From IMG/VR virus record IMGVR_UViG_3300045988_090162: a stretch of 64,000 nt of DNA; one strand, written 5' to 3'. Position numbers and translations under genes: made by a program. Numbering within the stretch: position 1 is the stretch's first letter; the number at the start of each line of letters is the position of its first letter. This document shows positions 1 through 64,000 of the stretch, piece after piece. Source of the stretch: a virus. Below the pieces are notes generated by a model. The model did not search any database and was not told where the DNA came from. It saw only the letters and a list, made by a program, of their open reading frames with translations.

Positions 1-700
1 CTTGCGTTCCTAGGCACTTTTAGCTATCGCCCGTTCTAGGGCCATTACAGGGCCGCACACGCGAAAAAAATTAACTTAGGTACCGAGCGATCCGAGCAAG
101 TGTTACCCTCGGCATTGTGAGGTACCTAACTATTATTTATGAAGATTCCGTGTTGGTTTTGTGAAAAGTCTTGACAGATCAGGAATTGTATGGTCCTCTA
201 TAATAGAGGAATACCATACAATAATACCATATTTGGGACTGCCGCCGCCGTTGCGCCTATATGGCGAAAATGTGTAGAAATGGGGCCTGCCAGCCCAGCG
301 CCCGCAAAATCCTAAAACGAAAGTCAATCATAAAATTAAATAAAAAAATCCCTCCCCGCCCTATATGGCGAGAAGGGACAGAACTAGCACCTACCAAGAG
401 AGCATTCTAAAATGAATTTTAATCGTTTTTGCGTACCCCTGTACGACACAAGAAAAATAAGTCTATCTCTCATGACTTCTACAGCCAATAGAAAGTGAGA
501 ATCAATCATAAAATAAGCTCACATAAACCAAGAGACAGAAGAAAAGAAGTGTGCGGCACATGCTTTTTGTAAGTGAAAATCAATGCGGAAATGTGACTAA
601 ATTAGTTACATTTAAAAAGTGTTTTTTTAATATATGTTTTTATTAAAGTGTAAATTACACTTTTCTGCCCAAAAATTTTGGCCGCATTTGAAAATTAATC

Positions 701-1060
701 TTATTTTACCTTGGGCTTACGCCTGCATGCCATAGACATTTCATACGTCTTGGAATTGAGAATGAATCGAATTTTACCATCATCGCCGACCTCGATGCCA
801 TGCGGGGAATCCTCCCAGTCACCGATGGTCATAGTAAGCTCTCCCAGTGCGTCAGCAATGGAATTCATAATCAATCGCTTTTCAGACACTTTTTTCTCCT
901 TTTTGTCTGTATCGGGCCTGTAGGCTGCATCATACTCTATACCATGCTCTAGCAGATAGAGGTTGGCCGCACTTGCCTGCTGTCTCTTGGACTCTATATA
1001 CTCGTCAGGAATCTCTATGGTATGCTCGTTACCTTTCATATCATAGCAAGTGTGCCGCAT
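701..1060 (-). CDS. hypothetical protein
   Basis: 119-aa ORF on the dominant minus strand; no recognisable motif. Confidence 0.4.
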   Translation of the reverse strand: MRHTCYDMKGNEHTIEIPDEYIESKRQQASAANLYLLEHGIEYDAAYRPDTDKKEKKVSEKRLIMNSIADALGELTMTIGDWEDSPHGIEVGDDGKIRFILNSKTYEMSMACRRKPKVK

Positions 1061-1164
1061 ATGCTTACTTCCTTCTATCTCTTGGAATAGGCCGGAAGTC
1101 TCGTCAAATGGACTCCACGACCCTTCTAATTAAAAAAAGTAGACCCTACTTATTAAATATTTCG

Positions 1165-1521
1165 CTACAGAGCCTTGTACGTGAAGGTCTTGCTGTTCAC
1201 TGCCACCTTCTCGGCACGACCGTCCTCAACGAGGAAACGCATGTTGGCCGCAACCTTGCGGGAGTTGACATCCTCGCCCATGTGCATGGCTACAGTCTTG
1301 GAGGTCGCAGGCTCGTCAAAAGACTTGAGAGCTGCGTAAATCTCGTCAAGGAAAGCCTGCTTCTCTGCGGACTTCTCAGCGTCCTTGGCACGCTTGCGCT
1401 CAATAGCCGCAAGCTGCTTATCGCAGAACTCTACAACGTCTGCGTTGTCGGACATAGCGGACTTGATGGTGTTGTAAATCTCAAACTGGGTCATGTTAAT
1501 CTTCTTTCTCTTGGAACCCAC
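1165..1521 (-). CDS. hypothetical protein (lysine/glutamate-rich)
   Basis: 118-aa ORF, minus strand, flanked by intergenic spacers. Confidence 0.45.
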   Translation of the reverse strand: MGSKRKKINMTQFEIYNTIKSAMSDNADVVEFCDKQLAAIERKRAKDAEKSAEKQAFLDEIYAALKSFDEPATSKTVAMHMGEDVNSRKVAANMRFLVEDGRAEKVAVNSKTFTYKAL

Positions 1522-1848
1522 GGAAGGTTTCTTATTCCCTCCCTTTCATTAATTATATTATACTATAAGTTTTCATTGGATGCAAGAATTTTTGCAAAAT
1601 GAATTTGGTTGTGAAAATGAAAATCGAAATGGAAATCGTTTTTTATTTGGAAATGAAATTCGTTTTTGTAGTTGGAATCGAAAATTAAAAAAAGGGTTTT
1701 GAGCTAAAATTTTTTTTCTTGACATTTATTTGCTGAACTGGTAAAATACCGCATTTCCATCCACTAAGTCATGTAATCATTTTTACCCTTATATGGACTT
1801 TCTCCCTGGCTTTTGGATTCTATTCCGAACCGACTCTGCACCATTTTT

Positions 1849-2493
1849 CTAGACTATATGGACTAATTTCCTAAACCTACAGTCCTGTTCGCCAGTCACT
1901 TTAGTTACCTTATATCTATATTCTATAACGCCCATATCAGACAACGCTTCGATTGCCTTACCGACATGTTTGCTTTTGGCACCGTGATCACTCACGCCAA
2001 GAGTATTACAGATAACCTTGTTGGTTATCTCAGGCTCTTTAAAAGAATTATCTATCGCTTTACAGGCACCATATACTCTCAGCACCATAACCAAATCTTT
2101 GCGGCCAATTAAATGGTCATATATCTTATCATACACCTTTTTATCTACTTTGGCAAATCTCCACCCTTCATCAAACTTATGTAGCCAATATGTCTTATCT
2201 TCTTTCATATCATATTCTAGCATATCAAATTTGCCCATGTCAATATCATTTACTTCGCTGGGGCTGTTTGCATGATTCAACACGGTATCTTCCAATTTGC
2301 GTACGCCGCGGCGAATGTTTCTGTCACTCATACCGACTTCTTGCGCCACATCCCACGGTATTACTTTTCCATCTACATAACTGACTGGCTTACCTTTCAC
2401 TTCCATAACCGAACAGTTGCGCTGAAACCAGAAATCTATAGCATATTCTGAATCACTCCAAGGTCTATCGAAAAATATCAATCTTTGCGGCAT
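1849..2493 (-). CDS. putative DNA-binding / replication-associated protein
   Basis: 214-aa ORF whose upstream region (2575-2757) carries an iteron array and AT-rich direct repeats; functional call is by context only. Confidence 0.4.
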   Translation of the reverse strand: MPQRLIFFDRPWSDSEYAIDFWFQRNCSVMEVKGKPVSYVDGKVIPWDVAQEVGMSDRNIRRGVRKLEDTVLNHANSPSEVNDIDMGKFDMLEYDMKEDKTYWLHKFDEGWRFAKVDKKVYDKIYDHLIGRKDLVMVLRVYGACKAIDNSFKEPEITNKVICNTLGVSDHGAKSKHVGKAIEALSDMGVIEYRYKVTKVTGEQDCRFRKLVHIV

Positions 2494-2644
2494 ATGGCAT
2501 CACTCTAAATTTCCATGACAATTTTCCATATGCTTTTGGAACTTTTCAAAACAAGTGTACGAACACGCGCAAGCGTGTTCAATAACAACTATATAACAAC
2601 TATATAGACAATTATAAAACAACTCTATAACAACTAATATAGGA

Positions 2645-2757
2645 ACACACGTTTTGTCCGGTTCCGACTCACGTTTTGTCCGCTTATAACTCACGTTTTG
2701 TCCGGTCCCGATACACATTTTGTCCGTTTTCAATACACGTTTTGTCCGTTGAACTTG
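2645..2757. repeat. iteron array: five direct copies of ACAC(G/A)TTTTGTCCG at ~22-nt spacing
   Basis: Direct repeats read at 2647, 2668, 2690, 2713, 2744; preceded (2575-2640) by about five copies of AACAACTATAT. Confidence 0.75.
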
Positions 2758-2805
2758 TTTCACTTGCATACCGTGTGTTGCCAATAAACTAACCATACAA
2801 ATCAC

Positions 2806-3417
2806 TTAACGCTTATTAAGCGCCAAACCCGTCAACTCAAATAACTTACAATGGGGATGCTTTTCATCTTTATAAGGCTTATACTCAATTAAACCTTTGT
2901 CCGCAAGCCATTCAACGTACTCTTGGGCAAGTTCCCGATTCTTTTTATTATATGGCATATAACACATATCGCAAACATTCTTCATAGAAAAAATATAATT
3001 ACGATGCTTAACGTCATGCTGATAATTATACATCTTGGCTAAGCAACAATAAGCAGTAGTAACCTGAGTAGCATAATCAATCGTCCATTCAAATGGAAAA
3101 TAGTTGAAGAGTAAAGCAGTCTGCTCTTCACCCAAAAGAACAAAATAACTATTATTGACACTATAATTATAATTATAATTATATAGCCCATTTTCTTCAT
3201 CAAACGGAATAATCATTTCATTCTTAATAGCATTTCTTATTAGTTCTTTAAATTCTTCCAAATCATTTCCACCACCACAAATAAAATAAATATCATCAAG
3301 GGTGAAACCATCACGACCATTCTTATCTGCCCAATCTGAATGAGACTGTGCCGCAAGCGAGATAAAAGGATTATATTCCTTGTCCAACAACTTCTTACCT
3401 AAATCTACTCTATACAT
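2806..3417 (-). CDS. hypothetical protein
   Basis: 203-aa ORF, minus strand. Confidence 0.5.
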   Translation of the reverse strand: MYRVDLGKKLLDKEYNPFISLAAQSHSDWADKNGRDGFTLDDIYFICGGGNDLEEFKELIRNAIKNEMIIPFDEENGLYNYNYNYSVNNSYFVLLGEEQTALLFNYFPFEWTIDYATQVTTAYCCLAKMYNYQHDVKHRNYIFSMKNVCDMCYMPYNKKNRELAQEYVEWLADKGLIEYKPYKDEKHPHCKLFELTGLALNKR

Positions 3418-3709
3418 TTCAAACTAACCTCTCTAATTAGAGCATCATAATACATTTATAGTATAACATACTTTCTTATATTTCGTCAAGTAAAAGAAAA
3501 GACCCACGGCCATAGGCCGCAGGTCTTTTACTACGCACTATTTAATTTTTCTATCCTTCTTTTGGATACAAATATATTCAGATTCCCAGTCTTCTTTATG
3601 GCACAGTTTCAAGCATGTCATACACATAATCCATAATTTTAAACTGCCAGTCAATCATAGAGTCTTTTCCTCTTGTATCGGAGAATAACGGATACATATT
3701 ATCACCTAC

Positions 3710-4069
3710 CTACTGAAGTCCATCAATTGCATCAATGCTAGAAAGAATAGTCTTACCATCTTCCTTAACCATATGACAGGCAAAAGGATAATCAGAGAAA
3801 TAGTTATCAGTTACAGGCAGATAGAGATAGTAATCATCCTCTTCATCTACGCCAGCGACCAAGACATTATCAATCAGGTCATACATAGTCGGCAGCTCAG
3901 TATCATTACACGTATCCCGATTGGTCGCAAGAATCTCAACCTGATAACCCGCGCACTTATAAATATAATACGCCGCAGATGCCACGAAATCCAAAGTCCA
4001 ATAGACGTTCTCATACTTCTCATTGGTCAACAGCATATGCATTCCTAATCCCAATCGTTGACAGTCCAA
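3710..4069 (-). CDS. hypothetical protein
   Basis: 119-aa ORF. Confidence 0.45.
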   Translation of the reverse strand: MDCQRLGLGMHMLLTNEKYENVYWTLDFVASAAYYIYKCAGYQVEILATNRDTCNDTELPTMYDLIDNVLVAGVDEEDDYYLYLPVTDNYFSDYPFACHMVKEDGKTILSSIDAIDGLQ

Positions 4070-4374
4070 TAGACGCTCAAATGACCGCCGGGCTTATTAT
4101 CATACTCGTCAGCATCATGCCAATAGTAATCACAGACACACAGACCAAGGTCCTCAAGAGTATTCTTGGCATCGAGCATTTCCTTCTCAGCTCCCTCGCA
4201 AACAACCCAATAGGCGCAACCAGCATAATAGTCCTTGCGCTCTTCAAGAAGCATATCGGCAGCAATGTTCACCAGAGGGGTGACTTCCTTCCAGAGCTTG
4301 TCGCCATTGACAACCTCATATGCCGCATCCAGAAGACCGTCAATCTGTGCAAGAATCGTCTCAACCTTGGTCAT
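4045..4374 (-). CDS. hypothetical protein
   Basis: 109-aa ORF; CCAAGAGA leader motif upstream at ~4390. Confidence 0.5.
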   Translation of the reverse strand: MTKVETILAQIDGLLDAAYEVVNGDKLWKEVTPLVNIAADMLLEERKDYYAGCAYWVVCEGAEKEMLDAKNTLEDLGLCVCDYYWHDADEYDNKPGGHLSVYWTVNDWD

Positions 4375-4467
4375 ATACTTTCTCCTTTCTCTTGGAATAC
4401 TTTATCTTATCCTCTCCCTTTCTCTATATATATTATATAATAATATAGAGCAGACCGCAAGAACTTT

Positions 4468-4758
4468 TTATAGGTCAATTTCCTCAAGAAACAGATGAAT
4501 ACAATACTTGCCGCCAACCTTGGCATAACTAAGACAATCCCAGTGTGCTTTATAGCCAAAAGACGTGATAATGTAATTGATAGCCGCAATCACATAATCC
4601 ATGTCACTCATGCAATTAGCAGGAATGTAGAAAAAATTAGGGCAATCTACATTCTCATGCATACGACAAATAACATCGACAGTCTTCGTGAGAATATTTT
4701 TATCCTTAATGCGGGCAAGAATAACATTAAGACGAAGGTTATCATATTTGTTGGTCAT
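4468..4758 (-). CDS. hypothetical protein
   Basis: 96-aa ORF. Confidence 0.45.
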   Translation of the reverse strand: MTNKYDNLRLNVILARIKDKNILTKTVDVICRMHENVDCPNFFYIPANCMSDMDYVIAAINYIITSFGYKAHWDCLSYAKVGGKYCIHLFLEEIDL

Positions 4759-4844
4759 TTGAATTCCTTTCCTTGCCTTTCTTTAATAATATTATATAAC
4801 ATTATTAAACAGACTGCAAGAAAAATCTTATGCGGCCAATGGCC

Positions 4845-5069
4845 TTATTCTTTCTTCTCTTGGATTACCTCACGCACAAGAAACACAGTTTCCCTTGCCG
4901 CATACAGAATCATACAGATACCAACGATAAAACCAATAACACATAGGACAGTGAAAATAAGCAGACTCATAGGAGAACTACCAATCAATGTCGCTAGTGT
5001 CATTATCATGTCCCCAACAGGAGAATATAAAAGACAAGACAGCGCATACTCCAACGATTGCACAAACAA
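4845..5069 (-). CDS. small membrane protein
   Basis: 74 aa with two hydrophobic helices. Confidence 0.4.
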   Translation of the reverse strand: MFVQSLEYALSCLLYSPVGDMIMTLATLIGSSPMSLLIFTVLCVIGFIVGICMILYAARETVFLVREVIQEKKE

Positions 5070-5311
5070 GACAGACAGCTCCTAACACTTCATCAATCAT
5101 AATCTTCATTATCATATGCATCAATTACATTGCCGAGCCAATCATAGAAAGTTTCGCCGCTACCGCTTTCAATCTTATTAACATAATCAACAATATTATC
5201 TATATCGTCAGTAGCACTAAGGGCATCTAAAATATCATCATAGATATAATCCATATAACCTCCAATAGCAAAAAGGAGAATAGATTTCTCTACTCTCCTT
5301 GTGCGGCCAAT

Positions 5312-6028
5312 CTAGTCTTCAAAATTCATTTCTTTTCGTTCTTGGCGCTCATAGTCTTGGCCGTCCTCGAAGCCTTCATTGTAACCATCTTCACGACCAT
5401 CTGCATAGCCAGTATCGTAACCATCTTGCCAACTGGTGACTTTATCGTTGTGTACATCGGTACAATATGTTTTCAAAACTTTGTTATATGCGCCAGCAGT
5501 CTGAAAATAATGTTTGGCAACACACGCATTAAAACCTGCGGACTCACTCCACACGTCGTTCTCAGCACACTTAGAGCGAGTAACCTTGCCGTCACGCCAC
5601 CACACGATAGTCCAAGGATTATCATACTTGACGCGCTTAATCATATTAACTGAATTTTGATTAAACTTACGGCTAATCTCTTCCTCATGCTTTTGCTTTT
5701 TCTTAGTTAGCTTCTCATAGCCCTCGATAAGTGCAGGATAAAGGAATTCAAGCAAATCATCATCAAGTTCCATATCCATAATATTGCCTGCATAATCAGT
5801 CGCATAATTAAACTTGGCAAGGAACTTGGCATTCAAAGAAGCAAGCTGATGTGCGGCTTTTGCGCACTCAGCTGTCTTAACATCTGAATTAGTCACAATA
5901 TTGTTCTTATAAAATGAACCATCAAAATCACTGCATTTTTCTACGCCTATACCGACACCAAGTGTACCCATACTAGTTCTCTTTACTAAAGTCCTTCTGG
6001 ACTTGCTCAAAATACTTATAAAAGTCAT
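5312..6028 (-). CDS. hypothetical protein
   Basis: 238-aa ORF with acidic DGY-rich C-terminus. Confidence 0.5.
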   Translation of the reverse strand: MTFISILSKSRRTLVKRTSMGTLGVGIGVEKCSDFDGSFYKNNIVTNSDVKTAECAKAAHQLASLNAKFLAKFNYATDYAGNIMDMELDDDLLEFLYPALIEGYEKLTKKKQKHEEEISRKFNQNSVNMIKRVKYDNPWTIVWWRDGKVTRSKCAENDVWSESAGFNACVAKHYFQTAGAYNKVLKTYCTDVHNDKVTSWQDGYDTGYADGREDGYNEGFEDGQDYERQERKEMNFED

Positions 6029-6395
6029 CGTTCAGCTCACACAACATTGCAATACGAATCCACGCATCAAACTTAGTAATTCCCTCTTGACCATGCCCAA
6101 CGAACTCATACCAAGGCACCTCATCACCATATTCACTTTCAAGCATTTCACGAATATCCTCGTCAGCGAACATATTCGCAATCTTCTCACCATCAGGCTC
6201 ATATGTCACAAGGAAGCAATCAGGATGTCCCGCAGATGAAGCGTTGCCAGTCACATCATCAGAATAATACATATCATCGAAGACCTCGCTCCAATCGGTG
6301 TCACCATCATAAGTGCCGTCCTCGAAGTTGGCAACAATAAAATTTTTTGCATCATCCTCAACCATGTTCTTGAAAGAAAGATAAATCCAACCCAT
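5973..6395 (-). CDS. hypothetical acidic protein
   Basis: 140-aa ORF, highly acidic; overlaps the downstream gene, so the true start may be internal. Confidence 0.45.
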   Translation of the reverse strand: MGWIYLSFKNMVEDDAKNFIVANFEDGTYDGDTDWSEVFDDMYYSDDVTGNASSAGHPDCFLVTYEPDGEKIANMFADEDIREMLESEYGDEVPWYEFVGHGQEGITKFDAWIRIAMLCELNDDFYKYFEQVQKDFSKEN

Positions 6396-6429
6396 TCTAA
6401 TTCCTCTCTTGGAGAACTAATATATCAGA

Positions 6430-6630
6430 TTAAAGGCTCTCAATACTGCCGACATAGCCCTCATAGACAAGATGATGCTCACGAAGGTTCTTGGCGGCAA
6501 CTTCAGCCATGATGCGGTCAAGCTGTTCAAGGCTCTTGAACATGCACTCAGTATACTCAATGCCGCAGAAGCGACCATCGCCCTCGTAGAACTTGTTGAA
6601 GATGATGTTAGCCTTCATGTACTTAGCCAT
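6430..6630 (-). CDS. hypothetical protein
   Basis: 66-aa ORF immediately downstream of a cassette promoter. Confidence 0.45.
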   Translation of the reverse strand: MAKYMKANIIFNKFYEGDGRFCGIEYTECMFKSLEQLDRIMAEVAAKNLREHHLVYEGYVGSIESL

Positions 6631-6663
6631 ATTGGAAAACCTTTCTTCCTTGCCATTTCTTTA

Positions 6664-6700
6664 ATTATATTATATAATAATGGAGGACGAACCGCAAGTA
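6664..6700 (-). promoter_or_regulatory. sigma70-like promoter of the cassette family (TTGC/TTGAC – N17 – TATATAAT)
   Basis: rc reads ...CTTGCGG-N17-TATATAAT then CCA..AAGG leader and ATG; same cassette recurs about 20 times. Confidence 0.55.
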
Positions 6701-6721
6701 TTTTTTTACTCTATTGGTCTA

Positions 6722-6934
6722 TTACAACTTCCTACCGCAGATGGGGCAAAAGTTAATATCAATCGAGCTTGCAGCAGATTCACCATATTCATCATCAATG
6801 CAAATGAACTTGCGCTGCGGATTTTTAAAGACATCACAAATGGTAATAGAATAGCCCTCGCCCTCAGAATATTCATCATCAATCATGTTTGCGCCAAATC
6901 GAGCATCATTGCTATACTCACAATACTTGCACAT
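6722..6934 (-). CDS. zinc-ribbon protein (CxxC...CPICGRKL)
   Basis: N-terminal MCKYC and C-terminal CPICGRKL; paralogue of 10541..10861. Confidence 0.5.
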   Translation of the reverse strand: MCKYCEYSNDARFGANMIDDEYSEGEGYSITICDVFKNPQRKFICIDDEYGESAASSIDINFCPICGRKL

Positions 6935-6982
6935 ATAAGAACTTCTTTCTCTTGGTTTATTTAATTATATTATATAACAATT

Positions 6983-7177
6983 TCAAACAGAACGCAAGAA
7001 CTTTTTTGGACTAATGACGCATAATAGGATAAAATAACCGTTGATAAAGTATTTGACCGCATTCTTGCCTGAGTCATATCTAAGAGCGTCATCAATCTTC
7101 ACTTCAAGAGTCTGAGAATAGTTCTCAGAGTCGGAATTTTTAAAAGACTTCCTTTTTACTTCGTTTAGTAAAATCAT
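6983..7177 (-). CDS. hypothetical protein
   Basis: 64-aa ORF. Confidence 0.35.
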   Translation of the reverse strand: MILLNEVKRKSFKNSDSENYSQTLEVKIDDALRYDSGKNAVKYFINGYFILLCVISPKKFLRSV

Positions 7178-7426
7178 AAATTACTTCTTAATAAGACAAA
7201 AGTTCCCAAGTATTGACGAGAAATGCTTCATTCGTATCGACCGCATACAGAAGGACATGACCATCGCCATAAATTTCTTCAATCTGGCAGATGATAAGCT
7301 TGCGAGTATAAGGATTAAGATACTGTACATAATCGTTGCGCTTCATATACTTTCCTTTCCCTCTTGGTATACTTATATTATATACTATTATTTCACCATC
7401 TGCAAGAAAAATTTTAGATATGCGGC

Positions 7427-7654
7427 TTAAAAAGCAGTCATATGATATAGCTGGTCAACTAAAAGATAAAAATAATGTCCAAGTATATCATTATCATACT
7501 CACAACGACTTGGCGGCAAAGTAATACTTGGATATACAACATCATTCGTGTTTACTTTATAAGTATTAAATACAACAACAAGACTGCCTTCCATTGGTTT
7601 TGTAGTCAAAAAAATACTACAATATCCCAATGGTTCTTTGTCATGTTTAGACAT
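7427..7654 (-). CDS. hypothetical protein, paralogue of 7803..8186 (possibly N-terminally longer)
   Basis: C-terminal motif VYP.ITLP..R.E.D.D.LG.YFY.L...LY shared with the neighbouring gene. Confidence 0.45.
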   Translation of the reverse strand: MSKHDKEPLGYCSIFLTTKPMEGSLVVVFNTYKVNTNDVVYPSITLPPSRCEYDNDILGHYFYLLVDQLYHMTAF

Positions 7655-7802
7655 AATTTCAAAAGAGCAGGACGTATCAAAATTATCAGCTTCATCTTTA
7701 TAAAACTTAATAACGCCAACTTCCCAACACGCGCTGTTTGTATTAAAGCAATAGACTTTTAAGGCATTGTAGATTTCTTTAAAAATATTTACACTTTTTC
7801 TC

Positions 7803-8186
7803 CTAATAAAAAACAGCCAAAGTATATAAATTATGTATCAAACGATAAAAATAGCGTCCCAAAACATCGTCAGTGACTTCATATCGATTTAGTGGCAAAG
7901 TAACTTGAGGATACACGTTGCCGGTTCCATAGACACTTTCCTTATATGCCTTAAATGAAACAGTCAAAGAATCAAAAGAAGTTTCTGTATTGATTAGAGT
8001 GATGCTACACCGACCAAAAGATTCTTGGTTATAGCTGGCAAGAATATCAAAAGTACAATACGAAATAAGCCTATTTTTGTAAAACTTTACATGACCAACC
8101 GTCCAACATTGAGTCCTATCAAGACTATGTTTTTTAATAGCATTGTAGATTTTCTCTAGAATATTTAAAGTATTTGAATCATTCAT
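7803..8186 (-). CDS. hypothetical protein (paralogue family)
   Basis: 127 aa; shares a conserved C-terminal block with 7427..7654. Confidence 0.5.
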   Translation of the reverse strand: MNDSNTLNILEKIYNAIKKHSLDRTQCWTVGHVKFYKNRLISYCTFDILASYNQESFGRCSITLINTETSFDSLTVSFKAYKESVYGTGNVYPQVTLPLNRYEVTDDVLGRYFYRLIHNLYTLAVFY

Positions 8187-8193
8187 AGCTCTC

Positions 8194-8592
8194 CTAATAA
8201 CAACTCATTAAAGTATCAACTTCATCTACAAAATCATAAACGTATTGACCAATAGAATCCCAGTCCTTGCCGCCATGGTACGGAATAACGAACTTTGCAG
8301 TTGAATTACCCATATGACGATTATACTTCCAAATTGAAGAATCTAGCTTGTGTTGCGTTTCCAAATTATTGTCAGTAATTACTAAATCATCAACAGATAC
8401 GCAACCTTTAAATGATTCATCATCAAGCCAAACCATATTGAAAAACACTTTGCTTGGATTAAGTTCATTTACAGAAATACATGCGGGTTTCCAATCAAAA
8501 TGACAAAGAGGACGCTCGCGGTATGCTTGCTCAACCTTGGCGGCATATTCAGTCAAGCTCTTAACAATTTCATCAGTTAGATAATAACTCAT
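8194..8592 (-). CDS. hypothetical protein
   Basis: 132-aa ORF. Confidence 0.5.
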   Translation of the reverse strand: MSYYLTDEIVKSLTEYAAKVEQAYRERPLCHFDWKPACISVNELNPSKVFFNMVWLDDESFKGCVSVDDLVITDNNLETQHKLDSSIWKYNRHMGNSTAKFVIPYHGGKDWDSIGQYVYDFVDEVDTLMSCY

Positions 8593-8594
8593 GA

Positions 8595-8996
8595 TTAATC
8601 CTTATCAAAATCATTTGCGGCCAATAGACAGTCAAGAACGTGCGCGGCATCCGCTACTTTCTCTAGAACTCCCACAACAGTCTCAGCATTATATCCTTCA
8701 CTGTCTCGAAAACATAGCACAAAATTGTAAGCAGCAGAATCGCTATCGTCCAAGCTACCACCGTTAGGATAGATGTGAATATTACAATCAGCAGTTTTAT
8801 CAGAAATATCAGAAGCGACTCGAACATAAAGTTTATCCTCTTCCTTCTTCACGATATTCAAGATATGCCAAGAGTACTTGACAACATTATCATACATAAA
8901 ATCGTGGATAAGCTGATTCATAAACTTATTCATCTTACATTCCCAACGTTTGGCAAATGGCGGCATAAACATATGCACACTCCATATAACCTGCAC
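8595..8996 (-). CDS. hypothetical protein
   Basis: 133-aa ORF, tightly packed with its neighbour. Confidence 0.5.
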   Translation of the reverse strand: MQVIWSVHMFMPPFAKRWECKMNKFMNQLIHDFMYDNVVKYSWHILNIVKKEEDKLYVRVASDISDKTADCNIHIYPNGGSLDDSDSAAYNFVLCFRDSEGYNAETVVGVLEKVADAAHVLDCLLAANDFDKD

Positions 8997-9311
8997 TATA
9001 TACTATCAATTCCTCAACATCGTCACTGCCGAGTGCGGCAATAACGAATAGCGGCGCATATTCAAAGCCCTTATAATTAACATAAGCCGTAACAGTCACA
9101 TGCTTATCACAAAAGAATAAGTATAAGTCTGCTCGTCCATACTTGCAATTGCCACATCCTCATGGCACATACGCATCACATGGTTGACGCTGGCAAAAAC
9201 CTGATTGATAGTCTGCTTGAACTTCTTGCTGCTCTGGGTCATGTTTTATCCCTTCCTTGTCTTTCTTTATATATATTATATAATAATATAAGACTGGCCG
9301 CAAGTATAAAA

Positions 9312-9746
9312 TTATCGGTAGAGCATCTTAATTGCCATGTCGATAATGTCATTCATGTAGATGCTACCGACCTCGCATTTATAATCCTCTATATTAAACT
9401 CTAACGAATCGCAACCATCATAGAACAAAAAATGTACCCGACCAATAGCCCAGTCAGGGTCACGCTCAATGTACTCTTCAAAACAACTTATTGCGCAAGA
9501 GCAAAGAAGCTGATTGTCTGCCTTTTGCCGCACATCGAATGATACCACATTATCATGCTCTTTAGGTTTACATGTTTTCCAGTTATACATATCACCATCA
9601 CTGCACTTACCATGAATGGTATCAAACAAAATCTTAGCGCTCTTCATTCTATTTCCTCTCTTGGAAAATAAAAACAGGGGCTTGCGCCCCTGTTTACAAT
9701 TAATATAGAGACAACTTGTTCTCTGGTACGTAAACGGTAGAGCCAT
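9312..9746 (-). CDS. hypothetical protein
   Basis: 144-aa ORF. Confidence 0.5.
   Translation of the reverse strand: MALPFTYQRTSCLYINCKQGRKPLFLFSKRGNRMKSAKILFDTIHGKCSDGDMYNWKTCKPKEHDNVVSFDVRQKADNQLLCSCAISCFEEYIERDPDWAIGRVHFLFYDGCDSLEFNIEDYKCEVGSIYMNDIIDMAIKMLYR
9670..9700. terminator. bidirectional rho-independent terminator
   Basis: AAAAACAGGGGCttgcGCCCCTGTTT, GC stem with A/T runs on both sides. Confidence 0.6.
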
Positions 9747-9939
9747 TCAGATACTTAACGAGGACTGTTCCGTTGCTATTGAAGTGCAAAATCTTAACAA
9801 CACTTACAAGACCAGCAGGACTAGTATAGGTAACATAATCTCCAACAGATAGCTTAAGCATCTTCATTCTCTTCCTCTTCGTCTGTGTCTTCAATCCACT
9901 CATGGTCTTCATTGAGGAACCCGGCTTCTTCCAAGTCAT
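9700..9939 (-). CDS. hypothetical protein
   Basis: 79-aa ORF. Confidence 0.4.
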   Translation of the reverse strand: MTWKKPGSSMKTMSGLKTQTKRKRMKMLKLSVGDYVTYTSPAGLVSVVKILHFNSNGTVLVKYLNGSTVYVPENKLSLY

Positions 9940-10141
9940 ATTTCATATAGAACCAAAGATAATCGTTAATATCAGTCTCAGTGCGGGCTTCGTCCTCTTC
10001 ATAGAAATACAACTCAGCTTCTTCAAGTCGGTTAACGATATAATCGTAAGCCTTTGGATGGTCAATCAACTCTTCCAACCAAGTCTTGCCGCCAGACCAT
10101 GCTTGAAAACGATTAAGTTCACGTTCGACAACGTAACGCAT
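9854..10141 (-). CDS. hypothetical acidic protein
   Basis: 95 aa with an acidic EEEENEDA tail; cassette promoter at 10172-10205. Confidence 0.45.
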   Translation of the reverse strand: MRYVVERELNRFQAWSGGKTWLEELIDHPKAYDYIVNRLEEAELYFYEEDEARTETDINDYLWFYMKYDLEEAGFLNEDHEWIEDTDEEEENEDA

Positions 10142-10204
10142 ATCTTTCTTCTTTCTCTTGCCTTTCTTTAATAATATTATATAATATTAAAGAGTGTAGG
10201 TCAA

Positions 10205-10531
10205 CTAGAAAATAGTAAGGATTTTTGATTCCTTTACCATATCACAGAAAAGCATAACTGCGAAGTTCTGAACAGGACTCTCGCCCATTACGCCTTTCTC
10301 ACCTAGATATGTGCGGCCAATCTTGCTATATGTAACATCCTTCCCGTTTTGATATTCACAATAAATATCAAAGTAGACAGGTACTTGCTTGCGGCCAACT
10401 ACTGTGAACTTGATACCATGATAATAGAACGTGCTGCGCGTCTCGCCGTTATACTCACCAACCAGCCAACCTTCATTATATGCGATAGTTTCCAAAGCTG
10501 ACAGAATGTTAGAGATAAGGTTGCAATTCAT
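10205..10531 (-). CDS. hypothetical protein
   Basis: 108-aa ORF. Confidence 0.5.
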   Translation of the reverse strand: MNCNLISNILSALETIAYNEGWLVGEYNGETRSTFYYHGIKFTVVGRKQVPVYFDIYCEYQNGKDVTYSKIGRTYLGEKGVMGESPVQNFAVMLFCDMVKESKILTIF

Positions 10532-10540
10532 TAAATCTCC

Positions 10541-10861
10541 TTAGAGCTTGCGACCACAGAAGGGACAATACTCAATCTCATGCGACCAACCGAGCTTATC
10601 AACGCCTTTATCGTAATACTCGCCCATAAGATAATAGGCTTTGTCTGTATCCGAATAATGAATATACATACCAACATCAGAATCGGCATTATCATAATCA
10701 GTACAGTCAATGCTCTCGCCCCAGCGGGTATTCATCTTGAAATTACAATACTTGCACATACAATCTCCTTTAAAGATAATAAACATCTTCACGCTTGGCA
10801 GTATGGAATATTCCGTCTTCATCAACGATAACAAGGCTATCGCAGAATAAAAGAACATCAA
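10541..10861 (-). CDS. zinc-ribbon protein (CKYC...CPFCGRKL)
   Basis: Paralogue of 6722..6934 (same terminal CGRKL). Confidence 0.5.
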   Translation of the reverse strand: MMFFYSAIALLSLMKTEYSILPSVKMFIIFKGDCMCKYCNFKMNTRWGESIDCTDYDNADSDVGMYIHYSDTDKAYYLMGEYYDKGVDKLGWSHEIEYCPFCGRKL

Positions 10862-10985
10862 TGACTACGCCATATACATCGCCGTACAAAGCCTTGTAGA
10901 GAACCTTAGAGCCAATCATGTAATTCCCTTTCCTTCTTGGTCTATATATATTATATAATAATATATAGCGAAATGCAAGAACTTT

Positions 10986-11309
10986 TTAATGCGGCATCAG
11001 AAGATGTACAAAAGCGCCATAAGGCGATACAATCCAAGGAATCATAGTTGCAAGTTTTACCACTAAAATGACTGCGGTAAATGCACTGATACAATAGCAG
11101 ATAAAGCCTACCATTTCAAAAGTTTCATATTTATCCCTCATATCGCTGCGCTGATACTTAGTTAGTTTTTCTTGTTCCCAATTAGCATATTCCTTGCTTT
11201 TAGCTATGAAAAATCGAGCCAAGACCAAAAGAGCAATAGTAATGGCAGCAAAAATAATAACTCTACTAACATGCGCCGCAATAGCATATGAAGCGTATGC
11301 GGGAATCAC
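10986..11309 (-). CDS. membrane protein
   Basis: 107 aa with three hydrophobic segments. Confidence 0.45.
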   Translation of the reverse strand: MIPAYASYAIAAHVSRVIIFAAITIALLVLARFFIAKSKEYANWEQEKLTKYQRSDMRDKYETFEMVGFICYCISAFTAVILVVKLATMIPWIVSPYGAFVHLLMPH

Positions 11310-11535
11310 GTCTTTCGTGACAGCGCTTACGGCGATTCCAAGCTGATTTGCGATTTCTTTAGACTCCTTCTTAATCTGCGCTGCCTTAATATAGATTTAC
11401 AACATCTTTTGGACTTTGGGTTGTCCTTTCAAGTCTTCAATCTTACAAGGACGGAAACCGAACTCAGAAGCCATATAAAATCCTTTCTGCTTCATTTCTT
11501 AAATATATTATATCATTTTATATGGCTTACTACAA

Positions 11536-11565
11536 GAAAAAAATAGGGCTATTTCTAGCCCTACC
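11536..11565 (-). terminator. rho-independent terminator
   Basis: minus strand reads GTAGGGCTAGAAATAGCCCTATTTTTTT. Confidence 0.65.
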
Positions 11566-11566
11566 A

Positions 11567-11896
11567 TTAGTACTGAGGAATCCGTTCCTTGAACTTGCGC
11601 TCGCCGCATTTAGTAAATTTGTCGCAATCTAAGTAAGAACATACAAAGTTATCTTCTTCATCGAAGATACCGTTATCACTATGGAATACATATACATCGT
11701 GCGGCTTCTCATACTCTTCCCAAGCATCCATATTGTAAGCAATATCATGTGCGAGGAAAAGCGCAATATCTGCATCACTATCTAGGATAGGGATTACCTT
11801 CATTCCACGATAGGAATCAACGCCATCTTCAAACCAGTCCATCACAACAAAAAACATATTTACCACTCCACTACTAAAACAAAATGACCATTGCAC
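11567..11896 (-). CDS. hypothetical protein
   Basis: 109-aa ORF. Confidence 0.5.
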   Translation of the reverse strand: MQWSFCFSSGVVNMFFVVMDWFEDGVDSYRGMKVIPILDSDADIALFLAHDIAYNMDAWEEYEKPHDVYVFHSDNGIFDEEDNFVCSYLDCDKFTKCGERKFKERIPQY

Positions 11897-12135
11897 GGTG
11901 TTATATAACAGTTATAACCTAAGCTATGATAATACACAACAATACTGCGGCGAAATTCTACATCCTGCGCACGTTCATCGTCACAAGGAAAAAGTTCGAC
12001 CTTGCAACGGAACTTCATGCGCTCTGCCGCGGCAATAATCTCTTCATTGATTTTATCTTCTAGCTCTTGTGGAATATCATACTCATATTTATAGAGAGTA
12101 TCATATACCATTGTGCGAGCATCATTAGCAATCAT
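11860..12135 (-). CDS. hypothetical protein
   Basis: 91-aa ORF. Confidence 0.45.
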   Translation of the reverse strand: MIANDARTMVYDTLYKYEYDIPQELEDKINEEIIAAAERMKFRCKVELFPCDDERAQDVEFRRSIVVYYHSLGYNCYITPCNGHFVLVVEW

Positions 12136-12155
12136 AAAATACCTTTCTTACCACT

Positions 12156-12344
12156 TTAACTATAACGTAACATGCTGTCATATCGTTTAGCACAACACAT
12201 AAAATCTTGCCAAGCGTCATTTGTACGACTTGGATACTTAGGCTCAAACCAAAGACAATTAGGACAAGAAGCACGCAATGGCGCAATACTGCCCGTCTGC
12301 CGCATCCATGCACGGCATACGTCTCCATGAATACATGCGGCCAT
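12156..12344 (-). CDS. small Cys-rich protein
   Basis: ATG directly follows the upstream stop (taATGgcc) with AAGGAG 10 nt upstream; preferred over the overlapping ORF 12125..12328. Confidence 0.45.
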   Translation of the reverse strand: MAACIHGDVCRAWMRQTGSIAPLRASCPNCLWFEPKYPSRTNDAWQDFMCCAKRYDSMLRYS

Positions 12345-12655
12345 TACTCATGCTCCTTACGATAACGCTCGGCATCTGCCGCAGTCGCTAGAAAATATTC
12401 ATGCTCATGGCCGGGCCAATTATATTCAACGAAGATACCCATCGAGCGTAGAATGGACTGAGCACCGCGAAGTTGCGTCTCATAACGTTCACGGTTCTCA
12501 GAGAAAGCCTTTAGTTCACGTTCAGACTTACTCTTTACAGAAGTGCTGATAATACTGCGCTCAATATCTTTTGTCGTGTTAAACCAGCTTAGAACGCTCT
12601 CCTGCTGGTCTTTTGTAAGATAATTATAATGTTCTGGATAATCAAATGTACACAT
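12344..12655 (-). CDS. hypothetical protein
   Basis: 103-aa ORF. Confidence 0.5.
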   Translation of the reverse strand: MCTFDYPEHYNYLTKDQQESVLSWFNTTKDIERSIISTSVKSKSERELKAFSENRERYETQLRGAQSILRSMGIFVEYNWPGHEHEYFLATAADAERYRKEHE

Positions 12656-12657
12656 AT

Positions 12658-12879
12658 CTACTCTTTCATCACTGTAATTGTAGACTCACTACCGAGTCTA
12701 TGTCCTATAATTGCATTATACCCAAGTTTCTGCAAGATTATACATATATCTTCACACTCTTTTTGTGGCATTTCATATACACAATATTCAAAGCCAATAG
12801 GCAAGTCAGATGTTTCTTGCTCTTGGATAATATCTAAGATACATTTGAGGTCATATATAGTATCTTTTTCCATAATCAT
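12658..12879 (-). CDS. hypothetical protein
   Basis: 73-aa ORF. Confidence 0.45.
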   Translation of the reverse strand: MIMEKDTIYDLKCILDIIQEQETSDLPIGFEYCVYEMPQKECEDICIILQKLGYNAIIGHRLGSESTITVMKE

Positions 12880-12903
12880 AGTTATAGACTCGCTATCGAG
12901 CCA

Positions 12904-13212
12904 TTAACCTTCACCTCTCAGTTTGCGAATGCGATTACGAATGTCGGTAAATACTCTGCGCGTGCAGTAGCGTGCGCTTTCAAAACAACACTTATCACAC
13001 GAATAGGTTTTACTGCCAGCATAAGCGCAACATGGAGACGCGCCAGATATCCCGTTGTTCAAGTCCTCTTCCAGCTGCTTCCAGCTATCAGTATAAGGCT
13101 GTGTAAAATACATTTGTGAAACAAACCTTCTGACACCATTTTTGTACTCGACTGTCCATTTGCTATCGGTAGTTTCACCGCTCAGGTCGTAAGTAAATTT
13201 TGCAATATCCAC
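12904..13212 (-). CDS. hypothetical Cys-rich protein
   Basis: 102-aa ORF. Confidence 0.45.
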   Translation of the reverse strand: MDIAKFTYDLSGETTDSKWTVEYKNGVRRFVSQMYFTQPYTDSWKQLEEDLNNGISGASPCCAYAGSKTYSCDKCCFESARYCTRRVFTDIRNRIRKLRGEG

Positions 13213-13312
13213 TGATTTCCATATTCGTCATATAGTGTCTTTGTGTCTAACGGAACCTCTTTACCTTCGGCATCTTTGAGTAGTGTGATTTGAATTGCCA
13301 TTTAATCTCCTT

Positions 13313-13792
13313 TTACACAATCATATACTCGTCTACAAGACCATTGGCCTTAGCGCGAGCAGGCATATAACGACCAGCCCACATGCGCTTGATAACATCA
13401 TCAGGTACACGTTCAACACCTCCGCGCTTAGCATTCTGCGGCAAAGCGATGTCAAGACCACGGTTGAAGTACACAAGGATAATCTTGTCGGCGTTCTTGC
13501 CGCAATTCTCAACGGTCTTGCGAAGCGACTTCCAAGAAATATGAGTAGCATCTGCAATAACATTAATATCATTGCAAAGATTGTCGTTAATCTGACTATA
13601 GAAACCCTTAATAACGTCACTCTCATACTTAAAGTAATCAATAGAAGGAAGAAAATCAGGGTCATTTGCCATATACTCAAAGCGAATATAATCACGAGAA
13701 ACAATTTTGGCATTAAGTTCAGCACTATGCTCATGCGCCCAAAACGACTTGCCGCAACCAGGAATTCCTGCTAGAATATAAAGATTAGCCAT
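13313..13792 (-). CDS. polynucleotide 5'-kinase-like P-loop kinase (T4 Pnk kinase-domain-like)
   Basis: N-terminal LAGIPGCGKSFWA Walker A followed by the SRD.IR motif typical of T4 Pnk/AAA_33 kinases. Confidence 0.65.
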   Translation of the reverse strand: MANLYILAGIPGCGKSFWAHEHSAELNAKIVSRDYIRFEYMANDPDFLPSIDYFKYESDVIKGFYSQINDNLCNDINVIADATHISWKSLRKTVENCGKNADKIILVYFNRGLDIALPQNAKRGGVERVPDDVIKRMWAGRYMPARAKANGLVDEYMIV

Positions 13793-13856
13793 GTGACTCT
13801 CCTTCTTTTGGCTTTCTTTAAATATATTATATCATTTTGAATTGCTGTATGTCAAT

Positions 13857-13895
13857 AAAAAAATAGGGCAACTTCTTTTATAGAAGTTACCCTAC
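13857..13895 (-). terminator. rho-independent terminator
   Basis: minus strand GTAGGGTAACTTCTATAAAAGAAGTTGCCCTATTTTTTT. Confidence 0.65.
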
Positions 13896-14198
13896 ATAAT
13901 GTGTGGAGGAAGTGACTGGTGACGCTCCAGATTCCCTGTTAAGGAACGCACCGCTTTCTAGGCGGGCCTAGTCGCTGGACTAGTTGATTAGCCAAAAGCA
14001 GGATGCGTATTCACGGCGCATCCAGAGGGTCTGTTTTTACGGTGTTTCAGCTCACCAATTACTCCGTGAAAGCACTTGCTTATCTCCTAGCAAGAAGGCT
14101 TGCTATCCTCTCGAATAGCTATGCGGCGTTGCCTATTCTACCGCAAAAGCTGTTTTCGGCACAACTTCAAAGCCACCGCCAATAGGGGCGTGAATGTA

Positions 14199-14290
14199 TG
14201 GCGGGGCAACTGGCATTCGAAGCCAATACTTGAATCACAAGTACGTTCTGATTAGCAGTCAGACCTAACTCCCCGTTAGTTGTCTGCCCC
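14199..14290 (-). tRNA. tRNA-Ser (anticodon GCT), long variable arm, CCA encoded
   Basis: Hand-folded: acceptor GGGGCAG/TTGCCCC, D-arm AACT-AACGGGG-AGTT, anticodon stem TCTGA/TCAGA with loop CTGCTAA, variable-arm stem ACTTG/CAAGT, T-loop TTCGAAT, 3' GCCA. Confidence 0.75.
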
Positions 14291-14388
14291 ATATAAACAG
14301 CATCAGACCTCTCTCTGTCAAGTTTCGCTATAAAGAAGCGCTGCGAGTTATCATTATTCTGTATCTAATGCTGTTTTAAACAGGTAGG

Positions 14389-14459
14389 AGCGGCGTAAGA
14401 GATTCTAACTCTCACCAAAGGCTTGGAAGGCCTGTATGCTAACATTACACCAACGCCGC
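14389..14459 (-). tRNA. tRNA-Gly (anticodon TCC)
   Basis: acceptor GCGGCGT/ACGCCGC, anticodon loop CTTCCAA, T-arm GAGAG-TTAGAAT-CTCTT; anticodon stem is only 4 bp. Confidence 0.6.
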
Positions 14460-14467
14460 ATATAAGG

Positions 14468-14540
14468 TGTCCACGGGTAGAATTGAACTACCGACACGCA
14501 GATTTTCAGTCTGCTGCTCTACCTACTGAGCTACATGGAC
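14468..14540 (-). tRNA. tRNA-Phe (anticodon GAA)
   Basis: acceptor GTCCATG/CGTGGAC, D-arm GCTC-AGTAGGTA-GAGC, anticodon stem GCAGA/TCTGC with loop CTGAAAA, T-arm GGTAG-TTCAATT-CTACC. Confidence 0.8.
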
Positions 14541-14544
14541 ATGC

Positions 14545-14619
14545 TGGCTTCTCTATTATGACTCGAACATAAACTAACGGAACCAAAATCCGTTGTGCTG
14601 CCAATTACACCATAGAGAA
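14545..14619 (-). tRNA. tRNA-Gln (anticodon TTG), CCA encoded
   Basis: acceptor TTCTCTA/TAGAGAA (perfect), D-arm GTGT-AATTGGCA-GCAC, anticodon stem ACGGA/TCCGT with loop TTTTGGT, T-arm TTATG-TTCGAGT-CATAA, 3' GCCA. Confidence 0.8.
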
Positions 14620-14626
14620 ATTTTCG

Positions 14627-14698
14627 TGCGCTAGTGGAGATTCGAACTCCAATCTCAAGAACGTCACCTTGCAATTTTGCCAGTTAAACTACTAACAC
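14627..14698 (-). tRNA. tRNA-like gene with atypical anticodon arm (possible pseudo-tRNA or non-canonical tRNA)
   Basis: Good acceptor (GTGTTAG/CTAGCGC with two G·U pairs), D-arm GTTT-AACTGGCA-AAAT and T-arm TGGAG-TTCGAAT-CTCCA; the anticodon region folds only as CAAGG/TCTTG around a 6-nt loop TGACGT (or a 4-bp stem with an 8-nt loop). Confidence 0.45.
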
Positions 14699-14819
14699 AC
14701 TACTCACTAGTGGCAATTATTTTAAGGATAATTGCAAAACCTTTTAGTCTAAAGCTAGCTAGGCTTTAGAAGTTGAAAATATAGGGTTAAGCTATTTCCT
14801 ATATTTTCTATATTTTCTA

Positions 14820-14925
14820 TATATCTAGTCGAATGTAAGAACCGTATTTAACCAATTAAACTACCTCGCACTTGCCGTGCGAGAGTGGGAGTCGAACCAA
14901 CATCTGCTCTATGCTCGACTTGATA
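14820..14925 (-). ncRNA. candidate Y RNA-like (YrlA-like) ncRNA with a permuted tRNA-like module
   Basis: Downstream of promoter 14931-14959. The minus strand reads 5' GTCGAGC..., then T-arm GTTGG-TTCGACT-CCCAC, then hairpin CTCGCAC-GGCAA-GTGCGAG (acceptor-like stem closed by a loop), then a D-arm-like GTAGTTTAATTGGTTAAAT, then ...CATTCGAC pairing back to the 5' end. tRNA parts are present but in YrlA-like permuted order. Confidence 0.45.
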
Positions 14926-14930
14926 ACTAT

Positions 14931-14959
14931 ATTATATAAAACTACTTGGCATTTGTCAA
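14931..14959 (-). promoter_or_regulatory. sigma70-like promoter (TTGACA-N17-TATATAAT) driving the Y-like RNA and tRNA operon
   Basis: rc: TTGACAAATGCCAAGTAGTTTTATATAAT; about 90% identical over ~45 nt to the promoter at 20320-20348. Confidence 0.6.
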
Positions 14960-14978
14960 ATTAATTTTATAATTAAAA

Positions 14979-15054
14979 TGGTGGCTCGCCTGAGTCTCGA
15001 ACTCAGAACCGTCAGATTAAAAGTCTGCTACTCTACCAATTGAGTTAACGAGCC
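14979..15054 (-). tRNA. tRNA-Lys (anticodon TTT), CCA encoded
   Basis: acceptor GGCTCGT/GCGAGCC, D-arm ACTC-AATTGGTA-GAGT, anticodon loop CTTTTAA, T-arm CTGAG-TTCGAGA-CTCAG, 3' ACCA. Confidence 0.8.
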
Positions 15055-15071
15055 ATATGCAATCTAGCACG

Positions 15072-15144
15072 CTCTGGCGGCAGGGGTCGAACCTGCGACA
15101 TCTTGATTAACGGTCAAGCGTTCTACCAGCTGAACTACACCAGA
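15072..15144 (-). tRNA. tRNA-Asn (anticodon GTT)
   Basis: acceptor TCTGGTG/CGCCAGA, D-arm GTTC-AGCTGGTA-GAAC, anticodon stem CTTGA/TCAAG with loop CCGTTAA, T-arm GCAGG-TTCGACC-CCTGC. Confidence 0.7.
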
Positions 15145-15208
15145 GTGTACTAGATTATAGGTTAATTATACAATATTTATATGCAATTGTCAAGGAAAAA
15201 GTTAGAGG

Positions 15209-15280
15209 TACGAAATGAAAGAGTCGAACTTTCGTCTTCCCGTTATAAGCAGGATGTCCTAACCGTTGTACGAATTTCGC
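15209..15280 (-). tRNA. tRNA-Ile (anticodon TAT; AUA-decoding, or CAT-like if modified)
   Basis: acceptor GCGAAAT/ATTTCGT, anticodon stem TCCTG/CGGGA with loop CTTATAA, T-arm GAAAG-TTCGACT-CTTTC; D-stem has one mismatch. Confidence 0.6.
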
Positions 15281-15301
15281 ATTACTGTAACTGCTTTTAA
15301 A

Positions 15302-15673
15302 TTATTGGTGAGACTTAAGCCACCTTTGAACATACCAAAGCTGGCCGCGCCCACCACCAATATCATCTTGACCAGCTGGATCAAATGTCCTTACATTATA
15401 ACCCTTTTCTAAGAACTTATCCTGAAACTTCTTAATAACATCTAAGTTCCTAAACGCCGCATCTTTAAGCATGGCGGGAATACCGTCAAACAGCTCATGC
15501 TCACCAAGAGTCTCTAAAGCAACATCAACCAAGTCGGCATCATACATGTCATAAAGCAGGTCAAGATATGCGTCACGGTCAGATTCACTAATCTCCATTG
15601 TATTCCTCTTCGTCATACTCGCCATCATTGCACATCCAATCATTGACGCATACCTTTTCAGGTTCATCTTCAA
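15302..15673 (-). CDS. hypothetical protein
   Basis: 123-aa ORF with the CCAAGAGA cassette upstream (15770). Confidence 0.5.
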   Translation of the reverse strand: MKMNLKRYASMIGCAMMASMTKRNTMEISESDRDAYLDLLYDMYDADLVDVALETLGEHELFDGIPAMLKDAAFRNLDVIKKFQDKFLEKGYNVRTFDPAGQDDIGGGRGQLWYVQRWLKSHQ

Positions 15674-15829
15674 TCAGATGCTTGCGGCAGATGCCTAGAT
15701 ACCAAAGGTCTGTTGACTCATAATATTTGCAATTGCCGCATATATTAGTAGCTTCAACCATTGTTTCTTCTTTCTCTTGGTTTCTTTAACTATATTATAG
15801 CATATCTTTTAACCAAAAGTCAAGAAAAA

Positions 15830-16102
15830 TTAAGTATAAAATTCGTTGAAATCATTAAGCCAATCCAAGAGAGCTAAAGATGTAAGTGGAGTCATGTCCC
15901 ATAACTGCTCAGCACAATAAATGCTAGTATGAGAAGGATTCTTTTCCATAGCATTTACAACAAGCTCATGAAAAACAGCACGGTCAACTTTTTTAAGTTC
16001 ATCGACAATCTTCTCAATATCCTTTTGCTGACTAAGATATACAATGAAATCAAGAATCATAGCAGTCATTTTATTAAGGTGCATACTACACATTTCACTC
16101 AT
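15830..16102 (-). CDS. hypothetical protein (start trimmed to an internal Met)
   Basis: ORF 15830..16207 overlaps the upstream gene; the internal MSEMCSMH start abuts the upstream stop. Confidence 0.4.
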   Translation of the reverse strand: MSEMCSMHLNKMTAMILDFIVYLSQQKDIEKIVDELKKVDRAVFHELVVNAMEKNPSHTSIYCAEQLWDMTPLTSLALLDWLNDFNEFYT

Positions 16103-16397
16103 ATTTCTGTCTCCAAAGTTCACGTGCGGCCATTCGTGCTTCACGACATTCAGGAGAAGAATCATTCTTCCCTGTTTGCTGTAAAACATACTCTTCAATA
16201 AAATCATAACTACTTATATCAGCGACATTTTTTACAAACTGAGGACAGCATGTAGGCCACCAAGCTCCAATACGGCCAATTCTATAAAAGCAAGAGCCAA
16301 ACTTCTCATGGCGTTTACCTTTTGAAGTAACATCGCCTAACCAGTGAACGCACTCACCGCATGTATGGTCAGAGTTTACATCACAAAAAGGAAACAA
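16095..16397 (-). CDS. Cys-rich small protein
   Basis: 100 aa with CxxC pairs (CGEC...CCPQ). Confidence 0.45.
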   Translation of the reverse strand: MFPFCDVNSDHTCGECVHWLGDVTSKGKRHEKFGSCFYRIGRIGAWWPTCCPQFVKNVADISSYDFIEEYVLQQTGKNDSSPECREARMAARELWRQKYE

Positions 16398-16537
16398 GAC
16401 TCGCCGATAGTATCATGGAGCTGGTCTTTGCAGACACAATGAAAGTAACCTTTCTCGCCCCAACGCTTCTTGCTATACTTATGCTGCGGACAATGGCTTA
16501 GACCTTCACATGAGATTTTATATTCATCGTTAGTCAT
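16376..16537 (-). CDS. Cys/His-rich small protein (start trimmed)
   Basis: The internal Met gives a 53-aa CxxxxC...HC..C protein abutting its neighbours. Confidence 0.35.
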   Translation of the reverse strand: MTNDEYKISCEGLSHCPQHKYSKKRWGEKGYFHCVCKDQLHDTIGESCFLFVM

Positions 16538-16724
16538 GCTTCTCCAATTTAGGATGAATTGCCCATTCGCCGCACCTATCTCCGCTTTGCGGTGAAGGAT
16601 GAACAGTATAAACATTATAATCTGTTGGGTCAATAATTACATTGGGTGGGAAACGATAGCAACTGCAATTTTTATAAAATCTGCAATTGCCGCAGATACG
16701 CTGGACCTTATGCTTGACTTCCAT
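16530..16724 (-). CDS. Cys-rich small protein (start trimmed; GGAGAG RBS)
   Basis: Internal MEVKHKVQRICGNCRFYKNCSC start with RBS GGAGAGTAAAATG, immediately upstream of the phosphoesterase. Confidence 0.4.
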   Translation of the reverse strand: MEVKHKVQRICGNCRFYKNCSCYRFPPNVIIDPTDYNVYTVHPSPQSGDRCGEWAIHPKLEKHD

Positions 16725-16725
16725 T

Positions 16726-17322
16726 TTACTCTCCAAGCTCAATCTTTTTCTGCTGGACATCGAGCCAAATATCATGAATGCTGACAGGAGTAAGATTATT
16801 CGTGTCAACGCCTACGTGATATGTCCAATCAACAAGACCCTTGGGAGCCGCGTCATGGACATGACCATACAGAATGACATTGGCGCTGTCTCCACGCATT
16901 TCCTCGGGACGCTCATGAATCATAATGAAACTGACATCGTTGTAATCAAGGCAAGACACCTTGTTTTCGATAATCCAGCCGAGCTTTTCCATTTCTGCAA
17001 TGCGCTTCTTGGTATCATGATTGCCGGGAATCACATGAATCTTGCCGTTGAGACGAGAGCCATATTTAGCTACAGTCTCAAGTGGTCCCATGAAGCAATC
17101 ACCAAGATGATAGACAGTATCATCAGGAGATACAACGGAATTCCAGTTTTTGACAATAGCTTCATTCATTTCTTTGACCGTATCAAACGGACGCGACTCT
17201 GGACAAAACTTGATAATATTCTCATGTTGAAAATGAGTATCAGAAATAACAAAAACACTCATTGAATCTCCTTTCGATTTCTTAAATATATTATAACATA
17301 ATATATAGCCAATAGTCAACAA
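16726..17322 (-). CDS. calcineurin-like metallophosphoesterase (protein/polynucleotide phosphatase-like)
   Basis: Motifs ISDTHF (GDxHG-like), GDCFMG (GDxxDRG-like), GNHD, and GHVH. Confidence 0.75.
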   Translation of the reverse strand: MLTIGYILCYNIFKKSKGDSMSVFVISDTHFQHENIIKFCPESRPFDTVKEMNEAIVKNWNSVVSPDDTVYHLGDCFMGPLETVAKYGSRLNGKIHVIPGNHDTKKRIAEMEKLGWIIENKVSCLDYNDVSFIMIHERPEEMRGDSANVILYGHVHDAAPKGLVDWTYHVGVDTNNLTPVSIHDIWLDVQQKKIELGE

Positions 17323-17358
17323 AAAAATAGGGACTCAAAAGAGTCCCTACAAAAATAT
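17322..17358. terminator. bidirectional rho-independent terminator
   Basis: AAAAAAATAGGGACTCaaaaGAGTCCCTACAAAAATA. Confidence 0.65.
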
Positions 17359-17420
17359 CAATGTGTGCGAAAAAGTTAGATTCAGACTATTTTAATTGCC
17401 CTATGAAGTAACTGAATCTT
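17347..17420. repeat. hairpin-repeat unit 1 (ATGCG...TTAGATTCAG...CTGAATCTTAA...CGCAT family)
   Basis: Outer inverted ends TGCG/CGCA enclose an inner inverted repeat TTAGATTCAG / CTGAATCTTAA. Confidence 0.5.
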
Positions 17421-17699
17421 AATCACGCACATTTGCGCCTATATAGCTCGCACACTATATAGGCGAGAAAGGGGTTTACAAATAATGGCAAGGAAAAAGT
17501 GTAAAGAGTGTAGGTGGGGGTTGCCTCTTTCTAATGAAAGCTGCTCTTATTTAAACATATAACGAAGTAACTCTTTACTAATCACTTGCCGCACAAGAGA
17601 AAGCGATACGGAAATAGGTGTTTCAGTTTGAGTAATCAGCTCAGAATGGAGATTTGAAGTATCTGAAACGTTATCACGTATCGTCTACTTTAATAAAAT

Positions 17700-17810
17700 G
17701 AATGCGGAAAAGCCTAAATCAGTGAAATGTGTACCGACACAGAGCAGGAGCCGAACCTGCAAGCGCATTTTTCCAGAATGAAGTAACTGATTTATCATCA
17801 CGCATTATAG
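17700..17810. repeat. hairpin-repeat unit 2 (covariant stem CCTAAATCAGT / ACTGATTTATCA)
   Basis: Same outer ATGCGGAAAAG ... TCACGCAT frame as the other units, with compensatory changes in the inner stem. Confidence 0.5.
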
Positions 17811-17819
17811 TAAATAAAA

Positions 17820-17905
17820 TAAATGCGGAAAAGTTAGATTCAGTGTCTAATTATTAACATACCAAAATTAATGAAGTAACTGAATCTTAATCACGCATTT
17901 AATAA
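17820..17905. repeat. hairpin-repeat unit 3
   Basis: AATGCGGAAAAGTTAGATTCAG...GAAGTAACTGAATCTTAATCACGCAT. Confidence 0.5.
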
Positions 17906-17956
17906 ACGTTGGTGCCGCATCTAGGTACCGCCCCTAGCCAGTCTAAGACAGAAGAT

Positions 17957-18322
17957 TTACAAGTGTACGATATACTGATATGTATCAAAATATCCACTGT
18001 GGCACTCAGTTATATCAGAATATAACTTTATATGGGATTTATTCGTAATTTTGTTTACTGGTATAGAATACATTAAACCAGTTGTACCATTTAAACAAAA
18101 TAATAAATCTACAGGATGGTTTGTTACATTATCATATTCTTTTCCATTAGTGCCACCACAACTTCTTAAAGATATAGTATTATCTTTTGACGTTGTACAT
18201 TTGCATTGTACAGTTTGAAAGACGCCATCTTTTTCAATAATTAAATCATACCACTGTGTATCAGACAAAGGAAGAGAGACAGTATAGCCATTAGAACCAT
18301 AATATGCAATAGCCACTGACAT
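17957..18322 (-). CDS. hypothetical protein
   Basis: 121-aa ORF. Confidence 0.5.
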   Translation of the reverse strand: MSVAIAYYGSNGYTVSLPLSDTQWYDLIIEKDGVFQTVQCKCTTSKDNTISLRSCGGTNGKEYDNVTNHPVDLLFCLNGTTGLMYSIPVNKITNKSHIKLYSDITECHSGYFDTYQYIVHL

Positions 18323-18384
18323 TCCAGCCCTACTTCTATTTTTATTATTGTCTAATAGCCTTTTCCTCCTTTATGCTTCTAGTA

Positions 18385-18482
18385 TGCCTTGTCTTGGGTT
18401 CGGGAGTCGGACCCGAATGCCTTGCGGCGCTATTTTTTGAGAATAGTGTGTATGCCAGTTCCACCAACCCAAGATAAGGCAT
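18385..18482. repeat. long inverted repeat (18-bp arms) enclosing a GC-rich hairpin
   Basis: GTATGCCTTGTCTTGGGT ... ACCCAAGATAAGGCATAC, with inner hairpin TTCGGGAGTCGGACCCGAA. Confidence 0.55.
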
Positions 18483-18494
18483 ACTAACATGCCT

Positions 18495-18947
18495 TTAATT
18501 TGTCTGTTTCTGAATCCCAAGCTGGTCAAAAAACTCGTCTGGAATAAACTTGTCATCCAAAGGCTGATAATCTTTCCAGATAATCAGAGGATACCAAGTC
18601 TTTGACCACTCGGTAAATTCAGCGAATTCATCATTATATCCAAAAGAAACAGCAAAACCAAACCAGCTTGGTTTGACATGCGGGAAAGTCTTTTTGATAA
18701 TTCCCTCGTTGTCAACAAAATCGCCGATACGACCGCAAATAGTACAAACGTTCCTATAAGCATAAGTCCATGTGCCAGCATATTTATCAAAGTAATTGAT
18801 AACAATACTCTTATCGTAAGTGTGTTTATGATTGGCTTTCTTCACTGTCTTTTTCTTTTTACGAGCGGGAGCATTGGCCGCATCGTCGGGAATATAAGCA
18901 TATTTAGTTGCCAATACTTCACCTTTATAGGAATACGAGGACATCAA
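18495..18947 (-). CDS. hypothetical protein
   Basis: 150-aa ORF with a KKKK stretch. Confidence 0.5.
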   Translation of the reverse strand: MMSSYSYKGEVLATKYAYIPDDAANAPARKKKKTVKKANHKHTYDKSIVINYFDKYAGTWTYAYRNVCTICGRIGDFVDNEGIIKKTFPHVKPSWFGFAVSFGYNDEFAEFTEWSKTWYPLIIWKDYQPLDDKFIPDEFFDQLGIQKQTN

Positions 18948-18992
18948 AGCTCCTTTTCTACTTTTGGATAAACTGAGTAGCTATCTACTCTG

Positions 18993-19064
18993 CTGGAATG
19001 GTAGGACTCGAACCTACAACATTTTGATTAACGGTTAAACGCTCTACCATTGAGCTACACTCCA
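18993..19064 (-). tRNA. tRNA, anticodon GTT (Asn-like); anticodon stem carries an A·C mismatch
   Basis: acceptor TGGAGTG/CATTCCA, D-arm GCTC-AATGGTA-GAGC, anticodon loop CCGTTAA, T-arm GTAGG-TTCGAGT-CCTAC. Confidence 0.55.
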
Positions 19065-19093
19065 GCAGGGTAGATAAGCCACACTTTGTTCTA

Positions 19094-19162
19094 TTGGAGT
19101 GACAAGACTCGAACTTGCGACACGTTGAGTTAACAACATTCTACCAACTGAATTACACTCCA
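19094..19162 (-). tRNA. tRNA-like gene (69 nt) with atypical anticodon arm (6-nt loop TTAACT)
   Basis: acceptor TGGAGTG/CACTCCA, D-arm ATTC-AGTTGGTA-GAAT and T-arm GCAAG-TTCGAGT-CTTGT are fine; the anticodon region folds only as TGTTG/CAACG around TTAACT. Confidence 0.4.
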
Positions 19163-19384
19163 ATAGAATGGATTATTTAGATAAAAGAGCGTTATGAAGA
19201 TAATCGTCAGCTTCTTCAAACGTATCAAAGCTCTTGATAATTTCAAAACGAACAACAGAGCAATCAGTGTTGACACGAATCGAATAGATTCCGCAAGTCT
19301 TTTCACGACAAATGACGAACTGCTTCATAACAAACCTCTTTCTCTCTTGGTCTATATATATTATATAATATTATAAACCAAAAG

Positions 19385-19495
19385 TCAAGAAAAAATATGC
19401 GGAAAAATTGGGGTCAGACTAACAAATGCAGCGTACCGCATTTAAAATATACCATAAAATCTTCATGAAGTAACTGAACCCTCATCACGCATAAT
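19385..19495. repeat. hairpin-repeat unit 4 (covariant stem TTGGGGTCAG / CTGAACCCTCA)
   Basis: ATGCGGAAAAATTGGGGTCAG ... GAAGTAACTGAACCCTCATCACGCAT. Confidence 0.45.
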
Positions 19496-19502
19496 AAATA
19501 AA

Positions 19503-19691
19503 TTAGCTAAGAAAGAATGACACCCTGCTTTGCCTTGTTAATCTTGCGGCGAAGTTTGCGCATGATGCCGACATTCTCTGAGTTCTTACCTTTGCGATTG
19601 ATAAGCATCTGATAACGCTGCTCCATCGTCTCGATTGACTGTGCCATACTTCCTTACCTTTCTCTTGGTTTACTACACTAGAAGAAAACAA
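19503..19691 (-). CDS. small basic protein (Arg/Lys-rich)
   Basis: 62 aa, MAQSIETMEQRYQ...RKLRRKINKAKQG; preceded by a ~130-nt leader ending in CCAAGAGAAAGG, with promoter TTGACA-N17-GATATAAT at ~19805-19835. Confidence 0.45.
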   Translation of the reverse strand: MFSSSVVNQEKGKEVWHSQSRRWSSVIRCLSIAKVRTQRMSASCANFAARLTRQSRVSFFLS

Positions 19692-20224
19692 ATGGTCAAC
19701 CTAACGGCGTACTAAGCATTACACTTCTGGGTGTTGGCAATAAGCCGCAGGGTCACTGGTTTGTTGACGGTACTGTTGACTATCCTTTTTCCCTTTCCTT
19801 CTAGAAATATTATATCAAATTATTCAACTATTTGTCAAATAATTTTTTATAGCAAAAATTGGTCGCGAGGTGTTTCTGCTGCCGAAACTTAACAGAGCTT
19901 ATGAGACTCCGTGAGATACTGACCTCCCACCCGCAATTAAAGTAGTAATTTTCACATCTGCCGAGGTTTGAAAACTACCAAAATATACCAGATTCCTCTT
20001 CCCCTAGGCGCTTCTTTTCAAGTATGCGCTGGCCCGCATTGTCTACGGCTACAGAGACGGCATATATAAAATCTTGCAAGCAAGATAATATAATCACGTG
20101 GACGGTTTCAAACTGGGAAAACCGCCAACCCTTTAATCTATAGTCCCTGCAAAAGACTATAGAAGTCGGGAGACATTTACCTTGCAGCGATAACCTCTCC
20201 CCAGGCATTGGATATAACACAATC

Positions 20225-20305
20225 GCTAGGTGCTATTCTCACCAATTAAACTAACCGCCGTTAACTCGGCCTGTCCGGGAGTCGAACCCACATCTTCACC
20301 ATCAC
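20225..20305 (-). ncRNA. candidate Y RNA-like ncRNA, paralogue of 14820..14925 (may extend 3'-ward to ~19850)
   Basis: Begins just downstream of promoter 20320-20348. The minus strand reads GATGTGGGTTCGACTCCCGG (T-arm-like), then ACAG-GCCG-AGTTAA-CGGC (hairpin), then GGTTAGTTTAATTGGTGAG (D-arm-like). Same module order and near-identical promoter/5' leader as the 14.9 kb element. Confidence 0.4.
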
Positions 20306-20319
20306 GATTTGTTAACTAT

Positions 20320-20348
20320 ATTATATAAAATTACTCGGCGTTTGTCAA
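20320..20348 (-). promoter_or_regulatory. sigma70-like promoter (TTGACA-N17-TATATAAT), paralogue of 14931-14959
   Basis: rc: TTGACAAACGCCGAGTAATTTTATATAAT. Confidence 0.6.
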
Positions 20349-20437
20349 GTAATTTTTTAACTAGGCTGGCTCTTTCTGTGCTGCCCAGAAATTTTATGAT
20401 TCAGAGTCATATGTTCTACTGTTGAACTAAGAGCCAA

Positions 20438-20513
20438 TGGTCTGCTCAGCTCGACTTGAACGAGCAACCCCAAGTTCCCAAAACTTGAGCGCTACCAATT
20501 GCGCTATGAGCAG
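20438..20513 (-). tRNA. tRNA-Pro (anticodon TGG), CCA encoded
   Basis: acceptor CTGCTCA/TGAGCAG (perfect), D-arm GCGC-AATTGGTA-GCGC, anticodon stem CAAGT/ACTTG with loop TTTGGGA, T-arm GCTCG-TTCAAGT-CGAGC, 3' ACCA. Confidence 0.8.
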
Positions 20514-20675
20514 AAAATGGACAAATTTATATAGCGACTGCCCAAACCGCTAAATTGACTTGGGATAAGCACAGACGAATTCAAAGTTCGCTCTACTTAT
20601 CACTTAGAGAGTGTCTAAGATTAGCACTCTATTTTAACAATATAATACATATATTGTTAAAATACAACACTAATT

Positions 20676-21314
20676 TTATATATACACCCAATGAAAACCA
20701 TATGCCGTCTTTTCTTTATTTTCACAAACTTGCTTAATATGCCTTGAAATTCCTTGTGTTGATTTATTTGTAGTGTAGTTATTATCAAAAAGCCAAGCGG
20801 ATGCTTCGTGCAACGATTGAAAAATCTTGTCTTTTTCTATTAAACATACACTTTTAGAATATCGTTCTTTAGAAAGAACATTAGATTGCAGTATTTCTAC
20901 ATTGCATTGTTTACATGCGTACCTAACCGTATCTGCACAACAATGAAAATGTTTTACTACTTTTATCGTATCATGTGTTTCAGTATGCATATCAGCTATT
21001 TTTTGATAATCATAAAAAGGTTTTCCGTCTCCACCTTTTGTAGCATTATATCCATTACAGCCATATGTATTTAGCTTAAAAATCCAATATTCTTCCTGTT
21101 TTGCCGCATCTTCAACGGAGCATTTTTCTAATTGCTCAACATGAAAATGCTCAATGCCATATTTATTCATAGCAGAATACAGAGGACGTTTTTCACATCT
21201 TTCTTTTCTGCTATCTGAAATATGCTCTTTAAATCTTTTGCTGATTGACTTATTAGTTTTTCCAACATATTGTTTTCCGTTAACATCGTTGGTAATTACA
21301 TAAATATAAGACAT
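20676..21314 (-). CDS. GIY-YIG homing endonuclease (free-standing)
   Basis: N-terminal SYIYVITNDVNGKQYVGKT, RFKEH and YGIEHF (GIY-YIG core) with a C-terminal DNA-binding extension. Confidence 0.75.
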   Translation of the reverse strand: MSYIYVITNDVNGKQYVGKTNKSISKRFKEHISDSRKERCEKRPLYSAMNKYGIEHFHVEQLEKCSVEDAAKQEEYWIFKLNTYGCNGYNATKGGDGKPFYDYQKIADMHTETHDTIKVVKHFHCCADTVRYACKQCNVEILQSNVLSKERYSKSVCLIEKDKIFQSLHEASAWLFDNNYTTNKSTQGISRHIKQVCENKEKTAYGFHWVYI

Positions 21315-21582
21315 TTTATCACCAACTTAAATAATAAATGGAGCCAACTGACAGTGCTGCCCTGTCTGCTTCGCTTTACAAGAGCGATGTATTACTGTTA
21401 TACTAAGCTGGCTTTACCAAAAGAAAAATGAGCCTGCAATACTCTAGAAATCTTGCAGGCTCTAACACCACTATTACAATATAATAGTTGCGCAACAAAA
21501 ATTATAACTTTTTGCCCAGAACTTTTATTTTGTAACTAAAGTTATTATACCATATTAGTATAACGTCTGTCAAGAACTTTTT

Positions 21583-22140
21583 TTAACTGTCAAACCAATA
21601 GACAACAAGAATATCCTGCGGAGTTAGATAATATGCTCCTTCAATGCTACAATAATGCTTAATGTCTTCGATGAAATCACCGACACTATCTTTAAGTTCA
21701 TTGTTAAAGGAATGACTTCCGAGCATATCATTAACTGCATACTTGTGAGAGTCAATCATATTATAATGGTCAATAATATCAGCAAGCGTGACAACATTAT
21801 ATCCATATGCGCCACTCTCTTCCCAGTCTTCCCACTCTTTGAGAATCTTTCGCGGCACAAGACCATCATACTCAAAATACTTACCGATAGGATGGTCAGC
21901 TTCATCTACATATGTGCGTCCATTACCGTCCATGAGCCAAGAAAACAGCTCATAATTGCGGACACAATAAGGCTCTGCATACTCATACGAAACAGCACCG
22001 TCGTTGTCATACTTAGTATACAGCTCTACTGGATAATACTTTTCGCATCCATTCTTCTGAGCATACTCGCTCATCTTCCTAGCGAGATAAACATGAATAT
22101 CCTGTCCCATAAAAAGCTCCTTACAGCGTGTCCCTGTCAT
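21583..22140 (-). CDS. hypothetical protein
   Basis: 185-aa ORF. Confidence 0.5.
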   Translation of the reverse strand: MTGTRCKELFMGQDIHVYLARKMSEYAQKNGCEKYYPVELYTKYDNDGAVSYEYAEPYCVRNYELFSWLMDGNGRTYVDEADHPIGKYFEYDGLVPRKILKEWEDWEESGAYGYNVVTLADIIDHYNMIDSHKYAVNDMLGSHSFNNELKDSVGDFIEDIKHYCSIEGAYYLTPQDILVVYWFDS

Positions 22141-22471
22141 ACACCTGACAGGAAAGATTTAAGTCCATAAGATTGGCGTAAATATCACTAAGTCGATTTG
22201 CAATATCCGCACGAGTGTTATTCTTGCACGAACGACCATTAAGATTCTTAATCTCGTTTTCCAAGTCACTCAGCTCAGAGTTGATAGCGTGCTGGACCTC
22301 GTACAAATCATCGCCGATAAGACCTTCAACACCAGTTGCGTACTGTGCTTCATGATAGGAAAGCATCACGGACTCTAATTCATCATAGTTGAAGCCGTTC
22401 TCTTTCAAGCAAACGTCCAAGTCGCGCTTCGAGTCAATATTGTAATATTTATCTTTGACAAACAAATCCAT
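22121..22471 (-). CDS. hypothetical protein
   Basis: 116-aa ORF. Confidence 0.5.
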   Translation of the reverse strand: MDLFVKDKYYNIDSKRDLDVCLKENGFNYDELESVMLSYHEAQYATGVEGLIGDDLYEVQHAINSELSDLENEIKNLNGRSCKNNTRADIANRLSDIYANLMDLNLSCQVYDRDTL

Positions 22472-22538
22472 GATACCTTCCTCTCTCTTTCTTTAACTAT
22501 ATTATATAACTTCTTAAACCTCTTGGCAAGAACTTTTT

Positions 22539-22958
22539 TTAACTAAATAGCTTTAGCAGACGAGCGAAATCTTGGTCAAGAAGAAACTCATAGGAAGGAC
22601 GGCTTGTGCGGACAGTCTTTGTATCCTTAGTGTCCTTTTCGATTTCCTCAATCTGCTTCTTGATTTTCTCAGCCTGAGACTTTAGGTCAGCGAGCTTAGC
22701 CGCACGCTCTTCGCGCTCCTTCTTAATCTTCTCAGCCTGCTCCTTATCCTTCTTCTGCTTGCGGCCATTGGATACAGTCACAAGCTCGCGCGTAAGAATG
22801 CTAGTTAGCTCATCAATAACCTTCATAGCATCTTTGCCACTAGCTTTATGGTCTAGGTCAAGGCCATCAGAATCAGTTACATGTACACCGAGGTCTATAA
22901 CACCATCCTCATTCGTTGTCATAGCTAGATTAAAGTTTAGACCATAAGATTCTGCCAT
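22539..22958 (-). CDS. hypothetical coiled-coil protein
   Basis: 139 aa; KEREERAAKLADLKSQAEKIKKQIEEIEK repeat-like helix. Confidence 0.5.
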   Translation of the reverse strand: MAESYGLNFNLAMTTNEDGVIDLGVHVTDSDGLDLDHKASGKDAMKVIDELTSILTRELVTVSNGRKQKKDKEQAEKIKKEREERAAKLADLKSQAEKIKKQIEEIEKDTKDTKTVRTSRPSYEFLLDQDFARLLKLFS

Positions 22959-23051
22959 TTACTATTCTCCTTTTAATTCTTTTGTTCCTTTAACTTCGTT
23001 AATATTATAACAAATATTTTTCTAGAAGTCAACTATTTTATTGAAAATATT

Positions 23052-23822
23052 TTAGTACCAACCATGAGACTGCCAGTGTGCGGCCGCATTTTCCCAGCTA
23101 CCATATCTATTTGACACATATTGTTCAGCAACCCTGTCTTGATTTTCCTGCGACAAGTCTCCATTCAAATAGGAAATATCAAGCTGATATGCGCCATAGT
23201 AGCGTCCATTGGTGGCACTATAACTGCCGCCACTTTCTTTAGAAACGATGAAGTCACGCGCTGAACCGTTCCAAGAGTAATCAGCATATGAATAACTTGG
23301 AGCGCTATATGAACTAGATTGCTGATTCTGGTAGTTTGCCTGCGCAGCCGCTTTAGCAGCAGCTTCTTGAGCCGCACGTTCTTCTGCTTCTTTCTTCTCT
23401 TGGAGTGCTTTCTGTTTCTTATCTGCACCATACTGTTTCCAGCTATCAAGTCGAGCTTTATACTGCTTTAACTCTGTAATAGTGTCGCAAACAGATTGCT
23501 TCTCCATAATATCTTGAATCTCTAGAATATCATTCTGTTCAAGATAGTCTCCGTAATTTTGAATAATGTATATGGCTTCATCAAACTGTGAGTCTTTCAT
23601 ATTACATTTATCCACTAGCCATGTCTGAGCGTTATCGTACCCATCTTCCTTATATGGAATCATAGCATCAAGTGTAGTTGTGCGGACTACCGCATTTGTA
23701 ATTTCGTCATTAACGATGATTGCATCTGCTTCATTCACACAAAAAGCATTTGTCACGCCAGCGAGTGCCACTACGGATAGGCACATAGCCAATGCTTTCG
23801 TTTTGTTTTTAATGAATTTCAT
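23052..23822 (-). CDS. secreted transglycosylase-like (Rpf/SceD-family) muralytic protein
   Basis: Signal peptide MKFIKNKTKALAMCLSVVALAGVTNA (start at internal Met, RBS AAAGAGGA); C-terminal NGRYYGAYQLD...RYGSWENAAAHW resembles the transglycosylase-like domain. Confidence 0.6.
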   Translation of the reverse strand: MKFIKNKTKALAMCLSVVALAGVTNAFCVNEADAIIVNDEITNAVVRTTTLDAMIPYKEDGYDNAQTWLVDKCNMKDSQFDEAIYIIQNYGDYLEQNDILEIQDIMEKQSVCDTITELKQYKARLDSWKQYGADKKQKALQEKKEAEERAAQEAAAKAAAQANYQNQQSSSYSAPSYSYADYSWNGSARDFIVSKESGGSYSATNGRYYGAYQLDISYLNGDLSQENQDRVAEQYVSNRYGSWENAAAHWQSHGWY

Positions 23823-23918
23823 TCGGATAATTCCTCTTTCTATTCCTATACGACAAGACGATTGCTTAAAAATATATAAAAAATGTGGGCAAAAGATTAT
23901 AATCATTTGCCCAATTAG

Positions 23919-24731
23919 TTAATTTGTAAAACGGATTTGCTTCTTTTTTAAGACTTCGCCAAGAGACAGAAAATCTTCACACTTATTGCAATGATTTGAT
24001 AGACGCTTGCAGCAACGGCGTTCGCAGCCAATCTTGCTTGCGGTGAAACTTGGATGAATTGCGTCACAATGAAAGTCCATATCTATATCTTCGTTGATTT
24101 CGCTCATTTGGCCATGCCAATACTTGTTGATAAACCATGCACGATATAAGACATCAAACTTTGCCCAATCATATGGCAGGCCGCATTCAAATTCAAAAAC
24201 ATCAAAGTATGGATTGATAATATCCATATCTTTTGGCATGAAAATGGGAGCCTTTGGATTAATACCACGGTCAAGTGTCATTGATGGCACCTGATTTAAA
24301 ATTAGACGCATTTGAACGTTATTCTCTTGGCAAATGTCATGTACATTCTTTAGATTATAACATAAATCATCAGCAATATATACATCAGATACACCTAGAT
24401 TGATAAAAGATTCAAGACAAGAATAAGTTGGAACCTTCATATCTTGATTAAAGAAAAACTTATATGAGTTCTCTTTAAGTTCTGCGGCCTTTGTAATATC
24501 TGTTGGCGCTACGCGGATATAAATCTTGTCTGATACTTTGTTAATTGACTTGACTGTAGGCATATGGATACCTTCTGGGAATTCAAGATTGATGCGAGTA
24601 TCCTCATACTCCTGCACAAAGTCAATAAGGTCTTCAATTGAATTGCGAGATTTGTAAAAGAGAATGTTAAACTCTTTGATTTCATCGTTCAATTCGCCAT
24701 TCAATTGAAATGGAATTGCCAATTTAATCAT
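23919..24731 (-). CDS. hypothetical protein (Cys-rich C-terminus)
   Basis: 270-aa ORF. Confidence 0.5.
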   Translation of the reverse strand: MIKLAIPFQLNGELNDEIKEFNILFYKSRNSIEDLIDFVQEYEDTRINLEFPEGIHMPTVKSINKVSDKIYIRVAPTDITKAAELKENSYKFFFNQDMKVPTYSCLESFINLGVSDVYIADDLCYNLKNVHDICQENNVQMRLILNQVPSMTLDRGINPKAPIFMPKDMDIINPYFDVFEFECGLPYDWAKFDVLYRAWFINKYWHGQMSEINEDIDMDFHCDAIHPSFTASKIGCERRCCKRLSNHCNKCEDFLSLGEVLKKKQIRFTN

Positions 24732-24812
24732 ATATCATCCTTTCATAATAACCTATTTTATATTATATAGCAAAAAAGGGCAATTGTCAAGAGACAATCA
24801 CCCTAAAAATCA

Positions 24813-25028
24813 TTAAAGATATGCGGCCAAACGATTCCACAACCATTGCGACAAATCGGAAGTCTCAACCTCATAAGAATCCAAGAGGTCATAGACAATA
24901 TCGGCAGAAGCACGCCCGTCATATTCAGTTTCAATAGTCTGGATTACAGCATCGACCTTCTGCTCCATTTCTTCCTCAGAAGCAAGAAGCATCATGGGAT
25001 TGCCCACAGAATTGTCCATGTGCAGCAT
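24813..25028 (-). CDS. hypothetical protein
   Basis: 71-aa ORF. Confidence 0.4.
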   Translation of the reverse strand: MLHMDNSVGNPMMLLASEEEMEQKVDAVIQTIETEYDGRASADIVYDLLDSYEVETSDLSQWLWNRLAAYL

Positions 25029-25030
25029 TG

Positions 25031-25213
25031 TTAGTCCTCCATCAAAATGTCGGCAATCTTATACATATCTGAGGAAACTCGCTCTACGCGCACGCCATAG
25101 ATGTTGTGAATCATATCAATTGCACCATCAAGATAATACTCGGAAATATCATCATGATGCTCAAGATAATAGTTTGCAAGGTGCAGAATAGCAGTGTTAT
25201 AAGAAGCCATCAT
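25031..25213 (-). CDS. hypothetical protein
   Basis: 60-aa ORF with the CCAAGAGAGAGG cassette upstream. Confidence 0.4.
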   Translation of the reverse strand: MMASYNTAILHLANYYLEHHDDISEYYLDGAIDMIHNIYGVRVERVSSDMYKIADILMED

Positions 25214-25274
25214 ATCTTTTCCTCTCTCTTGGCTATACCATAATTATAGCATATGATATAGCCAATCGTCAAGA

Positions 25275-26219
25275 TTAATTTTCAAACCAGTTACGCAACT
25301 CGATTACCGAAGGGCAAGTTCCTCGACCTTGCTCGCGGCACTCTTCCACGAACTCAGGAATTGCATCCATAAGACGAGGTTCAAATGCCAGCTTGGTCTT
25401 GATATTTTTGATAGTCTCAATATCACGTCCAGTCCAAACCTGCTGCAAAACTCCACGAGCCTTTTTCCAGTTCTTGTACCAAGGGGTCTTATATTTCACC
25501 ATGAATCCGTCTGCATCCTCGAAGACAAAGCCCTCGATGTATGCACGTGCGGACCACTTGTCAATGAAAGATTCAAACTCCTGCCAGTTAGCAATGACTT
25601 TGCTAAGAACCTTGCAATAGAATCCAAAATGTCCAGCTACATCAATAAGGGTATAGTACCCCGCATGGCTATAGTTGAAATCATTGTACACCAAGTCCAA
25701 AAGCACGAGGTGAGGATGCGAATACTCAACGATATGCGGGTCATGGATTGGGTCAATACACTCGAAGACAGCAGTGCAGTCATTCTTGCGCAGATATTCT
25801 GCGAATTCCTCCTGCTGTGCAGTGGTCAACGTCTTGTCAAGAACGTCACGGATATATCCTGCGAAATCTCCCTCATTCGTGCTCTTGGATGCGATGAACA
25901 GCTTACCGTCCTCGGTCGGGTCGGCAGAAATCATCGCAAGAAATCCGTTAGACTTGACATATGCGCACACAGGAAACACAAGGTTCTCGCGTAGGCTATC
26001 CATTTCAGTCTCAGGACGCTCTCCGATGTTGAAGAACTTGTTGTACGAACGTGCAACAACCTTATTATCTTTCACGAAAAGTCCGCGCGCCTTTACATTG
26101 ATGGAGTCCCATGCTTGGTTGAAAAAGCACTTGTTGGAGAAATTAAAAGACGAGATTCCATTTGCAAGATGCTTCTCGCGCACAAACGAGCTATTACGCA
26201 GCATATCGATTTCGTTCAT
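25275..26219 (-). CDS. RNA ligase, Rnl1/Trl1-like (KxNG nucleotidyltransferase)
   Basis: Start trimmed to MNEIDML (cassette promoter and CCAAGAGAGAGG leader at 26225-26290); motif I AYVKSNGFLAMIS resembles the Trl1/Rnl1 KANG lysine motif. Confidence 0.55.
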   Translation of the reverse strand: MNEIDMLRNSSFVREKHLANGISSFNFSNKCFFNQAWDSINVKARGLFVKDNKVVARSYNKFFNIGERPETEMDSLRENLVFPVCAYVKSNGFLAMISADPTEDGKLFIASKSTNEGDFAGYIRDVLDKTLTTAQQEEFAEYLRKNDCTAVFECIDPIHDPHIVEYSHPHLVLLDLVYNDFNYSHAGYYTLIDVAGHFGFYCKVLSKVIANWQEFESFIDKWSARAYIEGFVFEDADGFMVKYKTPWYKNWKKARGVLQQVWTGRDIETIKNIKTKLAFEPRLMDAIPEFVEECREQGRGTCPSVIELRNWFEN

Positions 26220-26290
26220 TTGTCTTCCTCTCTCTTGGTTTAATAATATTATATCATATATATAACTGTGCGGCAAATATTTTTTTCTAC

Positions 26291-26320
26291 AAAAAAAGGG
26301 AGAGGAACTAGTCCTCTCCC
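26291..26320 (-). terminator. rho-independent terminator
   Basis: minus strand GGGAGAGGACTAGTTCCTCTCCCTTTTTTTG. Confidence 0.65.
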
Positions 26321-26475
26321 TTAGTAGCATTTTCTTCAAATTCCATGCGCTCTAACTTTTCCTTACGTTTTGCTTTATAAGTATCGTCTTTGCGCTGACG
26401 AATTAGCTTTGCTTTGTGGGAAAACTTTTCAAAAGTATCATCATCGCTATACTCAAGTTCGTCCCAGTCACGAAT
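26308..26475 (-). CDS. small hypothetical protein (GTG start)
   Basis: AAAGGAtttattGTG start; acidic then basic tail. Confidence 0.3.
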   Translation of the reverse strand: MRDWDELEYSDDDTFEKFSHKAKLIRQRKDDTYKAKRKEKLERMEFEENATKGED

Positions 26476-26624
26476 TTTCACAATAAATCCTTTCAAAGAA
26501 AAATGCTGTCTAATATATAAAATCTCATTAAGAGATATTATATGTGGACTCCCCGGCGAGACTCCAACTCGCATGATTAGGTTTAGAAGACCTGGCTTTA
26601 TGCACTTAAGTTACGGGGAGATAT

Positions 26625-26915
26625 TTAATAAGTGATGATATAGACCTTGCGGCTAGTGTCGTGATAAATCTGCGTCACTTCTGCTAAAATGTTGTGCAGT
26701 ACAGCATCGCCAACAATCTTCTTAGCTTCATCATCGCCATATGCAAGAATAAAATGCGGAACAATTGCATCATATGTATCACGAACAGGAACGCGCTTGC
26801 CATTAACGAAATCTACAAGGGTAGTATACTGTTCACACCATACAAATACAAAATTCGGATTGAGTTTTGTAATGTATGAATTCATTTCCTTGTCAGGAAT
26901 AATAATACAATTCAT
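26625..26915 (-). CDS. hypothetical protein
   Basis: 96-aa ORF. Confidence 0.45.
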   Translation of the reverse strand: MNCIIIPDKEMNSYITKLNPNFVFVWCEQYTTLVDFVNGKRVPVRDTYDAIVPHFILAYGDDEAKKIVGDAVLHNILAEVTQIYHDTSRKVYIITY

Positions 26916-26999
26916 TACTTAAATCGCTTTCCATAGTAATATGCGTATACAGAAAAAAGAAAAATAACAACAATGCTAACAATTACAATAAACATGTTA

Positions 27000-27647
27000 T
27001 CACATACCTAACTTCTCTAATAAATATTGAGAATTAATTTTATTATAATCATAATATGGTATACGTATAAGATTGATATTATTATCAATGCAAAATTTCG
27101 TTTTTATAGAATCACGATATAATACTTCATTAAAGTTGTTTTCGTCATTCCATCCTGTAATTTTATAATGTTGAATACCATCATACTCGATACAAGTATT
27201 ATAGTCTGGCAAATAAAAATCAAAACGTAATGGACAAGACGTTTTAGGATTAATGCAACCTTCAAAAGTCTTTTGCGTGATATAAGGTATATTTGAATTA
27301 TTTAAGATTTCATTTATAAGGAATTCTCCCTTTGATTTTAAACATCCACACGATTTAGTATGTCCAGAAATTAAATGTCCTGTACCAACATATACAATAT
27401 TACCACAACTACATTGGCATTTCCATAATTTTGATTTATTTTTACTTCCTTTTTGACTTGCTTGGATAACTTTTGACCTTCCAAACATTTGTCCAACAAG
27501 ACTTCTACCAGCGCATCCACATGAAGTAGTGCTTAACGTCTTTAGCGCCGTTGCAGAAACGTCTACTTCCAAACCACAGTCGCATAGACAATGCCAATAA
27601 TTATTATTACTAGAATCTGTTTTATTTATTTTATATAAAGCAGCCAA
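27000..27647 (-). CDS. putative endonuclease with a duplicated N-terminal Cys-rich (zinc-finger-like) module
   Basis: Two copies of C.C.CG...V.....L.SG.TKSCGC, then a C-terminal IEYDGIQHY block typical of homing/restriction-like endonuclease folds. Confidence 0.4.
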   Translation of the reverse strand: MAALYKINKTDSSNNNYWHCLCDCGLEVDVSATALKTLSTTSCGCAGRSLVGQMFGRSKVIQASQKGSKNKSKLWKCQCSCGNIVYVGTGHLISGHTKSCGCLKSKGEFLINEILNNSNIPYITQKTFEGCINPKTSCPLRFDFYLPDYNTCIEYDGIQHYKITGWNDENNFNEVLYRDSIKTKFCIDNNINLIRIPYYDYNKINSQYLLEKLGM

Positions 27648-27658
27648 ATAACCAAATT

Positions 27659-28102
27659 TTAATAAAGTTCTTGAAAAGCCAAACCATTGTCATCTGTATA
27701 ATAGATATGGCGAATTCCTTTGTCTCGCAAAGCGTTAAGACATGCGGCGCAAGGAAAACTTCTGCCCATGAGAAGTGGCTTGCCGGGTGAAATACGATAA
27801 ATATAAATATTTGCCTTGCTATAATTAATATTTATATCAATGCACTTTGGAATGTTTAGCAAACAATCCATTTCAGCGTGCAAATAATCATGAATAGGCT
27901 TTCCATTATACCTAAAAGTCCTATATTTGCGATTATACTTTTTCTGCAAAGGATTAGTCTTGCGACTATTATGACCAGTAGCAAGAACACGTCCCTTGTA
28001 TGAGATTACCGCCCCGAGTTTAAAAGGTTCATATGTAGATTCCAGTGCCGCCTTTCGCGCCAAATCAAACATCTTCATATCATGCTTACTAAACTCAGCC
28101 AT
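27659..28102 (-). CDS. dCMP/cytidine deaminase (zinc-dependent)
   Basis: HAEMDCL ... PCAACLNAL (H[AC]E + PCxxC zinc-binding signature). Confidence 0.75.
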   Translation of the reverse strand: MAEFSKHDMKMFDLARKAALESTYEPFKLGAVISYKGRVLATGHNSRKTNPLQKKYNRKYRTFRYNGKPIHDYLHAEMDCLLNIPKCIDININYSKANIYIYRISPGKPLLMGRSFPCAACLNALRDKGIRHIYYTDDNGLAFQELY

Positions 28103-28167
28103 TTATTAAATCCTTTCACATCTTATATTATATATAATATCATAAGATGTATCCAGCGTCAAGAACT

Positions 28168-28380
28168 TTATTTCACCAAAGTAAAATTAGGATGATAACC
28201 AATCGACTTGCCGCATAGTGTAAGCAAGTTTACACAATTCGAGATAATACGCTCATACTCTTTAGTGCTATTGGCATTCTCCAATAGAGAAATAGAAGCG
28301 GCCATAGAAGTTTTTGCAAACTCTACAGGGCTTAACTCAATATAGATTTTTGCTTCTGGTGATAAATCGTTCCAATTCAT
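28168..28380 (-). CDS. hypothetical protein
   Basis: 70-aa ORF. Confidence 0.4.
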   Translation of the reverse strand: MNWNDLSPEAKIYIELSPVEFAKTSMAASISLLENANSTKEYERIISNCVNLLTLCGKSIGYHPNFTLVK

Positions 28381-28441
28381 ATGACCGCATCCTTTCTTAA
28401 ACTAAATATATTATAGAATAAAATAATTCAAAAGTCAATAA

Positions 28442-29416
28442 TTATTTTTCATCGTATGCGGCAAAAGCATTTAGCATTTTAGTAATAAGAGCGTGCCTTA
28501 CAACATCTGCTTCTGTCATGCGGACAACGCCGATACCAGATACATCTTTCAGACTATTGGCAAGATATTCAAGACCGCTTTCGCCTTTGGAATCTTGCTG
28601 AACCAAGTCGCCGCACAAGACAATCTTAGAATCTTCTCCTAAACGTGTGACTGCAAGTTTTCCTAGAATCGTATTCATATTCTCTGCTTCATCCACGAGA
28701 AGGAAAGTCTTATATAGAGAACATCCGCGCATATATCCTAGCGGTAACATCTTAATTTTACCCTTTTCGATATATGAATCAAGTTTCTCACGCCCGAGAA
28801 CTCGTTCAAATACATCCATCATAGGAAGTGCATATAGTGAAAACTTTTCATCGGCAGTGCCGGGAAGTGCGCCTAAATCTGCTTCACCTTTTGCTGAAAC
28901 CATTGGACGAGAGATAACGATAGTATCTACATTCTTATTGATAAGCTGAGACAGAGCATAGCATACTGCTGTATAGGTCTTGCTTGCACCAGGAGGAGCA
29001 ATACAAATAGTAATAGCATTGTGCCGCATACTATTTAGATATTCAAGTTGACCTTCTGTGCGGACCTTGATTTCTTTCTTACCATATTTCAAAATCGTGG
29101 TAGAAGAATCAGAATTGTCAAAGATGCCGCCATCCGCACTTTGCCTTGCAAGAAGCTGTACTTCATCTGTACTGATTTCGTCTTTTGAGCAAGCAATTTC
29201 AATCAGCTTTTCAAATACCTCTTGAGCTTGATGTACAGATTTCTCCTTGCCAAAAATTACGATATTATTCTTTTCCTTAGAGCGTCCAAGATTAACACGT
29301 AGAGAGTCATCAATTTGCTCTTTAATGGCCTTCACATACCTATCTGATGGGCCTAGCACATTGACGGCATCAATACCACGAGGAATAGACACGTTAACTT
29401 GGATATTGTTGTTCAA
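28442..29416 (-). CDS. phoH: PhoH-like ATPase
   Basis: ICIAPPGASKTYTAV Walker A, DEAENM Walker B-like, and overall PhoH layout. Confidence 0.7.
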   Translation of the reverse strand: MNNNIQVNVSIPRGIDAVNVLGPSDRYVKAIKEQIDDSLRVNLGRSKEKNNIVIFGKEKSVHQAQEVFEKLIEIACSKDEISTDEVQLLARQSADGGIFDNSDSSTTILKYGKKEIKVRTEGQLEYLNSMRHNAITICIAPPGASKTYTAVCYALSQLINKNVDTIVISRPMVSAKGEADLGALPGTADEKFSLYALPMMDVFERVLGREKLDSYIEKGKIKMLPLGYMRGCSLYKTFLLVDEAENMNTILGKLAVTRLGEDSKIVLCGDLVQQDSKGESGLEYLANSLKDVSGIGVVRMTEADVVRHALITKMLNAFAAYDEK

Positions 29417-29429
29417 TAGAATCCCGCCT

Positions 29430-30023
29430 TTAATCTAATACTAGCTCCGTATTCTTCTTATATCGCTCATAGTCCTCTTGCGACACATCGAATACAGTAA
29501 AGATACCTGTCTTAATATACACGCCACCCATATTACCGTCACGCTTAATGCGACCGAGCATGTCTTTCCATCCGTCCTCAATCACTTCAACTCGTTGTTT
29601 GTCTGGCGATACGACATATGCAGCAGAATATTTGCGACCTTCTTCTTTGCTTACTTCACCGCTAAGATAAAGATACTGTGGAGTTTTACTAATATCTTCC
29701 TCATATGAACGATATATAGAAACCATGTTATCCATGAGGTTTCCTAAAACATAGATTTGAAGGATAGGACGCACATGCTTGTAATCACAAATGACAGTAT
29801 TGAGCCAATCGTTTAAGGACATGTCCTCGCATTTAAACTCTGCGCCAAAATCGTCCATCAATATAACTTCAAAGTCAAGTTCTTCTTTATCATCTTCGAT
29901 GTTAAAGTCAATCGCTTCGGAGATATAATATTCAATTTCATCATATGAAATAAGATTATCAAATTGTCCATATAAAGTATATGGAATATCATTTACAATA
30001 GCTTGAATCTTGCAATAACGCAT
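29430..30023 (-). CDS. hypothetical protein
   Basis: 197-aa ORF. Confidence 0.5.
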   Translation of the reverse strand: MRYCKIQAIVNDIPYTLYGQFDNLISYDEIEYYISEAIDFNIEDDKEELDFEVILMDDFGAEFKCEDMSLNDWLNTVICDYKHVRPILQIYVLGNLMDNMVSIYRSYEEDISKTPQYLYLSGEVSKEEGRKYSAAYVVSPDKQRVEVIEDGWKDMLGRIKRDGNMGGVYIKTGIFTVFDVSQEDYERYKKNTELVLD

Positions 30024-30024
30024 A

Positions 30025-30597
30025 TTAACCTTTCATCCTATAGCGTCGAGAGTATTCCATCATGCAACATGCTGCGCTTTGCGCAACATTCAATGAGCGG
30101 CAAGAGCCATATTGGCGAATATAAATCATTTCATCACACTTGTCAATGATTTCTTTTGGTAGCCCATCACACTCATTCCCATATACAAACGCAGACTTCA
30201 TTGGAATGTCAACATCATAAATATTCTGCGGATTATACTCTGGAATATTATCTACAGCAAAAATAGTATATCCAAGAGGATGAAGAATCCCAAGAACTTC
30301 ATCGAAATCATCAGCATGATATACAGTTTCATATCTATGAGTGCTAATTGAGCCACGTCTATCCCACTTCTTGCGGCCAACGATATAGACTTCTTTCCCA
30401 AGAAACGCATTATGCGCACGGATGCCGCTAGCAATATTGATATTGTACCCTACATTCATAAAAATAGAAACCATTGGGAGCCTATTCTTTTGTAGGTCAG
30501 CTTTAATCTCTTCATCAGTCCACTTTTTATACGCATCAATGACATTTCGCTTTGCCGTCTCACAGAACTCTGTGCTGTAGCCATACTGAGTAATCAT
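30025..30597 (-). CDS. SPOUT (SpoU/TrmH-family) RNA 2'-O-methyltransferase
   Basis: C-terminal VYGNECDGL ... IRQYGSCRSLNVAQSAACCMME matches the SpoU motifs (GNE.GL, SLNV...A). Confidence 0.7.
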   Translation of the reverse strand: MITQYGYSTEFCETAKRNVIDAYKKWTDEEIKADLQKNRLPMVSIFMNVGYNINIASGIRAHNAFLGKEVYIVGRKKWDRRGSISTHRYETVYHADDFDEVLGILHPLGYTIFAVDNIPEYNPQNIYDVDIPMKSAFVYGNECDGLPKEIIDKCDEMIYIRQYGSCRSLNVAQSAACCMMEYSRRYRMKG

Positions 30598-30605
30598 AAC
30601 GTCCT

Positions 30606-30845
30606 TTACATAGTAATAAAGATAGTAAACATTAAATAACCATAATTTTTATCAGATTCAATATCAAAGTTAATTACATCTGCCTTTAAAATTTCCTCAT
30701 GCTTTTCAGCCAGCCATTCTTTTACTGGAACTGATTCAGTTTGCATATCAGGAATATCATACAGCGTAAATTGGACATATGTATTTTCTTTTAATTCATC
30801 AGTCATAGCTGCCAATAAACAATAAACATTCATATTACCACTCAA
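30606..30845 (-). CDS. hypothetical protein
   Basis: 79-aa ORF. Confidence 0.4.
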   Translation of the reverse strand: MSGNMNVYCLLAAMTDELKENTYVQFTLYDIPDMQTESVPVKEWLAEKHEEILKADVINFDIESDKNYGYLMFTIFITM

Positions 30846-31050
30846 TCAGTGAAAGCTGGTCAGTAAGACGCTGAGAGATTTCATCATCTTCAATATAGAA
30901 AATATCTTCCTTATCATTTACAAGATAATTAGAGATAATCTGCCCAAAACGCTGGTCAGGGTACTGCTCCCAAAGGTCTTGAAACTTTACAAGAATATCA
31001 TAGATTCTATTTACATCACGCATAATTGTTCCTTTCAAATATAAAGTCAA
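30835..31050 (-). CDS. hypothetical protein
   Basis: 71-aa ORF. Confidence 0.4.
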   Translation of the reverse strand: MTLYLKGTIMRDVNRIYDILVKFQDLWEQYPDQRFGQIISNYLVNDKEDIFYIEDDEISQRLTDQLSLIEW

Positions 31051-31253
31051 AAGTCAATTAAAACATTTCAAGAAATGCCTTATAGATTTCAAAACGAAAC
31101 TTTTCAAAACGTGCGGCAAATGCAATATACGAATAGCCGCACATAAAAAGTACATATAGTACAAATAGACAATCTGCCATTACTACTCCCTAGAATTAAA
31201 CATGAGACATGCTACAGTGTAGCCAAAAAAGAAACCAATAGCAAAACAAATCA

Positions 31254-31442
31254 TTACTTAATCTTGACCTTCCAAATATCATCGTATGTGTATGGAACGT
31301 TGTCAAGATTTTTCTGCTGCGGACTTGCTTTAGCGCGAATCTTTCTAGTCTCTAAAGCTATATGCTCCATATAACATTTTCCAGCAATTGCCGCAATCAC
31401 AAGAACAGTGATGCAGATAATTGTAATAGCATCAATTCCCAT
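31254..31442 (-). CDS. small membrane protein
   Basis: 62 aa with an N-terminal TM helix. Confidence 0.4.
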   Translation of the reverse strand: MGIDAITIICITVLVIAAIAGKCYMEHIALETRKIRAKASPQQKNLDNVPYTYDDIWKVKIK

Positions 31443-31482
31443 TATTCTTCCTTCTCTTGGATTTTATTTAAGTCTATTATAT

Positions 31483-31516
31483 AGCAAAAAAGTCCCAAAG
31501 TCAATAGAAACTTTGG
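31483..31516 (-). terminator. rho-independent terminator
   Basis: minus strand AGTCCCAAAGTTTCTATTGACTTTGGGACTTTTTTG. Confidence 0.65.
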
Positions 31517-31528
31517 GACTAATTTATA

Positions 31529-32461
31529 TTATTTTGTATTGACTACTGGCGTTGACCCTTGCGGCACAACTACAGTATTGCCATTCTTTGACATTTCCTT
31601 TAGAGCATCAATGTACTCTTGGGTTAGAACATTATCAGTTAGAGACTCATTAAGCACACGGTTTGCTTCTGCTTCTTTCGTAGCTTCGATAACCTTAGTC
31701 TCACCCTTAATCTTTGCAGTTTCCTGCTGGTTTTGAGCCTTGGCTTTCTCTACTTCTGCGGCCTGAGAATCAGCATACGCGTCAGTAATAGACTTAGCAT
31801 AAGAAATATCCTGAACGCTTACCTGCTCAACAGTAAGACCAATCTTAGACCACTTCTTTTCAAGAGCCTTTTGAACAGCCTTGGTATACTGAGCGCGGTC
31901 AGTTAGCATTGTAATGGTATCGAATTGACCAGAAACTTCACGTGCTACAGAACGGAGGTCATTAGCTGCATAATTCTTGGTGAAGTTCTCTTGGGTGCCG
32001 TATTCAGTGTAAAGATACTCAGCTGTCTTCGGGTCAAGGCTATAGTTAATCTGAATATCAACATTAGCAGAAGAACCTGACTTATCATTTACAGTTACGC
32101 AAGGACCCTCAGCAGAACCACCATCATAGGAGTATTCTGTGTCTTTACCGTAAAAGTTGATTAGGTTATTACGTGTATCAAATGTAATCACATCATTCCA
32201 AGGCGTAGTAAAGTGAAAGCCTGCATCTGTAGTAGACCCAGCTAGATTGCCGCCAAGAGAACGAAGAACAACTACTTCACCTACGTCTTGTGAGTAGACA
32301 CAGCCAAGGCCAATAGCAATTAGACCAAGCACGATAACTACCGCTCGTAGCCCTAGTGGAACACGCTCTTCATGTTTATCTTCTTTGAAGAAAGATAGAC
32401 ATACGGCAATTCCTACAACCGTAATGATTACACCAATAATAAAAATAAGAATTTTAAACAT
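31529..32461 (-). CDS. SPFH/band-7 (prohibitin/HflK-like) membrane protein
   Basis: N-terminal TM helices, SQDVGEVVVLRSLGG...TTPW..VITFDTR core, and a C-terminal Ala/Glu/Lys coiled coil. Confidence 0.65.
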   Translation of the reverse strand: MFKILIFIIGVIITVVGIAVCLSFFKEDKHEERVPLGLRAVVIVLGLIAIGLGCVYSQDVGEVVVLRSLGGNLAGSTTDAGFHFTTPWNDVITFDTRNNLINFYGKDTEYSYDGGSAEGPCVTVNDKSGSSANVDIQINYSLDPKTAEYLYTEYGTQENFTKNYAANDLRSVAREVSGQFDTITMLTDRAQYTKAVQKALEKKWSKIGLTVEQVSVQDISYAKSITDAYADSQAAEVEKAKAQNQQETAKIKGETKVIEATKEAEANRVLNESLTDNVLTQEYIDALKEMSKNGNTVVVPQGSTPVVNTK

Positions 32462-32504
32462 TATAACCTTTCATCATAGTTGACTTTAATATTCAATTGT
32501 AAGA

Positions 32505-33017
32505 CTAGATTGCTTTTAATTGGTCAATGATTGGCAAGATTTGCATATTGCTTGTGCCGATAGCGTAGTTTTGCTGCTCTGAAATAAATACAATCTTGTC
32601 AAACGGTTCATTGTCTTGTGGCGAAACTTTGCATCTATACATTTCTGCAATTTCCTTTTCACTTAGACGATGATATTTATCACGATTCTTATTGCGCGCA
32701 ACTGCTACATTTTTTGGAGTTTCAACCCAAACGCAAATAACTTCGCAGCCATTGTAATGTACATTGTTGAAAAACTTATCGCGTTGAGCGCGATTGATAT
32801 TGCGGTCATTCGCCACAACGTAACGATGTGATTTTAAGGCAATGTTAACTGCGTTATAAAAGCGCTTGTCAACTGTGTCGGCTTCTTCTGAATTATACAT
32901 GCGGCAATTATCTCTTTTGATTACCATACAGTCTTCATGTGAATCTTGAATTGCCTTTGCAAATACAGACTTACCGCTCTGCGTTACACCGCACATTAGA
33001 ATTAGCGTATGCTTCAT
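32505..33017 (-). CDS. P-loop NTPase (small kinase-like)
   Basis: MCGVTQSGKS Walker A at residues 8-17; 170 aa. Confidence 0.5.
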   Translation of the reverse strand: MKHTLILMCGVTQSGKSVFAKAIQDSHEDCMVIKRDNCRMYNSEEADTVDKRFYNAVNIALKSHRYVVANDRNINRAQRDKFFNNVHYNGCEVICVWVETPKNVAVARNKNRDKYHRLSEKEIAEMYRCKVSPQDNEPFDKIVFISEQQNYAIGTSNMQILPIIDQLKAI

Positions 33018-33023
33018 TTTTGC

Positions 33024-33404
33024 CTACCAATAGATAGTATACTTACTAATCGTAATATCAATTCGGTCAACGCCACGGAAATAAGTTACTTGATAATGTT
33101 CATTGCGTGTTACGTTATAGCCAAGAGACTCTTCAAGAGATGCAAATACTTCCTTCTGTGGATTGGTGAAGTCTTTCTCTGCGGCAGGAACGATGCTACC
33201 GCTCTGAACGATTTCTTCGTAGAAGTCAGATACATGCGGATAGAAGTCTACACTATTCTTACCATCATTGGCTGCTTTTTCAATATCTTTCATTACAATA
33301 TTGAAATAATCATATTTTTGAACTTGCTTGAACCGCTCTTCCCTTTTCTTCTTTAGAGCGACATAACGCATGTCACGTGCTTTTTCTGCTGTAATTGGTT
33401 CCAT
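33024..33404 (-). CDS. hypothetical protein
   Basis: 126-aa ORF; last gene of the leftward block. Confidence 0.5.
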   Translation of the reverse strand: MEPITAEKARDMRYVALKKKREERFKQVQKYDYFNIVMKDIEKAANDGKNSVDFYPHVSDFYEEIVQSGSIVPAAEKDFTNPQKEVFASLEESLGYNVTRNEHYQVTYFRGVDRIDITISKYTIYW

Positions 33405-33869
33405 GTAATATCCTTTCTTTTATGCGTTGGCTATATTATAAACCATAATCATATTGTATGTCAATACTTTTTAGAAAGAATTTTAATTAAAAATTTTTCT
33501 TGACAAAAGACTTGAAAATCATTATACTTTTAACTGGGTTGTTAAGGGGTTTACCCCTTAAATATATATAAAATAAATTATATTAGTTTATAATATAATT
33601 AAATTAGTTTATATATGTATATTGACTTTTATATATATAAGAGATATTATATAATTGTTTTATATATAAAAGATTTTATTATAAAGAAATTCCTGTGCTA
33701 CGCACAGTAATTTCTATTAAAAGAAGAGAAAAAGGATTAAAGAAAAATAAACTACTTTGCTATGCAAAGTAGTAAAAAGAAACAGTAAAAAGAGAAGAAA
33801 AAAAGTTTTTGCGTGCGGCCAAAAATTTGTGTATAATGTAATTACGAAAACAAGAGAAAGGATTTTATA
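33405..33869. promoter_or_regulatory. AT-rich strand-switch region with palindromes (divergent promoters; candidate origin)
   Basis: TTAAGGGGTTTACCCCTTAA palindrome at ~33545, perfect hairpins CTGTGCTACGCACAG and CTACTTTGCTATGCAAAGTAG, TATATA-rich repeats; TTGACA...TATACT at ~33500 and GTGTATAATG at ~33828. Confidence 0.5.
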
Positions 33870-34802
33870 ATGTCTCATTTCAATAAGTATGTGCATCTTG
33901 AGCGCTCGACTCGTGCAGAAGTTCAGAACTTTATCGGTCGTGACACAATTTTGCAGCCGAAGCTGGATGGTACGAATAGTTCTATCTGGGTAAACGATAA
34001 TGGAAATATTACTTGCGGTAGCCGTACTCGTGAGATTTCTATCGAGAAGGATAACGCTGGTTTCGCTGATTATATCACCAACACTGACGATACTGAGGTT
34101 AAGGCACTAAAGAATTGGTTGCTTGACCATCCTAATTATATCATTTACGGCGAGTGGCTTGGCGGTGTTGATGGCCGCAAGTTCACTGGTACTATCAAGA
34201 CTTATCTTGAAGGCGGATTCTTCATCTTTGATATTCTCAATACTAAGGATGGTGAGTATGTTGATTATGATGTATGGTGTCCAGTAGTTAGTAAGTTCTA
34301 TCATCGTTGCGTTCCTGTCATTTGCCGCATTAGCAACATGACTTGGGACGATGTGAACAAGCACGTTGACGAGTGTACTTACAATCTTCCAAAGGGGACT
34401 ATCGGTGAGGGCATCGTAATCAAGGCTTACCCTTGCGTGCGCGACCCATGGGGTAATGTTCAGATTGCCAAGATTGTTCGTGACGAGTGGCATCATTACA
34501 AGTCTAAGAAGAAGACTGTCTACACGGGCAATGACTCTTTGGAGAAGGAGTTTGTAGAGAAGTATTGCACTGAGGCTTTTGTCGAGAAGGAAGTCAATAA
34601 AGTTCTTATCGCTCTTGATATGGAGAAAATTGATTGCAAGAACGACAAGTTCTTCGGCATGGCTATCAATAAGGTTCTTGACGAACTTATGGAAGAGAAC
34701 TTCTGGGATTTCTTCAAGAAGAAGAAAGCTGCTTCTGTCAAACTGGCCGCAATCAAGGGTCTTACTCAAGCACGAGTACGCGAGTACATTCTTAACAACT
34801 AA
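33870..34802 (+). CDS. RNA ligase 2-like (Rnl2 family) nucleotidyltransferase
   Basis: FNKYVHLER...(22 aa)...KLDGTN (KxDG motif I) in the same arrangement as the T4 Rnl2 N-terminus (FKKYSSLEN...KIHGTN). Confidence 0.6.
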   Translation: MSHFNKYVHLERSTRAEVQNFIGRDTILQPKLDGTNSSIWVNDNGNITCGSRTREISIEKDNAGFADYITNTDDTEVKALKNWLLDHPNYIIYGEWLGGVDGRKFTGTIKTYLEGGFFIFDILNTKDGEYVDYDVWCPVVSKFYHRCVPVICRISNMTWDDVNKHVDECTYNLPKGTIGEGIVIKAYPCVRDPWGNVQIAKIVRDEWHHYKSKKKTVYTGNDSLEKEFVEKYCTEAFVEKEVNKVLIALDMEKIDCKNDKFFGMAINKVLDELMEENFWDFFKKKKAASVKLAAIKGLTQARVREYILNN

Positions 34803-34898
34803 ATAAAATTTTAAGTGGCTGCCAAATTTTTCTTGACGGCTCACTTTTTATATGTTATAATTATGTCAAAAGAAAAAGACATTCTCTAGGGAGATTTA

Positions 34899-35102
34899 AT
34901 GACACTCGAAGATGCAATCATTCAAGGCCGACCTGAATATAAGACTTTTGATTTGTTTGGTTTGGTAAATCAAGATGGATATACGCATTTTGTATGGCTT
35001 GGAAATGTTGACCAAGTATATGATTGCTATCAAGACCAAGAGATAGAAGCAATTAACAATTTTACTAAAGAAATTCGTTTAAAGCATATCATAGAAGAAT
35101 AG
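34899..35102 (+). CDS. hypothetical protein
   Basis: 67-aa ORF with RBS GGGAG. Confidence 0.45.
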   Translation: MTLEDAIIQGRPEYKTFDLFGLVNQDGYTHFVWLGNVDQVYDCYQDQEIEAINNFTKEIRLKHIIEE

Positions 35103-35114
35103 GAGTATTAAATT

Positions 35115-35318
35115 ATGTGGATGATTTACGGAAAGCGCACCAAGGAACCTTATATTGATAAGCAGTTCCGTATGCTTACAGCAAAAGGTATGCGCACAAC
35201 TGATTCAAGCAAGGCAATGATGTTTGTCGAGAAGAAGAATGCCGAAGCATTTCTTGAGAAAGTCAAAGCTGGCAAGACTTATTATGACCCTATCTTTGAA
35301 ATCCGCAAGGCTCGCTAA
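35115..35318 (+). CDS. hypothetical protein
   Basis: 67-aa ORF with RBS AGGAG. Confidence 0.45.
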   Translation: MWMIYGKRTKEPYIDKQFRMLTAKGMRTTDSSKAMMFVEKKNAEAFLEKVKAGKTYYDPIFEIRKAR

Positions 35319-35560
35319 TGTATACATATATTGGTGAAGACTGGGTATATAAAAATCCTGTGCCGCCAATGAATGTTGAATTGAAACATGGACAGCAATA
35401 TGATATTCATATTGAATCTGATTCACAGATGATATATGTAAACGGTGTTCCTATAGTCACAGAGTCAGTAGAAGTAAGAGTAGTTCTGCCACCAGATTAT
35501 CAAGTATGGATTCCATACAATCCAGCTAGATTTATAAAAGACTGGCAACCAAGTGGATGA
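35318..35560 (+). CDS. hypothetical protein
   Basis: 80-aa ORF, ATGA overlap with upstream gene. Confidence 0.45.
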   Translation: MYTYIGEDWVYKNPVPPMNVELKHGQQYDIHIESDSQMIYVNGVPIVTESVEVRVVLPPDYQVWIPYNPARFIKDWQPSG

Positions 35561-35885
35561 TTATACAATCGTTAGCCTATATTGCCATGACTGCGATAAT
35601 GATTCATGCCCATTGTGCCGCATAGGTGAATATGTTCCAGAAGAATCTAGGCAAGGATGCACTAGAAAATTAGACAATGATACATATGCTGAATATGAGC
35701 ATATAAATAATGAGATTCTACCCTTTCTTTCTTTTGGTATGTACAAAAATGGGACTGAAAGGGTAGACGAATTTTTAAAATATGTCTATAAAAGATGTCC
35801 TATCGGTACAGTTTTAGATGAAAAAGGCAAGGCCATCGGCACTAAAAAGAAAATAATTGACAAATGCAACTCTGAAATGATATAA
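35553..35885 (+). CDS. hypothetical Cys-rich protein
   Basis: 110 aa, CHDCDNDSCPLC. Confidence 0.45.
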   Translation: MDDYTIVSLYCHDCDNDSCPLCRIGEYVPEESRQGCTRKLDNDTYAEYEHINNEILPFLSFGMYKNGTERVDEFLKYVYKRCPIGTVLDEKGKAIGTKKKIIDKCNSEMI

Positions 35886-35912
35886 TATAGTGGAACGAAG
35901 AAAGGAAACTAT

Positions 35913-45914: not shown

Positions 45915-46575
45915 CAGTAATACTATTAAGAATCCGATTACGTTAATTGGAGAAATGGCTGGCCCTTGTTATGGTACAGATACCAGTAACGTAGAGAAGA
46001 ACTATAAGCGCGGTCTTTCTTGTATAAAAGATGGGCATTTCCGCACACTTGAATTTGGAGAAGTATGGTTTGTTCTAGAAGGGTATTCAGCAAAGGTAAT
46101 TCGAGAATTCTATACTCATAATGGTGGAGCGCCTACACGTCTACAGGCAAGTACGCGTTATATCAAATATCAAGATTTTGATTATGTAGTTCCTCCAAAA
46201 ATCGCGGTAAATGAAGATGCAAAGCAAATGTACGATTCTTGTATGAAAGCTATTGCCGAAGCTACTACTTATATGCAAAAGGAATGTGGAATTCCGCAGG
46301 AAGATGCAAATATGGTTCTTCCTCTTGGAATGACAACGACTGTTAGTTGTCGCTTCAATAGCCGCACACTTATGACAATGGCTGAACAGCGTTTATGCAC
46401 TCGTGCCTATTGGGAATTTAGACAACTAATGAGAGATATAATTGAAGCATTATCTGAGTATTCTGATGAATGGAAAACTATTTGTGATTTATTTTTTAAG
46501 TGTAAATGTGACAAAGCTGGTTATTGTCTAGAACATAAGTCATGTGGAAAATATCCTAAAAAAGTTATTGACTAA
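45886..46575 (+). CDS. thyX: flavin-dependent thymidylate synthase (ThyX-like)
   Basis: Overall ThyX-like layout with the EGYSAKVIREFYTHNGG / RFNSRTLMTMAEQR blocks; divergent, start uncertain (45886 or 45895). Confidence 0.55.
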   Translation: MVQMGKVTINSNTIKNPITLIGEMAGPCYGTDTSNVEKNYKRGLSCIKDGHFRTLEFGEVWFVLEGYSAKVIREFYTHNGGAPTRLQASTRYIKYQDFDYVVPPKIAVNEDAKQMYDSCMKAIAEATTYMQKECGIPQEDANMVLPLGMTTTVSCRFNSRTLMTMAEQRLCTRAYWEFRQLMRDIIEALSEYSDEWKTICDLFFKCKCDKAGYCLEHKSCGKYPKKVID

Positions 46576-46635
46576 GATTTAAAACATGTTATAATATGTG
46601 ATATAGATTGAAAGAAAAATTAGAAAGGAAATTGA

Positions 46636-47589
46636 ATGTTTTCAAAGACAAATAATTCATGCCATGTTGAAGGATACGTATTTTCAACTGACCGTCTTGC
46701 ACAGCGTGTCTCTAAAAAGACAAGCACTCCATTTATTAACGGTACAGTGAACATTGCAACTGATGATAAGGGTCTTAATGTTGTCCCTGTATTTTTCCGT
46801 TACGTGACCGAGACTTTTAAGAGCGGCAAGCCTAATCCCGCATGGGAGATTCTAACCGCTCTTATTGACCATGAGGGTTCAGATACTTTTGAAGCTGTCG
46901 GTACTTCTGCTATCAAGGTTCGTATTGATGGTTCTGTCGGCACAAATGATTTTGTATCTCGTGATGGTGAAGTTGTTTCTCCTAAGCGTGTCGAGGGTCA
47001 GTTTATGCACGTTATGACCAACGAGATTTCTGAGAATCCTGCGACATTCGATGTCGATATGCTGATTGCAGATGCGGCTGAGCGTGAGGTTGAAGATGGT
47101 GATGATTTTGTAAATCTTCGTGGTTATGTTTTTGATTATCGTGGTGGCATTCTTCCTGTTGACGTTAATGTCCGTTCAAAGGGTGGCATGGATTACTTCA
47201 TTGACCAAGATATTTCTAATAAGAATCCTCTTCTAACCCATATCAAGGGTTCTATCGTGTCTCAAGCCATCACGACTGAGAAGACTGAAGAATCTGCATT
47301 TGGTGACCCAGTAGTTCATAAGGTCGTTCGTCATGTTCGTTCTTGGGATGTTGCTTGGGCTGCGGTCGAACCTTATGAGTGGGATGATGAATCTACCATC
47401 ACCAAAAAGGAATTCAAGCAGAAGTTAAACGAGCGTGAAGAGCGTATGGCAGAAGTTAAGCGTAATCATGACGAGTATCAGGCTAGTCGTAACGGTGGTC
47501 AGAACTTTGCGGCAGCAAAGGTAGTCGCAAAGGTTGAAGCCCCAGCGGATGAAAACGAAGATGATGATGACGAGGCATGGCCTTTCTAG
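46636..47589 (+). CDS. ssb: single-stranded DNA-binding protein
   Basis: Acidic C-terminal tail ENEDDDDEAWPF (SSB-type D/E-rich tip ending in aromatic-P-F); RBS GAAAGGAA. Confidence 0.6.
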   Translation: MFSKTNNSCHVEGYVFSTDRLAQRVSKKTSTPFINGTVNIATDDKGLNVVPVFFRYVTETFKSGKPNPAWEILTALIDHEGSDTFEAVGTSAIKVRIDGSVGTNDFVSRDGEVVSPKRVEGQFMHVMTNEISENPATFDVDMLIADAAEREVEDGDDFVNLRGYVFDYRGGILPVDVNVRSKGGMDYFIDQDISNKNPLLTHIKGSIVSQAITTEKTEESAFGDPVVHKVVRHVRSWDVAWAAVEPYEWDDESTITKKEFKQKLNEREERMAEVKRNHDEYQASRNGGQNFAAAKVVAKVEAPADENEDDDDEAWPF

Positions 47590-47684
47590 TCAAGTAGCAG
47601 ACAATTAAATAAATAGGGGAGAGATTAAGTTCTATCCCCTATAAGATAGAAAAGGATTTAAAATGGAATTTAATTTTACGTCAT

Positions 47685-48026
47685 GTGCAGTCCTGCTGCC
47701 AAGTGCTCGGAGTGCGCCGCAAGATAGCGAATAAGTTGCGTAAAGCCGGTGAAGGGATGATTGAGAAATACATCGGAAAGGCCAGGCACTACAAGCACAA
47801 CAACGACTTGTTCTGGATATATAGAGACATCGTACTTGACGATAATGGCAATCCTGTTACGGACGATAACGGCAGACTTGTATGGCTACTGCTCAGATGG
47901 AAGGGTTGCGACAACGCTGCATGGTGGACGAAAGGGTACAAGGATTGCAAGCTGTGCCGCGATGAAGGCAAGACGTACCGCATCGACTTTACCAACTGCA
48001 ACGTCTACGAGGTCGTAAGCGAATGA
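47685..48026 (+). CDS. hypothetical protein
   Basis: 113-aa ORF. Confidence 0.45.
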   Translation: MQSCCQVLGVRRKIANKLRKAGEGMIEKYIGKARHYKHNNDLFWIYRDIVLDDNGNPVTDDNGRLVWLLLRWKGCDNAAWWTKGYKDCKLCRDEGKTYRIDFTNCNVYEVVSE

Positions 48027-48051
48027 GCTGTGGAGCGAAGGCGGTAAGCAA

Positions 48052-48369
48052 ATGCTAACAGCGGATGAAGTCAAGTTCCTAAAGGAGCTTCAAGACAAAT
48101 TGAATACGCAAGAGACGTTTTGTCAAGCGGACCCACGTTTCTGGGTAGTTGAGCAGGATCGCTGGTACACATGCCCAAAGGGCTACGAAGACCGCGTTGT
48201 TGTCGTAGACAACGAAGGGTGTGACACAATGACTCTTGGGCAGGGCGTGAAAGTAGCATTTTCTAGCATCCAAGCGAAGTTTAGCAGCGAGGACGCAACT
48301 GAGTGGCTAAGCAATTGGGGACATAGCACTTGCCGCCGAGATAATGTTATTTATCTAAATCGTATTTAA
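48052..48369 (+). CDS. hypothetical protein
   Basis: 105-aa ORF. Confidence 0.45.
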   Translation: MLTADEVKFLKELQDKLNTQETFCQADPRFWVVEQDRWYTCPKGYEDRVVVVDNEGCDTMTLGQGVKVAFSSIQAKFSSEDATEWLSNWGHSTCRRDNVIYLNRI

Positions 48370-48417
48370 TAGTAGATAGCAAAAGATTAAACCAAGAGAG
48401 AAAAGAGAAAGCAATAT

Positions 48418-49434
48418 ATGTCAATTGATATTTTTAATATTGAACCTCACAAAGTTAGTCGTTCGCTAGAGGGCTATACAATCATGTTTTACGGTGAGCC
48501 TAAGACTGGAAAAACATCAACAGCAGCCAAATTTCCAAAAGCCTTACTATTAGGTTTTGAGGTTGGCTATCTAGCAATTGGCGGCGTAAAACCGCAACCT
48601 ATTAACAAATGGTCTGAATTTAAACAGGTTCTAAAGCAGCTAAAAGACCCGAAAGCTCATGAGCTATACAGCAATATTATTATTGATACTGCTGACATTG
48701 CTTATGACCTTTGTGAAAAGTACATCTGCAATCAGGCTGGAGTCTCGGCTGTGAATGAGCTACCTTATGGTCAGGGGTGGTCTAAAACTAGTAAAGAGTT
48801 CGATGAATGTCTTCGTTCCATTCCTCAGATGGGCTATGGTCTAGTAATGATTTCACATAGTCAAGACAAGACTTTTACTGATGAAAATGGTAGTGAATAT
48901 AACCAGATTGTTCCTACTCTTGGCAATCGTCCGCGTCTAATCGTTGACCGAATGAGTGACGTTATCGGTTACGCCCATCCAGTAGAAGAGGAAGATGGCC
49001 GCACTCATACTGTTCTGTATATGCGCGGAACCCCTCGATTCGTAGCTGGTTCTCGATTTAAGTATACGCCTGATTCTATTGACTTCACCTATGACAATCT
49101 TGTCAAGGCTATTGGTGATGCAATTGATAAGCAGGCAGAGGAAGATGCTGGAAAATTCGTGACTGATGCACGCACTACTGCTTATGACATTAATGATGGA
49201 CCTGACTTTGAAGCTATGAAGAATGAGTTCAAAGAACTAACTGTCAAGATTCAACACAGTGTTTCTAAGGATGAATTCAAGAAGTCTTGGGCGCCTAAGA
49301 TTATCGAAATTACAGATAAGTATCTCGGTGTCGGCAAGAAGGTCAATGACTGTACTGCTAAGCAAGCTGAACAGCTTTCACTTATCCTTGATGACCTTAA
49401 AGACTTACTGTCTAATGGAATTGATGTAGCTTAA
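48418..49434 (+). CDS. Sak4-like (AAA_24/RecA-fold) recombination ATPase
   Basis: IMFYGEPKTGKTSTAA Walker A near the N-terminus, hydrophobic Walker B IIIDTAD. Confidence 0.65.
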   Translation: MSIDIFNIEPHKVSRSLEGYTIMFYGEPKTGKTSTAAKFPKALLLGFEVGYLAIGGVKPQPINKWSEFKQVLKQLKDPKAHELYSNIIIDTADIAYDLCEKYICNQAGVSAVNELPYGQGWSKTSKEFDECLRSIPQMGYGLVMISHSQDKTFTDENGSEYNQIVPTLGNRPRLIVDRMSDVIGYAHPVEEEDGRTHTVLYMRGTPRFVAGSRFKYTPDSIDFTYDNLVKAIGDAIDKQAEEDAGKFVTDARTTAYDINDGPDFEAMKNEFKELTVKIQHSVSKDEFKKSWAPKIIEITDKYLGVGKKVNDCTAKQAEQLSLILDDLKDLLSNGIDVA

Positions 49435-49440
49435 TTCTAA

Positions 49441-49470
49441 AGACCGTCCATAATTGGGCGGTCTTTTTTA
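49441..49470 (+). terminator. rho-independent terminator
   Basis: AGACCGTCCATAATTGGGCGGTCTTTTTTA. Confidence 0.7.
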
Positions 49471-49499
49471 TTGACAAAATCTCCTGAATATGTTATAAT
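49471..49499 (+). promoter_or_regulatory. sigma70 promoter TTGACA-N17-(TG)TTATAAT
   Basis: ttgacaaaatctcctgaatatgttataat. Confidence 0.65.
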
Positions 49500-49523
49500 T
49501 ATATTATAAAGTTAGGAGAAAAT

Positions 49524-50042
49524 ATGGCAAAACAAAGACTTGTTAAATGTCCATATTGCGGCCAAATGATTGACCGTGATTGTGAGTTTGATTGGAACAA
49601 GATTGGCAACCGATATTGGCATGATGAATGTTATACCAAAAGCCAAGAGGAAAAAGAAAAGAATAAAGATAAGCTGAAAAAGCAACGAGAAGCAGTTATG
49701 AAAATGGCTGGAAAATATCTTGGGGTATATATAGATTATCAAAAGGTAGCCTTAAATATGGGGCAACTTATTCAAGCTGGCGTTACATATGAGCAAATGG
49801 CTAAGTCTTTAAAATATTGGTATGAGGTAAAACATAACGACCCGAGTAGGTCGAATGGCGGTATATGGATTGTCAAATCAATTTATATCGAAGCGGAAAA
49901 CTATTTCAAGCGATTGGAAGAGATTAGAACTGTACAGAGTGAAGAGCAAGTGAATACAGATATTACAGATGAACATCGTGTATTTGTGCGACCAAGAGAC
50001 GTAAATATCTATAGAAAAAAGCCACGTTTCAATTTGGAATAG
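49524..50042 (+). CDS. zinc-ribbon protein
   Basis: CPYCGQ...CEFDW...C N-terminus; 172 aa. Confidence 0.5.
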   Translation: MAKQRLVKCPYCGQMIDRDCEFDWNKIGNRYWHDECYTKSQEEKEKNKDKLKKQREAVMKMAGKYLGVYIDYQKVALNMGQLIQAGVTYEQMAKSLKYWYEVKHNDPSRSNGGIWIVKSIYIEAENYFKRLEEIRTVQSEEQVNTDITDEHRVFVRPRDVNIYRKKPRFNLE

Positions 50043-50054
50043 AAGGGAGGATAT

Positions 50055-50738
50055 TTGATTAGTAAATACTATGATTCTGTCGCGGCATTACAGGTAATTG
50101 GATGTTGTATGCGGAAACCCGAATACTTAGCAGCAGATGGACAATACTTCTTTTCAGAACACGACTTTTGCAATGATTTACATAAGGTAGTATTTGGTGC
50201 GTTATATAGTCTATATAACGCAGGTGTAACCGACCATCTTGCGCGAGAAATTGAAAATTATCTTAAAGATAAGCCAAAAGCATATGCAGTTTATAAAGCC
50301 AATAAAGGTCGAGAGTGGATGTTTGAAACTCATGCAAATGCCCACTTAGATGCTTTTGAGTATTATTATAATCGTCTAAAGAAAATGTCTCTACTTCGCG
50401 CATATGATGATGTTGGCGTAGATGTATCTGATATTTATGACCCTGATAATATCTTAGATTCTGCAAAGAAGCAAGCGCAAGACGAGTACCTTGACGGCAC
50501 GACATTAGAGCAATTAGCAGATGATGTAGAAGGTAAATTTTATTTTATCAGGGATTTATATGTAGACAATAACGATAATGACTCTGTTGCTATTGGTGAT
50601 AATGTCCAAAAGATTGTAGATGAATTAGCACAGCATCCTGCTCGTGGTTGGGCAATGTATGATTTATATGAAGATGCAATCGCTATGGGCGCACGACCTG
50701 GCCGCTTTTATCTAAGAAGTGCAGCAACAGGTGTCGGT
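50055..50738 (+). CDS. dnaB: DnaB-like replicative helicase, exon 1 (N-terminal domain to first half of Walker A)
   Basis: DnaB N-domain; ends ...GARPGRFYLRSAATGVG with the exon terminating in U (ggT) at 50738. Confidence 0.6.
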
Positions 50739-50969
50739 AGAATGATTTGCCGACAATAAACTGGGGAGAAAATCTGGAACCCTAAACCAAAAGGCAAGGG
50801 AATCAGAGGTGAAGGTTAATTTTAAATTAATCAGCCGCAACGCATAGCAGGTGAAAAGATATAATCCTGCCACGAGGCCCCAGCTTTCTTTACAAGAAAG
50901 AAAAGATATGCTGAACTTGCGGGAAACTGTAAGAGCTGTAGGATAAAAAGCCTACAGGGTAACAAATTG
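50739..50969 (+). mobile_element. candidate small ORF-less group I intron in the dnaB helicase gene
   Basis: P1: exon 3' UGUCGGU pairs with intron GCCGACA (50749-55) including a terminal U·G; intron ends in G (50969); internal hairpins CTTTCTTT-ACAA-GAAAGAAA and CTGTAGG-ataaaaag-CCTACAG; splicing yields AATGVGKSRTG (Walker A). Confidence 0.5.
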
Positions 50970-51848
50970 AAATCAAGAACTGGTGTTGCCGATGCTTGCT
51001 TCTTTTCATGTTCTGAATATTATTCAGATGAAGGTAAATGGGAGCGTTTATATAATCGAGTACCTACTTTATATATTTCGGTAGAATTAGACATTGAAGA
51101 GCTTACAACTATGGCGCTGGCTTTTATTGGTAATATTCCAGAAGACCATATCGTTGAAATGGATTTACTTACTTTTGACGAGGAAGAGAGATTAAAGAAA
51201 GCAGTACAGATTCTAGAAGAAGCGCCACTTCGTATGGAATATCTTCCTAACTATGGTATGAAAGATGTTGAGAATTGTATCAAACGCAATATGCGCAAAT
51301 ACAAATATCCACGAGTAGATGAACAAGGCAATACAGATTACCTAACTTTTCAATGTGTTGTCTTTGACTATCTAACTTCATCCATTAAGATGATTGAGGA
51401 AATCTCACATGGAACTGGAATGAAAGTACGCGAGGACCAAATTCTATTCCTTATGTCATCTAAACTTAAAGAAATAGCTGTCGAGAACAATGTCTTTCTT
51501 TTGTCAAGCACTCAAATTAATGGTAGTTATCGTCAAGAGAAAATTCTAGACCAGAACATGTTAGCTGGCGCAAAATCAATCGCAAACCGAATCGACTACG
51601 GTGAAATCATGGTCGATTGTACAGATGAAGATATTCAAGATATTGAAGGTGTTTTGGCGCAGCATCCCGGCATGTGTCCACCAAATGTAAAAAGAAGTGT
51701 ATATAAGAATCGACGAGGGAAATTCAATCGTGTTATTTGTTGGATGCGCGCGAATAAAGGCACTTGTCGATATAAGACTTTATTTGTAACTGACTTTTCT
51801 TTTAAACCAATAGACAAAGATGAAATCTTCCAAAAGAAGAAAGAATAG
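50970..51848 (+). CDS. dnaB: DnaB-like replicative helicase, exon 2 (RecA-like domain)
   Basis: KSRTG completes Walker A; H1a SVELD, Walker B VVFDYL, H3 SSTQINGS, H4 SYRQE. Confidence 0.6.
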   Translation, partial: KSRTGVADACFFSCSEYYSDEGKWERLYNRVPTLYISVELDIEELTTMALAFIGNIPEDHIVEMDLLTFDEEERLKKAVQILEEAPLRMEYLPNYGMKDVENCIKRNMRKYKYPRVDEQGNTDYLTFQCVVFDYLTSSIKMIEEISHGTGMKVREDQILFLMSSKLKEIAVENNVFLLSSTQINGSYRQEKILDQNMLAGAKSIANRIDYGEIMVDCTDEDIQDIEGVLAQHPGMCPPNVKRSVYKNRRGKFNRVICWMRANKGTCRYKTLFVTDFSFKPIDKDEIFQKKKE

Positions 51849-51851
51849 GAG

Positions 51852-52931
51852 GTGCGGGAATTGGGATACGATAAAGCAAAGGTAAAAGAATCAATTGAGC
51901 CAGAAAACGTATATGATATTCTAGAATACTTTGGCGCAGAACCAGAAATGTATTCTGATTATATTATTTCCCGCACGATTTGTCACAATGGCATTGGTGA
52001 AGGTTCAAAGAAACTATATTATTATTTTGAGAATAGCATGTTTAATTGCTATACCGAGTGCGGCGCATTTGATATTTTTGAACTTGTTGAGAAAGTTAAG
52101 AATGTAGATTTAAATTCCGCAATCTATTTCGTGGTTAATTTCTTAAATCTTCAAATTGATTTAGATAATGATATTGATTTAAAAGATAGTCAAGAAGACT
52201 GGAAAATATTCAATAGATATAAAGAGCAAAAAGATGTAAATGTCAATGATAATACCATTGAGTTGCCAGAATATGATATATCTATTATTCAGCATTATCC
52301 TCAACCTATTATTTCCTCTTGGTCTAATATCTCAAAAGAGGTGTGTGATTTTGCGCAAATTCATTATGACCCTCTTAGCGGTAATATCCTTATTCCGCAC
52401 TTCGACCAGAACGATAGGTGCGTAGGTATTCGACAGAGAACTATTATTAAAGAGCAAGAAAAAAAGGGAAAATACAAACCTTGGCGAGTCCACGGTGAAC
52501 TTTATAATCATGCTCTTGGCTTTAACTTGTATGGCCTTAATTGGGCTAAAGAAAGAATTAGAGAAATACAAACTGCGGTTGTAGCCGAATCAGAAAAGTC
52601 GGTTCTTGCCTATATGTCATATTATGGTACAGGTAATAATATTTGTGTTGCAACATGCGGTAGTTCCTTGTCTAAGTATCAGTTCAAACTTCTTAAAGAT
52701 GCAGGATGTAAAGAAATTGTTATCGCATTTGACCATGACTTTGATGAATATGGTTCAGATGAAAGTCTAAAGGTTGAAGAAAAGATTGCCAAGATTGGTA
52801 ACAAATACAAACCGTATATGAACATGTCTGTAGTTTTCGATAGAGAGAATATTCTAGGATATAAGGCAAGTCCATTAGACCAAGGTAAAGATGTATTCAT
52901 GTATCTATTTAAGAATAGGATTATGTTATAA
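51852..52931 (+). CDS. DnaG-like DNA primase (zinc finger + TOPRIM)
   Basis: CHNG...NCYTEC zinc-binding block and a TOPRIM-like core; the true start may be TTG at 51861 (RBS AGGAGGTG). Confidence 0.6.
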   Translation: MRELGYDKAKVKESIEPENVYDILEYFGAEPEMYSDYIISRTICHNGIGEGSKKLYYYFENSMFNCYTECGAFDIFELVEKVKNVDLNSAIYFVVNFLNLQIDLDNDIDLKDSQEDWKIFNRYKEQKDVNVNDNTIELPEYDISIIQHYPQPIISSWSNISKEVCDFAQIHYDPLSGNILIPHFDQNDRCVGIRQRTIIKEQEKKGKYKPWRVHGELYNHALGFNLYGLNWAKERIREIQTAVVAESEKSVLAYMSYYGTGNNICVATCGSSLSKYQFKLLKDAGCKEIVIAFDHDFDEYGSDESLKVEEKIAKIGNKYKPYMNMSVVFDRENILGYKASPLDQGKDVFMYLFKNRIML

Positions 52932-53158
52932 TGGGTGTTACAATTGGACAAATCGTAATTTTAATACTTGTGCTTATGTCTCCGATTCTTTTATGCCTTG
53001 CTATCATTGCAGCTTGTATTATTATAGATAAATGGATAGATATTATATTTTATCCTTTTGAGATTCTTCGTGATAAAATTGATAATTATAGGCAGCGAAA
53101 AGATTTAGAATCATGGTGGGAAGAAAACGAAAATAGCCAAGAGGATGATATAGTATAA
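52931..53158 (+). CDS. small membrane protein
   Basis: 75 aa with one long hydrophobic helix. Confidence 0.4.
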   Translation: MGVTIGQIVILILVLMSPILLCLAIIAACIIIDKWIDIIFYPFEILRDKIDNYRQRKDLESWWEENENSQEDDIV

Positions 53159-53359
53159 CAGAAGATGATAAACTAAAGATTCTAAGTTATCGCCGTAAAC
53201 ATAAGCGCTGTCGATATTGTAAATATTATTTCTATCCATATGTGCCGCATGAGCTAAAATTGACTAGCACTTTTCCTCCTGAATGTGCTGTTAAAGATAA
53301 AAAGATTTATCCTTTTATTCTTGGTTTTAAAACATTAGCAGGATGTATGTGCAAAGAGT

Positions 53360-55120
53360 TTGGAGTTGATGAAAATAGATTATAAATTATATAAACCAAC
53401 ATTAGATAGCTTGACACCTCAACAACAAATTTTATATAATAGAGATATTCCAGTAGAAGAACAAAGCAATTGGCTTAATGCCTATTGGAATGACGTAAAT
53501 GATTTTCATCTACTAAAGAATATTAAAGACGCGGCTGGAATGATTATCGATCATTGCATGTATACAAGTTCTAAAATTACCATTCTTCAAGACTGTGATT
53601 GCGATGGATTGACTTCAAGTGCGATTATAGCTAATTACATTCATCGTATTTGTAGCAAGGAACCGACCATTTTAATCCACGAAGGAAAAGTTCATGGACT
53701 TGCAGACATTAATTTAGACAATATTATAAAGACTACAAGTCTTCTTATTATCCCAGACGCGGCAAGCAATGATTATGAACAGCTTAAATATTTACATAAT
53801 AATGGTGTAGATATTGTAATCGCCGACCACCACCATTGTGAAAAATATTCCGAGGATGCTATTGTAGTAAATAATCAATTAGACGATTATCCTAATAAGA
53901 GTTTTTGCGGCGCAGGTGTTACATGGCAGCTTTGTCGTCAGATGGATGAAATGTGCCATTTTGATTATGCAAATGACTTGGTTGACTTATGCGCTCTTGG
54001 TCTTTGTGGTGATATGATGGATTACCATGAGAAAGAAGTGAGAGCGCTCGTTAATATCGGTTACGCCAATGTTAAAAATAAATTCTTTAAAGCATTTGTA
54101 GATAAACAAGAATTCTCTTTAAATAAGATGAATGGACTTAATTATCTCAGCTCTAGCTTTTACGTAGTTCCTTATATTAATGCATGTTGTCGAACTGGTG
54201 AAATGGTAGAGAAACGTCTTCTTCTTAGTGCTCTCTTGGATTATAAGTGTGATACAATGATTCCATCATCCAAGAGAGGTGAAAAAGGTAAAGAAGTTCC
54301 TATCTGGCAAGAAGCCATTACCGTTATTGAACGAGTGAAACGTAGACAGACTAAGCTACAAGACGAAGCTATGGAATTCTTTGAGTACCAAATTCAAACC
54401 AAAAAGCTAACAAATAATGCTATCATTGCTTGCGTATGCGGCAAAGACGATGCTGAACCAGGAATCTTGGGATTAATCGCAAATAAAATCCAAGCCAAAT
54501 ACCAGCATCCTACATTGGTCTTGCAGGAAGTTGAAGAGGAAGACGGGGTGCATCTAAAAGGGTCTGCTCGTAATTATTCTTATTGTCCTGTTGAAGATAT
54601 GCGTAGTCTTTGTGAAGACACTGGTGTTGTCGATTATGCTGCCGGGCACGGGTCTGCGTTTGGCTTGTCCTTGCCTTTAGAGAACTTTTATGAGTTCTTA
54701 GACAAGACCAATGAGCAATACAAAGGTGTCGATTTTAAGCCTGTCTATCTCGTTGATTATGTTTGGAATTATGATAGAGTCAATCCCAAATATATTCTAG
54801 ATATTGCAGAACTAAATATTTATGGTCAAGATATTCCAGAGTCTAAAGTTGTGGTAGAAGATATTGCATTAGATAATGTTAATGTCCAGCTTCTAGGTGA
54901 AGCAAAAGGACATCCTACTATTAAAATTTCTCTACCTTCTGGTGTAGATATTATGAAATTCAAATCTTCTAGAGAAGAATTTGAAGAATGGACAAGTGGT
55001 GAAAAGAAACTAACCATTGTAGGTAAATGTTCAAAAAATTCTTGGATGGGAAACATTACACCGCAAATTCTAATTGATGATTTTGAATTAGAAGATTATG
55101 AAGAGGAATGGGTATTTTAA
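53360..55120 (+). CDS. DHH-family phosphoesterase (RecJ-like ssDNA exonuclease)
   Basis: DHH motifs ILQDCDCDGLTS and IVIADHHHCEKY. Confidence 0.65.
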   Translation: MELMKIDYKLYKPTLDSLTPQQQILYNRDIPVEEQSNWLNAYWNDVNDFHLLKNIKDAAGMIIDHCMYTSSKITILQDCDCDGLTSSAIIANYIHRICSKEPTILIHEGKVHGLADINLDNIIKTTSLLIIPDAASNDYEQLKYLHNNGVDIVIADHHHCEKYSEDAIVVNNQLDDYPNKSFCGAGVTWQLCRQMDEMCHFDYANDLVDLCALGLCGDMMDYHEKEVRALVNIGYANVKNKFFKAFVDKQEFSLNKMNGLNYLSSSFYVVPYINACCRTGEMVEKRLLLSALLDYKCDTMIPSSKRGEKGKEVPIWQEAITVIERVKRRQTKLQDEAMEFFEYQIQTKKLTNNAIIACVCGKDDAEPGILGLIANKIQAKYQHPTLVLQEVEEEDGVHLKGSARNYSYCPVEDMRSLCEDTGVVDYAAGHGSAFGLSLPLENFYEFLDKTNEQYKGVDFKPVYLVDYVWNYDRVNPKYILDIAELNIYGQDIPESKVVVEDIALDNVNVQLLGEAKGHPTIKISLPSGVDIMKFKSSREEFEEWTSGEKKLTIVGKCSKNSWMGNITPQILIDDFELEDYEEEWVF

Positions 55121-55366
55121 ATGAAACTTCAAATTGAAGAAGCAGAGCTTAGAAATCTTGCGCATAAGGCATCACGTTATGATATTATTATGGATGCTCT
55201 TATTCGTGAGAAGTTTGGCAAAGTTGATATTTATAGTGACTGGGAAATGACTGAAAGCTATATGCAAGACATTATCAATCAGCAGCCAAGTGATATTGGG
55301 CCAGTAGATGAAGATAGGATTAAAGCAGACCGAGACTGGATGGATAAACATCCTGACTTTTTTTAA
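55121..55366 (+). CDS. hypothetical protein
   Basis: 81-aa ORF, ATGA overlap. Confidence 0.45.
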   Translation: MKLQIEEAELRNLAHKASRYDIIMDALIREKFGKVDIYSDWEMTESYMQDIINQQPSDIGPVDEDRIKADRDWMDKHPDFF

Positions 55367-55381
55367 GAATTGTAATTAAAT

Positions 55382-55420
55382 AAAAGCCCTCTAGTTTTTG
55401 TTTGACTAGAGGGCTTTTTT
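55382..55420 (+). terminator. rho-independent terminator whose descending arm contains the next promoter's -35
   Basis: AAAAGCCCTCTAGtttttgtttgaCTAGAGGGCTTTTTT; TTGACT (55402) - N17 - TATAAT (55425). Confidence 0.65.
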
Positions 55421-55470
55421 ATGTTATAATGTATTTATACAAAGTCCAATAGAAAGGAGTAGCATAGATT

Positions 55471-55884
55471 ATGCGAATGGCAAAGTGTCCTATGTGCGGG
55501 CAGCATAATGTCAACGGTTTTAAAAAGAACAACAAATGGTATTCAACTTGTTATAATAAAGAGTGCCGTTATACTACTGAGGTTGGTATGCCAACACGCA
55601 AAATGAGTCGTTTTAGTTGGAATCTGAACTATGAGCGTTTGACTGGCGAGACTCTTCCCGATGAAATGACTGGTCGGCAGCAGGGCGCTTATATGAAAAA
55701 GGAGATTCGTTGCGGTGTACCCGAACTAGTCCAGTGTTTCACCCAAGAAGACTTTGAGAACTGGGAACAGACTTATGACTACTCAAAAATTGACTGGGTT
55801 AAGGAAAATGGTAAGAAAGCCGGAGCAGCCCGCCGTAAAACTCGTGCCAAAGAACGTGCGGAAAAGGGACAGAAATGCAAATAG
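55471..55884 (+). CDS. zinc-ribbon protein
   Basis: CPMCGQ...CYNKEC N-terminus and basic C-terminus; RBS AAAGGAG. Confidence 0.5.
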   Translation: MRMAKCPMCGQHNVNGFKKNNKWYSTCYNKECRYTTEVGMPTRKMSRFSWNLNYERLTGETLPDEMTGRQQGAYMKKEIRCGVPELVQCFTQEDFENWEQTYDYSKIDWVKENGKKAGAARRKTRAKERAEKGQKCK

Positions 55885-56159
55885 ATGTGCTTTACGAAGT
55901 TATTGTGCCTGAGCATATGGATAAGCAACTTAAAATAGGTCGGCCAGGATATTATGAAGACGCTGGATTCTTTTCTGGTTATCGTTATGTCCCAGCAGTT
56001 TCCTGCAACTTTGGAGCCTGTAATAGTTTCTGAAAAGCGATATATTTTTGAAAAAAGAAAAAAGGCTAAAAAGTTTTGTTTAGAGCATAATTATCCGTTT
56101 GAATATATTCATAAACGAAAATGCTAAATATAACATTCTACATATAACGAAGGACGGTG

Positions 56160-59100
56160 ATGCCAATGACAGTGCCGCGATTTGATATTCACAATCACAC
56201 GCACTACTCCTAACCAACTTACGACTTATTGATTCAACTGTCAAACCAAAAGAACTAATTGATAGAGCTATAGAATTAGGTCTTGCGGGAATCGCAATCA
56301 CCGACCATGAGTCATTAGGTGGACACGTAGAGATTGACCGCATTCAAGAGGAATATAAAGATAAGTATCCTGATTTCAAAATCGTTCGCGGCAATGAAAT
56401 TTATCTTACAGACACACGAGATTCGGGTCAATATTACTATCACTTTGTTCTCTTAGCCTTAGATGCTATTGGTCATAAGATGCTACGTGAGCTATCTTCT
56501 ACTGCTTGGATTAACAGCTATTTTGACCGAGGAATGGAACGTGTACCTACTCTAAAGTCAGACCTTGCGGCCATTGTCGAAAAATATGGAAAAGGTCACC
56601 TACACGGTAGCTGTGCCTGCCTAGCAGGAGAAGTAAATCATAATCTTAATCTTATGATTCAAGCTGAAAAACAAGGAGACACCGCACAAGTTAAAGCATA
56701 TCATAAGAATATTGTAATTTTTATCAAGTGGTGTGTATCAATCTTTGGCAAAGATTATTTCTCTTTAGAAGTAGCTCCTGGTCGTAGCGAAGAACAATTC
56801 GCTGTTAATTCCAGAATGAATTCTTTATCTAAAGTATTTAATCTTCCAATCGTGCTAGGATGTGATACTCATTATCTAAAAAAAGAAGATAGATATGTAC
56901 ACAAGGCTTTCCTTAATTCTAAAGGTGGAGAGCGTGAAGTAGATTCATTTTATGAATATTGTTATCTACAGTCTGAAAAAGAGATTATAGAAAATCTTGA
57001 TGGCACAGGTCTTGATTATGAAGAACTATGCGCCAACTCAATGAAGATTCTTGATAAATGCCAGTATTATACTTTATATCATAAACAACAAGTGCCGCAA
57101 GTAGAAGTTCCTTCTTATCCAAAAGAAGAAAAGAACCATCATTTCTATGATACGGATAAATATCCTACGCTTGATTATCTTATGCACTCCGATAATCCGC
57201 AAGAACGTTATTGGATAAATTATTGCCAGAATGAATTAAACAAAAAAGGATTAAATAATGAAACGTATCTTGCGAGGTTAGAGGAAGAAGCAGACATCAA
57301 CAAAGTTATTGGTGACAAACTTGAGACTTGTATGTTTGCTTACCCTATTTTCCTACAGCATTACATTAATCTCTTTTGGGAATGCGGCTCAACAGTTGGC
57401 GCTGGTCGAGGGTCAGCCTGTTCTGGTCTTAACCATTGGCTTTTAGGAGTTACACAACTAGACCCAGTTGTCAATAGTCTTCCTTATTGGAGATATTCTA
57501 ATAAAGAGCGCATCGAATTAGGTGATATTGATATAGACTTAGCCCCGTCTAAACGTGAACTAGTCTTTGAGAAAATCAGAGAAGAGCGTGGTCAATTAGG
57601 ATGCGTACAGGTCTGTACGTATGGCACAGTTACTTCTAAAGCGGCTGTAAAAATTGCCTGTCGAGGATACCGTTCAGAAAAATATCCAGATGGTATTGAG
57701 CTAGATGAAGCTGAATACCTTTCTTCTTTAATTCCTTCTGAACGTGGCTTTGTTTGGCCTTTATCTGATTGTTTTTTTGGCAACGAAGAGAAGAAACGTA
57801 AACCTAATAAAACCTTTGTCCAAGAGGTAAACAAGTTTCCCCGTCTACAAGAAATCTTATTAAATATCTGCGGCCTTGTTACACAACGAGCTATTCATGC
57901 TTCTGGTGTTAACTTTTACGGAGAAGACCCATACCAGACGGCTTGCTTTATGAAAGCTAAGAACGGCGCTATTATTACACAATATTCTCTAGCGGATGCA
58001 GAGTACTGCGGTGATGTGAAGCTCGATTTCCTTGTGACAGAAGTGCAGGATGTAATTACTCAGTGCCTTAATCTCTTACAGGAGAATGGTAAGATTGAAA
58101 CTGGTCTAACACTTCGTCAAATGTATGATAAGTACCTGCATCCTACCATGTTGCCGTTACACGATGAAAAGTTGTGGAAAGCAGCTGTCTCTGGCAAGGT
58201 CTTGAAATTTTTCCAATTTGACACACAGGTCGGCGGTCAGACAATTAAGCTCTTAAAGCCGCACACTCCACTTGAAATGGCGAACTGCAATTCTATTATG
58301 CGTCTCATGGCTAGCGAACAAGGTGATGAAACACCAACAGAACGATACAAACGCATGAAAGATGATATGTCGCAATGGTACGCGGAAATGGATAGGTGGG
58401 GTCTTTCAAAAGAAGAACAAAAAAGTCTAGAGAAATATTATCTGCCAACGTATGCGGCACCTGCTCAGCAGGAAGACATGATGATAATCCTAATGGAAGT
58501 CTGCGGCTTTTCTTTATCTGAGTCGAATTTTGCAAGAAAAGTTTGTGCAAAAAAGAAGATGGACAAGATTCCTGAGTTGAGAAAAATGGTATTACAAGGT
58601 GCTCCAAATGAGAATCTTGGCAAGTATATTTGGGAGACTGCTATCAAACCACAGATGGGCTACTCATTTTCTCGAATTCATTCTCTTGCTTATTCCTATA
58701 TTGGCCTTCAAACGGTCTATTTAGCTACCTATTTTCCTGTCGTATATTGGAATACAGCTTGTCTTCGAGTCGATGCTGGTCTTGATGAAGATGCCGCATC
58801 TAACTATGGTAAAATTGCTAAAGCAATTGGTAATATGATTAACAATGGTGTTACAGTAAAGCCAGTCAATATCAACAAATCTGGTTATCTATTTGAGCCA
58901 GACGAAGAAGATAATGCTATTCTATATGGAATGAAATCTTTAAACGGAGTTGGCGGCGAAGTTGTTTCAAGAATTATTGCAAATCGTCCATACAATTCGT
59001 TTCAAGATTTTCTAGATAAAAATAATGAAAATAAGACTACAGTTTTAGCTCTTATTAAAGGCGGTGCTTTTGATTCTTTCGATAGCCGCAAAAATATTAT

Positions 59101-60013
59101 GAAACAATATATTGAGATTGTAAGTAATCCTAAAAAGCGTATTACAATGCAAAACTTTAAATCTTTAATTGATTATAAGCTCATTCCAAAAGAATTAAAG
59201 TTCCAAAAGCAAGTGTTCAATTTCGATAAGACAATGAAAAAACAATGCAAATATACAACAGAAGAATTTGATTTAAGCAAATCAGATATACATTATAAGT
59301 TTTATAATAAATATTTTGATACTGATAATCTATATATTAAAAACAATTCTATATGTCTAAATAAAAAGACTTGGAAAAAAGAATATAATAAAGTAATGCT
59401 CGCTGCAAAAAACTACATCCAAGAGAACAAAGAAGAGTTATTACAGAAGTTAAATAGGAAGCTATTCTTAGAACAATGGAATACATACGCGGCAGGTACA
59501 TATTCAACTTGGGAAATGGATGCTCTTGGATATTATTACCACAAGCATGAATTATTAAATGTTGATAAATCTATTTATAATATAGTATCATATAATAGTC
59601 TGCCAACAATTCCGCCTACTGATTATGTATTTAAGCGTGGCGATAAAGAGATTAAAATTCCTAAGACCTATAGAATTATGGGTACAGTAGTCGGCAAGAA
59701 TAATACAAAAGGACAAGTTGATATTCTTACAACTGATTCTGGCGTTGTAACTGTTAAGTTTGCATTAGATTATTTTGCAAAATATAATCGCCGTGTAAGT
59801 GAAAATGTAAATGGTGAAAATAAGGTCATGGAACAAGGATGGTTTCAAAAAGGTGCCTTAATTGTAGTCAATGGCTATCGAAACGGTGATATGTTTAGGG
59901 CAAAGAAATACAAGAAGACTAATTCACATCAACTATATAAAATCACGAAAGTGAATAAAGACGGTACCATAGAAATGACTAATAGCCGCTATGGCGAAAA
60001 TGTTGACAATTAA
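56160..60013 (+). CDS. DNA polymerase III alpha subunit (DnaE-like, family C) with an N-terminal frame discontinuity
   Basis: RBS AAGGACGG then ATG at 56160. Frame 0 encodes MPMTVPRFDIHNHTHYS (PHP motif I) and then hits TAA. Frame 2 continues from 56225 as LIDSTVKPKELIDRAIELGLAGIAITDHES... (PHP motif II) through 60013, including GRGSACSGLNHWLLGVTQLDP. Removing the 14 nt at 56211-56224 restores one continuous PHP domain. Confidence 0.6.
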
Positions 60014-60031
60014 ATAAAGTTATGTTATAAT
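60004..60031 (+). promoter_or_regulatory. sigma70 promoter TTGACA-N16-(TG)TTATAAT
   Basis: ttgacaattaaataaagttatgttataat. Confidence 0.6.
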
Positions 60032-60081
60032 ATAGGAGTAAACAAAAAGGAAAGGTTTGCTCCTATATTTTTGGAGGTTTG

Positions 60082-60702
60082 ATGTATCCAATAGTAATTG
60101 GCATTTGCGGCAAATCGGCGGCAGGCAAGGATTCAACTGCCACTCACTTAGTCGAAGAGTATAAGAAGATTGGCATCCCAGCAAAAAAGGTAATCAGTTA
60201 TACAACCCGTCCTCCAAGAGAGAGAGAAGTTGATGGTGTTGATTATCATTTCGTTGACTTGGAAACTTTCGTTGAAATGCAATATAATGATAAGTTTATC
60301 GAGCATACTGAGTTTCATGGGTGGCGATATGGCACTGCAATCAATTCATTCGATGATGATTGTATAAATATCTGTGTCCTTAATCCTGTTGGTATGACAA
60401 AGCTCGAAAGACTTTGTCCTTGGACATTACAATGCGAATGCTTTTATCTGAAAGTTCCTTTACTTGTGCGACTCAAGCGTTCTATTAACCGAGAGCATAC
60501 TTTCAAGTGGGAATTCATTAGACGAGCATTCGCAGACTGGGAAGATTTTAGTGGAGGATATGATGATTACTTTGGATATGGTTCACATGAGCATGTGCTT
60601 CGCTATCGAGGTAGCCGCACAGATTTTGTATCCAGTATTATGAATACTGACGAATTAATTCATACAGTTTCACAGCTAAAACGTAAACATTTATCCAAAT
60701 AA
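60082..60702 (+). CDS. guanylate kinase-like nucleoside monophosphate kinase
   Basis: GICGKSAAGKDS P-loop and SYTTRPPREREVDGVDYHFV (guanylate kinase signature); RBS GGAGG. Confidence 0.7.
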   Translation: MYPIVIGICGKSAAGKDSTATHLVEEYKKIGIPAKKVISYTTRPPREREVDGVDYHFVDLETFVEMQYNDKFIEHTEFHGWRYGTAINSFDDDCINICVLNPVGMTKLERLCPWTLQCECFYLKVPLLVRLKRSINREHTFKWEFIRRAFADWEDFSGGYDDYFGYGSHEHVLRYRGSRTDFVSSIMNTDELIHTVSQLKRKHLSK

Positions 60703-60888
60703 ACGCATGGGCATAAGTTTAGAAAGTTTATTAACCAATTTTTATATAAGAGAAAGAGGATAAAATGATTTTTCAAGTACGACAAGGAGTGTTTGCGGCG
60801 AATTCTACGTCTGAAACTCGCTATCCTCTTTTAGACAACATAGAAGATATGTTAAAAGTAATTCACCAAGAGAAGAAGGAGAAAGATA

Positions 60889-62088
60889 TTGACTAAATAT
60901 ATTACAAAGCGAAATGGAAATAAAGTAGAGTTCGATATTTCTAAGATTGAAAATGCAGTATTTCGTGCGGCATATGATGTTTCTGGTACTCTTGGATGGA
61001 CATGGACGTTTTGTCATGAGATTGCAAGAGACATTGCAAATGACTTTGAAAAAGCCGAGTATTATCATGACGGTATGACAGTAGAGGAGATTCAGGATGC
61101 TGTTGAAGAACTACTCATGGGCGATTTTCCGCATGTTGCAAAGTCATATATGATTTATCGTTATGAACACCAGATTGCACGCCAGAAACATAATGATGCT
61201 GAAATTCTTGATATGATTAAGAATGACCCAGAAAGTTACTGGGCAACAGAGAATAGCAATAAAAACGCTAAGCTCGTTACTGTGCAACGAGACTATCTTG
61301 CTGGCATTACAAGCACAGATATTGCTCGTAATTATATTTTCCCTAAGAAAGTAATTGAAGCTCACGACGCTGGTATTTGCCATCAACACGATATGGATTA
61401 TATGGCACAATCAACTCTTCATAACTGTGACCTTATCAATCTAGAAGACATGCTGCAAAATGGCACAGTCATTAACAATGTGCGTATCAACAAACCGCAT
61501 CGTCTTTTAACAGCTATGACAGTAACAACGCAAATTATGGCTAGTGTTGCGGCCAATTCTTATGGTGGAGAATCTATTACATTAACTCATTTAGCACCTT
61601 TCGTTCGTGATAGCTACAATATCTTTAAAAACAAATATAAAGATGAAGATATTTCAGATGAATTAAAAGAAAAGTTTGCATTGGCAGATTTAAAAAAAGA
61701 AATTGCTGATTCAGTGCAGACTTTTAATTATCAAATTTCAACGTTGTTTACATTAAATGGACAGGCGCCATTTTGCTCCCTGTTCATGTATATTGGCGAG
61801 ACAGAAGAATATAAGAAAGAATTAATTCTTCTTATTGAAGAGTTTTTAAAGCAACGAGAAAAAGGTATGCCAAATCGTCAAGGTGTATATGTTACGCAAG
61901 CATTTCCAAAGTTGTTATATGTTCTTGAAGAAGATAATTATAAACCCGGAACCAAATATTGGAATGTAACTAAAAAAGCAGTTGAATGTTCTGCTAAGCG
62001 CCTAACTCCTGATTATATTAGTGAAAAGGTAATGAAGCAAATCAAGGTAGATGCAAATGGTGAAGGCCATTGTTTTCCTTGCATGGGT
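60889..62088 (+). CDS. nrdD: anaerobic ribonucleoside-triphosphate reductase NrdD, exon 1
   Basis: N-terminal ATP-cone (ITKRNGNKVEFDISKIENAV); exon ends ...CFPCMG at U62088. Confidence 0.7.
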
Positions 62089-62801
62089 AAGCGTAAACTA
62101 TAGCCTATGTAAAATCTTTTGAATTCGGATAGGACTTAGATTTAAGTTGAGTCCGAACTAATATACATATTTAAAATCATAGAAAGGAGTTCTTTCTATG
62201 GAAAAATCAACACAATATAATAATATTTCTGTAACAGATGATGGTAAAGTATACAAAACAAAAAAGAATGGTAACAAAATAGAGCTTTGCCAATGGGTTG
62301 ACAATGTTGGGTATAAACAAGTAAAAAGTACAGATGATAAACAAGCTATTTATTTACGTGTGCATAGATTAGTCGCAGAAACTTTTATCCCAAATCCACA
62401 AAATTTACCGCAAGTTAATCATAAAGATGGAAACAAATTAAATAATGTGGTAGAAAATTTAGAGTGGTGTAACAACAAAGAAAATACTCAGCATGGATAT
62501 AATCACAATTTATATAAATCAACAGTTAGATGTCCAGTTAAAGCTACTAATAAAGAAAGTAAAATGGAATATATATTTCCAAGTATTCGTAAATGTGCAG
62601 AAGAACTAAAATTAAACAGAAAAACTATTACAGCTATTTTAAAGCATGAAAAAACAAATAATTATGATTATGATTTTGAATATGTATAATGTGTATCGAC
62701 TATTCCGAAAGGAAGTAGAGATAATAATTATCTCGAAGTAAGAAGACTATCCAATAGGATAGATGATATAGTCAGTGCGGCAGGTGACTGCCGACAACAT
62801 G
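62089..62801 (+). mobile_element. group I intron in nrdD carrying an HNH homing-endonuclease ORF
   Basis: 5' exon ends in U and the intron ends in G (62801); P1 guide GCCTATG (62103-09) pairs with exon CATGGGT; the exon junction restores CMG|CRSFLSPY. Confidence 0.7.
62198..62689 (+). CDS. HNH homing endonuclease (intron-encoded)
   Basis: [13 protein letters not shown]...[27 protein letters not shown] (HNH_3-type); RBS AAAGGAG. Confidence 0.75.
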
Positions 62802-63836
62802 TGTAGAAGTTTCCTGTCTCCATATATAGATGAAAATGGTAAACCCAAATATTATGGACGATTCAATTGCGGCGTTTCCAGCCTTAATCTTCCAGATACA
62901 GCTTTTGCCGCACAAGAAGAACTTAAATATGATACAGATAAATCACAAGAGCATCTTTTTGAAATCTTTTTCAAATTATTGGATGAACGAGCTGAAATCT
63001 GTCATGCCGGACTAAAAGTCCGCGTTGATAGACTTTCAAAAACAAAAGCTGGCGTAGCTCCAATCCTATGGGTAGATGGTGCTTTAGCTAGACTAGACCC
63101 AGAAGATACTCTAAACAAGTTAGTTCATAATGGATATGCTACAGTCTCGCTTGGATATAATGGCGGTAACGAAGCCATTAAAATTCTTATTGGAGAAGAC
63201 AATTTCACCAAGAATGGACAAGAACTGATGCTACGAATTCTCAAGTTCTTGACCAATAAGTGTGAAGAATGGAAGCAAGCAGAGAACGTTGGGTATTCAC
63301 TTTATGCGTCTCCAGCAGAGTCATTGTGTTACAAGTTTGCAACTAAGACTAAAGAACGTTATCCAAACCAGTTCAAGAAACTGTTTGGGAACAAAAAGTA
63401 TTTTGAAAATTCTTATCATATCCCAAGTTCTCAACCAATTGACCCCTTTTCTAAGATTGAACTTGAAGGCGAATTTCAAAAGTATTCAGTTGGTGGTTGC
63501 CTAAGCTATGTAGAGAGTTCTGACGTATCTAAAAATATATCCGTTCTGTATCCAATTTTAGAGTGTATTTATAATAATATTATGTATTGTGAAATCAATA
63601 CAAAAACTTCTTATTGCCATGTATGCGGCGAATCACAAACTATTGACGTTCACAAAGATGAAGAAGGAAATACATGGTGGGAATGCTCTAATTGTGGTAA
63701 TACAGACACAGATAAAATGGATGTTGCTGCACGTACTTGCGGATATGTTGGAGTCAACTTCTGGAACGATGGCAAGACTCAAGAAATTGCTTCTCGTTAT
63801 AAGCATATTGATGACCATGAGATTGGTGAAGAATGA
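62802..63836 (+). CDS. nrdD: anaerobic ribonucleoside-triphosphate reductase NrdD, exon 2
   Basis: CRSFLSPY active-site region, C-terminal zinc ribbon CHVCG...CSNCG, and glycyl-radical motif RTCGYVG. Confidence 0.7.
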   Translation, partial: CRSFLSPYIDENGKPKYYGRFNCGVSSLNLPDTAFAAQEELKYDTDKSQEHLFEIFFKLLDERAEICHAGLKVRVDRLSKTKAGVAPILWVDGALARLDPEDTLNKLVHNGYATVSLGYNGGNEAIKILIGEDNFTKNGQELMLRILKFLTNKCEEWKQAENVGYSLYASPAESLCYKFATKTKERYPNQFKKLFGNKKYFENSYHIPSSQPIDPFSKIELEGEFQKYSVGGCLSYVESSDVSKNISVLYPILECIYNNIMYCEINTKTSYCHVCGESQTIDVHKDEEGNTWWECSNCGNTDTDKMDVAARTCGYVGVNFWNDGKTQEIASRYKHIDDHEIGEE

Positions 63837-64000
63837 GATATTTTCAAATAAGGTCAATGGACATTAGCAACGGCATAGGCATTGGCGCTAGTGTCTTTTT
63901 ATCTGGCTGTCATTTCCATTGTAAAAATTGTCATAACCAAGAGCTATGGGACTTCAATAGTGGTAATGAATATACTAATGATGCGAAGAATAAAATTTTA
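63833..64000 (+). CDS. nrdG: anaerobic RNR activating protein NrdG (radical SAM), 5' partial
   Basis: ATG overlaps the nrdD stop; GCHFHCKNCHN = CxxxCxxC radical-SAM cluster motif. Confidence 0.7.
   Translation, partial: MRYFQIRSMDISNGIGIGASVFLSGCHFHCKNCHNQELWDFNSGNEYTNDAKNKIL

Follow-up and report, generated by a model that had tools for sequence, protein, structure and literature searches.

The 64-kb stretch of DNA analysed here (the window) belongs to the genome, ca. 145 kb in size, of a large uncultured phage of the human gut, and related contigs of 141-148 kb come from human gut metagenomes. The window encodes a topoisomerase II, a RecJ-like nuclease, a DnaE-type polymerase, a ligase, NrdD, a primase, a DnaB-like helicase that is split, and twelve tRNAs, with the helicase, the primase and the DnaE-like polymerase located at 50-60 kb. 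No recognisable origin-binding protein occurs among the replisome genes of the phage (helicase, primase, polymerase, ligase, topoisomerase). Judging by the polymerase, which is 38% identical to YorL, the nearest cultured relatives are the SPbeta-like Bacillus phages. No relative of the window was found at the nucleotide level among 50,697 deposited phage records, and cultured phages and plasmids, searched at both the nucleotide and the protein level, gave no match for the locus described below or for either of its two genes, designated gene A and gene B.

From ca. 33 kb down to ca. 700, every gene lies on the minus strand, and the locus is found near the end of that block. In minus-strand order, it is composed of a terminator, a promoter-like site, gene A, a stretch of 312 nt and gene B. 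The terminator (3497..3529, minus strand) is a strong intrinsic one, with a 15-bp stem and a T run, and closes the upstream transcription unit. It is followed by the promoter-like site TTGACG-18-TATACT with a TG (3460..3489, minus strand), which precedes gene A and from which a transcript covering gene A, the array described below and gene B likely starts. Gene A (2806..3417, minus strand) encodes a product of 203 aa. Gene B (1849..2493, minus strand) encodes a product of 214 aa with two predicted tandem winged-helix domains, a candidate origin-binding initiator. The 312-nt stretch in between contains, in the same order, a leader, a set of 22-bp repeats, a set of AT-rich repeats, a palindrome and ca. 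65 nt of variable sequence. The leader (2756..2805, minus strand) extends over 50 nt from the stop of gene A to the first repeat and is nearly invariant in the alignment. An ORF of 101 codons (2500..2805, minus strand), hereafter the spacer ORF, covers the leader, the array, the AT tract and the palindrome. Since Rfam matches in the whole window correspond to tRNAs only, this intergenic region is not a known RNA.

Two further promoter-like sites were detected. One is weak (TTGAAA-17-GAAAAT; 2521..2549, minus strand) and is the only one that precedes gene B; it is probably dispensable because a 42-nt deletion has removed it in three relatives (L005-L007). The other lies on the plus strand (TTGACA-17-TAAAAT with a TG; 1719..1747), displays 11 of 12 matches, is directed antisense into the 3' end of gene B and is invariant in 9 relatives. 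A small RNA antisense to gene B and starting from this site is not supported by a comparison of folds and pairs, the RNA downstream showing no conserved fold and its predicted pairs no compensated change; whether the site belongs to the system is uncertain. The sequence CYTATATGG, considered as a repeated motif, showed no enrichment.

The most prominent feature of the locus is a set of five 22-bp direct repeats, or iterons (2646..2755, minus strand), which is the top-scoring tandem repeat of the window. Their core, CAC(G/A)TTTTGTCCG, starts on the plus strand at 2648, 2670, 2692, 2714 and 2736, in four exact copies and one with a G>A change. An earlier reading based on the letters alone (the sequence-only reading) had reported five copies of this core at the same place, as found here, but with a spacing of 21-31 nt, whereas the period is exactly 22 nt throughout; the leading A that it had included in the core (ACAC) occurs in three of the five copies only. 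The full unit is thus 22 bp long, occurs in a single orientation and reads, on the minus strand, nnnnnn-CGGAC-A-AAAC-GTG(T/A)(A/G)T. Unit 1 (2734-2755) is on the side of gene A and unit 5 (2646-2667) adjoins the AT tract; repeats 1 and 4 resemble each other, as do repeats 2 and 5. When the 13-nt core was searched with up to 2 mismatches, the sole further match in the 64 kb was at 17200, and none of 100 shuffles gave 6 hits. Each related IMG/VR contig has one array, and this occurrence of one array per genome, without stray copies of the repeat, makes a global regulator unlikely. The location of the array upstream of ORF 1849..2493 on the minus strand, also part of the sequence-only reading, is as described, between gene A and gene B.

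Next to the iterons, on the side of gene B, is an AT-rich tract (2582..2645, minus strand), a candidate DNA-unwinding element. The "about five" AT-rich direct repeats announced beside the array are indeed present as five units of ca. 11 bp at 2582-2641 (TRF period 11, 5.3 copies), the unit reading TATAGTTGTTA on the minus strand. The tract has a GC content of ca. 22-25%, is T/G-rich on the minus strand and A/C-rich on the plus strand, ranks among the least stable 1% of the 60-mers of the window and is nearly invariant among close relatives. Single AT-rich 11-mers are not enriched, with 40 found window-wide at up to 2 mismatches and 42 expected; they are significant solely as a phased tandem array.

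The AT tract is followed by a perfect 8+8 palindrome (2561..2580), GAACACGC-GCAA-GCGTGTTC, that is strandless, is predicted to form a DNA hairpin of -9.2 kcal/mol and had not been mentioned in the sequence-only reading. It occurs in four forms, three of them in relatives, each a perfect inverted repeat of 7 or 8 bp, and the differences between forms are compensated on both arms, which indicates that the symmetry is under selection. One of the forms, AAACGTGC, resembles the right half of the type I iteron (see below), and the form of the palindrome does not track the iteron type or any residue encoded by either gene. A role as operator for the gene B product was therefore ruled out for lack of covariation. 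Likewise, no covariation was found that would designate the gene A product as reader of the 11-mers, which are nearly invariant, or of the palindrome. Finally, no DnaA box (TTATCCACA, up to 1 mismatch, both strands) was found in positions 1-6000 of the window.

Gene B was found at 78-92% identity in seven contigs of IMG/VR, sixteen from metagenomes and several from ENA or Logan. Conservation of the repeats in relatives had been proposed as a check on their significance, and the same layout, with five copies of the repeat, is present in every close-relative contig (ca. 30) that includes the upstream DNA. In these close relatives the repeats are of type I, CGGAC-A-AAAC-GTG(T/A), or type II, CGGAC-A-AAT(T/C)-(G/A)(A/G)GG, and a third type differs from type I by having CGGAA in each of the five copies. 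Hybrid arrays (L015-17) also occur, in which the resident protein is matched by just the two repeats closest to the AT tract. The A/T spacer within the unit also flips in polarity, from AAAAC to TTTTG in L005 and L022 and from AAAATC to ATTTAT in the distant relative L047, which suggests that its individual bases are not read.

Outside this group, gene B relatives are rare. When 1.84 billion representative proteins were scanned exhaustively with HMMER, only two remote ones emerged (E=3e-12 and E=6e-7), to which a word-indexed search added a third, with 51% identity; the corresponding loci are L047, L048/L049 and L018, respectively. No relative was found in a scan of GTDB genomes, and tblastn of gene B against 72,556 plasmids gave no match. 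All three distant loci carry repeats with wholly different sequences, again as five 22-bp units (e.g. GGTCAAAATCTTGGG... and CGTCCGTTTTCGTTGG...), followed by four or five AT repeats of 11-13 bp, of TATAGAG or ATTTGTT type, directly upstream of the gene B homolog. That the architecture is kept while the sequences are replaced points to a protein-DNA recognition module and not to a chance repeat.

The sequence-only reading had also proposed that the product of ORF 1849..2493 binds the repeats, and this is borne out by residue-to-base covariation in both of its predicted winged-helix domains. In a first set of 18 distinct genomes, with 92-96 variable gene B columns, residues 169, 172, 175, 186 and 187 are the only ones that split perfectly between type I and type II arrays; in a second set, made of the 17 genomes for which gene A was available and with 100 variable columns, only residues 169, 172, 175 and 186 do so. 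The five columns all fall in or beside the C-terminal recognition helix, a clustering that random draws from the variable columns rarely reproduce (P=3e-4). The two halves of the repeat follow different residues. The right half (AAACGTG versus AAT[T/C][G/A][A/G]GG) tracks residues 169/172/175/186 only, while the left half, where CGGAC gives way to CGGAA in each of the five repeats, tracks only S56T and N59I/G in the N-terminal helix. The window allele has S56 and N59 together with D169, A172 and K175; type II alleles have S169, S172 and A or T at 175. The link between residues 56/59 and CGGAA, which had been predicted beforehand, held at both P0013 and P0027, where CGGAA occurs in five repeats out of five.

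The coding DNA for the N-terminal part of gene B sits physically between the codons of the C-terminal helix and the repeats, and genomes of the two types are intermingled when the N-terminal 150 residues are clustered, which indicates that recombination has shuffled the intervening DNA and that the link between helix and repeat has nevertheless survived. P0026, a hybrid that occurs in nature, combines the helix of type II with the wing of type I and lies beside type II repeats. Gene A served as a control, in which none of 84 variable columns associates with iteron type, with the position-5 variant or with the form of the palindrome. In addition, P0037 combines a CGGAA-type N-terminal helix with a type II C-terminal helix, its sole contig stopping 64 nt upstream of the gene.

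Taken at the level of sequence comparison, binding of the repeats by the gene B product is well supported, as is the view that the repeats constitute a conserved, functional protein-binding array. One gene B chain, as a monomer, would read each 22-bp repeat through its two winged-helix domains, with the N-terminal helix (residues 56/59) reading the left half, CGGA(C/A), and the C-terminal helix (residues 169/172/175) the right half, ca. 10 bp or about one helical turn away. Spaced at 22 bp, proteins bound to the five sites would almost line up along a single face of the DNA.

The two-domain organisation of the gene B product is derived from structure prediction. A first AF2 model was too poor (pLDDT 55.6) and gave no match below E=0.02 in a Foldseek comparison with the PDB; addition of the two remote homologs raised the pLDDT to 65.2, with a pTM of 0.71, and yielded two tandem winged helices. 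The recognition helices would correspond to residues ca. 57-74 in the N-terminal domain and ca. 172-186 in the C-terminal one, residues 172-186 being the third helix of the C-terminal winged helix in this model. Among 22 family members, Pfam matches, all below cut-off, were to HTH_24 (15/22), HTH_36 (3/22), Rep3_N (1/22) and Phage_rep_O (1/22, E=0.024). Full-length matches to the model in BFVD include a "Replication initiator protein", the domains taken singly match structures of transcription factors, e.g. Fur, MarR and TFE, and a UniProt ortholog is named "Bacterial regulatory protein". As modelled, gene B fits a Rep-like initiator with two winged-helix domains, a match too weak for homology to be claimed. 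The gene A product also matches Rep3_N (WH1), in 7 of 10 family members and below cut-off (best E=0.0023). Gene A and gene B as sequence paralogs are not supported by hhalign, which aligned only 47 C-terminal columns at a non-significant probability of 3.9%, and the sole sign of relatedness is structural, the BFVD model of a gene A ortholog (A0A8S5TYT5, from the same deposited phage) matching the gene B model along its full length with TM 0.54/0.57.

On its anatomy, the region 2561-2755 is best regarded, with modest confidence, as an iteron-type replication origin of this large gut phage, with the gene B product as its origin-binding protein. This reading is favoured by the association of five 22-bp repeats with five AT-rich repeats of ca. 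11 bp and a palindrome, the AT tract being unstable, and by the persistence of this layout in close and distant relatives. It is further favoured by the presence of a full replisome without a recognisable origin-binding protein and by the occurrence of one array per genome with no stray sites. The hybrid arrays point in the same direction, as they keep cognate repeats at the AT-proximal positions and two such iterons suffice for unwinding and replication in lambda (PMC7466680). Finally, an unrelated small phage carries a near-identical repeat, GCGGACAAAATGTGGA, again spaced at 22 nt, within an ORF directly upstream of a DnaB-like helicase gene. Several observations argue against an origin. The locus is more than 30 kb away from the replication genes, near a convergent junction and not at the GC-skew switch, which coincides with a rival region at 33.4-33.9 kb that is divergent and the most AT-rich of the window. 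There is no DnaA box within 6 kb, every Pfam match is below the curated cut-off, the palindrome does not track the iteron type as would Rep operators of iteron plasmids, and the array, being directly upstream of the gene of its presumed binder, also has the look of an autoregulatory operator.

This last point leads to the main alternative, namely a pure operator or roadblock through which the gene B product would regulate its own synthesis, and perhaps also the expression of genes further downstream, with no role in replication. Such a reading, a serious though less likely rival, would account for the array being located inside the operon directly upstream of the gene of its reader, for the absence of the repeat elsewhere in the window, for the resemblance of the single domains to transcription factors and the name given to the UniProt ortholog, and for the apparent dependence of gene B on upstream transcription and translation (see below). 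It accounts less well for the rest, since phased repeats, a phased asymmetric AT tract and a compensated palindrome exceed the needs of known autorepressors, and this three-part layout has been retained in distant relatives although every sequence has changed. Moreover, one chain with two winged helices on asymmetric direct repeats would correspond to the mode of Rep initiators and not to a dimer on a palindrome. The two functions envisaged in the sequence-only reading, origin and autoregulation, are not mutually exclusive: since the sites lie within the gene B transcript, autoregulation is likely in any case, the anatomy speaks for an origin, and the locus may serve as both. A site for packaging (pac) or for centromere-like partition, with gene B encoding an adaptor similar to ParR, TubR or a small terminase, is very unlikely. 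Tandem repeats of 11-12 bp and 20-22 bp with small winged-helix or RHH binders are typical of parC and tubC, TubR is found among the weak fold matches (rank 7 and rank 33), and the contigs of several relatives end in or near the array. However, neither the window nor any relative has an adjacent gene for a ParA, ParM or TubZ NTPase or for a terminase, the contig ends vary from 58 to 168 nt upstream of gene B with no defined terminus, and searches of bacterial genomes did not find the element as a plasmid or prophage.

The repeats might also be primarily protein-coding, the spacer ORF then representing a real protein of ca. 100 aa whose periodicity would stem from a repetitive protein or from a 66-bp duplication. 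This ORF begins with a GTG directly after the TAA of gene A and ends with a TGA located 6 nt before the ATG of gene B, all three sharing one reading frame. The sequence-only reading had set it aside as almost certainly spurious, which is correct in that it is not a conserved protein but overlooks that the frame is kept open in 18 of 20 relatives, the exceptions being L035, with two in-frame stops, and L015, with a frameshift. The length of the intergenic region in relatives, 276, 300, 309, 312 or 318 nt, is in all cases a multiple of 3. Of the 120 ways in which the five units could be ordered, only ca. 13% on average leave the frame uninterrupted, and the repeat variants are placed so as to avoid stop codons: GTGAG is absent at repeats 2 and 5, where a TGA would result (CGCGAG is found there in L053), and the type II versions TTGAGG and TTAGGG are absent at repeats 1 and 4, where TCAGGG or TCGAGG occurs instead. 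Gene callers also annotated the ORF in L021 and L047. Yet a protein-coding role is highly improbable. The spacer ORF has a dN/dS of 1.04, compared with 0.09 for gene A and 0.14 for gene B, and its variable sites are distributed over the three codon positions as 52/46/40, with no third-position excess. It has no homologs or family hits, its predicted product differs wholesale between iteron types, the 22-nt period is not a multiple of 3, and the frame is interrupted in L035 and L015 and missing from L048. A protein-coding role would also leave unexplained the covariation of the DNA repeats with gene B. Coding of the repeats in relatives had been put forward as grounds for rejecting an origin or operator; it does not discriminate, since the origin of lambda also lies within a coding frame (PMC7466680, PMC3349717).

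What maintains an open frame that evolves neutrally is suggested by the start of gene B, which has a poor Shine-Dalgarno sequence: sequence comparison points to translation read through the spacer ORF as coupling gene A to gene B. Among the distant loci, L047 has an ORF across its array, and L048, which has none, has a good AGGAGA site in front of its gene B. The maintained frame may instead be a by-product of a 66-bp higher-order repeat, as proposed from the likeness of repeats 1 and 4 and of repeats 2 and 5. An alternative genetic code, or stop read-through that would join gene A, the spacer ORF and gene B, was rejected, the large genes being intact under code 11 and the two stops being a TAA and a TGA in ordinary contexts.

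If the region is an origin, the nucleoprotein array assembled on the repeats would stress and open the adjacent, strand-asymmetric tract of AT-rich 11-mers, at which the DnaB-like helicase, primase and DnaE-like polymerase of the phage itself would then be loaded. The whole element would be included in the transcript from gene A to gene B, in a frame that is kept open but whose protein product is not conserved, with ribosomes probably running from the stop of gene A over the array to the weak Shine-Dalgarno start of gene B; protein bound to the repeats could also throttle synthesis of the gene B product. A more elaborate proposal, which is offered as tentative and somewhat doubtful, is that of a dual-use array, read as DNA by the initiator and kept translatable as RNA by selection in the form of a "meaningless" 101-codon spacer ORF. 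The spacer ORF would carry ribosomes from the stop of gene A to the start of gene B, and the amount of initiator would be gated by transcription and translation over its own binding sites. At least three initiator/iteron specificities were detected (CGGAC with type I, CGGAA with type I and CGGAC with type II) in addition to the hybrid arrays, and under the same proposal these co-circulating alleles would represent natural switching of replicon specificity within one phage population.

Hardly any replication origin has been mapped in large uncultured gut phages or in their SPbeta-like relatives, whose replication "has not yet been investigated" (PMC8270828). The locus described here provides a concrete candidate origin together with a candidate initiator from an unannotated protein family. 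Its natural allele series amounts to a putative recognition map that relates residues 56/59 to base 5 and residues 169/172/175 to bases ca. 10-15, and the open but neutral frame over the array would offer a clean case of selection on translation itself.

Among known systems, the origin of lambda provides a close parallel. It comprises four 18-bp iterons joined to a 38-bp AT-rich tract (PMC3349717) and sits inside gene O (PMC3349717, PMC7466680), within a translated frame and the early transcript, where extra iterons simply add codons (PMC7466680). Similarly, the present locus has directly repeated candidate initiator sites joined to an AT-rich tract in an open frame, its length variants are all in frame, and its hybrid arrays keep the cognate repeats at the AT-proximal positions. 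In lambdoid phages the DNA-binding residues of the initiator and the iterons differ together between types, as do the gene B DNA-binding residues and the iterons here. Unlike in lambda, the predicted binder is encoded downstream of the array and not around it, and stops separate gene A, the spacer ORF and gene B, a conserved TGA dividing the array frame, which evolves neutrally, from the in-phase gene B. The repeats are asymmetric and would be read by two domains of one chain, whereas O binds dyad sites as dimers. Gene B has no significant similarity to Phage_rep_O, no P-like helicase loader is found next door and the replication genes are more than 45 kb distant.

The arrangement also resembles that of iteron plasmids (R6K pi, F RepE, pPS10 RepA, RK2 TrfA) and of RctB of Vibrio cholerae, with repeats of 17-22 bp phased at ca. 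22 bp in one orientation, an adjoining AT-rich element with short repeats and the initiator gene in cis. In co-crystals of RepE and pi, each winged-helix domain contacts one half of the iteron. Rep initiators of such plasmids are built of two winged-helix domains, WH1 and WH2, as predicted for gene B, and the unwinding element of RK2 contains four 13-mers (PMC4980987). The present system differs by the lack of detectable sequence homology and of DnaA boxes, by its order (iterons, AT tract, palindrome, gene), by a palindrome that does not covary with iteron type and hence is not a Rep-dimer operator, and by its host replicon, a phage of ca. 145 kb with its own replisome.

For the spacer ORF, the relevant comparison is with tap-repA of plasmid R1 and repY-repZ of IncI/IncB plasmids, in which a leader ORF must be translated for the initiator to be translated, the sequence of the leader peptide being unimportant, its stop lying a few nt from the initiator start and the initiator having a poor ribosome-binding site. 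The spacer ORF likewise stops near the start of gene B, whose Shine-Dalgarno sequence is poor. It differs in its length of 101 codons and in extending over what would be the initiator's own binding sites, and the coupling is here deduced from the conserved open frame alone.

Direct repeats with an AT-rich tract, in or beside early genes, are also found in oriL of SPP1, with G38P, and in the lactococcal "per" origins, where a replisome organiser binds the repeats through its N-terminal winged-helix domain; gene B, in contrast, has no similarity to replisome-organiser or DnaD families. Partition loci such as parC/ParR of R1 and tubC/TubR of pBtoxis share with the present locus a repeat array, of 11-12-bp or ca. 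20-bp units in the centromeres, with a binder encoded beside it, and in these systems a small DNA-binding protein binds the repeats cooperatively. The present locus departs from them in having no partner NTPase, an AT-rich tract of the unwinding type and a binder with two predicted domains. Overall, the kind of system represented here is already known, and what is new is the protein family, the placement of the array in a maintained but meaningless frame and the series of specificity alleles.

Hybrid arrays were found at three loci of relatives (L015-L017) that share one allele, P0019, of gene B, which encodes the two-winged-helix protein inferred to read the 22-bp repeats. In these arrays the three distal repeats carry the CGGAA left half and the type I right half while the pair nearest the AT tract combines CGGAC with type II, and the resident protein has the residues of the CGGAC type and of type II. 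These hybrids look like the products of recombination inside the array. The open frame that overlies the array, between genes A and B, is broken in L015 by a 1-nt deletion. Six short metagenome contigs of relatives (L018, L023, L031, L034, L042 and L050) stop within the array or its flank, with ends that differ in position from 58 to 168 nt upstream of gene B; the assembly probably broke there because several array alleles occur together, and the ends are then not physical termini of the DNA.

An alternative origin site could be the 460-bp divergent intergenic region at 33405-33870, at which the genes change direction and the GC skew changes sign. Of all 60-mers in the window, the two with the lowest stability (at 33562 and 33630) fall here. 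TTGACA-type promoter boxes, several short GC hairpins and AT-rich tandem repeats are also present, but the region is devoid of iterons.

On the other side of gene B, a promoter-like sequence (TTGACA-17-TAAAAT, 11/12 matches, with TG) occurs at 1719-1747 on the plus strand and is aimed antisense into the 3' end of the gene. This site and the downstream blocks CATGTAATCATTTTT and CTATATGGGC are unchanged across nine relatives, with conservation around the site extending to ca. 1850, and a search for a conserved RNA fold downstream of it on the plus strand found none. The spacer 3' of gene B, which is 330 nt long in the window and varies from 350 to 510 nt in relatives, also contains a tandemly repeated sequence (GAAATGAAAATCG...; 1615-1685) whose period is 12/24 nt. 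Further out, positions 1-700 are part of a non-coding stretch of ca. 1.3 kb at a convergent junction, with a GC content above that of its surroundings. Two copies of CCTATATGGCG (257-268 and 359-369) are found there, as is a strong hairpin on the minus strand (379-348) that resembles a terminator, with no Rfam match in 1-700.

The motif TTATAGTATAATATAATTAA occurs six times (0.11 expected; none of 100 shuffles had as many), with matches upstream of small genes on the minus strand (1549-1568, 6661-6680, 6961-6980 and 17282-17301) and one on the plus strand (33583-33602). It is followed by strong GGGAGG ribosome-binding sites and is probably an early-promoter type of the phage.

Twelve tRNA genes lie on the minus strand at 14387-21412, one of which (14626-14698) has a 4-base anticodon (gacg) according to ARAGORN. 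Elsewhere, genes of replication and nucleotide metabolism look split (50055-51848, 60889-63836 and 45030-46575): the DnaB-like helicase is made up of two ORFs, NrdD is divided over two ORFs ca. 670 nt apart, and a GIY-YIG homing endonuclease adjoins the thymidylate synthase gene. Further HNH and GIY-YIG endonucleases occur at 27000-27647 and 20676-21314. Such split genes with neighbouring homing endonucleases suggest introns or inteins.

Finally, a repeat nearly identical to that of the array next to gene B was detected in two unrelated small phage contigs, L055 (IMG/VR 3300031974_001824; 1803-1870) and L054 (IMG/VR 3300000117_000590; 4454-4520), as two copies of GCGGACAAAATGTGGA at 22-nt spacing plus GCGGACATTTT. 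No gene B homolog was found in the DNA examined from these contigs. The repeats sit within a 170-aa ORF having an RHH-like N-terminus, with a DnaB-like helicase directly downstream and RusA and RecE-like genes adjacent.

Follow-up and report, generated by a model that had tools for sequence, protein, structure and literature searches.

A promoter array and a genome-wide seven-base word probably coincide at gene starts of a human-gut phage

Introduction

Several leftward genes of a human-gut phage begin with what looks like one repeated module, a promoter followed by a short conserved element, CCAAGAGA, just ahead of the start codon. Is this element part of the promoter, a signal in the leader RNA, or a sequence with a role elsewhere that also falls in leaders? 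We addressed this question in a 64 kb window (the whole stretch of DNA analysed here), which is part of a 137.8-kb phage contig. The replication module is SPbeta-like and syntenic with SPbeta yorF-yorL, the phage DNA polymerase shares 38% identity with SPbeta YorL, and the phage has its own Sak4/RecJ-type recombination genes. No DNA similarity to the phages in the collection compared was found.

Promoter array

We predicted 47 promoters of the form TTGNNN-16/18-TATAAT with A/T-rich DNA upstream; their consensus was aaaa.ttTtcTTGac-17-TaTtaTATAATAta. The left cluster had the consensus taAAAaa.TtCTTGCgg ... tAtAtTATTATATAATATAAtTAAAgAAAGg and comprised 10 near-identical cassettes (< 11.5 kb), copies of one ~60-bp unit. 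Between positions 4380 and 24379, promoter-like matches numbered 115, against 64.7 +/- 7.4 in shuffles, and those scoring 12/12 or 11/12 lay almost entirely on the minus strand. The reiterated promoter family first described was supported, as one of sigma-70/sigma-A type; its parts are TTGAC(A/T) or TTGC(R), a spacer of 16-18 nt (mostly 17) and TATAAT in an extended TATTATATAATATA context. Judged by these features, the promoters appear to be of the ordinary host sigma-A/sigma-70 type. They share near-consensus -35 and -10 hexamers, 17-nt spacing, A/T-rich upstream tracts, many copies before short early genes and conservation past the hexamers with the early, host-sigma-dependent promoters known from large phages of Firmicutes (SPbeta group, SPO1, strong promoters of the T5 type). 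Unlike those, they include a sub-family with TTGCRG as the -35 hexamer.

Both promoters and motif were confirmed, and each of the 17 coordinates first listed had a promoter, the motif or both (Table 1). The view that nearly every minus-strand gene start carries them was too strong: among the 62 minus-strand genes between 4380 and 31480, 18 had a promoter match no further than 110 nt away, whereas exact CCAAGAG preceded 10 and CCAAGAG with at most one mismatch preceded 16. Several listed copies were variants only, namely GGCAAGG after the promoters at 4790-4819 and 6669-6697, GACAAGG after 9275-9303, GGCAAGAG after 10176-10204, CCAAGAAG after 10950-10978 and AGAGAGAGG after 22501-22529. The copy near 4850 (4857-4863) falls within the 3' part of an ORF and precedes the next promoter, and the copies at 6406, 9658 and 19662 have the word and lack a promoter. 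The element had also been noted before plus-strand genes near 36750 and 48395, where we found exact CCAAGAG.

Table 1. Coordinates of cassettes, promoters and CCAAGAG copies in the window
Feature	Position (strand)	Promoter	Word or leader	Start codon or gene	Remark
Cassette	4372..4460 (-)	TTGCGG-17-TATAAT, 4432-4460	CCAAGAG 4389-4395	ATG 4374	
Cassette without exact word	4756..4819 (-)	TTGCAG-17-TATAAT	AAAGAAAGGCAAGGAAAGG	ATG 4758	
Cassette without exact word	6628..6697 (-)	TTGCGG-17-TATAAT	GGCAAGGAAGAAAGG	ATG 6630	
Cassette	6932..6997 (-)	TTGCGT-17-TATAAT	CCAAGAG 6949-6955	ATG 6934	word 13 nt past -10
Cassette	7344..7405 (-)	TTGCAG-17-TATAAT	CCAAGAG 7361-7367	ATG 7346	word 9 nt past -10
Cassette without exact word	9240..9303 (-)	TTGCGG-17-TATAAT	GACAAGGAAGGG	ATG 9242	
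Cassette, one-mismatch word	10139..10204 (-)	TTGACC-17-TATAAT	GGCAAGAGAAAGAAG	ATG 10141	
Cassette, one-mismatch word	10917..10978 (-)	TTGCAT-17-TATAAT	CCAAGAAGGAAAGGG	ATG 10919	
Cassette	15759..15823 (-)	TTGACT-18-TATAAT	CCAAGAG 15774-15780	ATG 15761	variant CTTTTGG overlaps -35 end
Cassette	19326..19388 (-)	TTGACT-17-TATAAT	CCAAGAG 19344-19350	ATG 19328	word 9 nt past -10; CTTTTGG overlaps -35
Cassette	22469..22529 (-)	TTGCCA-17-TATAAT	CCAAGAG 22520-22526; leader AGAGAGAGG without CC	ATG 22471	word overlaps -35
Cassette	25208..25272 (-)	TTGACG-18-TATAAT	CCAAGAG 25226-25232	ATG 25213/25210	inverted repeat TTGGCTATA...TATAGCCAA either side of -10
Cassette	26217..26276 (-)	TTGCCG(CA)-17-TATAAT	CCAAGAG 26232-26238	ATG 26219, Rnl1-type RNA ligase gene	second word (TGCCGCA) overlaps -35
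Cassette	31440..31504 (-)	TTGACT-17-TATAAT	CCAAGAG 31454-31460	ATG 31442	
Cassette	36712..36781 (+)	TTGACA-18-TATAAT	CCAAGAG 36759-36765	ATG 36779, TROVE/Ro-like gene	
Internal ribosome-binding site	6406..6412 (-)	none	CCAAGAG	gene 5973-6395	
Ribosome-binding site	9658..9664 (-)	none	CCAAGAG	gene 9312-9647	directly past terminator hairpin 9672-9695
Ribosome-binding site	19662..19668 (-)	none	CCAAGAG	gene 19507-19647	promoter abuts word in some relatives
Word before gene	48392..48398 (+)	none	CCAAGAG	Sak4-like AAA_24 gene 48418-49434	
Word before gene	60866..60872 (+)		CCAAGAG	TTG start, NrdD N-terminal part (60889-62103)	within called 43-codon ORF
Ribosome-binding site	1079..1085 (-)		CCAAGAG	gene 701-1060	
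Extra copy	1508-1514		CCAAGAG	before ATG 1494	
Intragenic copies	54233..54276		CTCTTGG 54233-54239; CCAAGAG 54270-54276	both in RecJ-like gene	
Promoter	13826..13855 (-)	TTGACA-18-TATAAT	variant CCAAAAG		
Promoter	11507-11535		no word		
Promoter	17290-17319		no word		
Promoter	23004-23032		no word		
Promoter	24762-24790		no word		
Promoter	28410-28438		no word		
Promoter	33435-33464		no word		
Promoter	14931-14959			tRNA gene	
Promoter	15165-15193			tRNA gene	
Promoter	20320-20348			tRNA gene	

CCAAGAG in leaders

Within the window, CCAAGAGA occurred 38 times (1.96 +/- 1.43 in dinucleotide shuffles), and exact CCAAGAG stood at most 32 nt before the start in 15 of 107 genes, with 0.12 expected from shuffling. 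The bases that follow the 7-mer vary, so the conserved unit is CCAAGAG itself and not the longer CCAAGAGA(A)AGG first proposed. Orthologous leaders keep the 7-mer while their flanks change by substitutions and indels, which agrees with the predicted conservation of the element; losses in relatives were rare and mostly C-to-T at CC. The 5' end of the leader word was 17-22 nt upstream of the start codon within the interval first flagged and at most 26 nt upstream elsewhere, with or without a promoter, and its distance to the -10 hexamer varied from 9 to 36 nt. A transcription-start element, as originally suggested, is disfavoured by this tracking of the start codon rather than the promoter. The word begins 9-15 nt past TATAAT in eight promoters; the gap is 9-10 nt in four of them, and there a usual start site would make CCAAGAG the very beginning of the transcript.

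All 16 leader-type non-coding copies (those by a start codon or promoter) were sense-oriented. This orientation, the fixed distance from the start codon, the retention of the word in orthologous leaders and the high conservation of non-coding copies would suit a dedicated leader RNA element (translational enhancer, Shine-Dalgarno extension, 5' stabiliser, or target of an RNA-binding protein or small RNA), with the excess inside genes having a separate cause. There is a precedent in the start-associated sequences (SAS) of cluster K mycobacteriophages, an asymmetric repeat just upstream of many non-structural gene starts (PMC3203893). Like CCAAGAG, SAS includes or abuts the Shine-Dalgarno core, carries conserved bases unable to pair with 16S rRNA and is kept among relatives, in its case across subclusters (PMC3203893). 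SAS, however, is 13 bp long, lies 3-7 bp from the start and occurs in essentially one orientation at gene starts only (PMC3203893), whereas CCAAGAG has 7 bp and is found mostly inside genes, as described below.

The leaders folded no better than shuffles (z -1.5 to +0.8), and no Rfam family matched the leaders or the motif. CTCTTGG copies were not found placed near CCAAGAG copies, which makes RNA-RNA pairing unlikely. Shine-Dalgarno pairing was -9.2 kcal/mol with the word versus -7.6 kcal/mol without it, calculated with an assumed Firmicutes anti-Shine-Dalgarno sequence that may not be the host's; only the final AG of CCAAGAG pairs with that sequence, and the CCAAG before it is not complementary to the assumed 3' tail of the 16S rRNA. 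Leaders had CC before AAGAG at a rate (15/32) similar to that within genes (24/113 sense, 24/63 antisense).

CCAAGAG across the genome

Among 7-mers, CCAAGAG was the strongest outlier, and the 64 kb contain 66 copies of it. About three quarters are intragenic and half of these antisense: 24 sense copies were observed against 3.8 +/- 1.8 expected, and 24 antisense copies against 8.3 +/- 2.4, in shuffles keeping proteins and dinucleotides. Intragenic copies occur about once per kb in balanced orientation (10:10 and 14:14). A C preceded CAA-GAG in 15/24 cases but other Gln-Glu codon pairs in only 4/35, and CT preceded CTT-GG in 18/42 cases versus 0/46. Coding and non-coding DNA both contain the word, which occupies either strand and every reading frame; the genes that carry it include early, replication and lysis/tail genes. 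Its specificity was CCA[A>T,C][G>A,T]AG, and the T variants TCAAGAG and CTAAGAG showed no depletion. No information flanked the 7 bp, no partner motif was found within 45 nt, there were no local inverted pairs, and spacing was near random.

Comparison with at least 8 relatives showed that third codon positions in the word were identical at a rate of 0.944, against 0.839 for base-matched positions, and non-coding word positions at 0.993, against 0.936; none of 5000 matched samples reached either observed value. Leader-type non-coding copies were slightly better conserved than intragenic ones. In divergent gyrA alleles, word positions turn over and density is kept. The enrichment of the word, its specificity, its conservation, its turnover of position at constant density and its balanced orientation are matters of observation.

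The antisense enrichment, the conservation at synonymous sites, the unstructured leaders and the lack of an Rfam match all argue against a leader RNA element, whether processing site, riboregulator target or translational enhancer, and we regard such an element as distinctly unlikely to account for CCAAGAG. The original interpretation stands in part: the promoter family and a kept element hold, and the transcription-start or leader RNA role is not supported.

A DNA-level word in both orientations might instead be an operator or "stoperator" by which a phage or host regulator blocks or modulates RNA polymerase shortly past the start site, as the eight promoters with a word closely past TATAAT would allow. 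Some promoters, most of them from distant relatives (L050, L052 and L181), have an operator-like look: an inverted copy overlaps the -35 end (TTGA-CTCTTGG) and a direct copy closely follows the -10 hexamer. The odds ratio for finding both together is about 5, in non-independent data. Mycobacteriophage L5 has stoperators (gp71) that are likewise asymmetric and dispersed, but have 13 bp. There are about 30 of them, most lie between genes, and their orientation is that of transcription. In SPbeta, by comparison, CCAAGAG occurred 9 times with 14 expected. This large temperate-type Firmicutes phage has its own motif repeated at many promoters and gene starts, SPBRE, bound by the master repressor MrpR, which offers a precedent; SPBRE, however, has 15 bp and lies in about 10 promoter regions (PMC10516654). 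CCAAGAG differs from both in being mostly intragenic and free of orientation bias. Its short length, its density in genes, its placement relative to the start codon instead of the promoter, its exact copies being unpaired, its presence at promoterless ribosome-binding sites and its absence from about two thirds of promoters all make an operator unlikely.

A second word and the origin of enrichment

GCSGCA, often as the palindrome TGCSGCA, is a second, independent word with a genome-wide pattern like that of CCAAGAG. Enrichment of the words was 5-6 fold, and GCCGCA reached 13-fold over base composition; the central-W variants GCAGCA and GCTGCA were depleted. The excess of both words extends to relatives and to the contig DNA that flanks the window, lysis and tail genes included. 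Other clades have different GC-rich words, and SPbeta has GCWGC in 1.9-fold excess.

A comparable case is HIP1 of cyanobacteria, a short G+C-rich word in vast excess throughout coding and non-coding DNA, whatever the frame, whose sites turn over. TGCSGCA resembles it in being (quasi-)palindromic, and over-representation in all frames with turnover is common to both; the differences are that a phage clade rather than a bacterial phylum is involved, that CCAAGAG is no palindrome and that no cognate methyltransferase was found in the 81 kb examined. For HIP1, an origin through a cytosine methyltransferase with very-short-patch-like repair has been proposed. By analogy, both words could be functionless by-products of directional mutation or repair, with the leader copies passive. 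The palindromic GCSGC falls within GCNGC, which together with GGCC is a reported target of methyltransferases of the SPbeta group. The depleted W and enriched S variants, the C-to-T losses in leaders, the GCWGC excess in SPbeta and the differing words of other clades point the same way. The non-palindromic CCAAGAG, with its T variants undepleted, fits poorly, and the 81 kb of contig read contained no DNA methyltransferase or Vsr-type gene. Very-short-patch repair in E. coli also probably has a smaller effect than the enrichment seen here. Neither an obvious regulator nor a protein reading CCAAGAG was identified in the 81 kb. A by-product is in our judgement improbable. Enrichment and apparent conservation are also expected from a purely mutational or repair-driven origin.

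Discussion

We lean towards the reading that a promoter array and a separate genome-wide word in double-stranded DNA are superimposed at these gene starts. Host sigma-A/sigma-70-type promoters, with an A/T-rich tract, TTGACA or TTGCRG, 17 nt and an extended TATAAT, would drive many short transcription units, tRNA genes included. The leaders would be very short (about 20-40 nt), unstructured and purine-rich, with a AGAAAGGAG-type tract as the Shine-Dalgarno site. CCAAGAG would be a 7-bp DNA word under selection genome-wide rather than a promoter or leader module. Its exclusive sense orientation and fixed distance from the start in leaders could arise because the Shine-Dalgarno purine tract supplies AAGAG, which leaves only CC to be gained. 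The last two bases of the word would double as the start of the Shine-Dalgarno duplex, and word variants appear to overlap -35 hexamers likewise (TTGA-CTNTTGG, TTG-CCAAGAG, TTGCCGCA); any effect on translation would be incidental.

Chi sites in phages (lambdoid phage LLS, P1) offer a partial parallel: in both cases a short asymmetric word, the top G/C-containing octamer of the genome, is in many-fold excess beyond codon usage while individual sites come and go (PMC12315714). Chi in LLS is, however, strongly oriented (20/23 sites) and clustered (PMC12315714); further differences are that the phage studied here has its own Sak4/RecJ-type genes and two unrelated enriched words. The B. subtilis Chi sequence was not enriched in SPbeta.

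The uniform sense orientation and slightly higher conservation of leader-type copies leave room for a leader-specific role, which CCAAGAG may have on top of its genome-wide one. For the phage as a whole, we infer that a sequence-specific protein reads the word on DNA and that the benefit would come from the density of sites, not their position. The word may be a Chi-like signal for protection or recombination, a site used by the replisome or primase, or a site of modification.

Promoters and leaders of the leftward block

A search of the window for TTGNNN-N16-18-TAWAAT returned 62 sites, 47 of which combined TATAAT with A/T-rich upstream DNA. Spacers were 17 nt in 29 of these 47 promoters, 18 nt in 11 and 16 nt in seven, and the consensus was aaaa.ttTtcTTGac-(17)-ataaTaTtaTATAATAta..TAaa. 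Ten promoters below 11.5 kb belonged to a near-identical cassette, taAAAaa.TtCTTGCgg ... tAtAtTATTATATAATATAAtTAAAgAAAGg. An independent consensus scan of positions 4380-24379 gave 115 promoter-like matches, compared with 64.7 +/- 7.4 in shuffled sequences, and the best matches fell on the minus (coding) strand. A promoter lay within 110 nt upstream of 31 out of 106 genes. The sites thus have the make-up of sigma-70/sigma-A-type promoters (a -35 hexamer, a 16-18 nt spacer and a -10 hexamer, upstream of genes and above chance) and, judged by their sequence, are ordinary host-type promoters.

The original prediction had described about 20 promoter/leader cassettes on the leftward strand. The reiterated promoters are real, a promoter, the motif or both were present at every position where it had placed a copy, and the CCAAGAGA element is over-represented (38 copies, with 1.96 +/- 1.43 expected). 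Its phrase "nearly every minus-strand gene start" was overstated: 18 of the 62 minus-strand genes in the flagged interval (4380-31480) have a promoter within 110 nt, and the 7-mer CCAAGAG (hereafter the word; reverse complement CTCTTGG) preceded 10 of the 62 in exact form and 16 of the 62 with at most one mismatch (last 32 nt). The promoter array itself is routine; it can help to delimit transcription units in annotation and can supply strong short-leader Firmicutes promoters.

Window-wide, the exact word occurred upstream of 15 genes, against 0.12 expected. The leader unit that is kept constant is CCAAGAG, with varying bases after it (AAAGGAG, AGAGG, GGAAAGG, AAAGAAG and others). Within the flagged interval its 5' C precedes the start codon by 17-22 nt, and elsewhere in the window by as much as 26 nt. 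Between the -10 hexamer and the word lie 9 to 36 nt, and some copies sit at ribosome-binding sites with no promoter (Table); the leader word is therefore tied to translation starts and not to promoters. Cassette and word are also separable, some cassettes having only CAAG-type variants. In four promoters the gap between TATAAT and the word is 9-10 nt, so that, with a normal start site, the RNA would all but open with the word; where this gap is 9-15 nt, the word is predicted to begin at about +2 to +8.

We found no secondary structure in the leaders (eight folded with z-scores of -1.5 to +0.8) and no Rfam family matched them at gathering scores or at E <= 1, so a structured cis-regulatory leader RNA, whether riboswitch, protein-binding leader or processing hairpin, was rejected. 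An extended Shine-Dalgarno (SD) sequence was rejected too: with the tail GAUCACCUCCUUUCU, which is assumed for a Firmicutes host and may not be that of the actual one, only the word's final AG takes part in the AGAAAG(G) duplex, leaving CCAAG unpaired. Against the same assumed anti-SD, leaders with the word paired at least as strongly as those without it (-9.2 versus -7.6 kcal/mol). A part of the leftward block that seems poor in genes contains two plus-strand CCAAGAGA copies.

The word inside genes

With 107 genes called in the window by our own crude heuristic, 18 of the 66 copies of the word were non-coding and 48 intragenic, the latter comprising 24 sense and 24 antisense copies, spread over all frames. 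When proteins and codon usage were kept, 3.8 sense and 5.6 antisense copies were expected; when proteins and every dinucleotide were kept, the expectations were 3.8 +/- 1.8 (maximum 8) and 8.3 +/- 2.4 (maximum 16), respectively. The enrichment is a property of the 7-mer itself, as codon-pair contexts indicate: C preceded Gln-Glu in 15 out of 24 cases when the pair was written CAA-GAG and in 4 out of 35 when other codon pairs were used, and CT preceded Leu-Gly written as CTT-GG in 18 out of 42 cases versus 0 out of 46. Single-base variants gave a specificity of CCA[A>T,C][G>A,T]AG.

The same pressure acts on the word everywhere in the genome, since CC precedes AAGAG far above the chance level of 3-4% in leaders (15/32) and in genes, both sense (24/113) and antisense (24/63). 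That AAGAG is common in leaders follows from their being ribosome-binding sites rich in purines. The suggestion that the motif is a leader RNA element is therefore not supported: the word is equally frequent antisense inside genes, and the leaders are unstructured and without an Rfam match.

The nearest match to what had been noticed are the start-associated sequences (SAS) of cluster K mycobacteriophages, which occur only at gene starts and in one orientation (PMC3203893). Like SAS, the word is a repeated asymmetric motif just upstream of starts that overlaps the ribosome-binding site. Unlike SAS, it is found mostly within genes and in both senses, far above codon-aware expectation, so neither confinement to gene starts nor a single orientation holds and membership was rejected.

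Sequence on either side of the word was uninformative, and we rejected the idea that the word belongs to a longer repeat or a mobile element. Regular spacing was rejected as well, the spacing being close to random (CV 0.85-0.94). An activator box was rejected, there being no -10-like partner at a fixed distance, and so were paired operators or hairpins, as local inverted or direct pairs of exact words were not in excess. An operator or stoperator was considered too. In a minority of promoters, chiefly those of distant relatives, an inverted copy or variant stands at the -35 hexamer, with a direct copy following the -10 hexamer; the word is, however, too short, too frequent and too often intragenic for this role. 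The SPBRE operator of SPbeta, bound by the master repressor MrpR, is 15 bp long and occurs in about ten promoters (PMC10516654), unlike our mostly intragenic 7-bp word. With a length of 7 bp where such sites span 13-15 bp, no flank information, unpaired exact copies and balanced orientation, neither an SPBRE/MrpR-type operator nor an L5-type stoperator was retained. The 81 kb of contig read yielded no gene resembling MrpR/YopR, and a literature search for the motif returned nothing relevant.

A second word, GCSGCA

A second word, GCSGCA/TGCSGC (full palindrome TGCSGCA), behaves as CCAAGAG does, and more strongly. GCCGCA occurred 130 times, where base composition predicts 9.5 copies and a second-order Markov model about 19; GCWGCA was depleted. 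Within genes there were 94 sense and 91 antisense copies of the second word, against about 33 expected for each; it is found on both strands and in all frames, and is conserved among relatives. The two words are spatially independent, so we rejected a coupling between them, and no partner motif was present within 45 nt of either. The second word, too, was spaced close to randomly. A third candidate, TTGACC, was dropped when its signal disappeared under a dinucleotide-preserving null (30 observed versus 23.8).

Chi-like signals, that is RecBCD/AddAB hotspots, have a precedent in phages (PMC12315714), and a short asymmetric word over-represented well beyond codon usage would suit one. Against this, orientation bias is absent: the word is split into 29 plus- and 37 minus-strand copies, its intragenic orientation is 10:10 in the leftward and 14:14 in the rightward block, and GCSGCA is split 108:106. 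In addition, the phage carries Sak4/RecJ genes of its own, and two words, not one, are enriched. A replisome or primase site was likewise considered; the observed density, about 1 per kb on each strand, would fit it.

Words produced by a methylation/repair drive like HIP1 would be palindromic and both coding and non-coding, a description that suits GCSGC better than the asymmetric CCAAGAG. A 5' T, a 3' A or both flank 165 of the 183 GCSGC sites, and 49 sites form the full palindrome TGCSGCA. A methyltransferase was not found in the 81 kb of contig read.

Conservation among relatives

IMG/VR holds dozens of relatives of 100-147 kb, which are mosaic: GyrA can be 51% identical yet PhoH 96-99% identical between contigs. 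Both words were enriched in nearly all of them, and also in more distant relatives (PhoH about 55% identical) and in the MAG contig L181, but not in a few lineages (L013, L024, L026 and L027). Other G+C-rich words were over-represented there: CGGCCG(C), GCGCGC and CCGCGG in the L024 group (L024, L026, L027), and CCGCAA/CCCGCA, CCAGAAG and AGACGAG in L013; TCCCGCA was over-represented in L015, a further lineage lacking CCAAGAG/GCCGCA. Distant relatives have a tighter cassette, TATAAT-N8-9-CCAAGAG-AGAGAAAGGA-ATG. In an unbiased set of orthologous leaders (seven genes, 17-32 loci each), the 7-mer was kept and substitutions and indels lay in the flanks, with rare losses to TCAAGAG, CTAAGAG and similar forms.

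Across at least eight relatives, which as mosaics are not independent of one another, conservation at third codon positions was 0.944 for CCAAGAG and 0.839 for base-matched controls, and at non-coding positions 0.993 and 0.936, respectively; none of 5000 matched samples reached either observed value. For GCSGCA, third positions were 0.866 identical, against 0.810 in the control (P = 0.0004). In gyrA, word positions vary between divergent alleles and density is maintained. The words extend beyond the window, including into lysis and tail genes.

BLAST breakpoints between relatives were not enriched near the words, and we rejected the idea that they mark mosaic recombination junctions; the exception is one leader that switches its upstream partner exactly at the word (Table). 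The sole candidate for an unrelated phage carrying both words, the 192-kb contig L140, was set aside, as it has FolD and NT5C genes in common with the family and is not clearly independent. SPbeta (L053-L055) was rejected as a model: it has neither comparable words nor an excess of the B. subtilis Chi sequence. The top over-represented 5-mer of SPbeta is the palindrome GCWGC (226 observed versus 119 expected), the subset of GCNGC complementary to the GCSGC enriched in this phage.

The phage and its host

The scaffold from which the window (bases 7257-71256) is taken measures 137,796 bp and was assembled from an ENA metagenome, presumably of human gut origin. A near-identity search found no nucleotide-level relative among 50,697 deposited phages. 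The replication module is collinear with SPbeta yorF-yorL (YorF, Sak4-like AAA_24, YorH, DnaB-like helicase, primase, RecJ-like exonuclease and Pol III alpha-like polymerase); the polymerase is 38% identical to YorL, and the SPbeta group gave the best cultured matches. To the left of about 33.4 kb the genes point leftward, to the right of about 33.8 kb rightward, and GC skew switches at the same point. The leftward block holds many small ORFs without a Pfam match, about 12 tRNA genes and a set of RNA-repair and nucleotide-metabolism genes.

Promoters of the canonical TTGACA/TATAAT form, together with strong ribosome-binding sites of AGGAG type, suggest that the host belongs to the Firmicutes. 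Scans of genome collections for prophages and sequence patterns turned up a single relative and not one prophage. The relative, from a MAG bin of doubtful assignment, is L181 (CALBYK010000319.1), a 130,063-bp contig binned as "uncultured Prevotella", whose SpoU gene is 55% identical to that of the window. This contig is probably mis-binned, because its promoters and ribosome-binding sites are of Firmicutes type.

The RNA-repair/modification set is dense, with two RNA ligases (Rnl1-type, PF09414), two AAA_33/PNK-like kinases, a metallophosphoesterase and a SpoU methylase. PhoH, dCMP deaminase, ThyX and guanylate kinase are also encoded, and FolD and a dCTP deaminase/dUTPase lie just right of the window. 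A sub-threshold match to Rfam YrlA (Y RNA-like; 41.4 bits, E = 5e-6, gathering score 69) overlaps two tRNA-like elements; as the same phage encodes a TROVE/Ro60-like protein, the two may form a phage Ro-Y RNA pair. The gene for NrdD, the anaerobic ribonucleotide reductase, is in two ORFs separated by an I-HmuI-like HNH endonuclease gene. The interruption is probably an intervening sequence such as an intron; a group I intron was not among the Rfam calls. The tRNA cluster includes a tRNA-like gene that ARAGORN assigned a four-base anticodon (gacg) and Rfam scored as a weak tRNA (37.6 bits).

Positions of features in the window
Feature	Position	Strand	Detail
Word at promoterless ribosome-binding site	1079
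Word at promoterless ribosome-binding site	6406
Word at promoterless ribosome-binding site	9658		directly after terminator
Word at promoterless ribosome-binding site	19662
Word at promoterless ribosome-binding site	48392
Cassettes with only CAAG-type variants	4819, 6697, 9303, 10204
CCAAGAGA copies in gene-poor stretch (330-540)	394, 528	+	each downstream of repeated TCAATCATAAAAT
Second word	4826-4833		TGGCCGCA
Second word	26266-26272		TGCCGCA in -35 hexamer
Upstream-partner switch (vs relatives L041, L046)	19600-19700	-	TTGACA-18-TATAAT promoter replaces unrelated sequence upstream of gene 19507-19647; homology from aaaCCAAGAG
RNA-repair/modification and nucleotide-metabolism loci	13313-13792, 16726-17262, 25275-26219, 30025-30597, 32505-32996, 33870-34802
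tRNA-like gene, four-base anticodon	14626-14698	-
YrlA-like match	19011-19139	-
TROVE/Ro60-like protein	36779-38209	+
Primase	51861-52931
NrdD	60889-63836	+	ORFs 60889-62103 and 62775-63836
HNH endonuclease	62198-62689

Discussion

The "leader element" is best read as the subset, embedded in ribosome-binding sites, of a genome-wide double-stranded DNA word. Leader copies would be sense-oriented and start-anchored because the SD purine tract already supplies AAGAG; likewise, variants of the word would overlap -35 hexamers (TTGA-CTNTTGG, TTG-CCAAGAG, TTGCCGCA). Selection on density and not position, balanced orientation, a bare 6-7-bp recognition sequence without flanks and variation from clade to clade all fit a density-dependent signal that is read on the DNA. 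Which factor reads it is a matter of inference; the classes considered were a Chi-like system, the replisome or primase, an operator-binding protein and a methylation or repair drive.

Tentatively, and as a proposal that we consider rather unlikely, a clade of SPbeta-like gut phages of about 140 kb keeps two unrelated words, the asymmetric CCAAGAG (about 1/kb) and the quasi-palindrome TGCSGCA (about 3/kb), by selection on density and not position, and a phage or host protein reads them as a genome-wide identity or processing signal, of which the conspicuous leader copies would be only the visible part. Such a signal could serve in self-marking, protection from a nuclease or replisome priming.

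If true, this would be a type of phage genomic signal not described so far. To our knowledge, positively selected dispersed words have rarely been documented in phages, outside Chi-rich lambdoid phages and cyanobacterial HIP1. Here, a motif with the look of a leader element or ribosome-binding site proves to be a DNA word that is independent of strand and under purifying selection within genes, and two such words coexist and persist across a whole uncultured gut phage clade. The words could serve as a sequence signature for assigning metagenomic phages to a host or clade, and finding their reader could expose a new phage-host interaction, be it nuclease evasion, self-marking or replisome signalling.

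What the first reader, a model, noticed from the sequence alone, without database searches (positions are those of the whole stretch)
13313..34802. Dispersed tRNA-repair/maintenance toolkit: Pnk-like kinase, metallophosphoesterase, two RNA ligases, SpoU methylase and a tRNA island
The pieces are a T4 Pnk-like P-loop kinase (13313..13792), a calcineurin-type phosphoesterase (16726..17322), an Rnl1/Trl1-like KxNG ligase (25275..26219) and an Rnl2-like KxDG ligase (33870..34802). Together they supply the 5'-kinase, 2',3'-phosphatase and sealing activities needed to heal anticodon-nuclease breaks. The kinase, phosphoesterase and ligase are the same three activities found fused in bacterial Pnkp (e.g. 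Clostridium thermocellum), but here they are separate genes. A SpoU/TrmH 2'-O-methyltransferase (30025..30597) and at least nine tRNA genes with canonical cloverleaf folds sit in the same block. This suggests a counter-defence against host tRNA-targeting nucleases (PrrC/RloC/colicin-like).
Basis: partly seen in the sequence, partly recalled or inferred. Interest (0 to 1): 0.6.

Follow-up and report, generated by a model that had tools for sequence, protein, structure and literature searches.

The report
Phage RNA-repair kit with tRNA island
An uncultured ~140-kb gut phage carries a full set of genes for mending broken RNA: two kinases, a phosphoesterase, two RNA ligases, a tip-adding enzyme, a methylase, a Ro60-like protein with two Y-RNA-like partners, and spare tRNAs; this kind of kit is already described in other large phages, so it is a new example, not a new idea.

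Summary
All five proteins and the tRNA block are real, at the stated coordinates, and in the stated families.

The kit is larger than described. It also has:
- a second Pnk-like kinase (32505-33017)
- a divergent RlaP-family nucleotidyltransferase (38311-39162)
- a Ro60/TROVE+vWA protein (36779-38209)
- two promoter-driven YrlA-like (Y RNA) genes inside the tRNA island (14823-14924, 20216-20313), with strong covariation support
- 14 tRNA or tRNA-like genes, four of them non-canonical but conserved

Comparative context supports a functional link. At about 40% identity, Rnl1 homologs are fused kinase-Metallophos-ligase proteins with Pnkp-like architecture. The window's phosphoesterase belongs to a different subfamily, yet in 4 of 6 unrelated phage contigs its homolog lies directly downstream of a kin1-like kinase. 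The gene set keeps its order in relatives at 51-79% identity.

A counter-defence role against tRNA nucleases is the best reading but is inferred. No nuclease, substrate or activity was tested.

The concept is published (T4 Pnkp/Rnl1; Iyer et al. 2021 on jumbo phages), so this is a new member of a known kind. The divergent YrlA-like RNAs and the odd tRNA-likes are the freshest parts.

The parts
13313..13792 (-). kin1: standalone Pnk-type 5'-OH polynucleotide kinase (159 aa)
   Evidence: AAA_33 3e-13. phrog_505 'polynucleotide kinase' 2e-17, and it matches the N-terminal part of the fused family phrog_8238. T4 Pnk catalytic residues are conserved. A perfect sigma-70-type promoter lies at 13855-13826.
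14199..14290 (-). tRNA-Ser(GCU), long variable arm
   Evidence: Found by relaxed ARAGORN. It folds as a cloverleaf.
14387..14619 (-). tRNA-Gly(UCC), tRNA-Phe(GAA), tRNA-Gln(UUG)
   Evidence: ARAGORN; Rfam tRNA 58-71 bits.
14626..14698 (-). Non-canonical tRNA-like with an 8-nt anticodon loop (GUGACGUU)
   Evidence: ARAGORN reports a 4-base anticodon. Rfam tRNA 37.6 bits. Conserved in relatives with compensatory stem changes.
14823..14924 (-). YrlA-like (Y RNA-like) RNA, copy 1: outer stem, inner stem, T-arm, closed acceptor-like hairpin, D-arm
   Evidence: Rfam YrlA 21.8 bits, below the gathering score of 69. Own covariance model 120 bits. Covariation across 23 sequences. A perfect promoter lies at 14959-14931.
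14979..15280 (-). tRNA-Lys(UUU), tRNA-Asn(GUU), tRNA-Ile(UAU)
16726..17262 (-). Metallophosphoesterase (178 aa from ATG 17262), aq_1665/YfcE-like; candidate 3'-end healing enzyme
   Evidence: Metallophos_2 7e-11. phrog_547 3.5e-45. PDB 1xm7 at 1e-19 by profile. Its homologs lie next to kin1-like kinases in 4 of 6 other phage contigs.
18391..18473 (-). tRNA-Leu(CAA)
   Evidence: ARAGORN.
18992..19064 (-). tRNA-Asn(GUU), second copy
19094..19162 (-). Non-canonical tRNA-like with a 6-nt anticodon loop; paralog of the adjacent tRNA-Asn
   Evidence: Rfam tRNA 44.9 bits. Conserved with T-stem covariation.
20216..20313 (-). YrlA-like RNA, copy 2 (paralog with a shorter acceptor-like hairpin)
   Evidence: Covariance model R1 35.5 bits, E 4e-8. 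Same promoter and leader as copy 1. Present in most relatives.
20366..20436 (-). tRNA-like 'Gln(CUG)' with odd T-loop GGCAGCA and a D-loop lacking GG
   Evidence: Rfam tRNA 46.2 bits. Fold. Identical in all 22 blastn matches among the fetched loci.
20438..20513 (-). tRNA-Pro(UGG)
21342..21412 (-). tRNA-like 'Thr(UGU)' with the same odd T-loop and D-loop
   Evidence: Rfam tRNA 42.2 bits. Compensatory T-stem and acceptor changes in relatives.
25275..26219 (-). Rnl1/Trl1-type ATP-dependent RNA ligase (314 aa), standalone ligase module of a Pnkp-like family
   Evidence: RNA_lig_T4_1 3e-41. Matches the C-terminal part of phrog_8238 at 2.6e-76. Trl1-LIG structures down to 8e-12. Motifs K89SNG, E153, E229 and K242/K244 are present.
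30025..30597 (-). SpoU/TrmH-class SPOUT 2'-O-methyltransferase (190 aa)
   Evidence: PF00588 1.5e-21. Best PDB hits are TARBP1, TrmH (Gm18) and TrmL. All NCBIfam equivalog scores are far below their cut-offs.
31529..32461 (-). Band7/SPFH protein; recurrent neighbour of the kinase/phosphoesterase genes in other phages, role unknown
   Evidence: Band_7 7e-30. Synteny in Twillingate, L077, L081 and L084.
32505..33017 (-). kin2: second Pnk-type P-loop kinase (170 aa)
   Evidence: AAA_33 8.5e-13. phrog_505 1.4e-13. NCBIfam bacterial Pnkp kinase region 2.9e-8. Catalytic residues are conserved.
33870..34802 (+). Rnl2-type RNA ligase (310 aa): N-terminal nucleotidyltransferase domain plus C-terminal helical domain
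   Evidence: PF09414 3e-17. phrog_548 3.5e-40. Profile search of PDB: NgrRnl 5e-13, T4 Rnl2 4e-6. AF2 pLDDT 91.5, and the Foldseek top hit is full-length T4 Rnl2 at 8e-15.
36779..38209 (+). Ro60/Rsr-like protein (TROVE + vWA with MIDAS motif DVSGSM)
   Evidence: TROVE 7e-14. phrog_850 'RNA-binding protein' matched over the full length, 6e-26. PDB 9l5y/9kop TROVE protein 3e-21 across both domains.
38311..39162 (+). Divergent RlaP-family Pol-beta nucleotidyltransferase (283 aa)
   Evidence: phrog_388 'nucleotidyltransferase' 2.7e-14. GS...SDVDT motif. 14 of 25 family members hit Pfam RlaP PF10127. The AF2 model has a KNTase/HalB-like fold. A relative has it 1.3 kb downstream of an Rnl2-like ligase.

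Best explanation
The window comes from an uncultured ~140-kb phage, probably of gut Bacillota. The phage encodes a multi-layered RNA damage-response kit, chiefly for tRNA.

(1) Replacement: about 10 canonical phage tRNAs.
(2) End healing: kin1 would phosphorylate 5'-OH ends. The metallophosphoesterase would remove 2',3'-cyclic or 3'-phosphate ends. kin2 is a second 5'-kinase, possibly with a different substrate range.
(3) Tip restoration: the RlaP-like nucleotidyltransferase would add back one or two lost 3' nucleotides.
(4) Sealing: the Rnl1/Trl1-type ligase would join breaks in single-stranded loops such as the anticodon loop. The Rnl2-type ligase would seal nicks in duplex RNA.
(5) Modification: the SpoU-class enzyme would 2'-O-methylate tRNA or tRNA-like RNA.
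(6) Scaffold or surveillance: the Ro60-like ring protein would partner with the two YrlA-like tRNA-mimic RNAs.

Several of the genes sit behind strong host-type promoters, which suggests early, independent expression (an inference).

The most likely purpose is to keep translation running when host tRNA-cleaving defence nucleases fire, as in the T4 Pnkp/Rnl1 versus PrrC paradigm.

Shown here: family membership, catalytic motifs, folds, RNA structure covariation, conserved synteny and gene fusions.
Inferred: every enzymatic activity, the substrates, the Ro60-RNA pairing and the counter-defence purpose.
For: Kinase catalytic residues align with the verified T4 Pnk domain.

Fusion evidence links kinase, phosphoesterase and Rnl1-type ligase. 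Twillingate gp176 and KKP_3916 gp79 are AAA_33-Metallophos-RNA_lig_T4_1 proteins. The homologs in L047, L048 and L050 are ~722-aa ORFs with an N-terminal kinase. Window kin1 and Rnl1 match the two ends of these proteins.

Neighbourhood evidence: homologs of the window MPE lie directly downstream of a kin1-like AAA_33 kinase in 4 of 6 unrelated large phage contigs. For the two kinases that were compared, identity to kin1 is 35% against 28% to kin2. Band_7, PIN-PhoH and PF09414 ligases are nearby. The RlaP-like gene sits 1.3 kb from an Rnl2-like ligase in relative L089.

The gene set (apart from the RlaP-like gene, which was not in that comparison) keeps its order in relatives at 51-79% protein identity.

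The YrlA-like RNAs have their own perfect promoters. Their structure is 91.8% paired against 76.3% in shuffles. 20 of 31 pairs show compensatory changes, against 3-5 in slid controls. A distant relative keeps the same permuted architecture and scores 31.8 bits with Rfam YrlA.

A separate DNA ligase and a replication module lie downstream.

Literature: the same kit (tRNAs, Rnl1/Rnl2, Pnk, phosphoesterases, RlaP, TROVE with a tRNA-like partner) is described for jumbo phages (PMC7824862). RlaP adds 1-2 NMP to damaged RNA 3' ends (PMC12776372). A metallophosphoesterase can act as a 2',3'-cyclic phosphodiesterase (PMC2190708, abstract).
Against: - No activity, substrate or host nuclease was tested or is testable here.
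- The genes are dispersed over 26 kb on two strands in separate transcription units, mixed with unrelated genes.
- The MPE's only solved relative (aq_1665) has no known function, and the MPE is not the Pnkp-type domain.
- All NCBIfam equivalog scores are far below their cut-offs, so exact specificities are open.
- The YrlA-like RNAs score below Rfam's gathering threshold, lack an exact GNCGAAN0-1G motif, and lie 16-22 kb from the TROVE gene on the other strand. Published YrlAs are nearly all within 4 kb on the same strand.
- T4 Rnl2's own biological role is still unknown (my knowledge).
Confidence: 0.65

Rival explanations
1. The enzymes serve housekeeping maturation and quality control of the phage's own large set of tRNAs, tRNA-like RNAs and Y-like RNAs. 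This would cover processing, 3'-end repair, modification and Ro60-mediated surveillance of misfolded RNAs. They would not repair nuclease damage inflicted by host defence.
For: The island holds 14 tRNA or tRNA-like genes plus 2 YrlA-like genes, and four of the tRNA-likes are structurally aberrant yet conserved. In bacteria, Ro60/Y RNA acts in structured-RNA degradation and rRNA maturation (PMC4201824). SpoU and RlaP-type enzymes act on tRNA ends and bodies.
Against: Ordinary tRNA maturation does not need 5'-OH kinases or ATP-dependent ligases. None of the phage tRNAs shows an intron or a split gene that would need ligation. Every characterised phage Pnk + Rnl1 pair works in break repair (my knowledge of T4).
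Confidence: 0.15
2. The metallophosphoesterase is not an RNA end-healing enzyme. It would instead degrade nucleotide second messengers of host defence (cyclic oligonucleotides or ADPr derivatives) or act on DNA. The kit would then lack a dedicated 3'-phosphatase, or rely on a host enzyme.
For: Its only solved relative, aq_1665, has unknown function. It does not match the Pnkp-type central domain. Calcineurin-like phosphodiesterases of phages (T5 A1-like) are proposed to target signalling nucleotides (PMC7824862). In two contigs that encode an MPE homolog or a family relative (L081, L088), a separate Metallophos-family gene, not the homolog itself, sits next to a NADAR gene.
Against: It lies directly downstream of a kin1-like polynucleotide kinase in 4 of 6 unrelated phage contigs, sometimes with only a 4-nt gap. 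Kinase-Metallophos-ligase fusions show that pairing this superfamily with Pnk and Rnl1 is a recurrent solution.
Confidence: 0.15
3. The kinases, the phosphoesterase and the Rnl2-like ligase act on DNA or on RNA-DNA junctions during replication or repair (DNA end cleaning, sealing RNA-primed nicks), not on tRNA.
For: The Rnl2-like, Ro60-like and RlaP-like genes open the plus-strand unit that continues into topoisomerase II, DNA ligase, a RecA-like ATPase and a DnaB helicase. T4 Pnkp also works on DNA ends, and Rnl2-family enzymes seal nicks in duplexes (my knowledge).
Against: A dedicated ATP-dependent DNA ligase is present. The Rnl1/Trl1-type ligase family is RNA-specific, and its best solved relatives are tRNA ligases. 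kin1 and the MPE flank the tRNA/Y-RNA island. RlaP acts on RNA only (PMC12776372).
Confidence: 0.07
4. The co-occurrence is a chance accumulation of independently acquired accessory genes with no joint function.
For: The genes are dispersed, have separate promoters and terminators, and are interleaved with homing endonucleases (HNH at 27000-27647, GIY-YIG at 20676-21314) that signal frequent gene flux.
Against: The same combination recurs as fusions and as adjacent genes in unrelated phages. It is also retained in order across relatives at 51-79% identity.
Confidence: 0.03

Closest known systems
Phage T4 Pnkp + Rnl1 tRNA-repair pathway (counter to the PrrC anticodon nuclease), plus T4 Rnl2
   Same: It has a 5'-OH polynucleotide kinase with the same catalytic residues. 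It has an Rnl1-family ligase. It has an Rnl2-type ligase whose model best matches full-length T4 Rnl2. It has phage-encoded tRNAs.
   Different: The kinases are standalone and lack T4's fused HAD-type 3'-phosphatase. The candidate phosphatase is a separate metallophosphoesterase. The Rnl1-type ligase has KxNG like Trl1, is closer to fungal Trl1-LIG than to T4 Rnl1, and falls far below the T4 RnlA equivalog cut-off (35 against 242 bits). The host and its nuclease are unknown.
Bacterial Pnkp (Clostridium thermocellum type) and phage-encoded fused kinase-Metallophos-ligase proteins (Staphylococcus phage Twillingate gp176, Alicyclobacillus phage KKP_3916 gp79; PHROG 8238)
   Same: The three activities are the same. 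Window kin1 and Rnl1 are homologous to the N- and C-terminal parts of the phage fusion proteins.
   Different: Here the genes are split: a standalone ligase, two standalone kinases, and a phosphoesterase from a different MPE subfamily (aq_1665/YfcE-like, not lambda-phosphatase-like) that does not match the fusion's central domain. Pfam scans of the larger ORFs up to 51848 found no Hen1 partner. The only methyltransferase found is a SpoU-class enzyme.
RNA-repair and tRNA-provisioning repertoire of jumbo phages (Iyer, Anantharaman, Krishnan, Burroughs, Aravind 2021, Viruses 13:63, section 3.4.9)
   Same: The parts list is essentially the same: tRNA arrays, combinations of Rnl1 and Rnl2, polynucleotide kinases, phosphoesterases (calcineurin-like in a minority), the RlaP nucleotidyltransferase, and a TROVE protein with a tRNA-like partner in a small subset.
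   Different: This genome is about 140 kb (contig sizes), below the jumbo range. It belongs to an uncultured lineage with no DNA-level relative among 50,697 deposited phages. It has no RtcB, HAD or 2H enzyme among the ORFs I scanned.
Bacterial and mycobacteriophage Ro60 (Rsr) with YrlA Y RNAs (Chen, Sim, Wurtmann, Wolin et al. 2014, RNA 20:1715; Rfam RF02553)
   Same: There is a TROVE+vWA protein. The RNAs have a stem enclosing a T-arm, a closed acceptor-like hairpin and a D-arm, which is the YrlA tRNA-mimic architecture. YrlA is the best Rfam family for them.
   Different: The scores (21.8 and 31.8 bits) are below the gathering score of 69. There is no exact GNCGAAN0-1G motif. The RNAs lie 16-22 kb from the TROVE gene on the opposite strand and inside a tRNA array, each behind its own consensus promoter. 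Published YrlAs are nearly all within 4 kb on the same strand. There are two paralogs, and copy 2 has a reduced acceptor hairpin.

Membership tests
T4 Pnk-type 5'-OH polynucleotide kinase (P-loop) | Walker A GxxxxGK[ST] plus catalytic Asp and Arg (T4 D35, R38) and lid Arg (T4 R126) | tested here: met
   An alignment with the T4 pseT kinase domain (identity of that sequence verified) shows GKS, D, R and N..R invariant in kin1, kin2 and five homologs.
T4 Pnk-type 5'-OH polynucleotide kinase (P-loop) | Significant sequence or profile similarity to characterised polynucleotide kinases | tested here: met
   phrog_505 'polynucleotide kinase': 2e-17 for kin1, 1.4e-13 for kin2. The NCBIfam bacterial Pnkp kinase region hits kin2 at 2.9e-8. 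blastp of T4 Pnk gives 6.6e-5 for kin1 and 5e-3 for kin2. The best PDB hit for kin1 is PSTK, a sister clade.
T4 Pnkp (bifunctional kinase-phosphatase) | C-terminal HAD (DxDxT) 3'-phosphatase domain fused to the kinase | tested here: not met
   kin1 (159 aa) and kin2 (170 aa) consist of the kinase domain only.
Bacterial Pnkp (kinase-metallophosphoesterase-ligase, Hen1-partnered) | All three domains in one polypeptide | tested here: not met
   They are separate genes at 13313, 16726 and 25275. No remnant of the kinase or MPE lies upstream of Rnl1 (tblastn).
Bacterial Pnkp (kinase-metallophosphoesterase-ligase, Hen1-partnered) | Lambda-phosphatase-type central metallophosphoesterase | tested here: not met
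   The window MPE gives no significant match to the central domain of the Twillingate or KKP_3916 fusion proteins, and none to phrog_8238. Its best relative is aq_1665.
Bacterial Pnkp (kinase-metallophosphoesterase-ligase, Hen1-partnered) | Adjacent Hen1 3'-terminal 2'-O-methyltransferase | tested here: not met
   No Hen1-type methyltransferase appeared among the window ORFs scanned with Pfam. Only a SpoU-class enzyme was found. ORFs under 100 aa and the ORFs beyond 51848 were not scanned.
Rnl1/Trl1 RNA ligases (PF09511) | Pfam RNA_lig_T4_1 above the gathering score, with nucleotidyltransferase motifs I (KxxG), III, IV and V | tested here: met
   142 bits against a cut-off of 28.3. K89SNG, E153, E229 and K242-x-K244 are present. 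Trl1-LIG structures match down to 8e-12.
T4 RnlA equivalog (NCBIfam TIGR02308) | Score above the equivalog cut-off, including the C-terminal tRNA-specificity domain | tested here: not met
   35 bits against a cut-off of 242, and only the nucleotidyltransferase region aligns.
Rnl2-type RNA ligases | KxDG nucleotidyltransferase domain (PF09414) followed by a C-terminal helical domain, with a full-length fold match to T4 Rnl2 | tested here: met
   PF09414 63.7 bits against 27. K31LDG and motifs Ia, III, IIIa, IV and V are present. The AF2 model has pLDDT 91.5. The Foldseek top hits are 2hvr and 2hvq (full-length T4 Rnl2) at 8e-15. By sequence profile, the NTase domain is nearer to NgrRnl (5e-13) than to T4 Rnl2 (4e-6).
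Calcineurin-like metallophosphoesterases | Metal-binding motifs DxH, GD, GNH[DE], H and GHxH, with Pfam above the gathering score | tested here: met
   Metallophos_2 42.8 bits against 27. D8-x-H10, G54-D55, G80-N81-H82, H116 and G133-H134-x-H136 are invariant across 20 homologs.
RNA 2',3'-cyclic phosphodiesterase / 3'-phosphatase (end-healing function) | Demonstrated activity on 2',3'-cyclic-phosphate or 3'-phosphate RNA ends | not testable with these tools
   Only genomic association with Pnk-like kinases is available.
SpoU/TrmH SPOUT 2'-O-methyltransferases | PF00588 above the gathering score, with SPOUT motifs 1-3 | tested here: met
   77.4 bits against 29.7. The motifs NIASGIR, FVYGNECDGLP and SLNVAQSAA are visible in the sequence. 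PDB hits are TARBP1, TrmH and TrmL.
Defined SpoU equivalogs (TrmL, TrmH, TrmJ, RlmB) | Score above an equivalog cut-off, which would fix the target nucleotide | tested here: not met
   The best is TrmL at 40.9 bits against a cut-off of 190.6. All others are lower.
Ro60/Rsr | TROVE (HEAT-repeat ring) domain followed by a vWA domain with a MIDAS motif | tested here: met
   TROVE 52 bits against 23. DVSGSM lies at residues 297-302. A full-length two-domain match to PDB 9l5y/9kop scores 3e-21. phrog_850 matches over the full length. The NCBIfam Rsr equivalog is not reached (16 against 900).
YrlA Y RNA (Rfam RF02553) | Score at or above Rfam's gathering score (69 bits) | tested here: not met
   21.8 bits for copy 1. 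No hit for copy 2. 31.8 bits for the version in distant relative L072.
YrlA Y RNA (Rfam RF02553) | Stem enclosing a tRNA-like module (T-arm, closed acceptor stem, D-arm), supported by covariation | tested here: met
   The structure was modelled. It is 91.8% paired, and 20 of 31 pairs show double changes against 3-5 in slid controls. Distant relatives keep the same architecture.
YrlA Y RNA (Rfam RF02553) | Encoded within about 4 kb of the Ro60 gene on the same strand, with a 5'-proximal GNCGAAN0-1G motif (Chen et al. 2014) | tested here: not met
   The RNAs are 16-22 kb away on the opposite strand. Copy 1 has GUCGAG and copy 2 has AUCGUG at the corresponding place.
RlaP (PF10127) RNA-ligase-associated Pol-beta nucleotidyltransferase | Match to PF10127, the Pol-beta GS...DxD signature, and genomic association with an RNA ligase | tested here: inconclusive
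   The window protein itself has no Pfam hit at E<=0.01. However, 14 of 25 aligned homologs hit RlaP, the best at 4e-6. G37-S38...D49-V-D51 are invariant. The fold is KNTase/HalB-like. The gene lies 3.5 kb downstream of the Rnl2-like ligase here and 1.3 kb in L089.

The most novel reading that the evidence does not exclude
The tRNA island may be more than a spare-parts store. It could be an RNA-based arm of the counter-defence.

The two promoter-driven YrlA-like tRNA mimics would load the phage Ro60-like ring to recruit the RlaP/Rnl2 repair enzymes (or a host exonuclease) onto broken tRNAs.

The four conserved tRNA-like RNAs have aberrant anticodon loops (6 nt, 8 nt) or a non-canonical T-loop/D-loop pair. 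They would act as cleavage-resistant substitutes or as decoys/inhibitors for anticodon nucleases.

Together this would be a phage-encoded Ro-Y RNP and decoy-tRNA system wired to RNA repair.
Probability: 0.1. Interest if true: 0.75.

Novelty: new member of a known kind. Interest (0 to 1): 0.35.

Why it matters
Phage RNA-repair kits are the counter-move to a fast-growing list of tRNA-cleaving defence systems. Most biochemistry, however, comes from T4 and a few Shuman-lab enzymes.

This lineage is abundant in metagenomes: the closest Rnl2-like and MPE protein clusters each hold more than 1000 member sequences. It offers a compact, fully 'unbundled' version of the kit:
- standalone kinases
- a non-Pnkp-type phosphoesterase of untested activity
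- a minimal Trl1-like ligase
- an Rnl2
- an RlaP
- a Ro60 with two small, easily synthesised Y-like RNAs

That makes it a convenient source of single-activity enzymes. It is also a test bed for three open questions. Does the aq_1665-like phosphoesterase family heal RNA 3' ends? What does RlaP do next to Rnl2? What is a viral Ro60-Y RNA particle for?

None of this overturns current understanding.

Tried and rejected
- Rfam YrlA hit at 19011-19139 (41 bits). Rejected as an artefact. It spans the 3' half of a degenerate tRNA-Asn paralog and the 5' half of the next tRNA-Asn, which share an acceptor stem.
- Cytidine-deaminase-family ORF 27659-28102 as a tRNA adenosine deaminase (TadA). Rejected. 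The best NCBIfam hit is ComEB/dCMP-deaminase-like.
- Rnl2-like as the phage's DNA ligase or a capping enzyme. Rejected. A separate ATP-dependent DNA ligase lies at 43590-44687, and the top fold matches are RNA ligases.
- Window MPE as the missing middle domain of a split Pnkp. Rejected by tblastn and PHROG.
- A remnant kinase or MPE pseudogene upstream of Rnl1. None found.
- RNAalifold on a plain MAFFT alignment of both YrlA-like paralog families recovered only the T-arm, because the variable acceptor hairpin was misaligned. I solved this by hand-defining the structure on the copy-1 family and realigning with a covariance model.
- A further Y RNA close to the TROVE gene. Rfam E-value search of 33000-47000 found nothing.
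- PDB sequence searches for the RlaP-like protein gave only spurious or no hits.
- Pfam and PHROG scans of the unknown ORFs in and around the region (orf197 at 29430-30023, orf126 at 33024-33404, 23919-24731, 35913-36740, and ten ORFs between 973 and 9746) found no further RNA-repair domains such as 2H, HD, HAD, RtcB, Tpt1 or a CCA-adding enzyme.
- Host assignment via GTDB genomes gave only gut-MAG bins (Coprobacillus, Acutalibacteraceae, Muribaculaceae), which are unreliable for phage contigs.
- megablast against deposited phages matched only a 51-nt tRNA-Gln segment.

Full report
**What the window is.** The 64-kb window has about 38% G+C. Coding strand and GC skew switch near 33.5-33.9 kb. 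megablast of 13000-35000 against 50,697 deposited phage genomes matched only a 51-nt tRNA segment. IMG/VR, in contrast, holds about 25 close relatives at 76-99% protein identity. They are contigs of up to ~147 kb, mostly from one metagenome. Two more diverged contigs also turned up. More distant homologs come from large metagenomic contigs, some of them binned into gut Clostridia-type MAGs. Consensus TTGACA-N17/18-TATAAT promoters and AGGAG-type ribosome-binding sites fit a Bacillota-like host. This host assignment is an inference.

**Checking the observation.** All five proteins exist at the stated coordinates and exceed Pfam gathering scores: AAA_33 (13313-13792), Metallophos_2 (16726-17322), RNA_lig_T4_1 (25275-26339), RNA_ligase PF09414 (33870-34802) and SpoU_methylase (30025-30597).
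- The phosphoesterase most likely starts at ATG 17262.
- ARAGORN finds 10 tRNAs. Rfam finds 12 above threshold, three of them new. Relaxed ARAGORN adds a tRNA-Ser. That makes 14 tRNA or tRNA-like genes between 14199 and 21412, ten of them canonical.

**The kinases.** kin1 matches PHROG 505 'polynucleotide kinase' and the N-terminal part of PHROG 8238, a 737-position kinase-to-ligase fusion family. I verified that my recalled T4 Pnk kinase-domain sequence is 100% identical to T4 pseT. I then aligned it with kin1 and relatives. The P-loop GKS, the catalytic Asp and Arg (T4 D35, R38) and the lid Asn/Arg (T4 R126 region) are invariant. Neither kinase has T4's fused HAD phosphatase.

**The ligases.**
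- The Rnl1-type protein has K89-S-N-G and motifs III, IV and V. Its best solved relatives are fungal Trl1 ligase domains. It matches the C-terminal part of PHROG 8238 at 2.6e-76.
- Its homologs at about 40% identity in Staphylococcus phage Twillingate (gp176) and Alicyclobacillus phage KKP_3916 (gp79) are single AAA_33-Metallophos-RNA_lig_T4_1 proteins. Three ~185-kb IMG/VR contigs carry ~722-aa ORFs with an N-terminal kinase and the C-terminal ligase match. This is the domain order of bacterial Pnkp. The window lineage, including its 60%-identity relatives, has the ligase module alone.
- The Rnl2-like protein has K31-L-D-G and the other nucleotidyltransferase motifs. By profile, its catalytic domain is closest to Naegleria RNA ligase and then to T4 Rnl2. 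A confident AF2 model (pLDDT 91.5) shows an N-terminal catalytic domain plus a C-terminal helical domain. Its top Foldseek hits are full-length T4 Rnl2.
- A distinct ATP-dependent DNA ligase lies downstream in a replication module with topoisomerase II, a RecA-like ATPase and DnaB. The 'DNA ligase or capping enzyme' alternatives therefore fail.

**The phosphoesterase.** It has every calcineurin-type metal-binding motif. It is not the lambda-phosphatase-type domain found in Pnkp-like fusions: it matches neither their central region nor PHROG 8238. Its only clear solved relative is the structural-genomics protein aq_1665, so its chemistry is unknown.
- The argument for an end-healing role is contextual. 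In 4 of 6 unrelated large phage contigs that I examined, its homolog (about 48-50% identity in those four) lies directly downstream of an AAA_33 kinase.
- The two of these kinases that I compared resemble kin1 more than kin2 (35% against 28% identity).
- A Band_7 gene often follows, and PIN-PhoH and PF09414 ligases lie nearby.
- In the window, kin1 and the phosphoesterase are 3 kb apart, with the tRNA/Y-RNA island between them. kin2 sits next to Band7, and PhoH is nearby. The window therefore looks like a scattered version of a recurrent module.

**Additional members.**
- ORF 36779-38209 is a Ro60/Rsr-like protein: a TROVE domain plus a vWA domain with a DVSGSM MIDAS motif. It gives a full-length match to solved TROVE proteins and to a phage 'RNA-binding protein' PHROG.
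- The next gene, 38311-39162, has the Pol-beta nucleotidyltransferase signature GS...DVD and a KNTase/HalB-like predicted fold. It belongs to a family in which 14 of 25 members hit Pfam RlaP, the 'RNA-ligase-associating Pol-beta' family. The window protein itself does not reach significance.
- In relative L089 this gene lies 1.3 kb downstream of the Rnl2-like ligase with no TROVE gene between them. Rnl2-RlaP is therefore the older pair, and Ro60 looks like an insertion. RlaP enzymes add one or two nucleotides to damaged RNA 3' ends (PMC12776372).

**Y-RNA-like genes.** A 280-nt gap in the tRNA array contains a perfect consensus promoter followed by a circularly permuted tRNA-like module: T-arm, an acceptor-like stem closed by a loop, then a D-arm, all enclosed by two stems.
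- Rfam's best family for it is YrlA, but at 21.8 bits against a gathering score of 69.
- A paralog with the same promoter and leader lies at 20216-20313.
- A covariance model built on the copy-1 family found both copies across the relatives.
- On 23 sequences the structure is 91.8% paired, against 76.3% in shuffles. 20 of 31 pairs carry compensatory changes, against 3-5 in slid controls. The alignment is model-fitted, so this leans towards the structure, but the margin is large.
- The two diverged relatives keep the same architecture with a different sequence and score 31.8 bits with Rfam YrlA.
- A stronger-looking YrlA hit at 19011-19139 is an artefact of two tandem paralogous tRNAs.
- Published YrlAs, including those of 22 phages, lie almost always within 4 kb of Ro60 on the same strand and carry a GNCGAAN0-1G motif (PMC4201824). 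Here the RNAs are 16-22 kb away on the other strand, and the motif is only approximated (GUCGAG). I call them divergent YrlA-like RNAs. Pairing with the phage Ro60 is inferred, not shown.

**Conservation and expression.** In the two diverged relatives the set keeps its order: TROVE 66%, Rnl2 75%, kin2 51%, Band7 79%, SpoU 65%, Rnl1 60%, MPE 59% and kin1 79% identity. PhoH and orf197 are absent there. The RlaP-like gene was not part of this comparison. Seven perfect sigma-70-type promoters lie on the minus strand of 13-33 kb. They include sites just upstream of kin1, of both Y-like RNAs and of a tRNA cluster. The MPE and Rnl1 each have a near-consensus promoter preceded by a terminator. These are pattern matches. 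They suggest independent, early-type expression rather than one operon.

**Interpretation.** The most economical reading is a layered RNA-damage response:
- replacement tRNAs
- 5' and 3' end healing (kin1 with the MPE; kin2)
- nucleotide restoration (RlaP-like)
- sealing (Rnl1-type for loops, Rnl2-type for duplex nicks)
- 2'-O-methylation (SpoU-class)
- a Ro60-Y RNA particle as scaffold or surveillance factor

The purpose would be to counter host tRNA-cleaving defences, as with T4 Pnkp/Rnl1 and PrrC. The parts list and this logic are already laid out for jumbo phages, including calcineurin-like phosphatases in a minority, RlaP tracking the ligases, and TROVE with a tRNA-like partner in a small subset (PMC7824862). 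The finding is therefore a new member of a known kind, in a non-jumbo, uncultured lineage. The rivals are less well supported but not excluded: housekeeping of the phage's own RNAs, a signalling-nucleotide role for the MPE, DNA-end functions, or chance co-occurrence. Every activity remains untested.

**Limits.**
- I saw only 64 kb of a ~140-kb genome.
- ORFs under about 100 aa and the ORFs beyond 51848 were not profile-searched.
- Host and host nucleases are unknown.
- NCBIfam equivalog cut-offs were never reached, so substrate specificities, including the SpoU target and the difference between kin1 and kin2, are open.

Noticed in passing
window 14823-14924 (-) and 20216-20313 (-): Two paralogous YrlA-like (Y RNA-like) genes sit inside the tRNA island. 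Each is a permuted tRNA mimic behind its own perfect TTGACA-N17-TATAAT promoter. They are conserved with covariation across about 20 related phage contigs but score below Rfam's threshold.
   Followed up: yes
window 36779-38209 (+) and 38311-39162 (+): A Ro60/Rsr-like TROVE+vWA protein is followed directly by a divergent RlaP-family nucleotidyltransferase. In relative L089 the RlaP-like gene follows the Rnl2-like ligase with no TROVE gene between them.
   Followed up: yes
window 20366-20436 (-) and 21342-21412 (-): Two paralogous tRNA-like genes (anticodons CUG and UGU) share a non-canonical T-loop GGCAGCA and a D-loop (A/C)AACAGUA(A/G) without the GG. ARAGORN misses them, while Rfam scores them at 42-46 bits. 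Relatives show compensatory T-stem and acceptor changes, so they are maintained. Whether they are charged is unknown.
   Followed up: partly
window 14626-14698 (-) and 19094-19162 (-): Two tRNA-like genes have an 8-nt (GUGACGUU) and a 6-nt (UUAACU) anticodon loop. Both are conserved in relatives with compensatory stem changes. They could be frameshift-type or decoy tRNAs, but their function is unexplained.
   Followed up: partly
window 31529-32461 (-), 28442-29416 (-); loci L001, L077, L079, L081, L084: Band7/SPFH and PhoH (often PIN-PhoH) genes recur next to the kinase/phosphoesterase or fused Pnkp-like genes in unrelated phages. This suggests a wider conserved module whose Band7 and PhoH roles are unknown.
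   Followed up: partly
window 17957-18322 (-), 20676-21314 (-), 27000-27647 (-), 45030-45914 (+): A PD-(D/E)XK nuclease, two GIY-YIG nucleases and one HNH homing-type endonuclease are interspersed among the tRNA and repair genes. This is consistent with frequent gene insertion, and may explain why the kit is scattered.
   Followed up: no
window 29430-30023 (-): A 197-aa ORF has no Pfam or PHROG match. Its start overlaps the SpoU stop, so the two may be translationally coupled. It is conserved in close relatives (91%) but absent from the 60%-identity relatives.
   Followed up: no
locus L088 2020-4488 (+): A 176-kb phage contig that carries an RlaP-like homolog also encodes an 822-aa protein with major-vault-protein shoulder/Vault_3 hits. 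A NADAR-Metallophos-AAA_33 cluster lies nearby.
   Followed up: no
window 14700-14822 (-): Downstream of YrlA-like copy 1 there are short AU-rich direct repeats (UAUAGAAAAUAUAGAAAAUAUAGGAAAUAG) and two hairpins before the next tRNA. They were not analysed.
   Followed up: no

Follow-up and report, generated by a model that had tools for sequence, protein, structure and literature searches.

Two tRNA-like genes in the tRNA clusters of a gut phage

The window analysed here is a 64,000-nt stretch of the ~140-kb genome of an uncultured human-gut phage (IMG/VR record IMGVR_UViG_3300045988_090162). Two tRNA-like genes sit in the tRNA clusters of this phage, and we named them tlA and tlB. The features at the tlA locus are as follows.

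14931..14959 (-): predicted sigma-70-type promoter, 12/12 consensus positions
14818..14926 (-): Y-RNA-like element #1, Rfam YrlA 21.8 bits, well under the gathering score of 69
14627..14698 (-): tlA, a 72-nt tRNA-like gene with a 7-bp acceptor stem, discriminator A and no encoded CCA
14548-14619 (-): tRNA-Gln(UUG), canonical, immediately downstream of tlA
14468-14540 (-): tRNA-Phe(GAA), canonical
14389-14459 (-): tRNA-Gly(UCC), canonical

The three canonical genes (14389..14619, -) are packed 5-8 nt apart, with tlA 6-7 nt upstream of the array. Together with the Y-like RNA, hairpins and tlA, they form a conserved module headed by the promoter. The second locus has a different composition, with a 51-aa ORF, tlB, Asn2 and downstream genes in one unit under a predicted promoter.

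19360..19388 (-): predicted sigma-70-type promoter, 11/12 positions, a consensus match only
19173..19328 (-): 51-aa ORF, stop codon 10 nt upstream of tlB
19094..19162 (-): tlB, a 69-nt tRNA-like gene with acceptor stem UGGAGUG/CACUCCA and discriminator A
19088..19168 (-): tlB plus leader and trailer, whose pairing lengthens the acceptor helix to a total of 13 bp (UUCUAUUGGAGUG / CACUCCAAUAGAA)
18993..19064 (-): tRNA-Asn(GUU), called Asn2, a tandem paralogue 29 nt downstream of tlB

Both genes scored above the gathering threshold of the Rfam tRNA model (RF00005, 29 bits), at 37.6 bits for tlA and 44.9 bits for tlB, and in both alignments a 6-nt insert replaces the anticodon-loop region of the model. 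ARAGORN reported tlA (14626-14698) as "tRNA-???" with the 4-base anticodon gacg, which corresponds to an 8-nt loop. It made no call for tlB (19094-19162) in the window and returned the tlB orthologue of one relative as a 6-nt-loop "tRNA-???(aa)". When all possible hairpins in the two anticodon regions were enumerated, no 7-nt loop on a stem of at least 4 bp was found and only 6-nt or 8-nt loops fit; a 7-nt loop could be obtained only with 3-bp, off-register stems. RNAalifold, run on the orthologue alignments, independently gave cloverleaves with 6-nt loops for both genes. An earlier, sequence-only reading of this DNA had described good acceptor, D and T arms with anticodon loops of 6 or 8 nt, and its coordinates and hand-fold proved right by Rfam, hairpin enumeration and RNAalifold; both elements are on the minus strand. 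A standard 7-nt-loop fold was returned by none of ARAGORN, the Rfam alignments, the enumeration and RNAalifold.

Related loci were gathered using the calcineurin-like metallophosphoesterase gene of the window (16726..17322, -) as the query. In IMG/VR and ENA, tlA was carried by 15 and tlB by 32 related contigs, which excludes an assembly artefact; the relatives are close, so comparisons within either gene draw on few independent substitutions. T-arm changes that look compensatory may instead be whole blocks exchanged between tRNA genes by recombination, a common event at these loci. In both genes the acceptor stem is still 7 bp long, and G18G19 and UUCGA are retained in the D arm and the T arm, respectively. 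The acceptor stem, D arm and T arm are the parts of a tRNA that are read by processing enzymes and shape-readers. As modelled, neither anticodon arm appears able to present a normal anticodon. Of two possible alignments, one places the ancestral G34-U35 at the stem-loop junction in both genes.

Structure and variation of tlA

The D arm of tlA pairs GUUU with AAAU around the loop AACUGGCA, and its T arm is UGGAG-UUCGAAU-CUCCA. Only two folds of the anticodon arm are available, an 8-nt loop, GUGACGUU, closed by the stem CAAG/CUUG, and a 6-nt loop, UGACGU, closed by CAAGG/UCUUG; the 5' strand of the stem is slipped by one base, such that positions 28-32 pair with 39-43. Across seven distinct orthologues, standard pairs fill 100% of the 140 pair cells. 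Four pairs are changed on both sides, one of them (29:42, A-U to G-C) within the slipped anticodon stem. Nucleotides 1-25 of tlA are identical to the tRNA-His(GUG) of an unrelated contig, and the body pattern of tlA was found elsewhere in IMG/VR in two tRNA-His genes only; by these matches, the 5' half of tlA is of tRNA-His type. The gene is accessory, being missing from about 25 of 40 related, otherwise near-identical contigs, and its diversity, 0.071 against 0.009 in the adjacent tRNA-Gln, corresponds to roughly eightfold faster evolution.

Several features of tlA would suit a tRNA that still decodes. It could be an aminoacylated Val-type tRNA with the anticodon GAC in an 8-nt loop, reading GUC and GUU as triplets with, perhaps, occasional +1 slippage; its unusual loop might also be cut poorly by a host anticodon nuclease, as in resistant loop-variant phage tRNAs. 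Its total length is canonical, the stretch from position 26 to 48 measures 22 nt as in normal class I tRNAs, it lies in an array with genuine tRNAs 6-7 nt downstream, and GUU and GUC make up 56% of the Val codons of the phage. U33-G34-A35-C36 is invariant in all seven variants and the discriminator is usually A73, which fits an odd but working Val-type decoder, A35, C36 and A73 being identity elements of E. coli ValRS. The position corresponding to 37, however, is G, A or U, a pyrimidine included, and position 38 is U or C; among the genuine tRNAs of these genomes, the anticodon loop is essentially invariant within each orthologue group. The anticodon stem has only four Watson-Crick pairs, with 27:43 unable to pair, three contigs have G instead of A as the discriminator, and the eightfold rate difference from tRNA-Gln also counts against decoding. 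Phage tRNAs that escape nucleases through altered anticodon loops are documented and provide a precedent (PMC10264068, PMC11464382, PMC11555353), but those resistant tRNAs keep 7-nt loops and tlA does not. This reading is in addition inapplicable to tlB. For tlA we consider it doubtful, though plausible.

The 8-nt loop and 4-base anticodon called by ARAGORN also recall the classical suppressors SufB2 and SufJ, which have 8-nt loops (PMC4238358; bioRxiv 10.1101/2020.12.31.424971). By analogy, tlA would be a dedicated +1 frameshift suppressor whose anticodon GACG reads the quadruplet CGUC where a phage gene has a programmed recoding site. We think this very improbable. The fourth base varies among the orthologues (G, A or U), which leaves no single conserved quadruplet, and on its 3' side the quadruplet is followed by UU, CU or UC, with no purine at position 37. 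The loop owes its 8 nt to a slipped 4-bp stem and not to an insertion into a normal arm. Moreover, only 15 of about 40 otherwise near-identical genomes carry tlA, linked always to the Gln-Phe cassette and to no protein-coding gene, and a suppressor of this kind would put at risk the 140 in-frame GUC codons in the long ORFs of the window.

Ancestry and selection of tlB

The D arm of tlB is AUUC-AGUUGGUA-GAAU and its T arm GCAAG-UUCGAGU-CUUGU, while the anticodon arm is reduced to GUUG-UUAACU-CAAC. By enumeration, this arm has either an 8-nt loop on the stem UGUU/AACG or the 6-nt loop UUAACU on (U)GUUG/CAAC(G). The 81-nt fold that includes leader and trailer (19088..19168) has z = -4.1. Among annotated sequences, tlB is closest to phage tRNA-Asn genes, the difference being a 4-nt gap within the anticodon arm. 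Its sequence thus identifies tlB as a tRNA-Asn copy minus 4 nt on the 5' side of this arm, and because of that deletion we infer that it cannot be a decoder of any kind.

We used third-codon positions of the 51-aa ORF as a near-neutral reference for diversity. The nucleotide diversity of tlB was 0.063 (0.009 in its D arm), compared with 0.260 at these synonymous positions. The spacer gave 0.119, and the neighbouring tRNA-Asn, with its anticodon arm excluded, 0.070. Its 14 distinct sequences contain no indels, and the T stem covaries from G-C to A-U with a G.U intermediate present. In 11 contigs, tlB is intact where Asn2 has been lost or inactivated by six classes of event, and no contig has Asn2 without tlB. 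The tlB-Asn2 cassette is nevertheless accessory and cleanly absent from six contigs whose ORFs are otherwise intact. The mini anticodon stem shows only uncompensated changes (three cells) and three variants have a U.C mismatch at 3:70, so part of tlB is loosely constrained.

These last changes are among the evidence that both genes might be relics, left behind by rapid turnover of the tRNA islands and possibly damaged by homing endonucleases acting on anticodon-loop DNA; their persistence would then reflect a young clade or homogenisation by recombination with paralogues. The islands are indeed in flux. We found chimeric tRNAs, a tlB/Asn2 fusion (contig L006), a 466-nt insert right after the Asn2 anticodon that encodes a PD-(D/E)XK-family endonuclease (L034 and L041), a 12-nt deletion in the Asn2 anticodon loop (L045) and a poorly paired "tRNA-???(gata)" (L016, L017 and L042). 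That both genes are dispensable points the same way. Decay is, however, hard to reconcile with a tlB diversity that is a quarter of the synonymous value and equal to that of the neighbouring functional tRNA, with its nearly invariant D arm, or with the lack of any indel in tlB through six classes of Asn2 loss. Every stem substitution in tlA has likewise kept pairing, including those in the slipped stem, and phage genomes are under strong pressure to delete junk. We therefore judge the relic explanation unlikely.

The position of tlB suggests another role, as RNA punctuation. Having lost decoding, it could serve as a tRNA-shaped site for processing (by RNase P, RNase Z or RNase III) or for insulation, by which the mRNA of the upstream 51-aa ORF is set apart or stabilised. 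It begins 10 nt past the stop codon within a promoter-headed, mixed mRNA/tRNA unit, its constrained parts are the acceptor, D and T arms recognised by RNase P and RNase Z, and it stayed where Asn2 was deleted. Extended leader-trailer stems, also present on the genuine tRNAs Asn1, Asn2 and Leu, are common to solo tRNAs between ORFs and are not found on tRNAs in tight arrays, in keeping with such a signal. The operon does without the whole tlB-Asn2 cassette in six contigs, so the signal is not required, and tlA would be left unexplained; the probability that we give to punctuation is accordingly very small.

Y-RNA-like elements and the TROVE protein

In all 15 contigs with tlA, the gene lies directly before tRNA-Gln(UUG) and after Y-RNA-like element #1, which is ~120 nt upstream (end to start). 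This element is a circularly permuted tRNA-like domain consisting of a T arm, a closed acceptor-like hairpin, a D arm and a terminal stem, and the alignment contains compensatory changes in the closed hairpin. The phage has two YrlA-like elements and encodes a TROVE-domain protein.

36779..38209 (+): TROVE-domain (Ro60/Rsr-like) protein, Pfam PF05731, E = 7e-14; resembles the PDB TROVE-domain proteins 9l5y and 9kop, E = 3e-21

Given this company, tlA and tlB might be extra Y-type RNAs that partner the phage Ro60 protein. The promoter-headed module that tlA always shares with Y-RNA-like element #1 is in line with this proposal, as is the topology of tlB, whose long terminal helix (13 bp), D arm, "anticodon arm" with a 6-nt loop and T arm resemble Deinococcus Yrn1, modelled with a 5-bp "anticodon" stem and a 6-nt loop (Chen et al., 2014; PMC4201824). 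The Ro-binding stem of the YrlA model, in contrast, is a bulged or internal-loop helix, which neither gene has; the tlB helix is a perfect duplex. The genuine tRNAs Asn1, Asn2 and Leu are extended likewise, and the TROVE gene is 17-22 kb distant. An Rfam YrlA match that overlaps tlB (19011-19139, 41.4 bits vs the gathering score of 69) was rejected as a tandem-tRNA false positive of the kind that Chen et al. warn about (PMC4201824). A partnership with Ro60 thus seems improbable.

A possible decoy function

Beside the TROVE protein and the metallophosphoesterase, the phage encodes two RNA ligases and a kinase.

25275..26339 (-): T4 Rnl1-type RNA ligase, Pfam PF09511, E = 3e-41
33870..34802 (+): second RNA ligase (Pfam RNA_ligase family), PF09414, E = 3e-17
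13313..13792 (-): AAA_33 P-loop kinase, the domain kind of polynucleotide kinases, PF13671, E = 3e-13
16726..17322 (-): calcineurin-like metallophosphoesterase

The combination of Rnl1, a second ligase, kinase, phosphoesterase and TROVE protein has been described as a phage RNA-repair toolkit (PMC7824862). The reading that we favour, with a probability of roughly 0.4, is that tlA and tlB are real, selectively maintained non-decoding tRNA look-alikes, possibly decoys for host factors that target tRNAs. Each would be transcribed along with genuine tRNAs under a strong early promoter, then excised by RNase P and RNase Z and given CCA. They would act through their tRNA shape and not by decoding, most likely as decoys or sponges that draw off a tRNA-binding factor, for example a host nuclease directed at tRNAs. 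The decoy role is suggested by the context, an early region given over to tRNA supply and RNA repair, with spare tRNAs, Ro60 and Y-like RNAs alongside the two RNA ligases, the kinase and the phosphoesterase. Among the roles that the sequence-only reading had listed, tRNA-like RNAs or decoys fit best because the structures are conserved, tlB is under purifying selection and the anticodon arms are non-canonical; the frameshift-suppressor-type tRNA that it had also listed is disfavoured for tlA and does not apply to tlB.

Loop motifs and neighbouring tRNAs

The hexaloop of tlB had been thought to recur in a Y-like element at 20.2 kb. This link came from a strand mix-up and is rejected: read as minus-strand RNA, the loop of tlB is UUAACU and that of the Y-like hairpin AGUUAA, which are complementary and not identical, with only the palindrome GUUAAC in common. 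A kissing interaction between the two loops was considered and found no support in co-variation or co-occurrence.

Asn2 has the anticodon loop CCGUUAA (C33), and its leader and trailer pair at 12/13 positions. The A.C mismatch noticed earlier in its anticodon stem is real but private to this genome, as its closest relatives have the stem UUUGA/UCAAA with a G-C pair at this place. Finally, tRNA-like genes whose anticodon arm is shortened or missing turn up repeatedly in tRNA clusters of unrelated IMG/VR phages.

Genomic setting and relatives

The tRNA genes of the window lie on the minus strand at about 14.4-21.4 kb, among small early-type ORFs and homing-endonuclease-like and RNA-repair genes. 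The features that concern us are listed here.

Features of the window
13313-13792, AAA_33 kinase
14627-14698 (-), tRNA-like gene tlA
14818-14926 (-), Y-RNA-like element, Y-like #1
15072-15144 (-), tRNA-Asn, Asn1
16726-17322, metallophosphoesterase
17957-18322 (-), PD-(D/E)XK homing-endonuclease-like ORF, beside tRNA-Leu
18993-19064 (-), tRNA-Asn(GUU), Asn2
19094-19162 (-), tRNA-like gene tlB
about 20100-20330 (-), Y-RNA-like element, Y-like #2
20676-21314, GIY-YIG homing-endonuclease-like gene
25275-26339, T4 Rnl1-type RNA ligase
33870-34802, second RNA ligase
36779-38209, TROVE/Ro60-like protein

The set of ligase, kinase, phosphoesterase and TROVE has been read as a toolkit against RNase effectors (PMC7824862). 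No cultured phage was found to resemble the region at the DNA level, and lowering the stringency brought up no relative of tlA either. Using the phosphoesterase as query, we gathered 23 IMG/VR and 17 human-gut metagenome loci on contigs of ~140 kb, with 84-99% protein identity; the evidence for selection and conservation given below is drawn from this shallow clade. The sole hint of a host is the DNA polymerase III alpha of the phage, whose likeness to the counterparts in SPbeta-like Bacillus phages (38% identity) suggests a Firmicute. A search of 185,579 species-representative genomes for a source of tlA or tlB gave no match.

Anticodon arms of tlA and tlB

ARAGORN called 10 tRNAs in the window, reporting 14626-14698 as "tRNA-???" with the four-base anticodon gacg, i.e., an 8-nt loop, and making no call at 19094-19162. 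The Rfam tRNA model (RF00005) gave 12 above-threshold matches, of which tlA (37.6 bits) and tlB (44.9 bits; threshold 29) have, bar one, the two lowest scores, and both alignments carry a 6-nt insert at the anticodon-loop position. Read from their sequences, both genes have a 7-bp acceptor stem, G18G19 in the D arm, and a T stem of 5 bp whose loop reads UUCRA, and the acceptor, D, and T pairing is maintained across orthologues. Neither has the canonical 5-bp anticodon stem (27-31/39-43) with a 7-nt loop bearing U33 and a purine at 37. Enumeration of all hairpins in both anticodon regions showed that stems of at least 4 bp permit only 6- or 8-nt loops, with 7-nt loops found only on 3-bp, off-register stems.

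Anticodon-arm options with stems of at least 4 bp
tlA, 8-nt loop: CAAG / CUUG around GUGACGUU
tlA, 6-nt loop: CAAGG / UCUUG around UGACGU
tlB, 8-nt loop: UGUU / AACG around GUUAACUC
tlB, 6-nt loop: (U)GUUG / CAAC(G) around UUAACU

Independently of the enumeration, RNAalifold produced cloverleaves with 6-nt loops from the orthologue alignments of each gene. The sequence-only reading had folded both arms by hand with 6- or 8-nt loops and had allowed that the fold might be wrong; it was correct, as the enumeration leaves just these options and RNAalifold and the RF00005 alignments agree. Nor did ARAGORN, the Rfam model, or RNAalifold fold the two genes as standard 7-nt-loop tRNAs, the outcome which that reading had named as contrary to its own. 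The canonical 27-31:39-43 register, when forced on tlA, yields just one Watson-Crick pair and one G.U and was rejected. Single-sequence minimum-free-energy folding was uninformative because good tRNAs likewise failed to give cloverleaves, and we replaced it with hairpin enumeration, comparative counts, and RNAalifold. The abnormal anticodon arms are real and not a product of chance.

Origin of tlA and its capacity to decode

tlA was found in 15 contigs as 7 distinct sequences, always 6-7 nt upstream of tRNA-Gln(UUG)-tRNA-Phe and in every case preceded by a Y-RNA-like element, which ends about 120 nt before tlA starts and has a perfect consensus promoter at its head; there is no other predicted promoter or terminator between that promoter and tlA. 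Over nucleotides 1-25 it matches exactly a tRNA-His(GUG) of an unrelated IMG/VR contig. A search of IMG/VR with the acceptor-stem and D-arm pattern returned just the tlA copies and two tRNA-His(GUG) genes, and no bacterial genome gave a match. The D-arm motif by itself was rejected as a marker of tRNA-His ancestry because it is generic in phage tRNAs, Trp, Thr, and Gln among them; only the longer pattern is specific to tlA and tRNA-His. In an ungapped comparison, the tRNA-His loop UUGUGGU becomes GUGACGU, and five stem substitutions re-pair the anticodon helix one position out of register (28-32/39-43), leaving a 2-nt hinge (26-27) and either a 6-nt loop closed by G32.U39 or an 8-nt loop.

No stem substitution among tlA orthologues disrupts pairing (all 140 pair cells are standard, vs. 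94.3% in column shuffles), although 6 of the 7 bases on the 5' acceptor strand are G or U and any partner-strand transition therefore still pairs. In four of the pairs both bases have changed, one being 29:42 of the slipped stem (A-U to G-C). The T-arm changes could be block exchanges by recombination. A search for a donor of the variant T arms gave a single similar one, in an unrelated tRNA-Arg(ACG).

The strongest competitor to a non-decoding role, for tlA only, is that it is an aberrant but working Val-type tRNA. Its overall length is canonical, U33-G34-A35-C36 is invariant, A73 is present in most variants, and GUU and GUC make up 56% of Val codons. Against this, orthologues vary at the base that follows GAC (G, A, or U) and at the one after it (U or C), where the anticodon loops of real tRNA orthologue groups from the same contigs are essentially invariant, and the discriminator has become G in three contigs. 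Diversity in tlA is 0.071 (0.125 in its 3' third), about 8-fold that of the adjacent tRNA-Gln (0.009), and the flanking non-coding hairpins, at 0.040, are also lower. Such fast but structure-preserving change is unlike the behavior of a standard isoacceptor. Should tlA nevertheless be aminoacylated and take part in translation, it would be a rare case of a natural tRNA whose anticodon loop is not 7 nt, with bearing on reading-frame maintenance and quadruplet-codon engineering.

A frameshift-suppressor-type tRNA had been among the earlier suggestions, and we rank a programmed suppressor role for tlA last among the rivals. When its tRNA-like body is drawn with an 8-nt loop, which gives a 4-base "anticodon", tlA resembles the +1 suppressors SufB2, SufJ, and those of the sufD type. 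Classical +1 suppressors, however, have one extra base inserted into an otherwise normal 5-bp arm and mostly retain a purine at 37, whereas in tlA the stem is 4 bp and slipped (or 5 bp, closing a 6-nt loop), the fourth base varies, and the 3' side has pyrimidines. Its region 26-48 is the normal 22 nt, with the 5' stem strand slipped by one position and 27:43 unpaired. We thus rejected both a single-base-insertion, 8-nt-loop suppressor and a conserved 4-base anticodon. Since the fourth base is unconserved, the arm is slipped with no insertion, and the gene is absent from most near-identical genomes, tlA is unlikely to be a dedicated quadruplet decoder.

Neither tlA nor tlB suits the description of a nuclease-resistant replacement tRNA with normal decoding, given their abnormal loop size; the two tRNA-Asn of the window (C33, loop CCGUUAA) would fit it better.

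Origin and selection of tlB

Among 50,697 phage records, the nearest annotated relatives of tlB are tRNA-Asn genes, with up to 84% identity over 58-62 nt. Relative to these and to both tRNA-Asn of the window, tlB lacks 4 nt on the 5' strand of its anticodon arm; the remainder, with the variable loop (G/A)UGUC and T arm included, is collinear. Asn2, a genuine tRNA-Asn 29 nt downstream, has the same 5' acceptor strand, and one relative (L006) carries a tlB/Asn2 fusion. An A.C mismatch noticed earlier in the Asn2 anticodon stem does exist, but it is private to this genome.

tlB was found in 32 contigs as 14 distinct sequences. Twenty-one contigs have tlB and Asn2, 11 have tlB without an intact Asn2, 6 have neither (a clean 199-nt absence), and none has Asn2 alone. 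Asn2 has been lost or inactivated in six ways with tlB intact, namely three deletions, the fusion, a 466-nt endonuclease-ORF insertion, and a 12-nt deletion in the anticodon loop. tlB is an accessory gene.

Nucleotide diversity in and around tlB
Adjacent 51-aa ORF, codon position 1: 0.082
Adjacent ORF, codon position 2: 0.048
Adjacent ORF, codon position 3: 0.260
tlB-Asn2 spacer: 0.119
Asn2 minus its anticodon arm: 0.070
tlB overall: 0.063
tlB D arm: 0.009
tlB anticodon mini-arm: 0.062

There are no indels among the tlB orthologue sequences, and its T stem covaries (G-C to A-U, with the G.U intermediate observed). Changes in the 4-bp mini-stem are solely disruptive (3 cells), and three variants have a U.C mismatch at 3:70. 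Neutral-rate, stem-breaking decay into tRNA pseudogenes was rejected for both genes (tlB, 0.063 vs. 0.260 and no indels; tlA, 100% standard pairs), within the limits of a shallow clade, the few uncompensated changes in the tlB mini-stem and at 3:70, and possible recombination. On balance, tlB appears to act like a selected RNA in which the tRNA body counts more than the residual hairpin. The same values bear on the second-ranked rival, by which tlA and tlB would be relics of tRNA-island turnover, possibly left by homing endonucleases that target anticodon-loop DNA.

A role for tlB as RNA punctuation ranks fourth among the rivals. The tlB leader and trailer pair to extend the acceptor helix to 13 bp, an extension that is not specific to tlB because similar ones occur in the solo tRNAs Asn1, Asn2, and Leu. 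These solo tRNAs, which stand between ORFs, have flanking inverted repeats (15059-15157, 18980-19077, and 18381-18495 on the minus strand for Asn1, Asn2, and Leu-CAA, respectively) that lengthen the acceptor helix by 10-13 bp, as does a 92-nt Ile-UAU of the relatives. Tightly arrayed tRNAs have no such repeats.

Y RNAs and Ro60

The third-ranked rival holds that tlA and tlB are Ro60 partners with a topology like that of Deinococcus Yrn1. The bacterial and phage YrlA RNAs (RF02553) and Yrn1, which partner Ro60/Rsr, do not decode and are recognized by tRNA enzymes. They resemble tlA and tlB in mimicking the acceptor, D, and T layout of a tRNA, with a putatively non-decoding role for our two genes, and they occur in genomes with a TROVE/Ro60 gene, as is the case for this phage (36779-38209). 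A published model of Yrn1 likewise shows a 6-nt loop on an "anticodon" stem of 5 bp (PMC4201824). In contrast to YrlA, tlA and tlB have the normal tRNA order without circular permutation; they are of tRNA size, lie inside tRNA arrays, and have no recognizable Ro-binding helix. Neither gene on its own matched RF02553, and neither showed the score, the permuted order, or the Ro-binding terminal helix, interrupted by internal loops, of a Y RNA. The TROVE gene is 17-22 kb distant from both. A YrlA match at 19011-19139 (41.4 bits) spans the tlB T arm and the Asn2 D arm; tandem tRNAs are known to produce artefactual YrlA matches (PMC4201824), and for that reason we rejected it.

The two YrlA-like elements of the window, 14818-14926 (-) and ~20100-20330 (-), are permuted tRNA-like domains behind 12/12 consensus promoters. 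They score far below the Rfam YrlA threshold (21.8 bits, or no match), and the first shows compensatory changes across relatives in its closed acceptor-like hairpin. The sequence-only reading had described the tlB hexaloop as recurring in the second element. The RNA loop there is AGUUAA, the complement of the tlB loop UUAACU and not the same loop. A kissing interaction between the two is unsupported even though the loops are perfectly complementary: the Y-like #2 loop is invariant, the two changes in the tlB loop are transitions, for which wobble pairing is kept about half the time by chance, and many contigs have one partner but not the other.

Anticodon-disabled tRNA-likes in other phages

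A sample of IMG/VR anchored on a common D-arm motif gave 68 distinct cloverleaf-compatible sequences. The 26-48 region was shortened in 12 of these, and 6 (~9%) had clearly truncated or absent anticodon arms, with 8-18 nt vs. the usual 22-23. The truncated forms lie in tRNA clusters and still reach 38-49 bits under the Rfam tRNA model; in place of a full anticodon arm they have none or a mini-hairpin, such as GCC-GCAA-GGC or UCCU-AACA-AGGA.

Anticodon-reduced tRNA-likes of 58-68 nt in unrelated phage contigs
L083, 1013-1070
L105, 10447-10504 and 11557-11617
L054
L160, 5782-5848
L167, 2955-3020
L108, 8928-8995
L161, 8908-8971

Anticodon-disabled tRNA-likes are thus recurrent in phages. Standard tRNA finders miss such genes or flag them "???", and with ~9% of our sample truncated, censuses of phage tRNAs may overlook a whole category. 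Two other RNAs adjoin tRNA clusters in unrelated IMG/VR phage contigs, a Pistol ribozyme (L161, 7094-7155) and a RAGATH-27 RNA (L097, 6492-6575).

We found no description in the searchable literature of natural phage tRNAs with 6- or 8-nt anticodon loops or of anticodon-less phage tRNA-likes; tlA and tlB belong to a known broad kind, the non-canonical phage tRNAs and tRNA mimics, as a variant not described before. The T4 tRNA region encodes small stable RNAs of unknown function, RNAC and RNAD (PMC3014915); these have no sequence relationship to tlA or tlB and their expression is documented, whereas our two genes are known from sequence alone. Irregular metagenomic tRNAs and tRNA-likes and the Bacillus cereus tRNA-Other include members of tRNA polycistrons and proposed regulatory ncRNAs (PMC5389517). 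Those irregular tRNAs have altered acceptor/T geometry (8/4 or 9/3) and normal anticodon loops, in contrast to the 7/5 geometry and abnormal anticodon arms of tlA and tlB. Phage (8/4) tRNA-His lack G-1 and have A73 or U73 (PMC5389517), and tlA resembles them solely in lacking a G-1 and in carrying A73 in most variants; its tRNA-His relatives (in L025 and L169) apparently have C73.

A possible role as decoys

Phage tRNA genes are now seen partly as counter-defence against bacterial tRNA-cleaving immunity, and all the documented cases that we know of are decoding tRNAs with subtle loop changes. Phage tRNAs that escape host tRNA-targeting defences through anticodon loop or stem changes include those of mycobacteriophages (PMC10264068), and the T5 tRNA-Lys and tRNA-Tyr escape PARIS (PMC11464382) and the retron PtuAB (PMC11555353), respectively. 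Like tlA and tlB, they have an anticodon arm unlike that of the host and come from phages facing tRNA cleavage; the present phage also has an RNA-repair toolkit. Unlike them, which keep a 7-nt loop and decode, tlA and tlB are abnormal in loop size itself, and tlB is predicted to be unable to decode.

We tentatively read tlA and tlB as functional non-decoding tRNA mimics, whose likeliest role is to divert or soak up tRNA-binding factors, as decoys or sponges, in a conflict over host tRNA cleavage, and put the probability of this reading at about 0.4; the decoy step by itself is more doubtful still. Their folds, ancestry, linkage, and selection signals are observed directly. The two RNAs would be made from tRNA transcription units, and would presumably be processed, stay uncharged, and engage a target. 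Conserved non-decoding genes of tRNA shape would add another tactic, mimicry or decoy, tied to the Ro60/Y-RNA and RNA-repair modules of phages.

The parent tRNAs of both genes, His and Asn, belong to the G34-U35 (queuosine) family, which is recognized by colicin E5-type anticodon nucleases and tRNA-guanine transglycosylase. On account of this shared parentage one may speculate, post hoc, that the decoy is directed at an enzyme specific to that family. It is a long shot that phages hold a widespread class of anticodon-disabled mimics, processed as tRNAs and selected to neutralize tRNA-directed defences or to feed a Ro60/RNA-repair particle; such a class would arise when the anticodon arm of a real tRNA loses a few bases or slips in register.

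Other irregular tRNAs and elements

The phage combines many spare tRNAs, two C33 tRNA-Asn, two odd-elbow tRNA-likes, RNA-repair genes, Ro60, and two Y-like RNAs. The odd-elbow genes, at 20366-20436 (-) and 21342-21412 (-), are Rfam-positive (46.2 and 42.2 bits, respectively) and uncalled by ARAGORN. Both are perfect cloverleaves with 7-nt anticodon loops (CUG, Gln; UGU, Thr) and a common non-canonical elbow, in which the D loop, AACAGUA, lacks GG and the T loop, GGCAGCA, lacks UUCRA. The CUG and UGU genes are 100% identical in 11 and 4 related loci, respectively; in other relatives the same upstream region contains canonical tRNA-Gln(CUG) and tRNA-Thr(UGU).

Both tRNA-Asn of the window, 15072-15144 (-) and 18993-19064 (-), have C33 in place of the U33 that is near-universal elsewhere. 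The Asn genes among relatives comprise 14 C33 and 20 U33 copies, and C33 is also sporadic in the Leu(CAA), Met, and Ile(UAU) genes of the clade. In two relatives (L034, 7794-8331; L041, 8150-8687) the tRNA-Asn is split directly after the anticodon (CUGUU) by a 466-nt insert, and a third (L045) has its 12-nt deletion in the Asn2 anticodon loop at that site. The insert ORF belongs to PD-(D/E)XK_5, the family of the tRNA-intron homing endonuclease I-Ssp6803I, and is 33% identical to the window ORF at 17957-18322 (-). A group I ribozyme core in the insert is unlikely, as it is almost wholly ORF and seems too short.

A repeat element of ~80-110 nt is present between genes of the tRNA region in four to five copies (17351-17429, 17688-17804, 17809-17897, and 19383-19491; also 17560-17585 and 17654-17680), with conserved, mutually pairable ends (…AUGCGGAAAAGUUAGAUUCAG … AUGAAGUAACUGAAUCUUAAUCACGCA, plus strand); its only Rfam match was a chance-level L20-leader. 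Further irregular tRNAs occur in the related loci. Three (L006, 12441-12526; L021; L022) have an 86-nt "tRNA-Val(tac)" with a class-II, Leu-like body (long variable arm) and loop UGUACAC (G33), and three others (L016; L017; L042, 12398-12473) have a "tRNA-???(gata)", a poorly paired Ile-like gene with an 8-nt loop. Many have a 92-nt tRNA-Ile(UAU) with a long variable arm, and L005 has a chimeric Ile(GAU) whose 5' half is that of Asn1.
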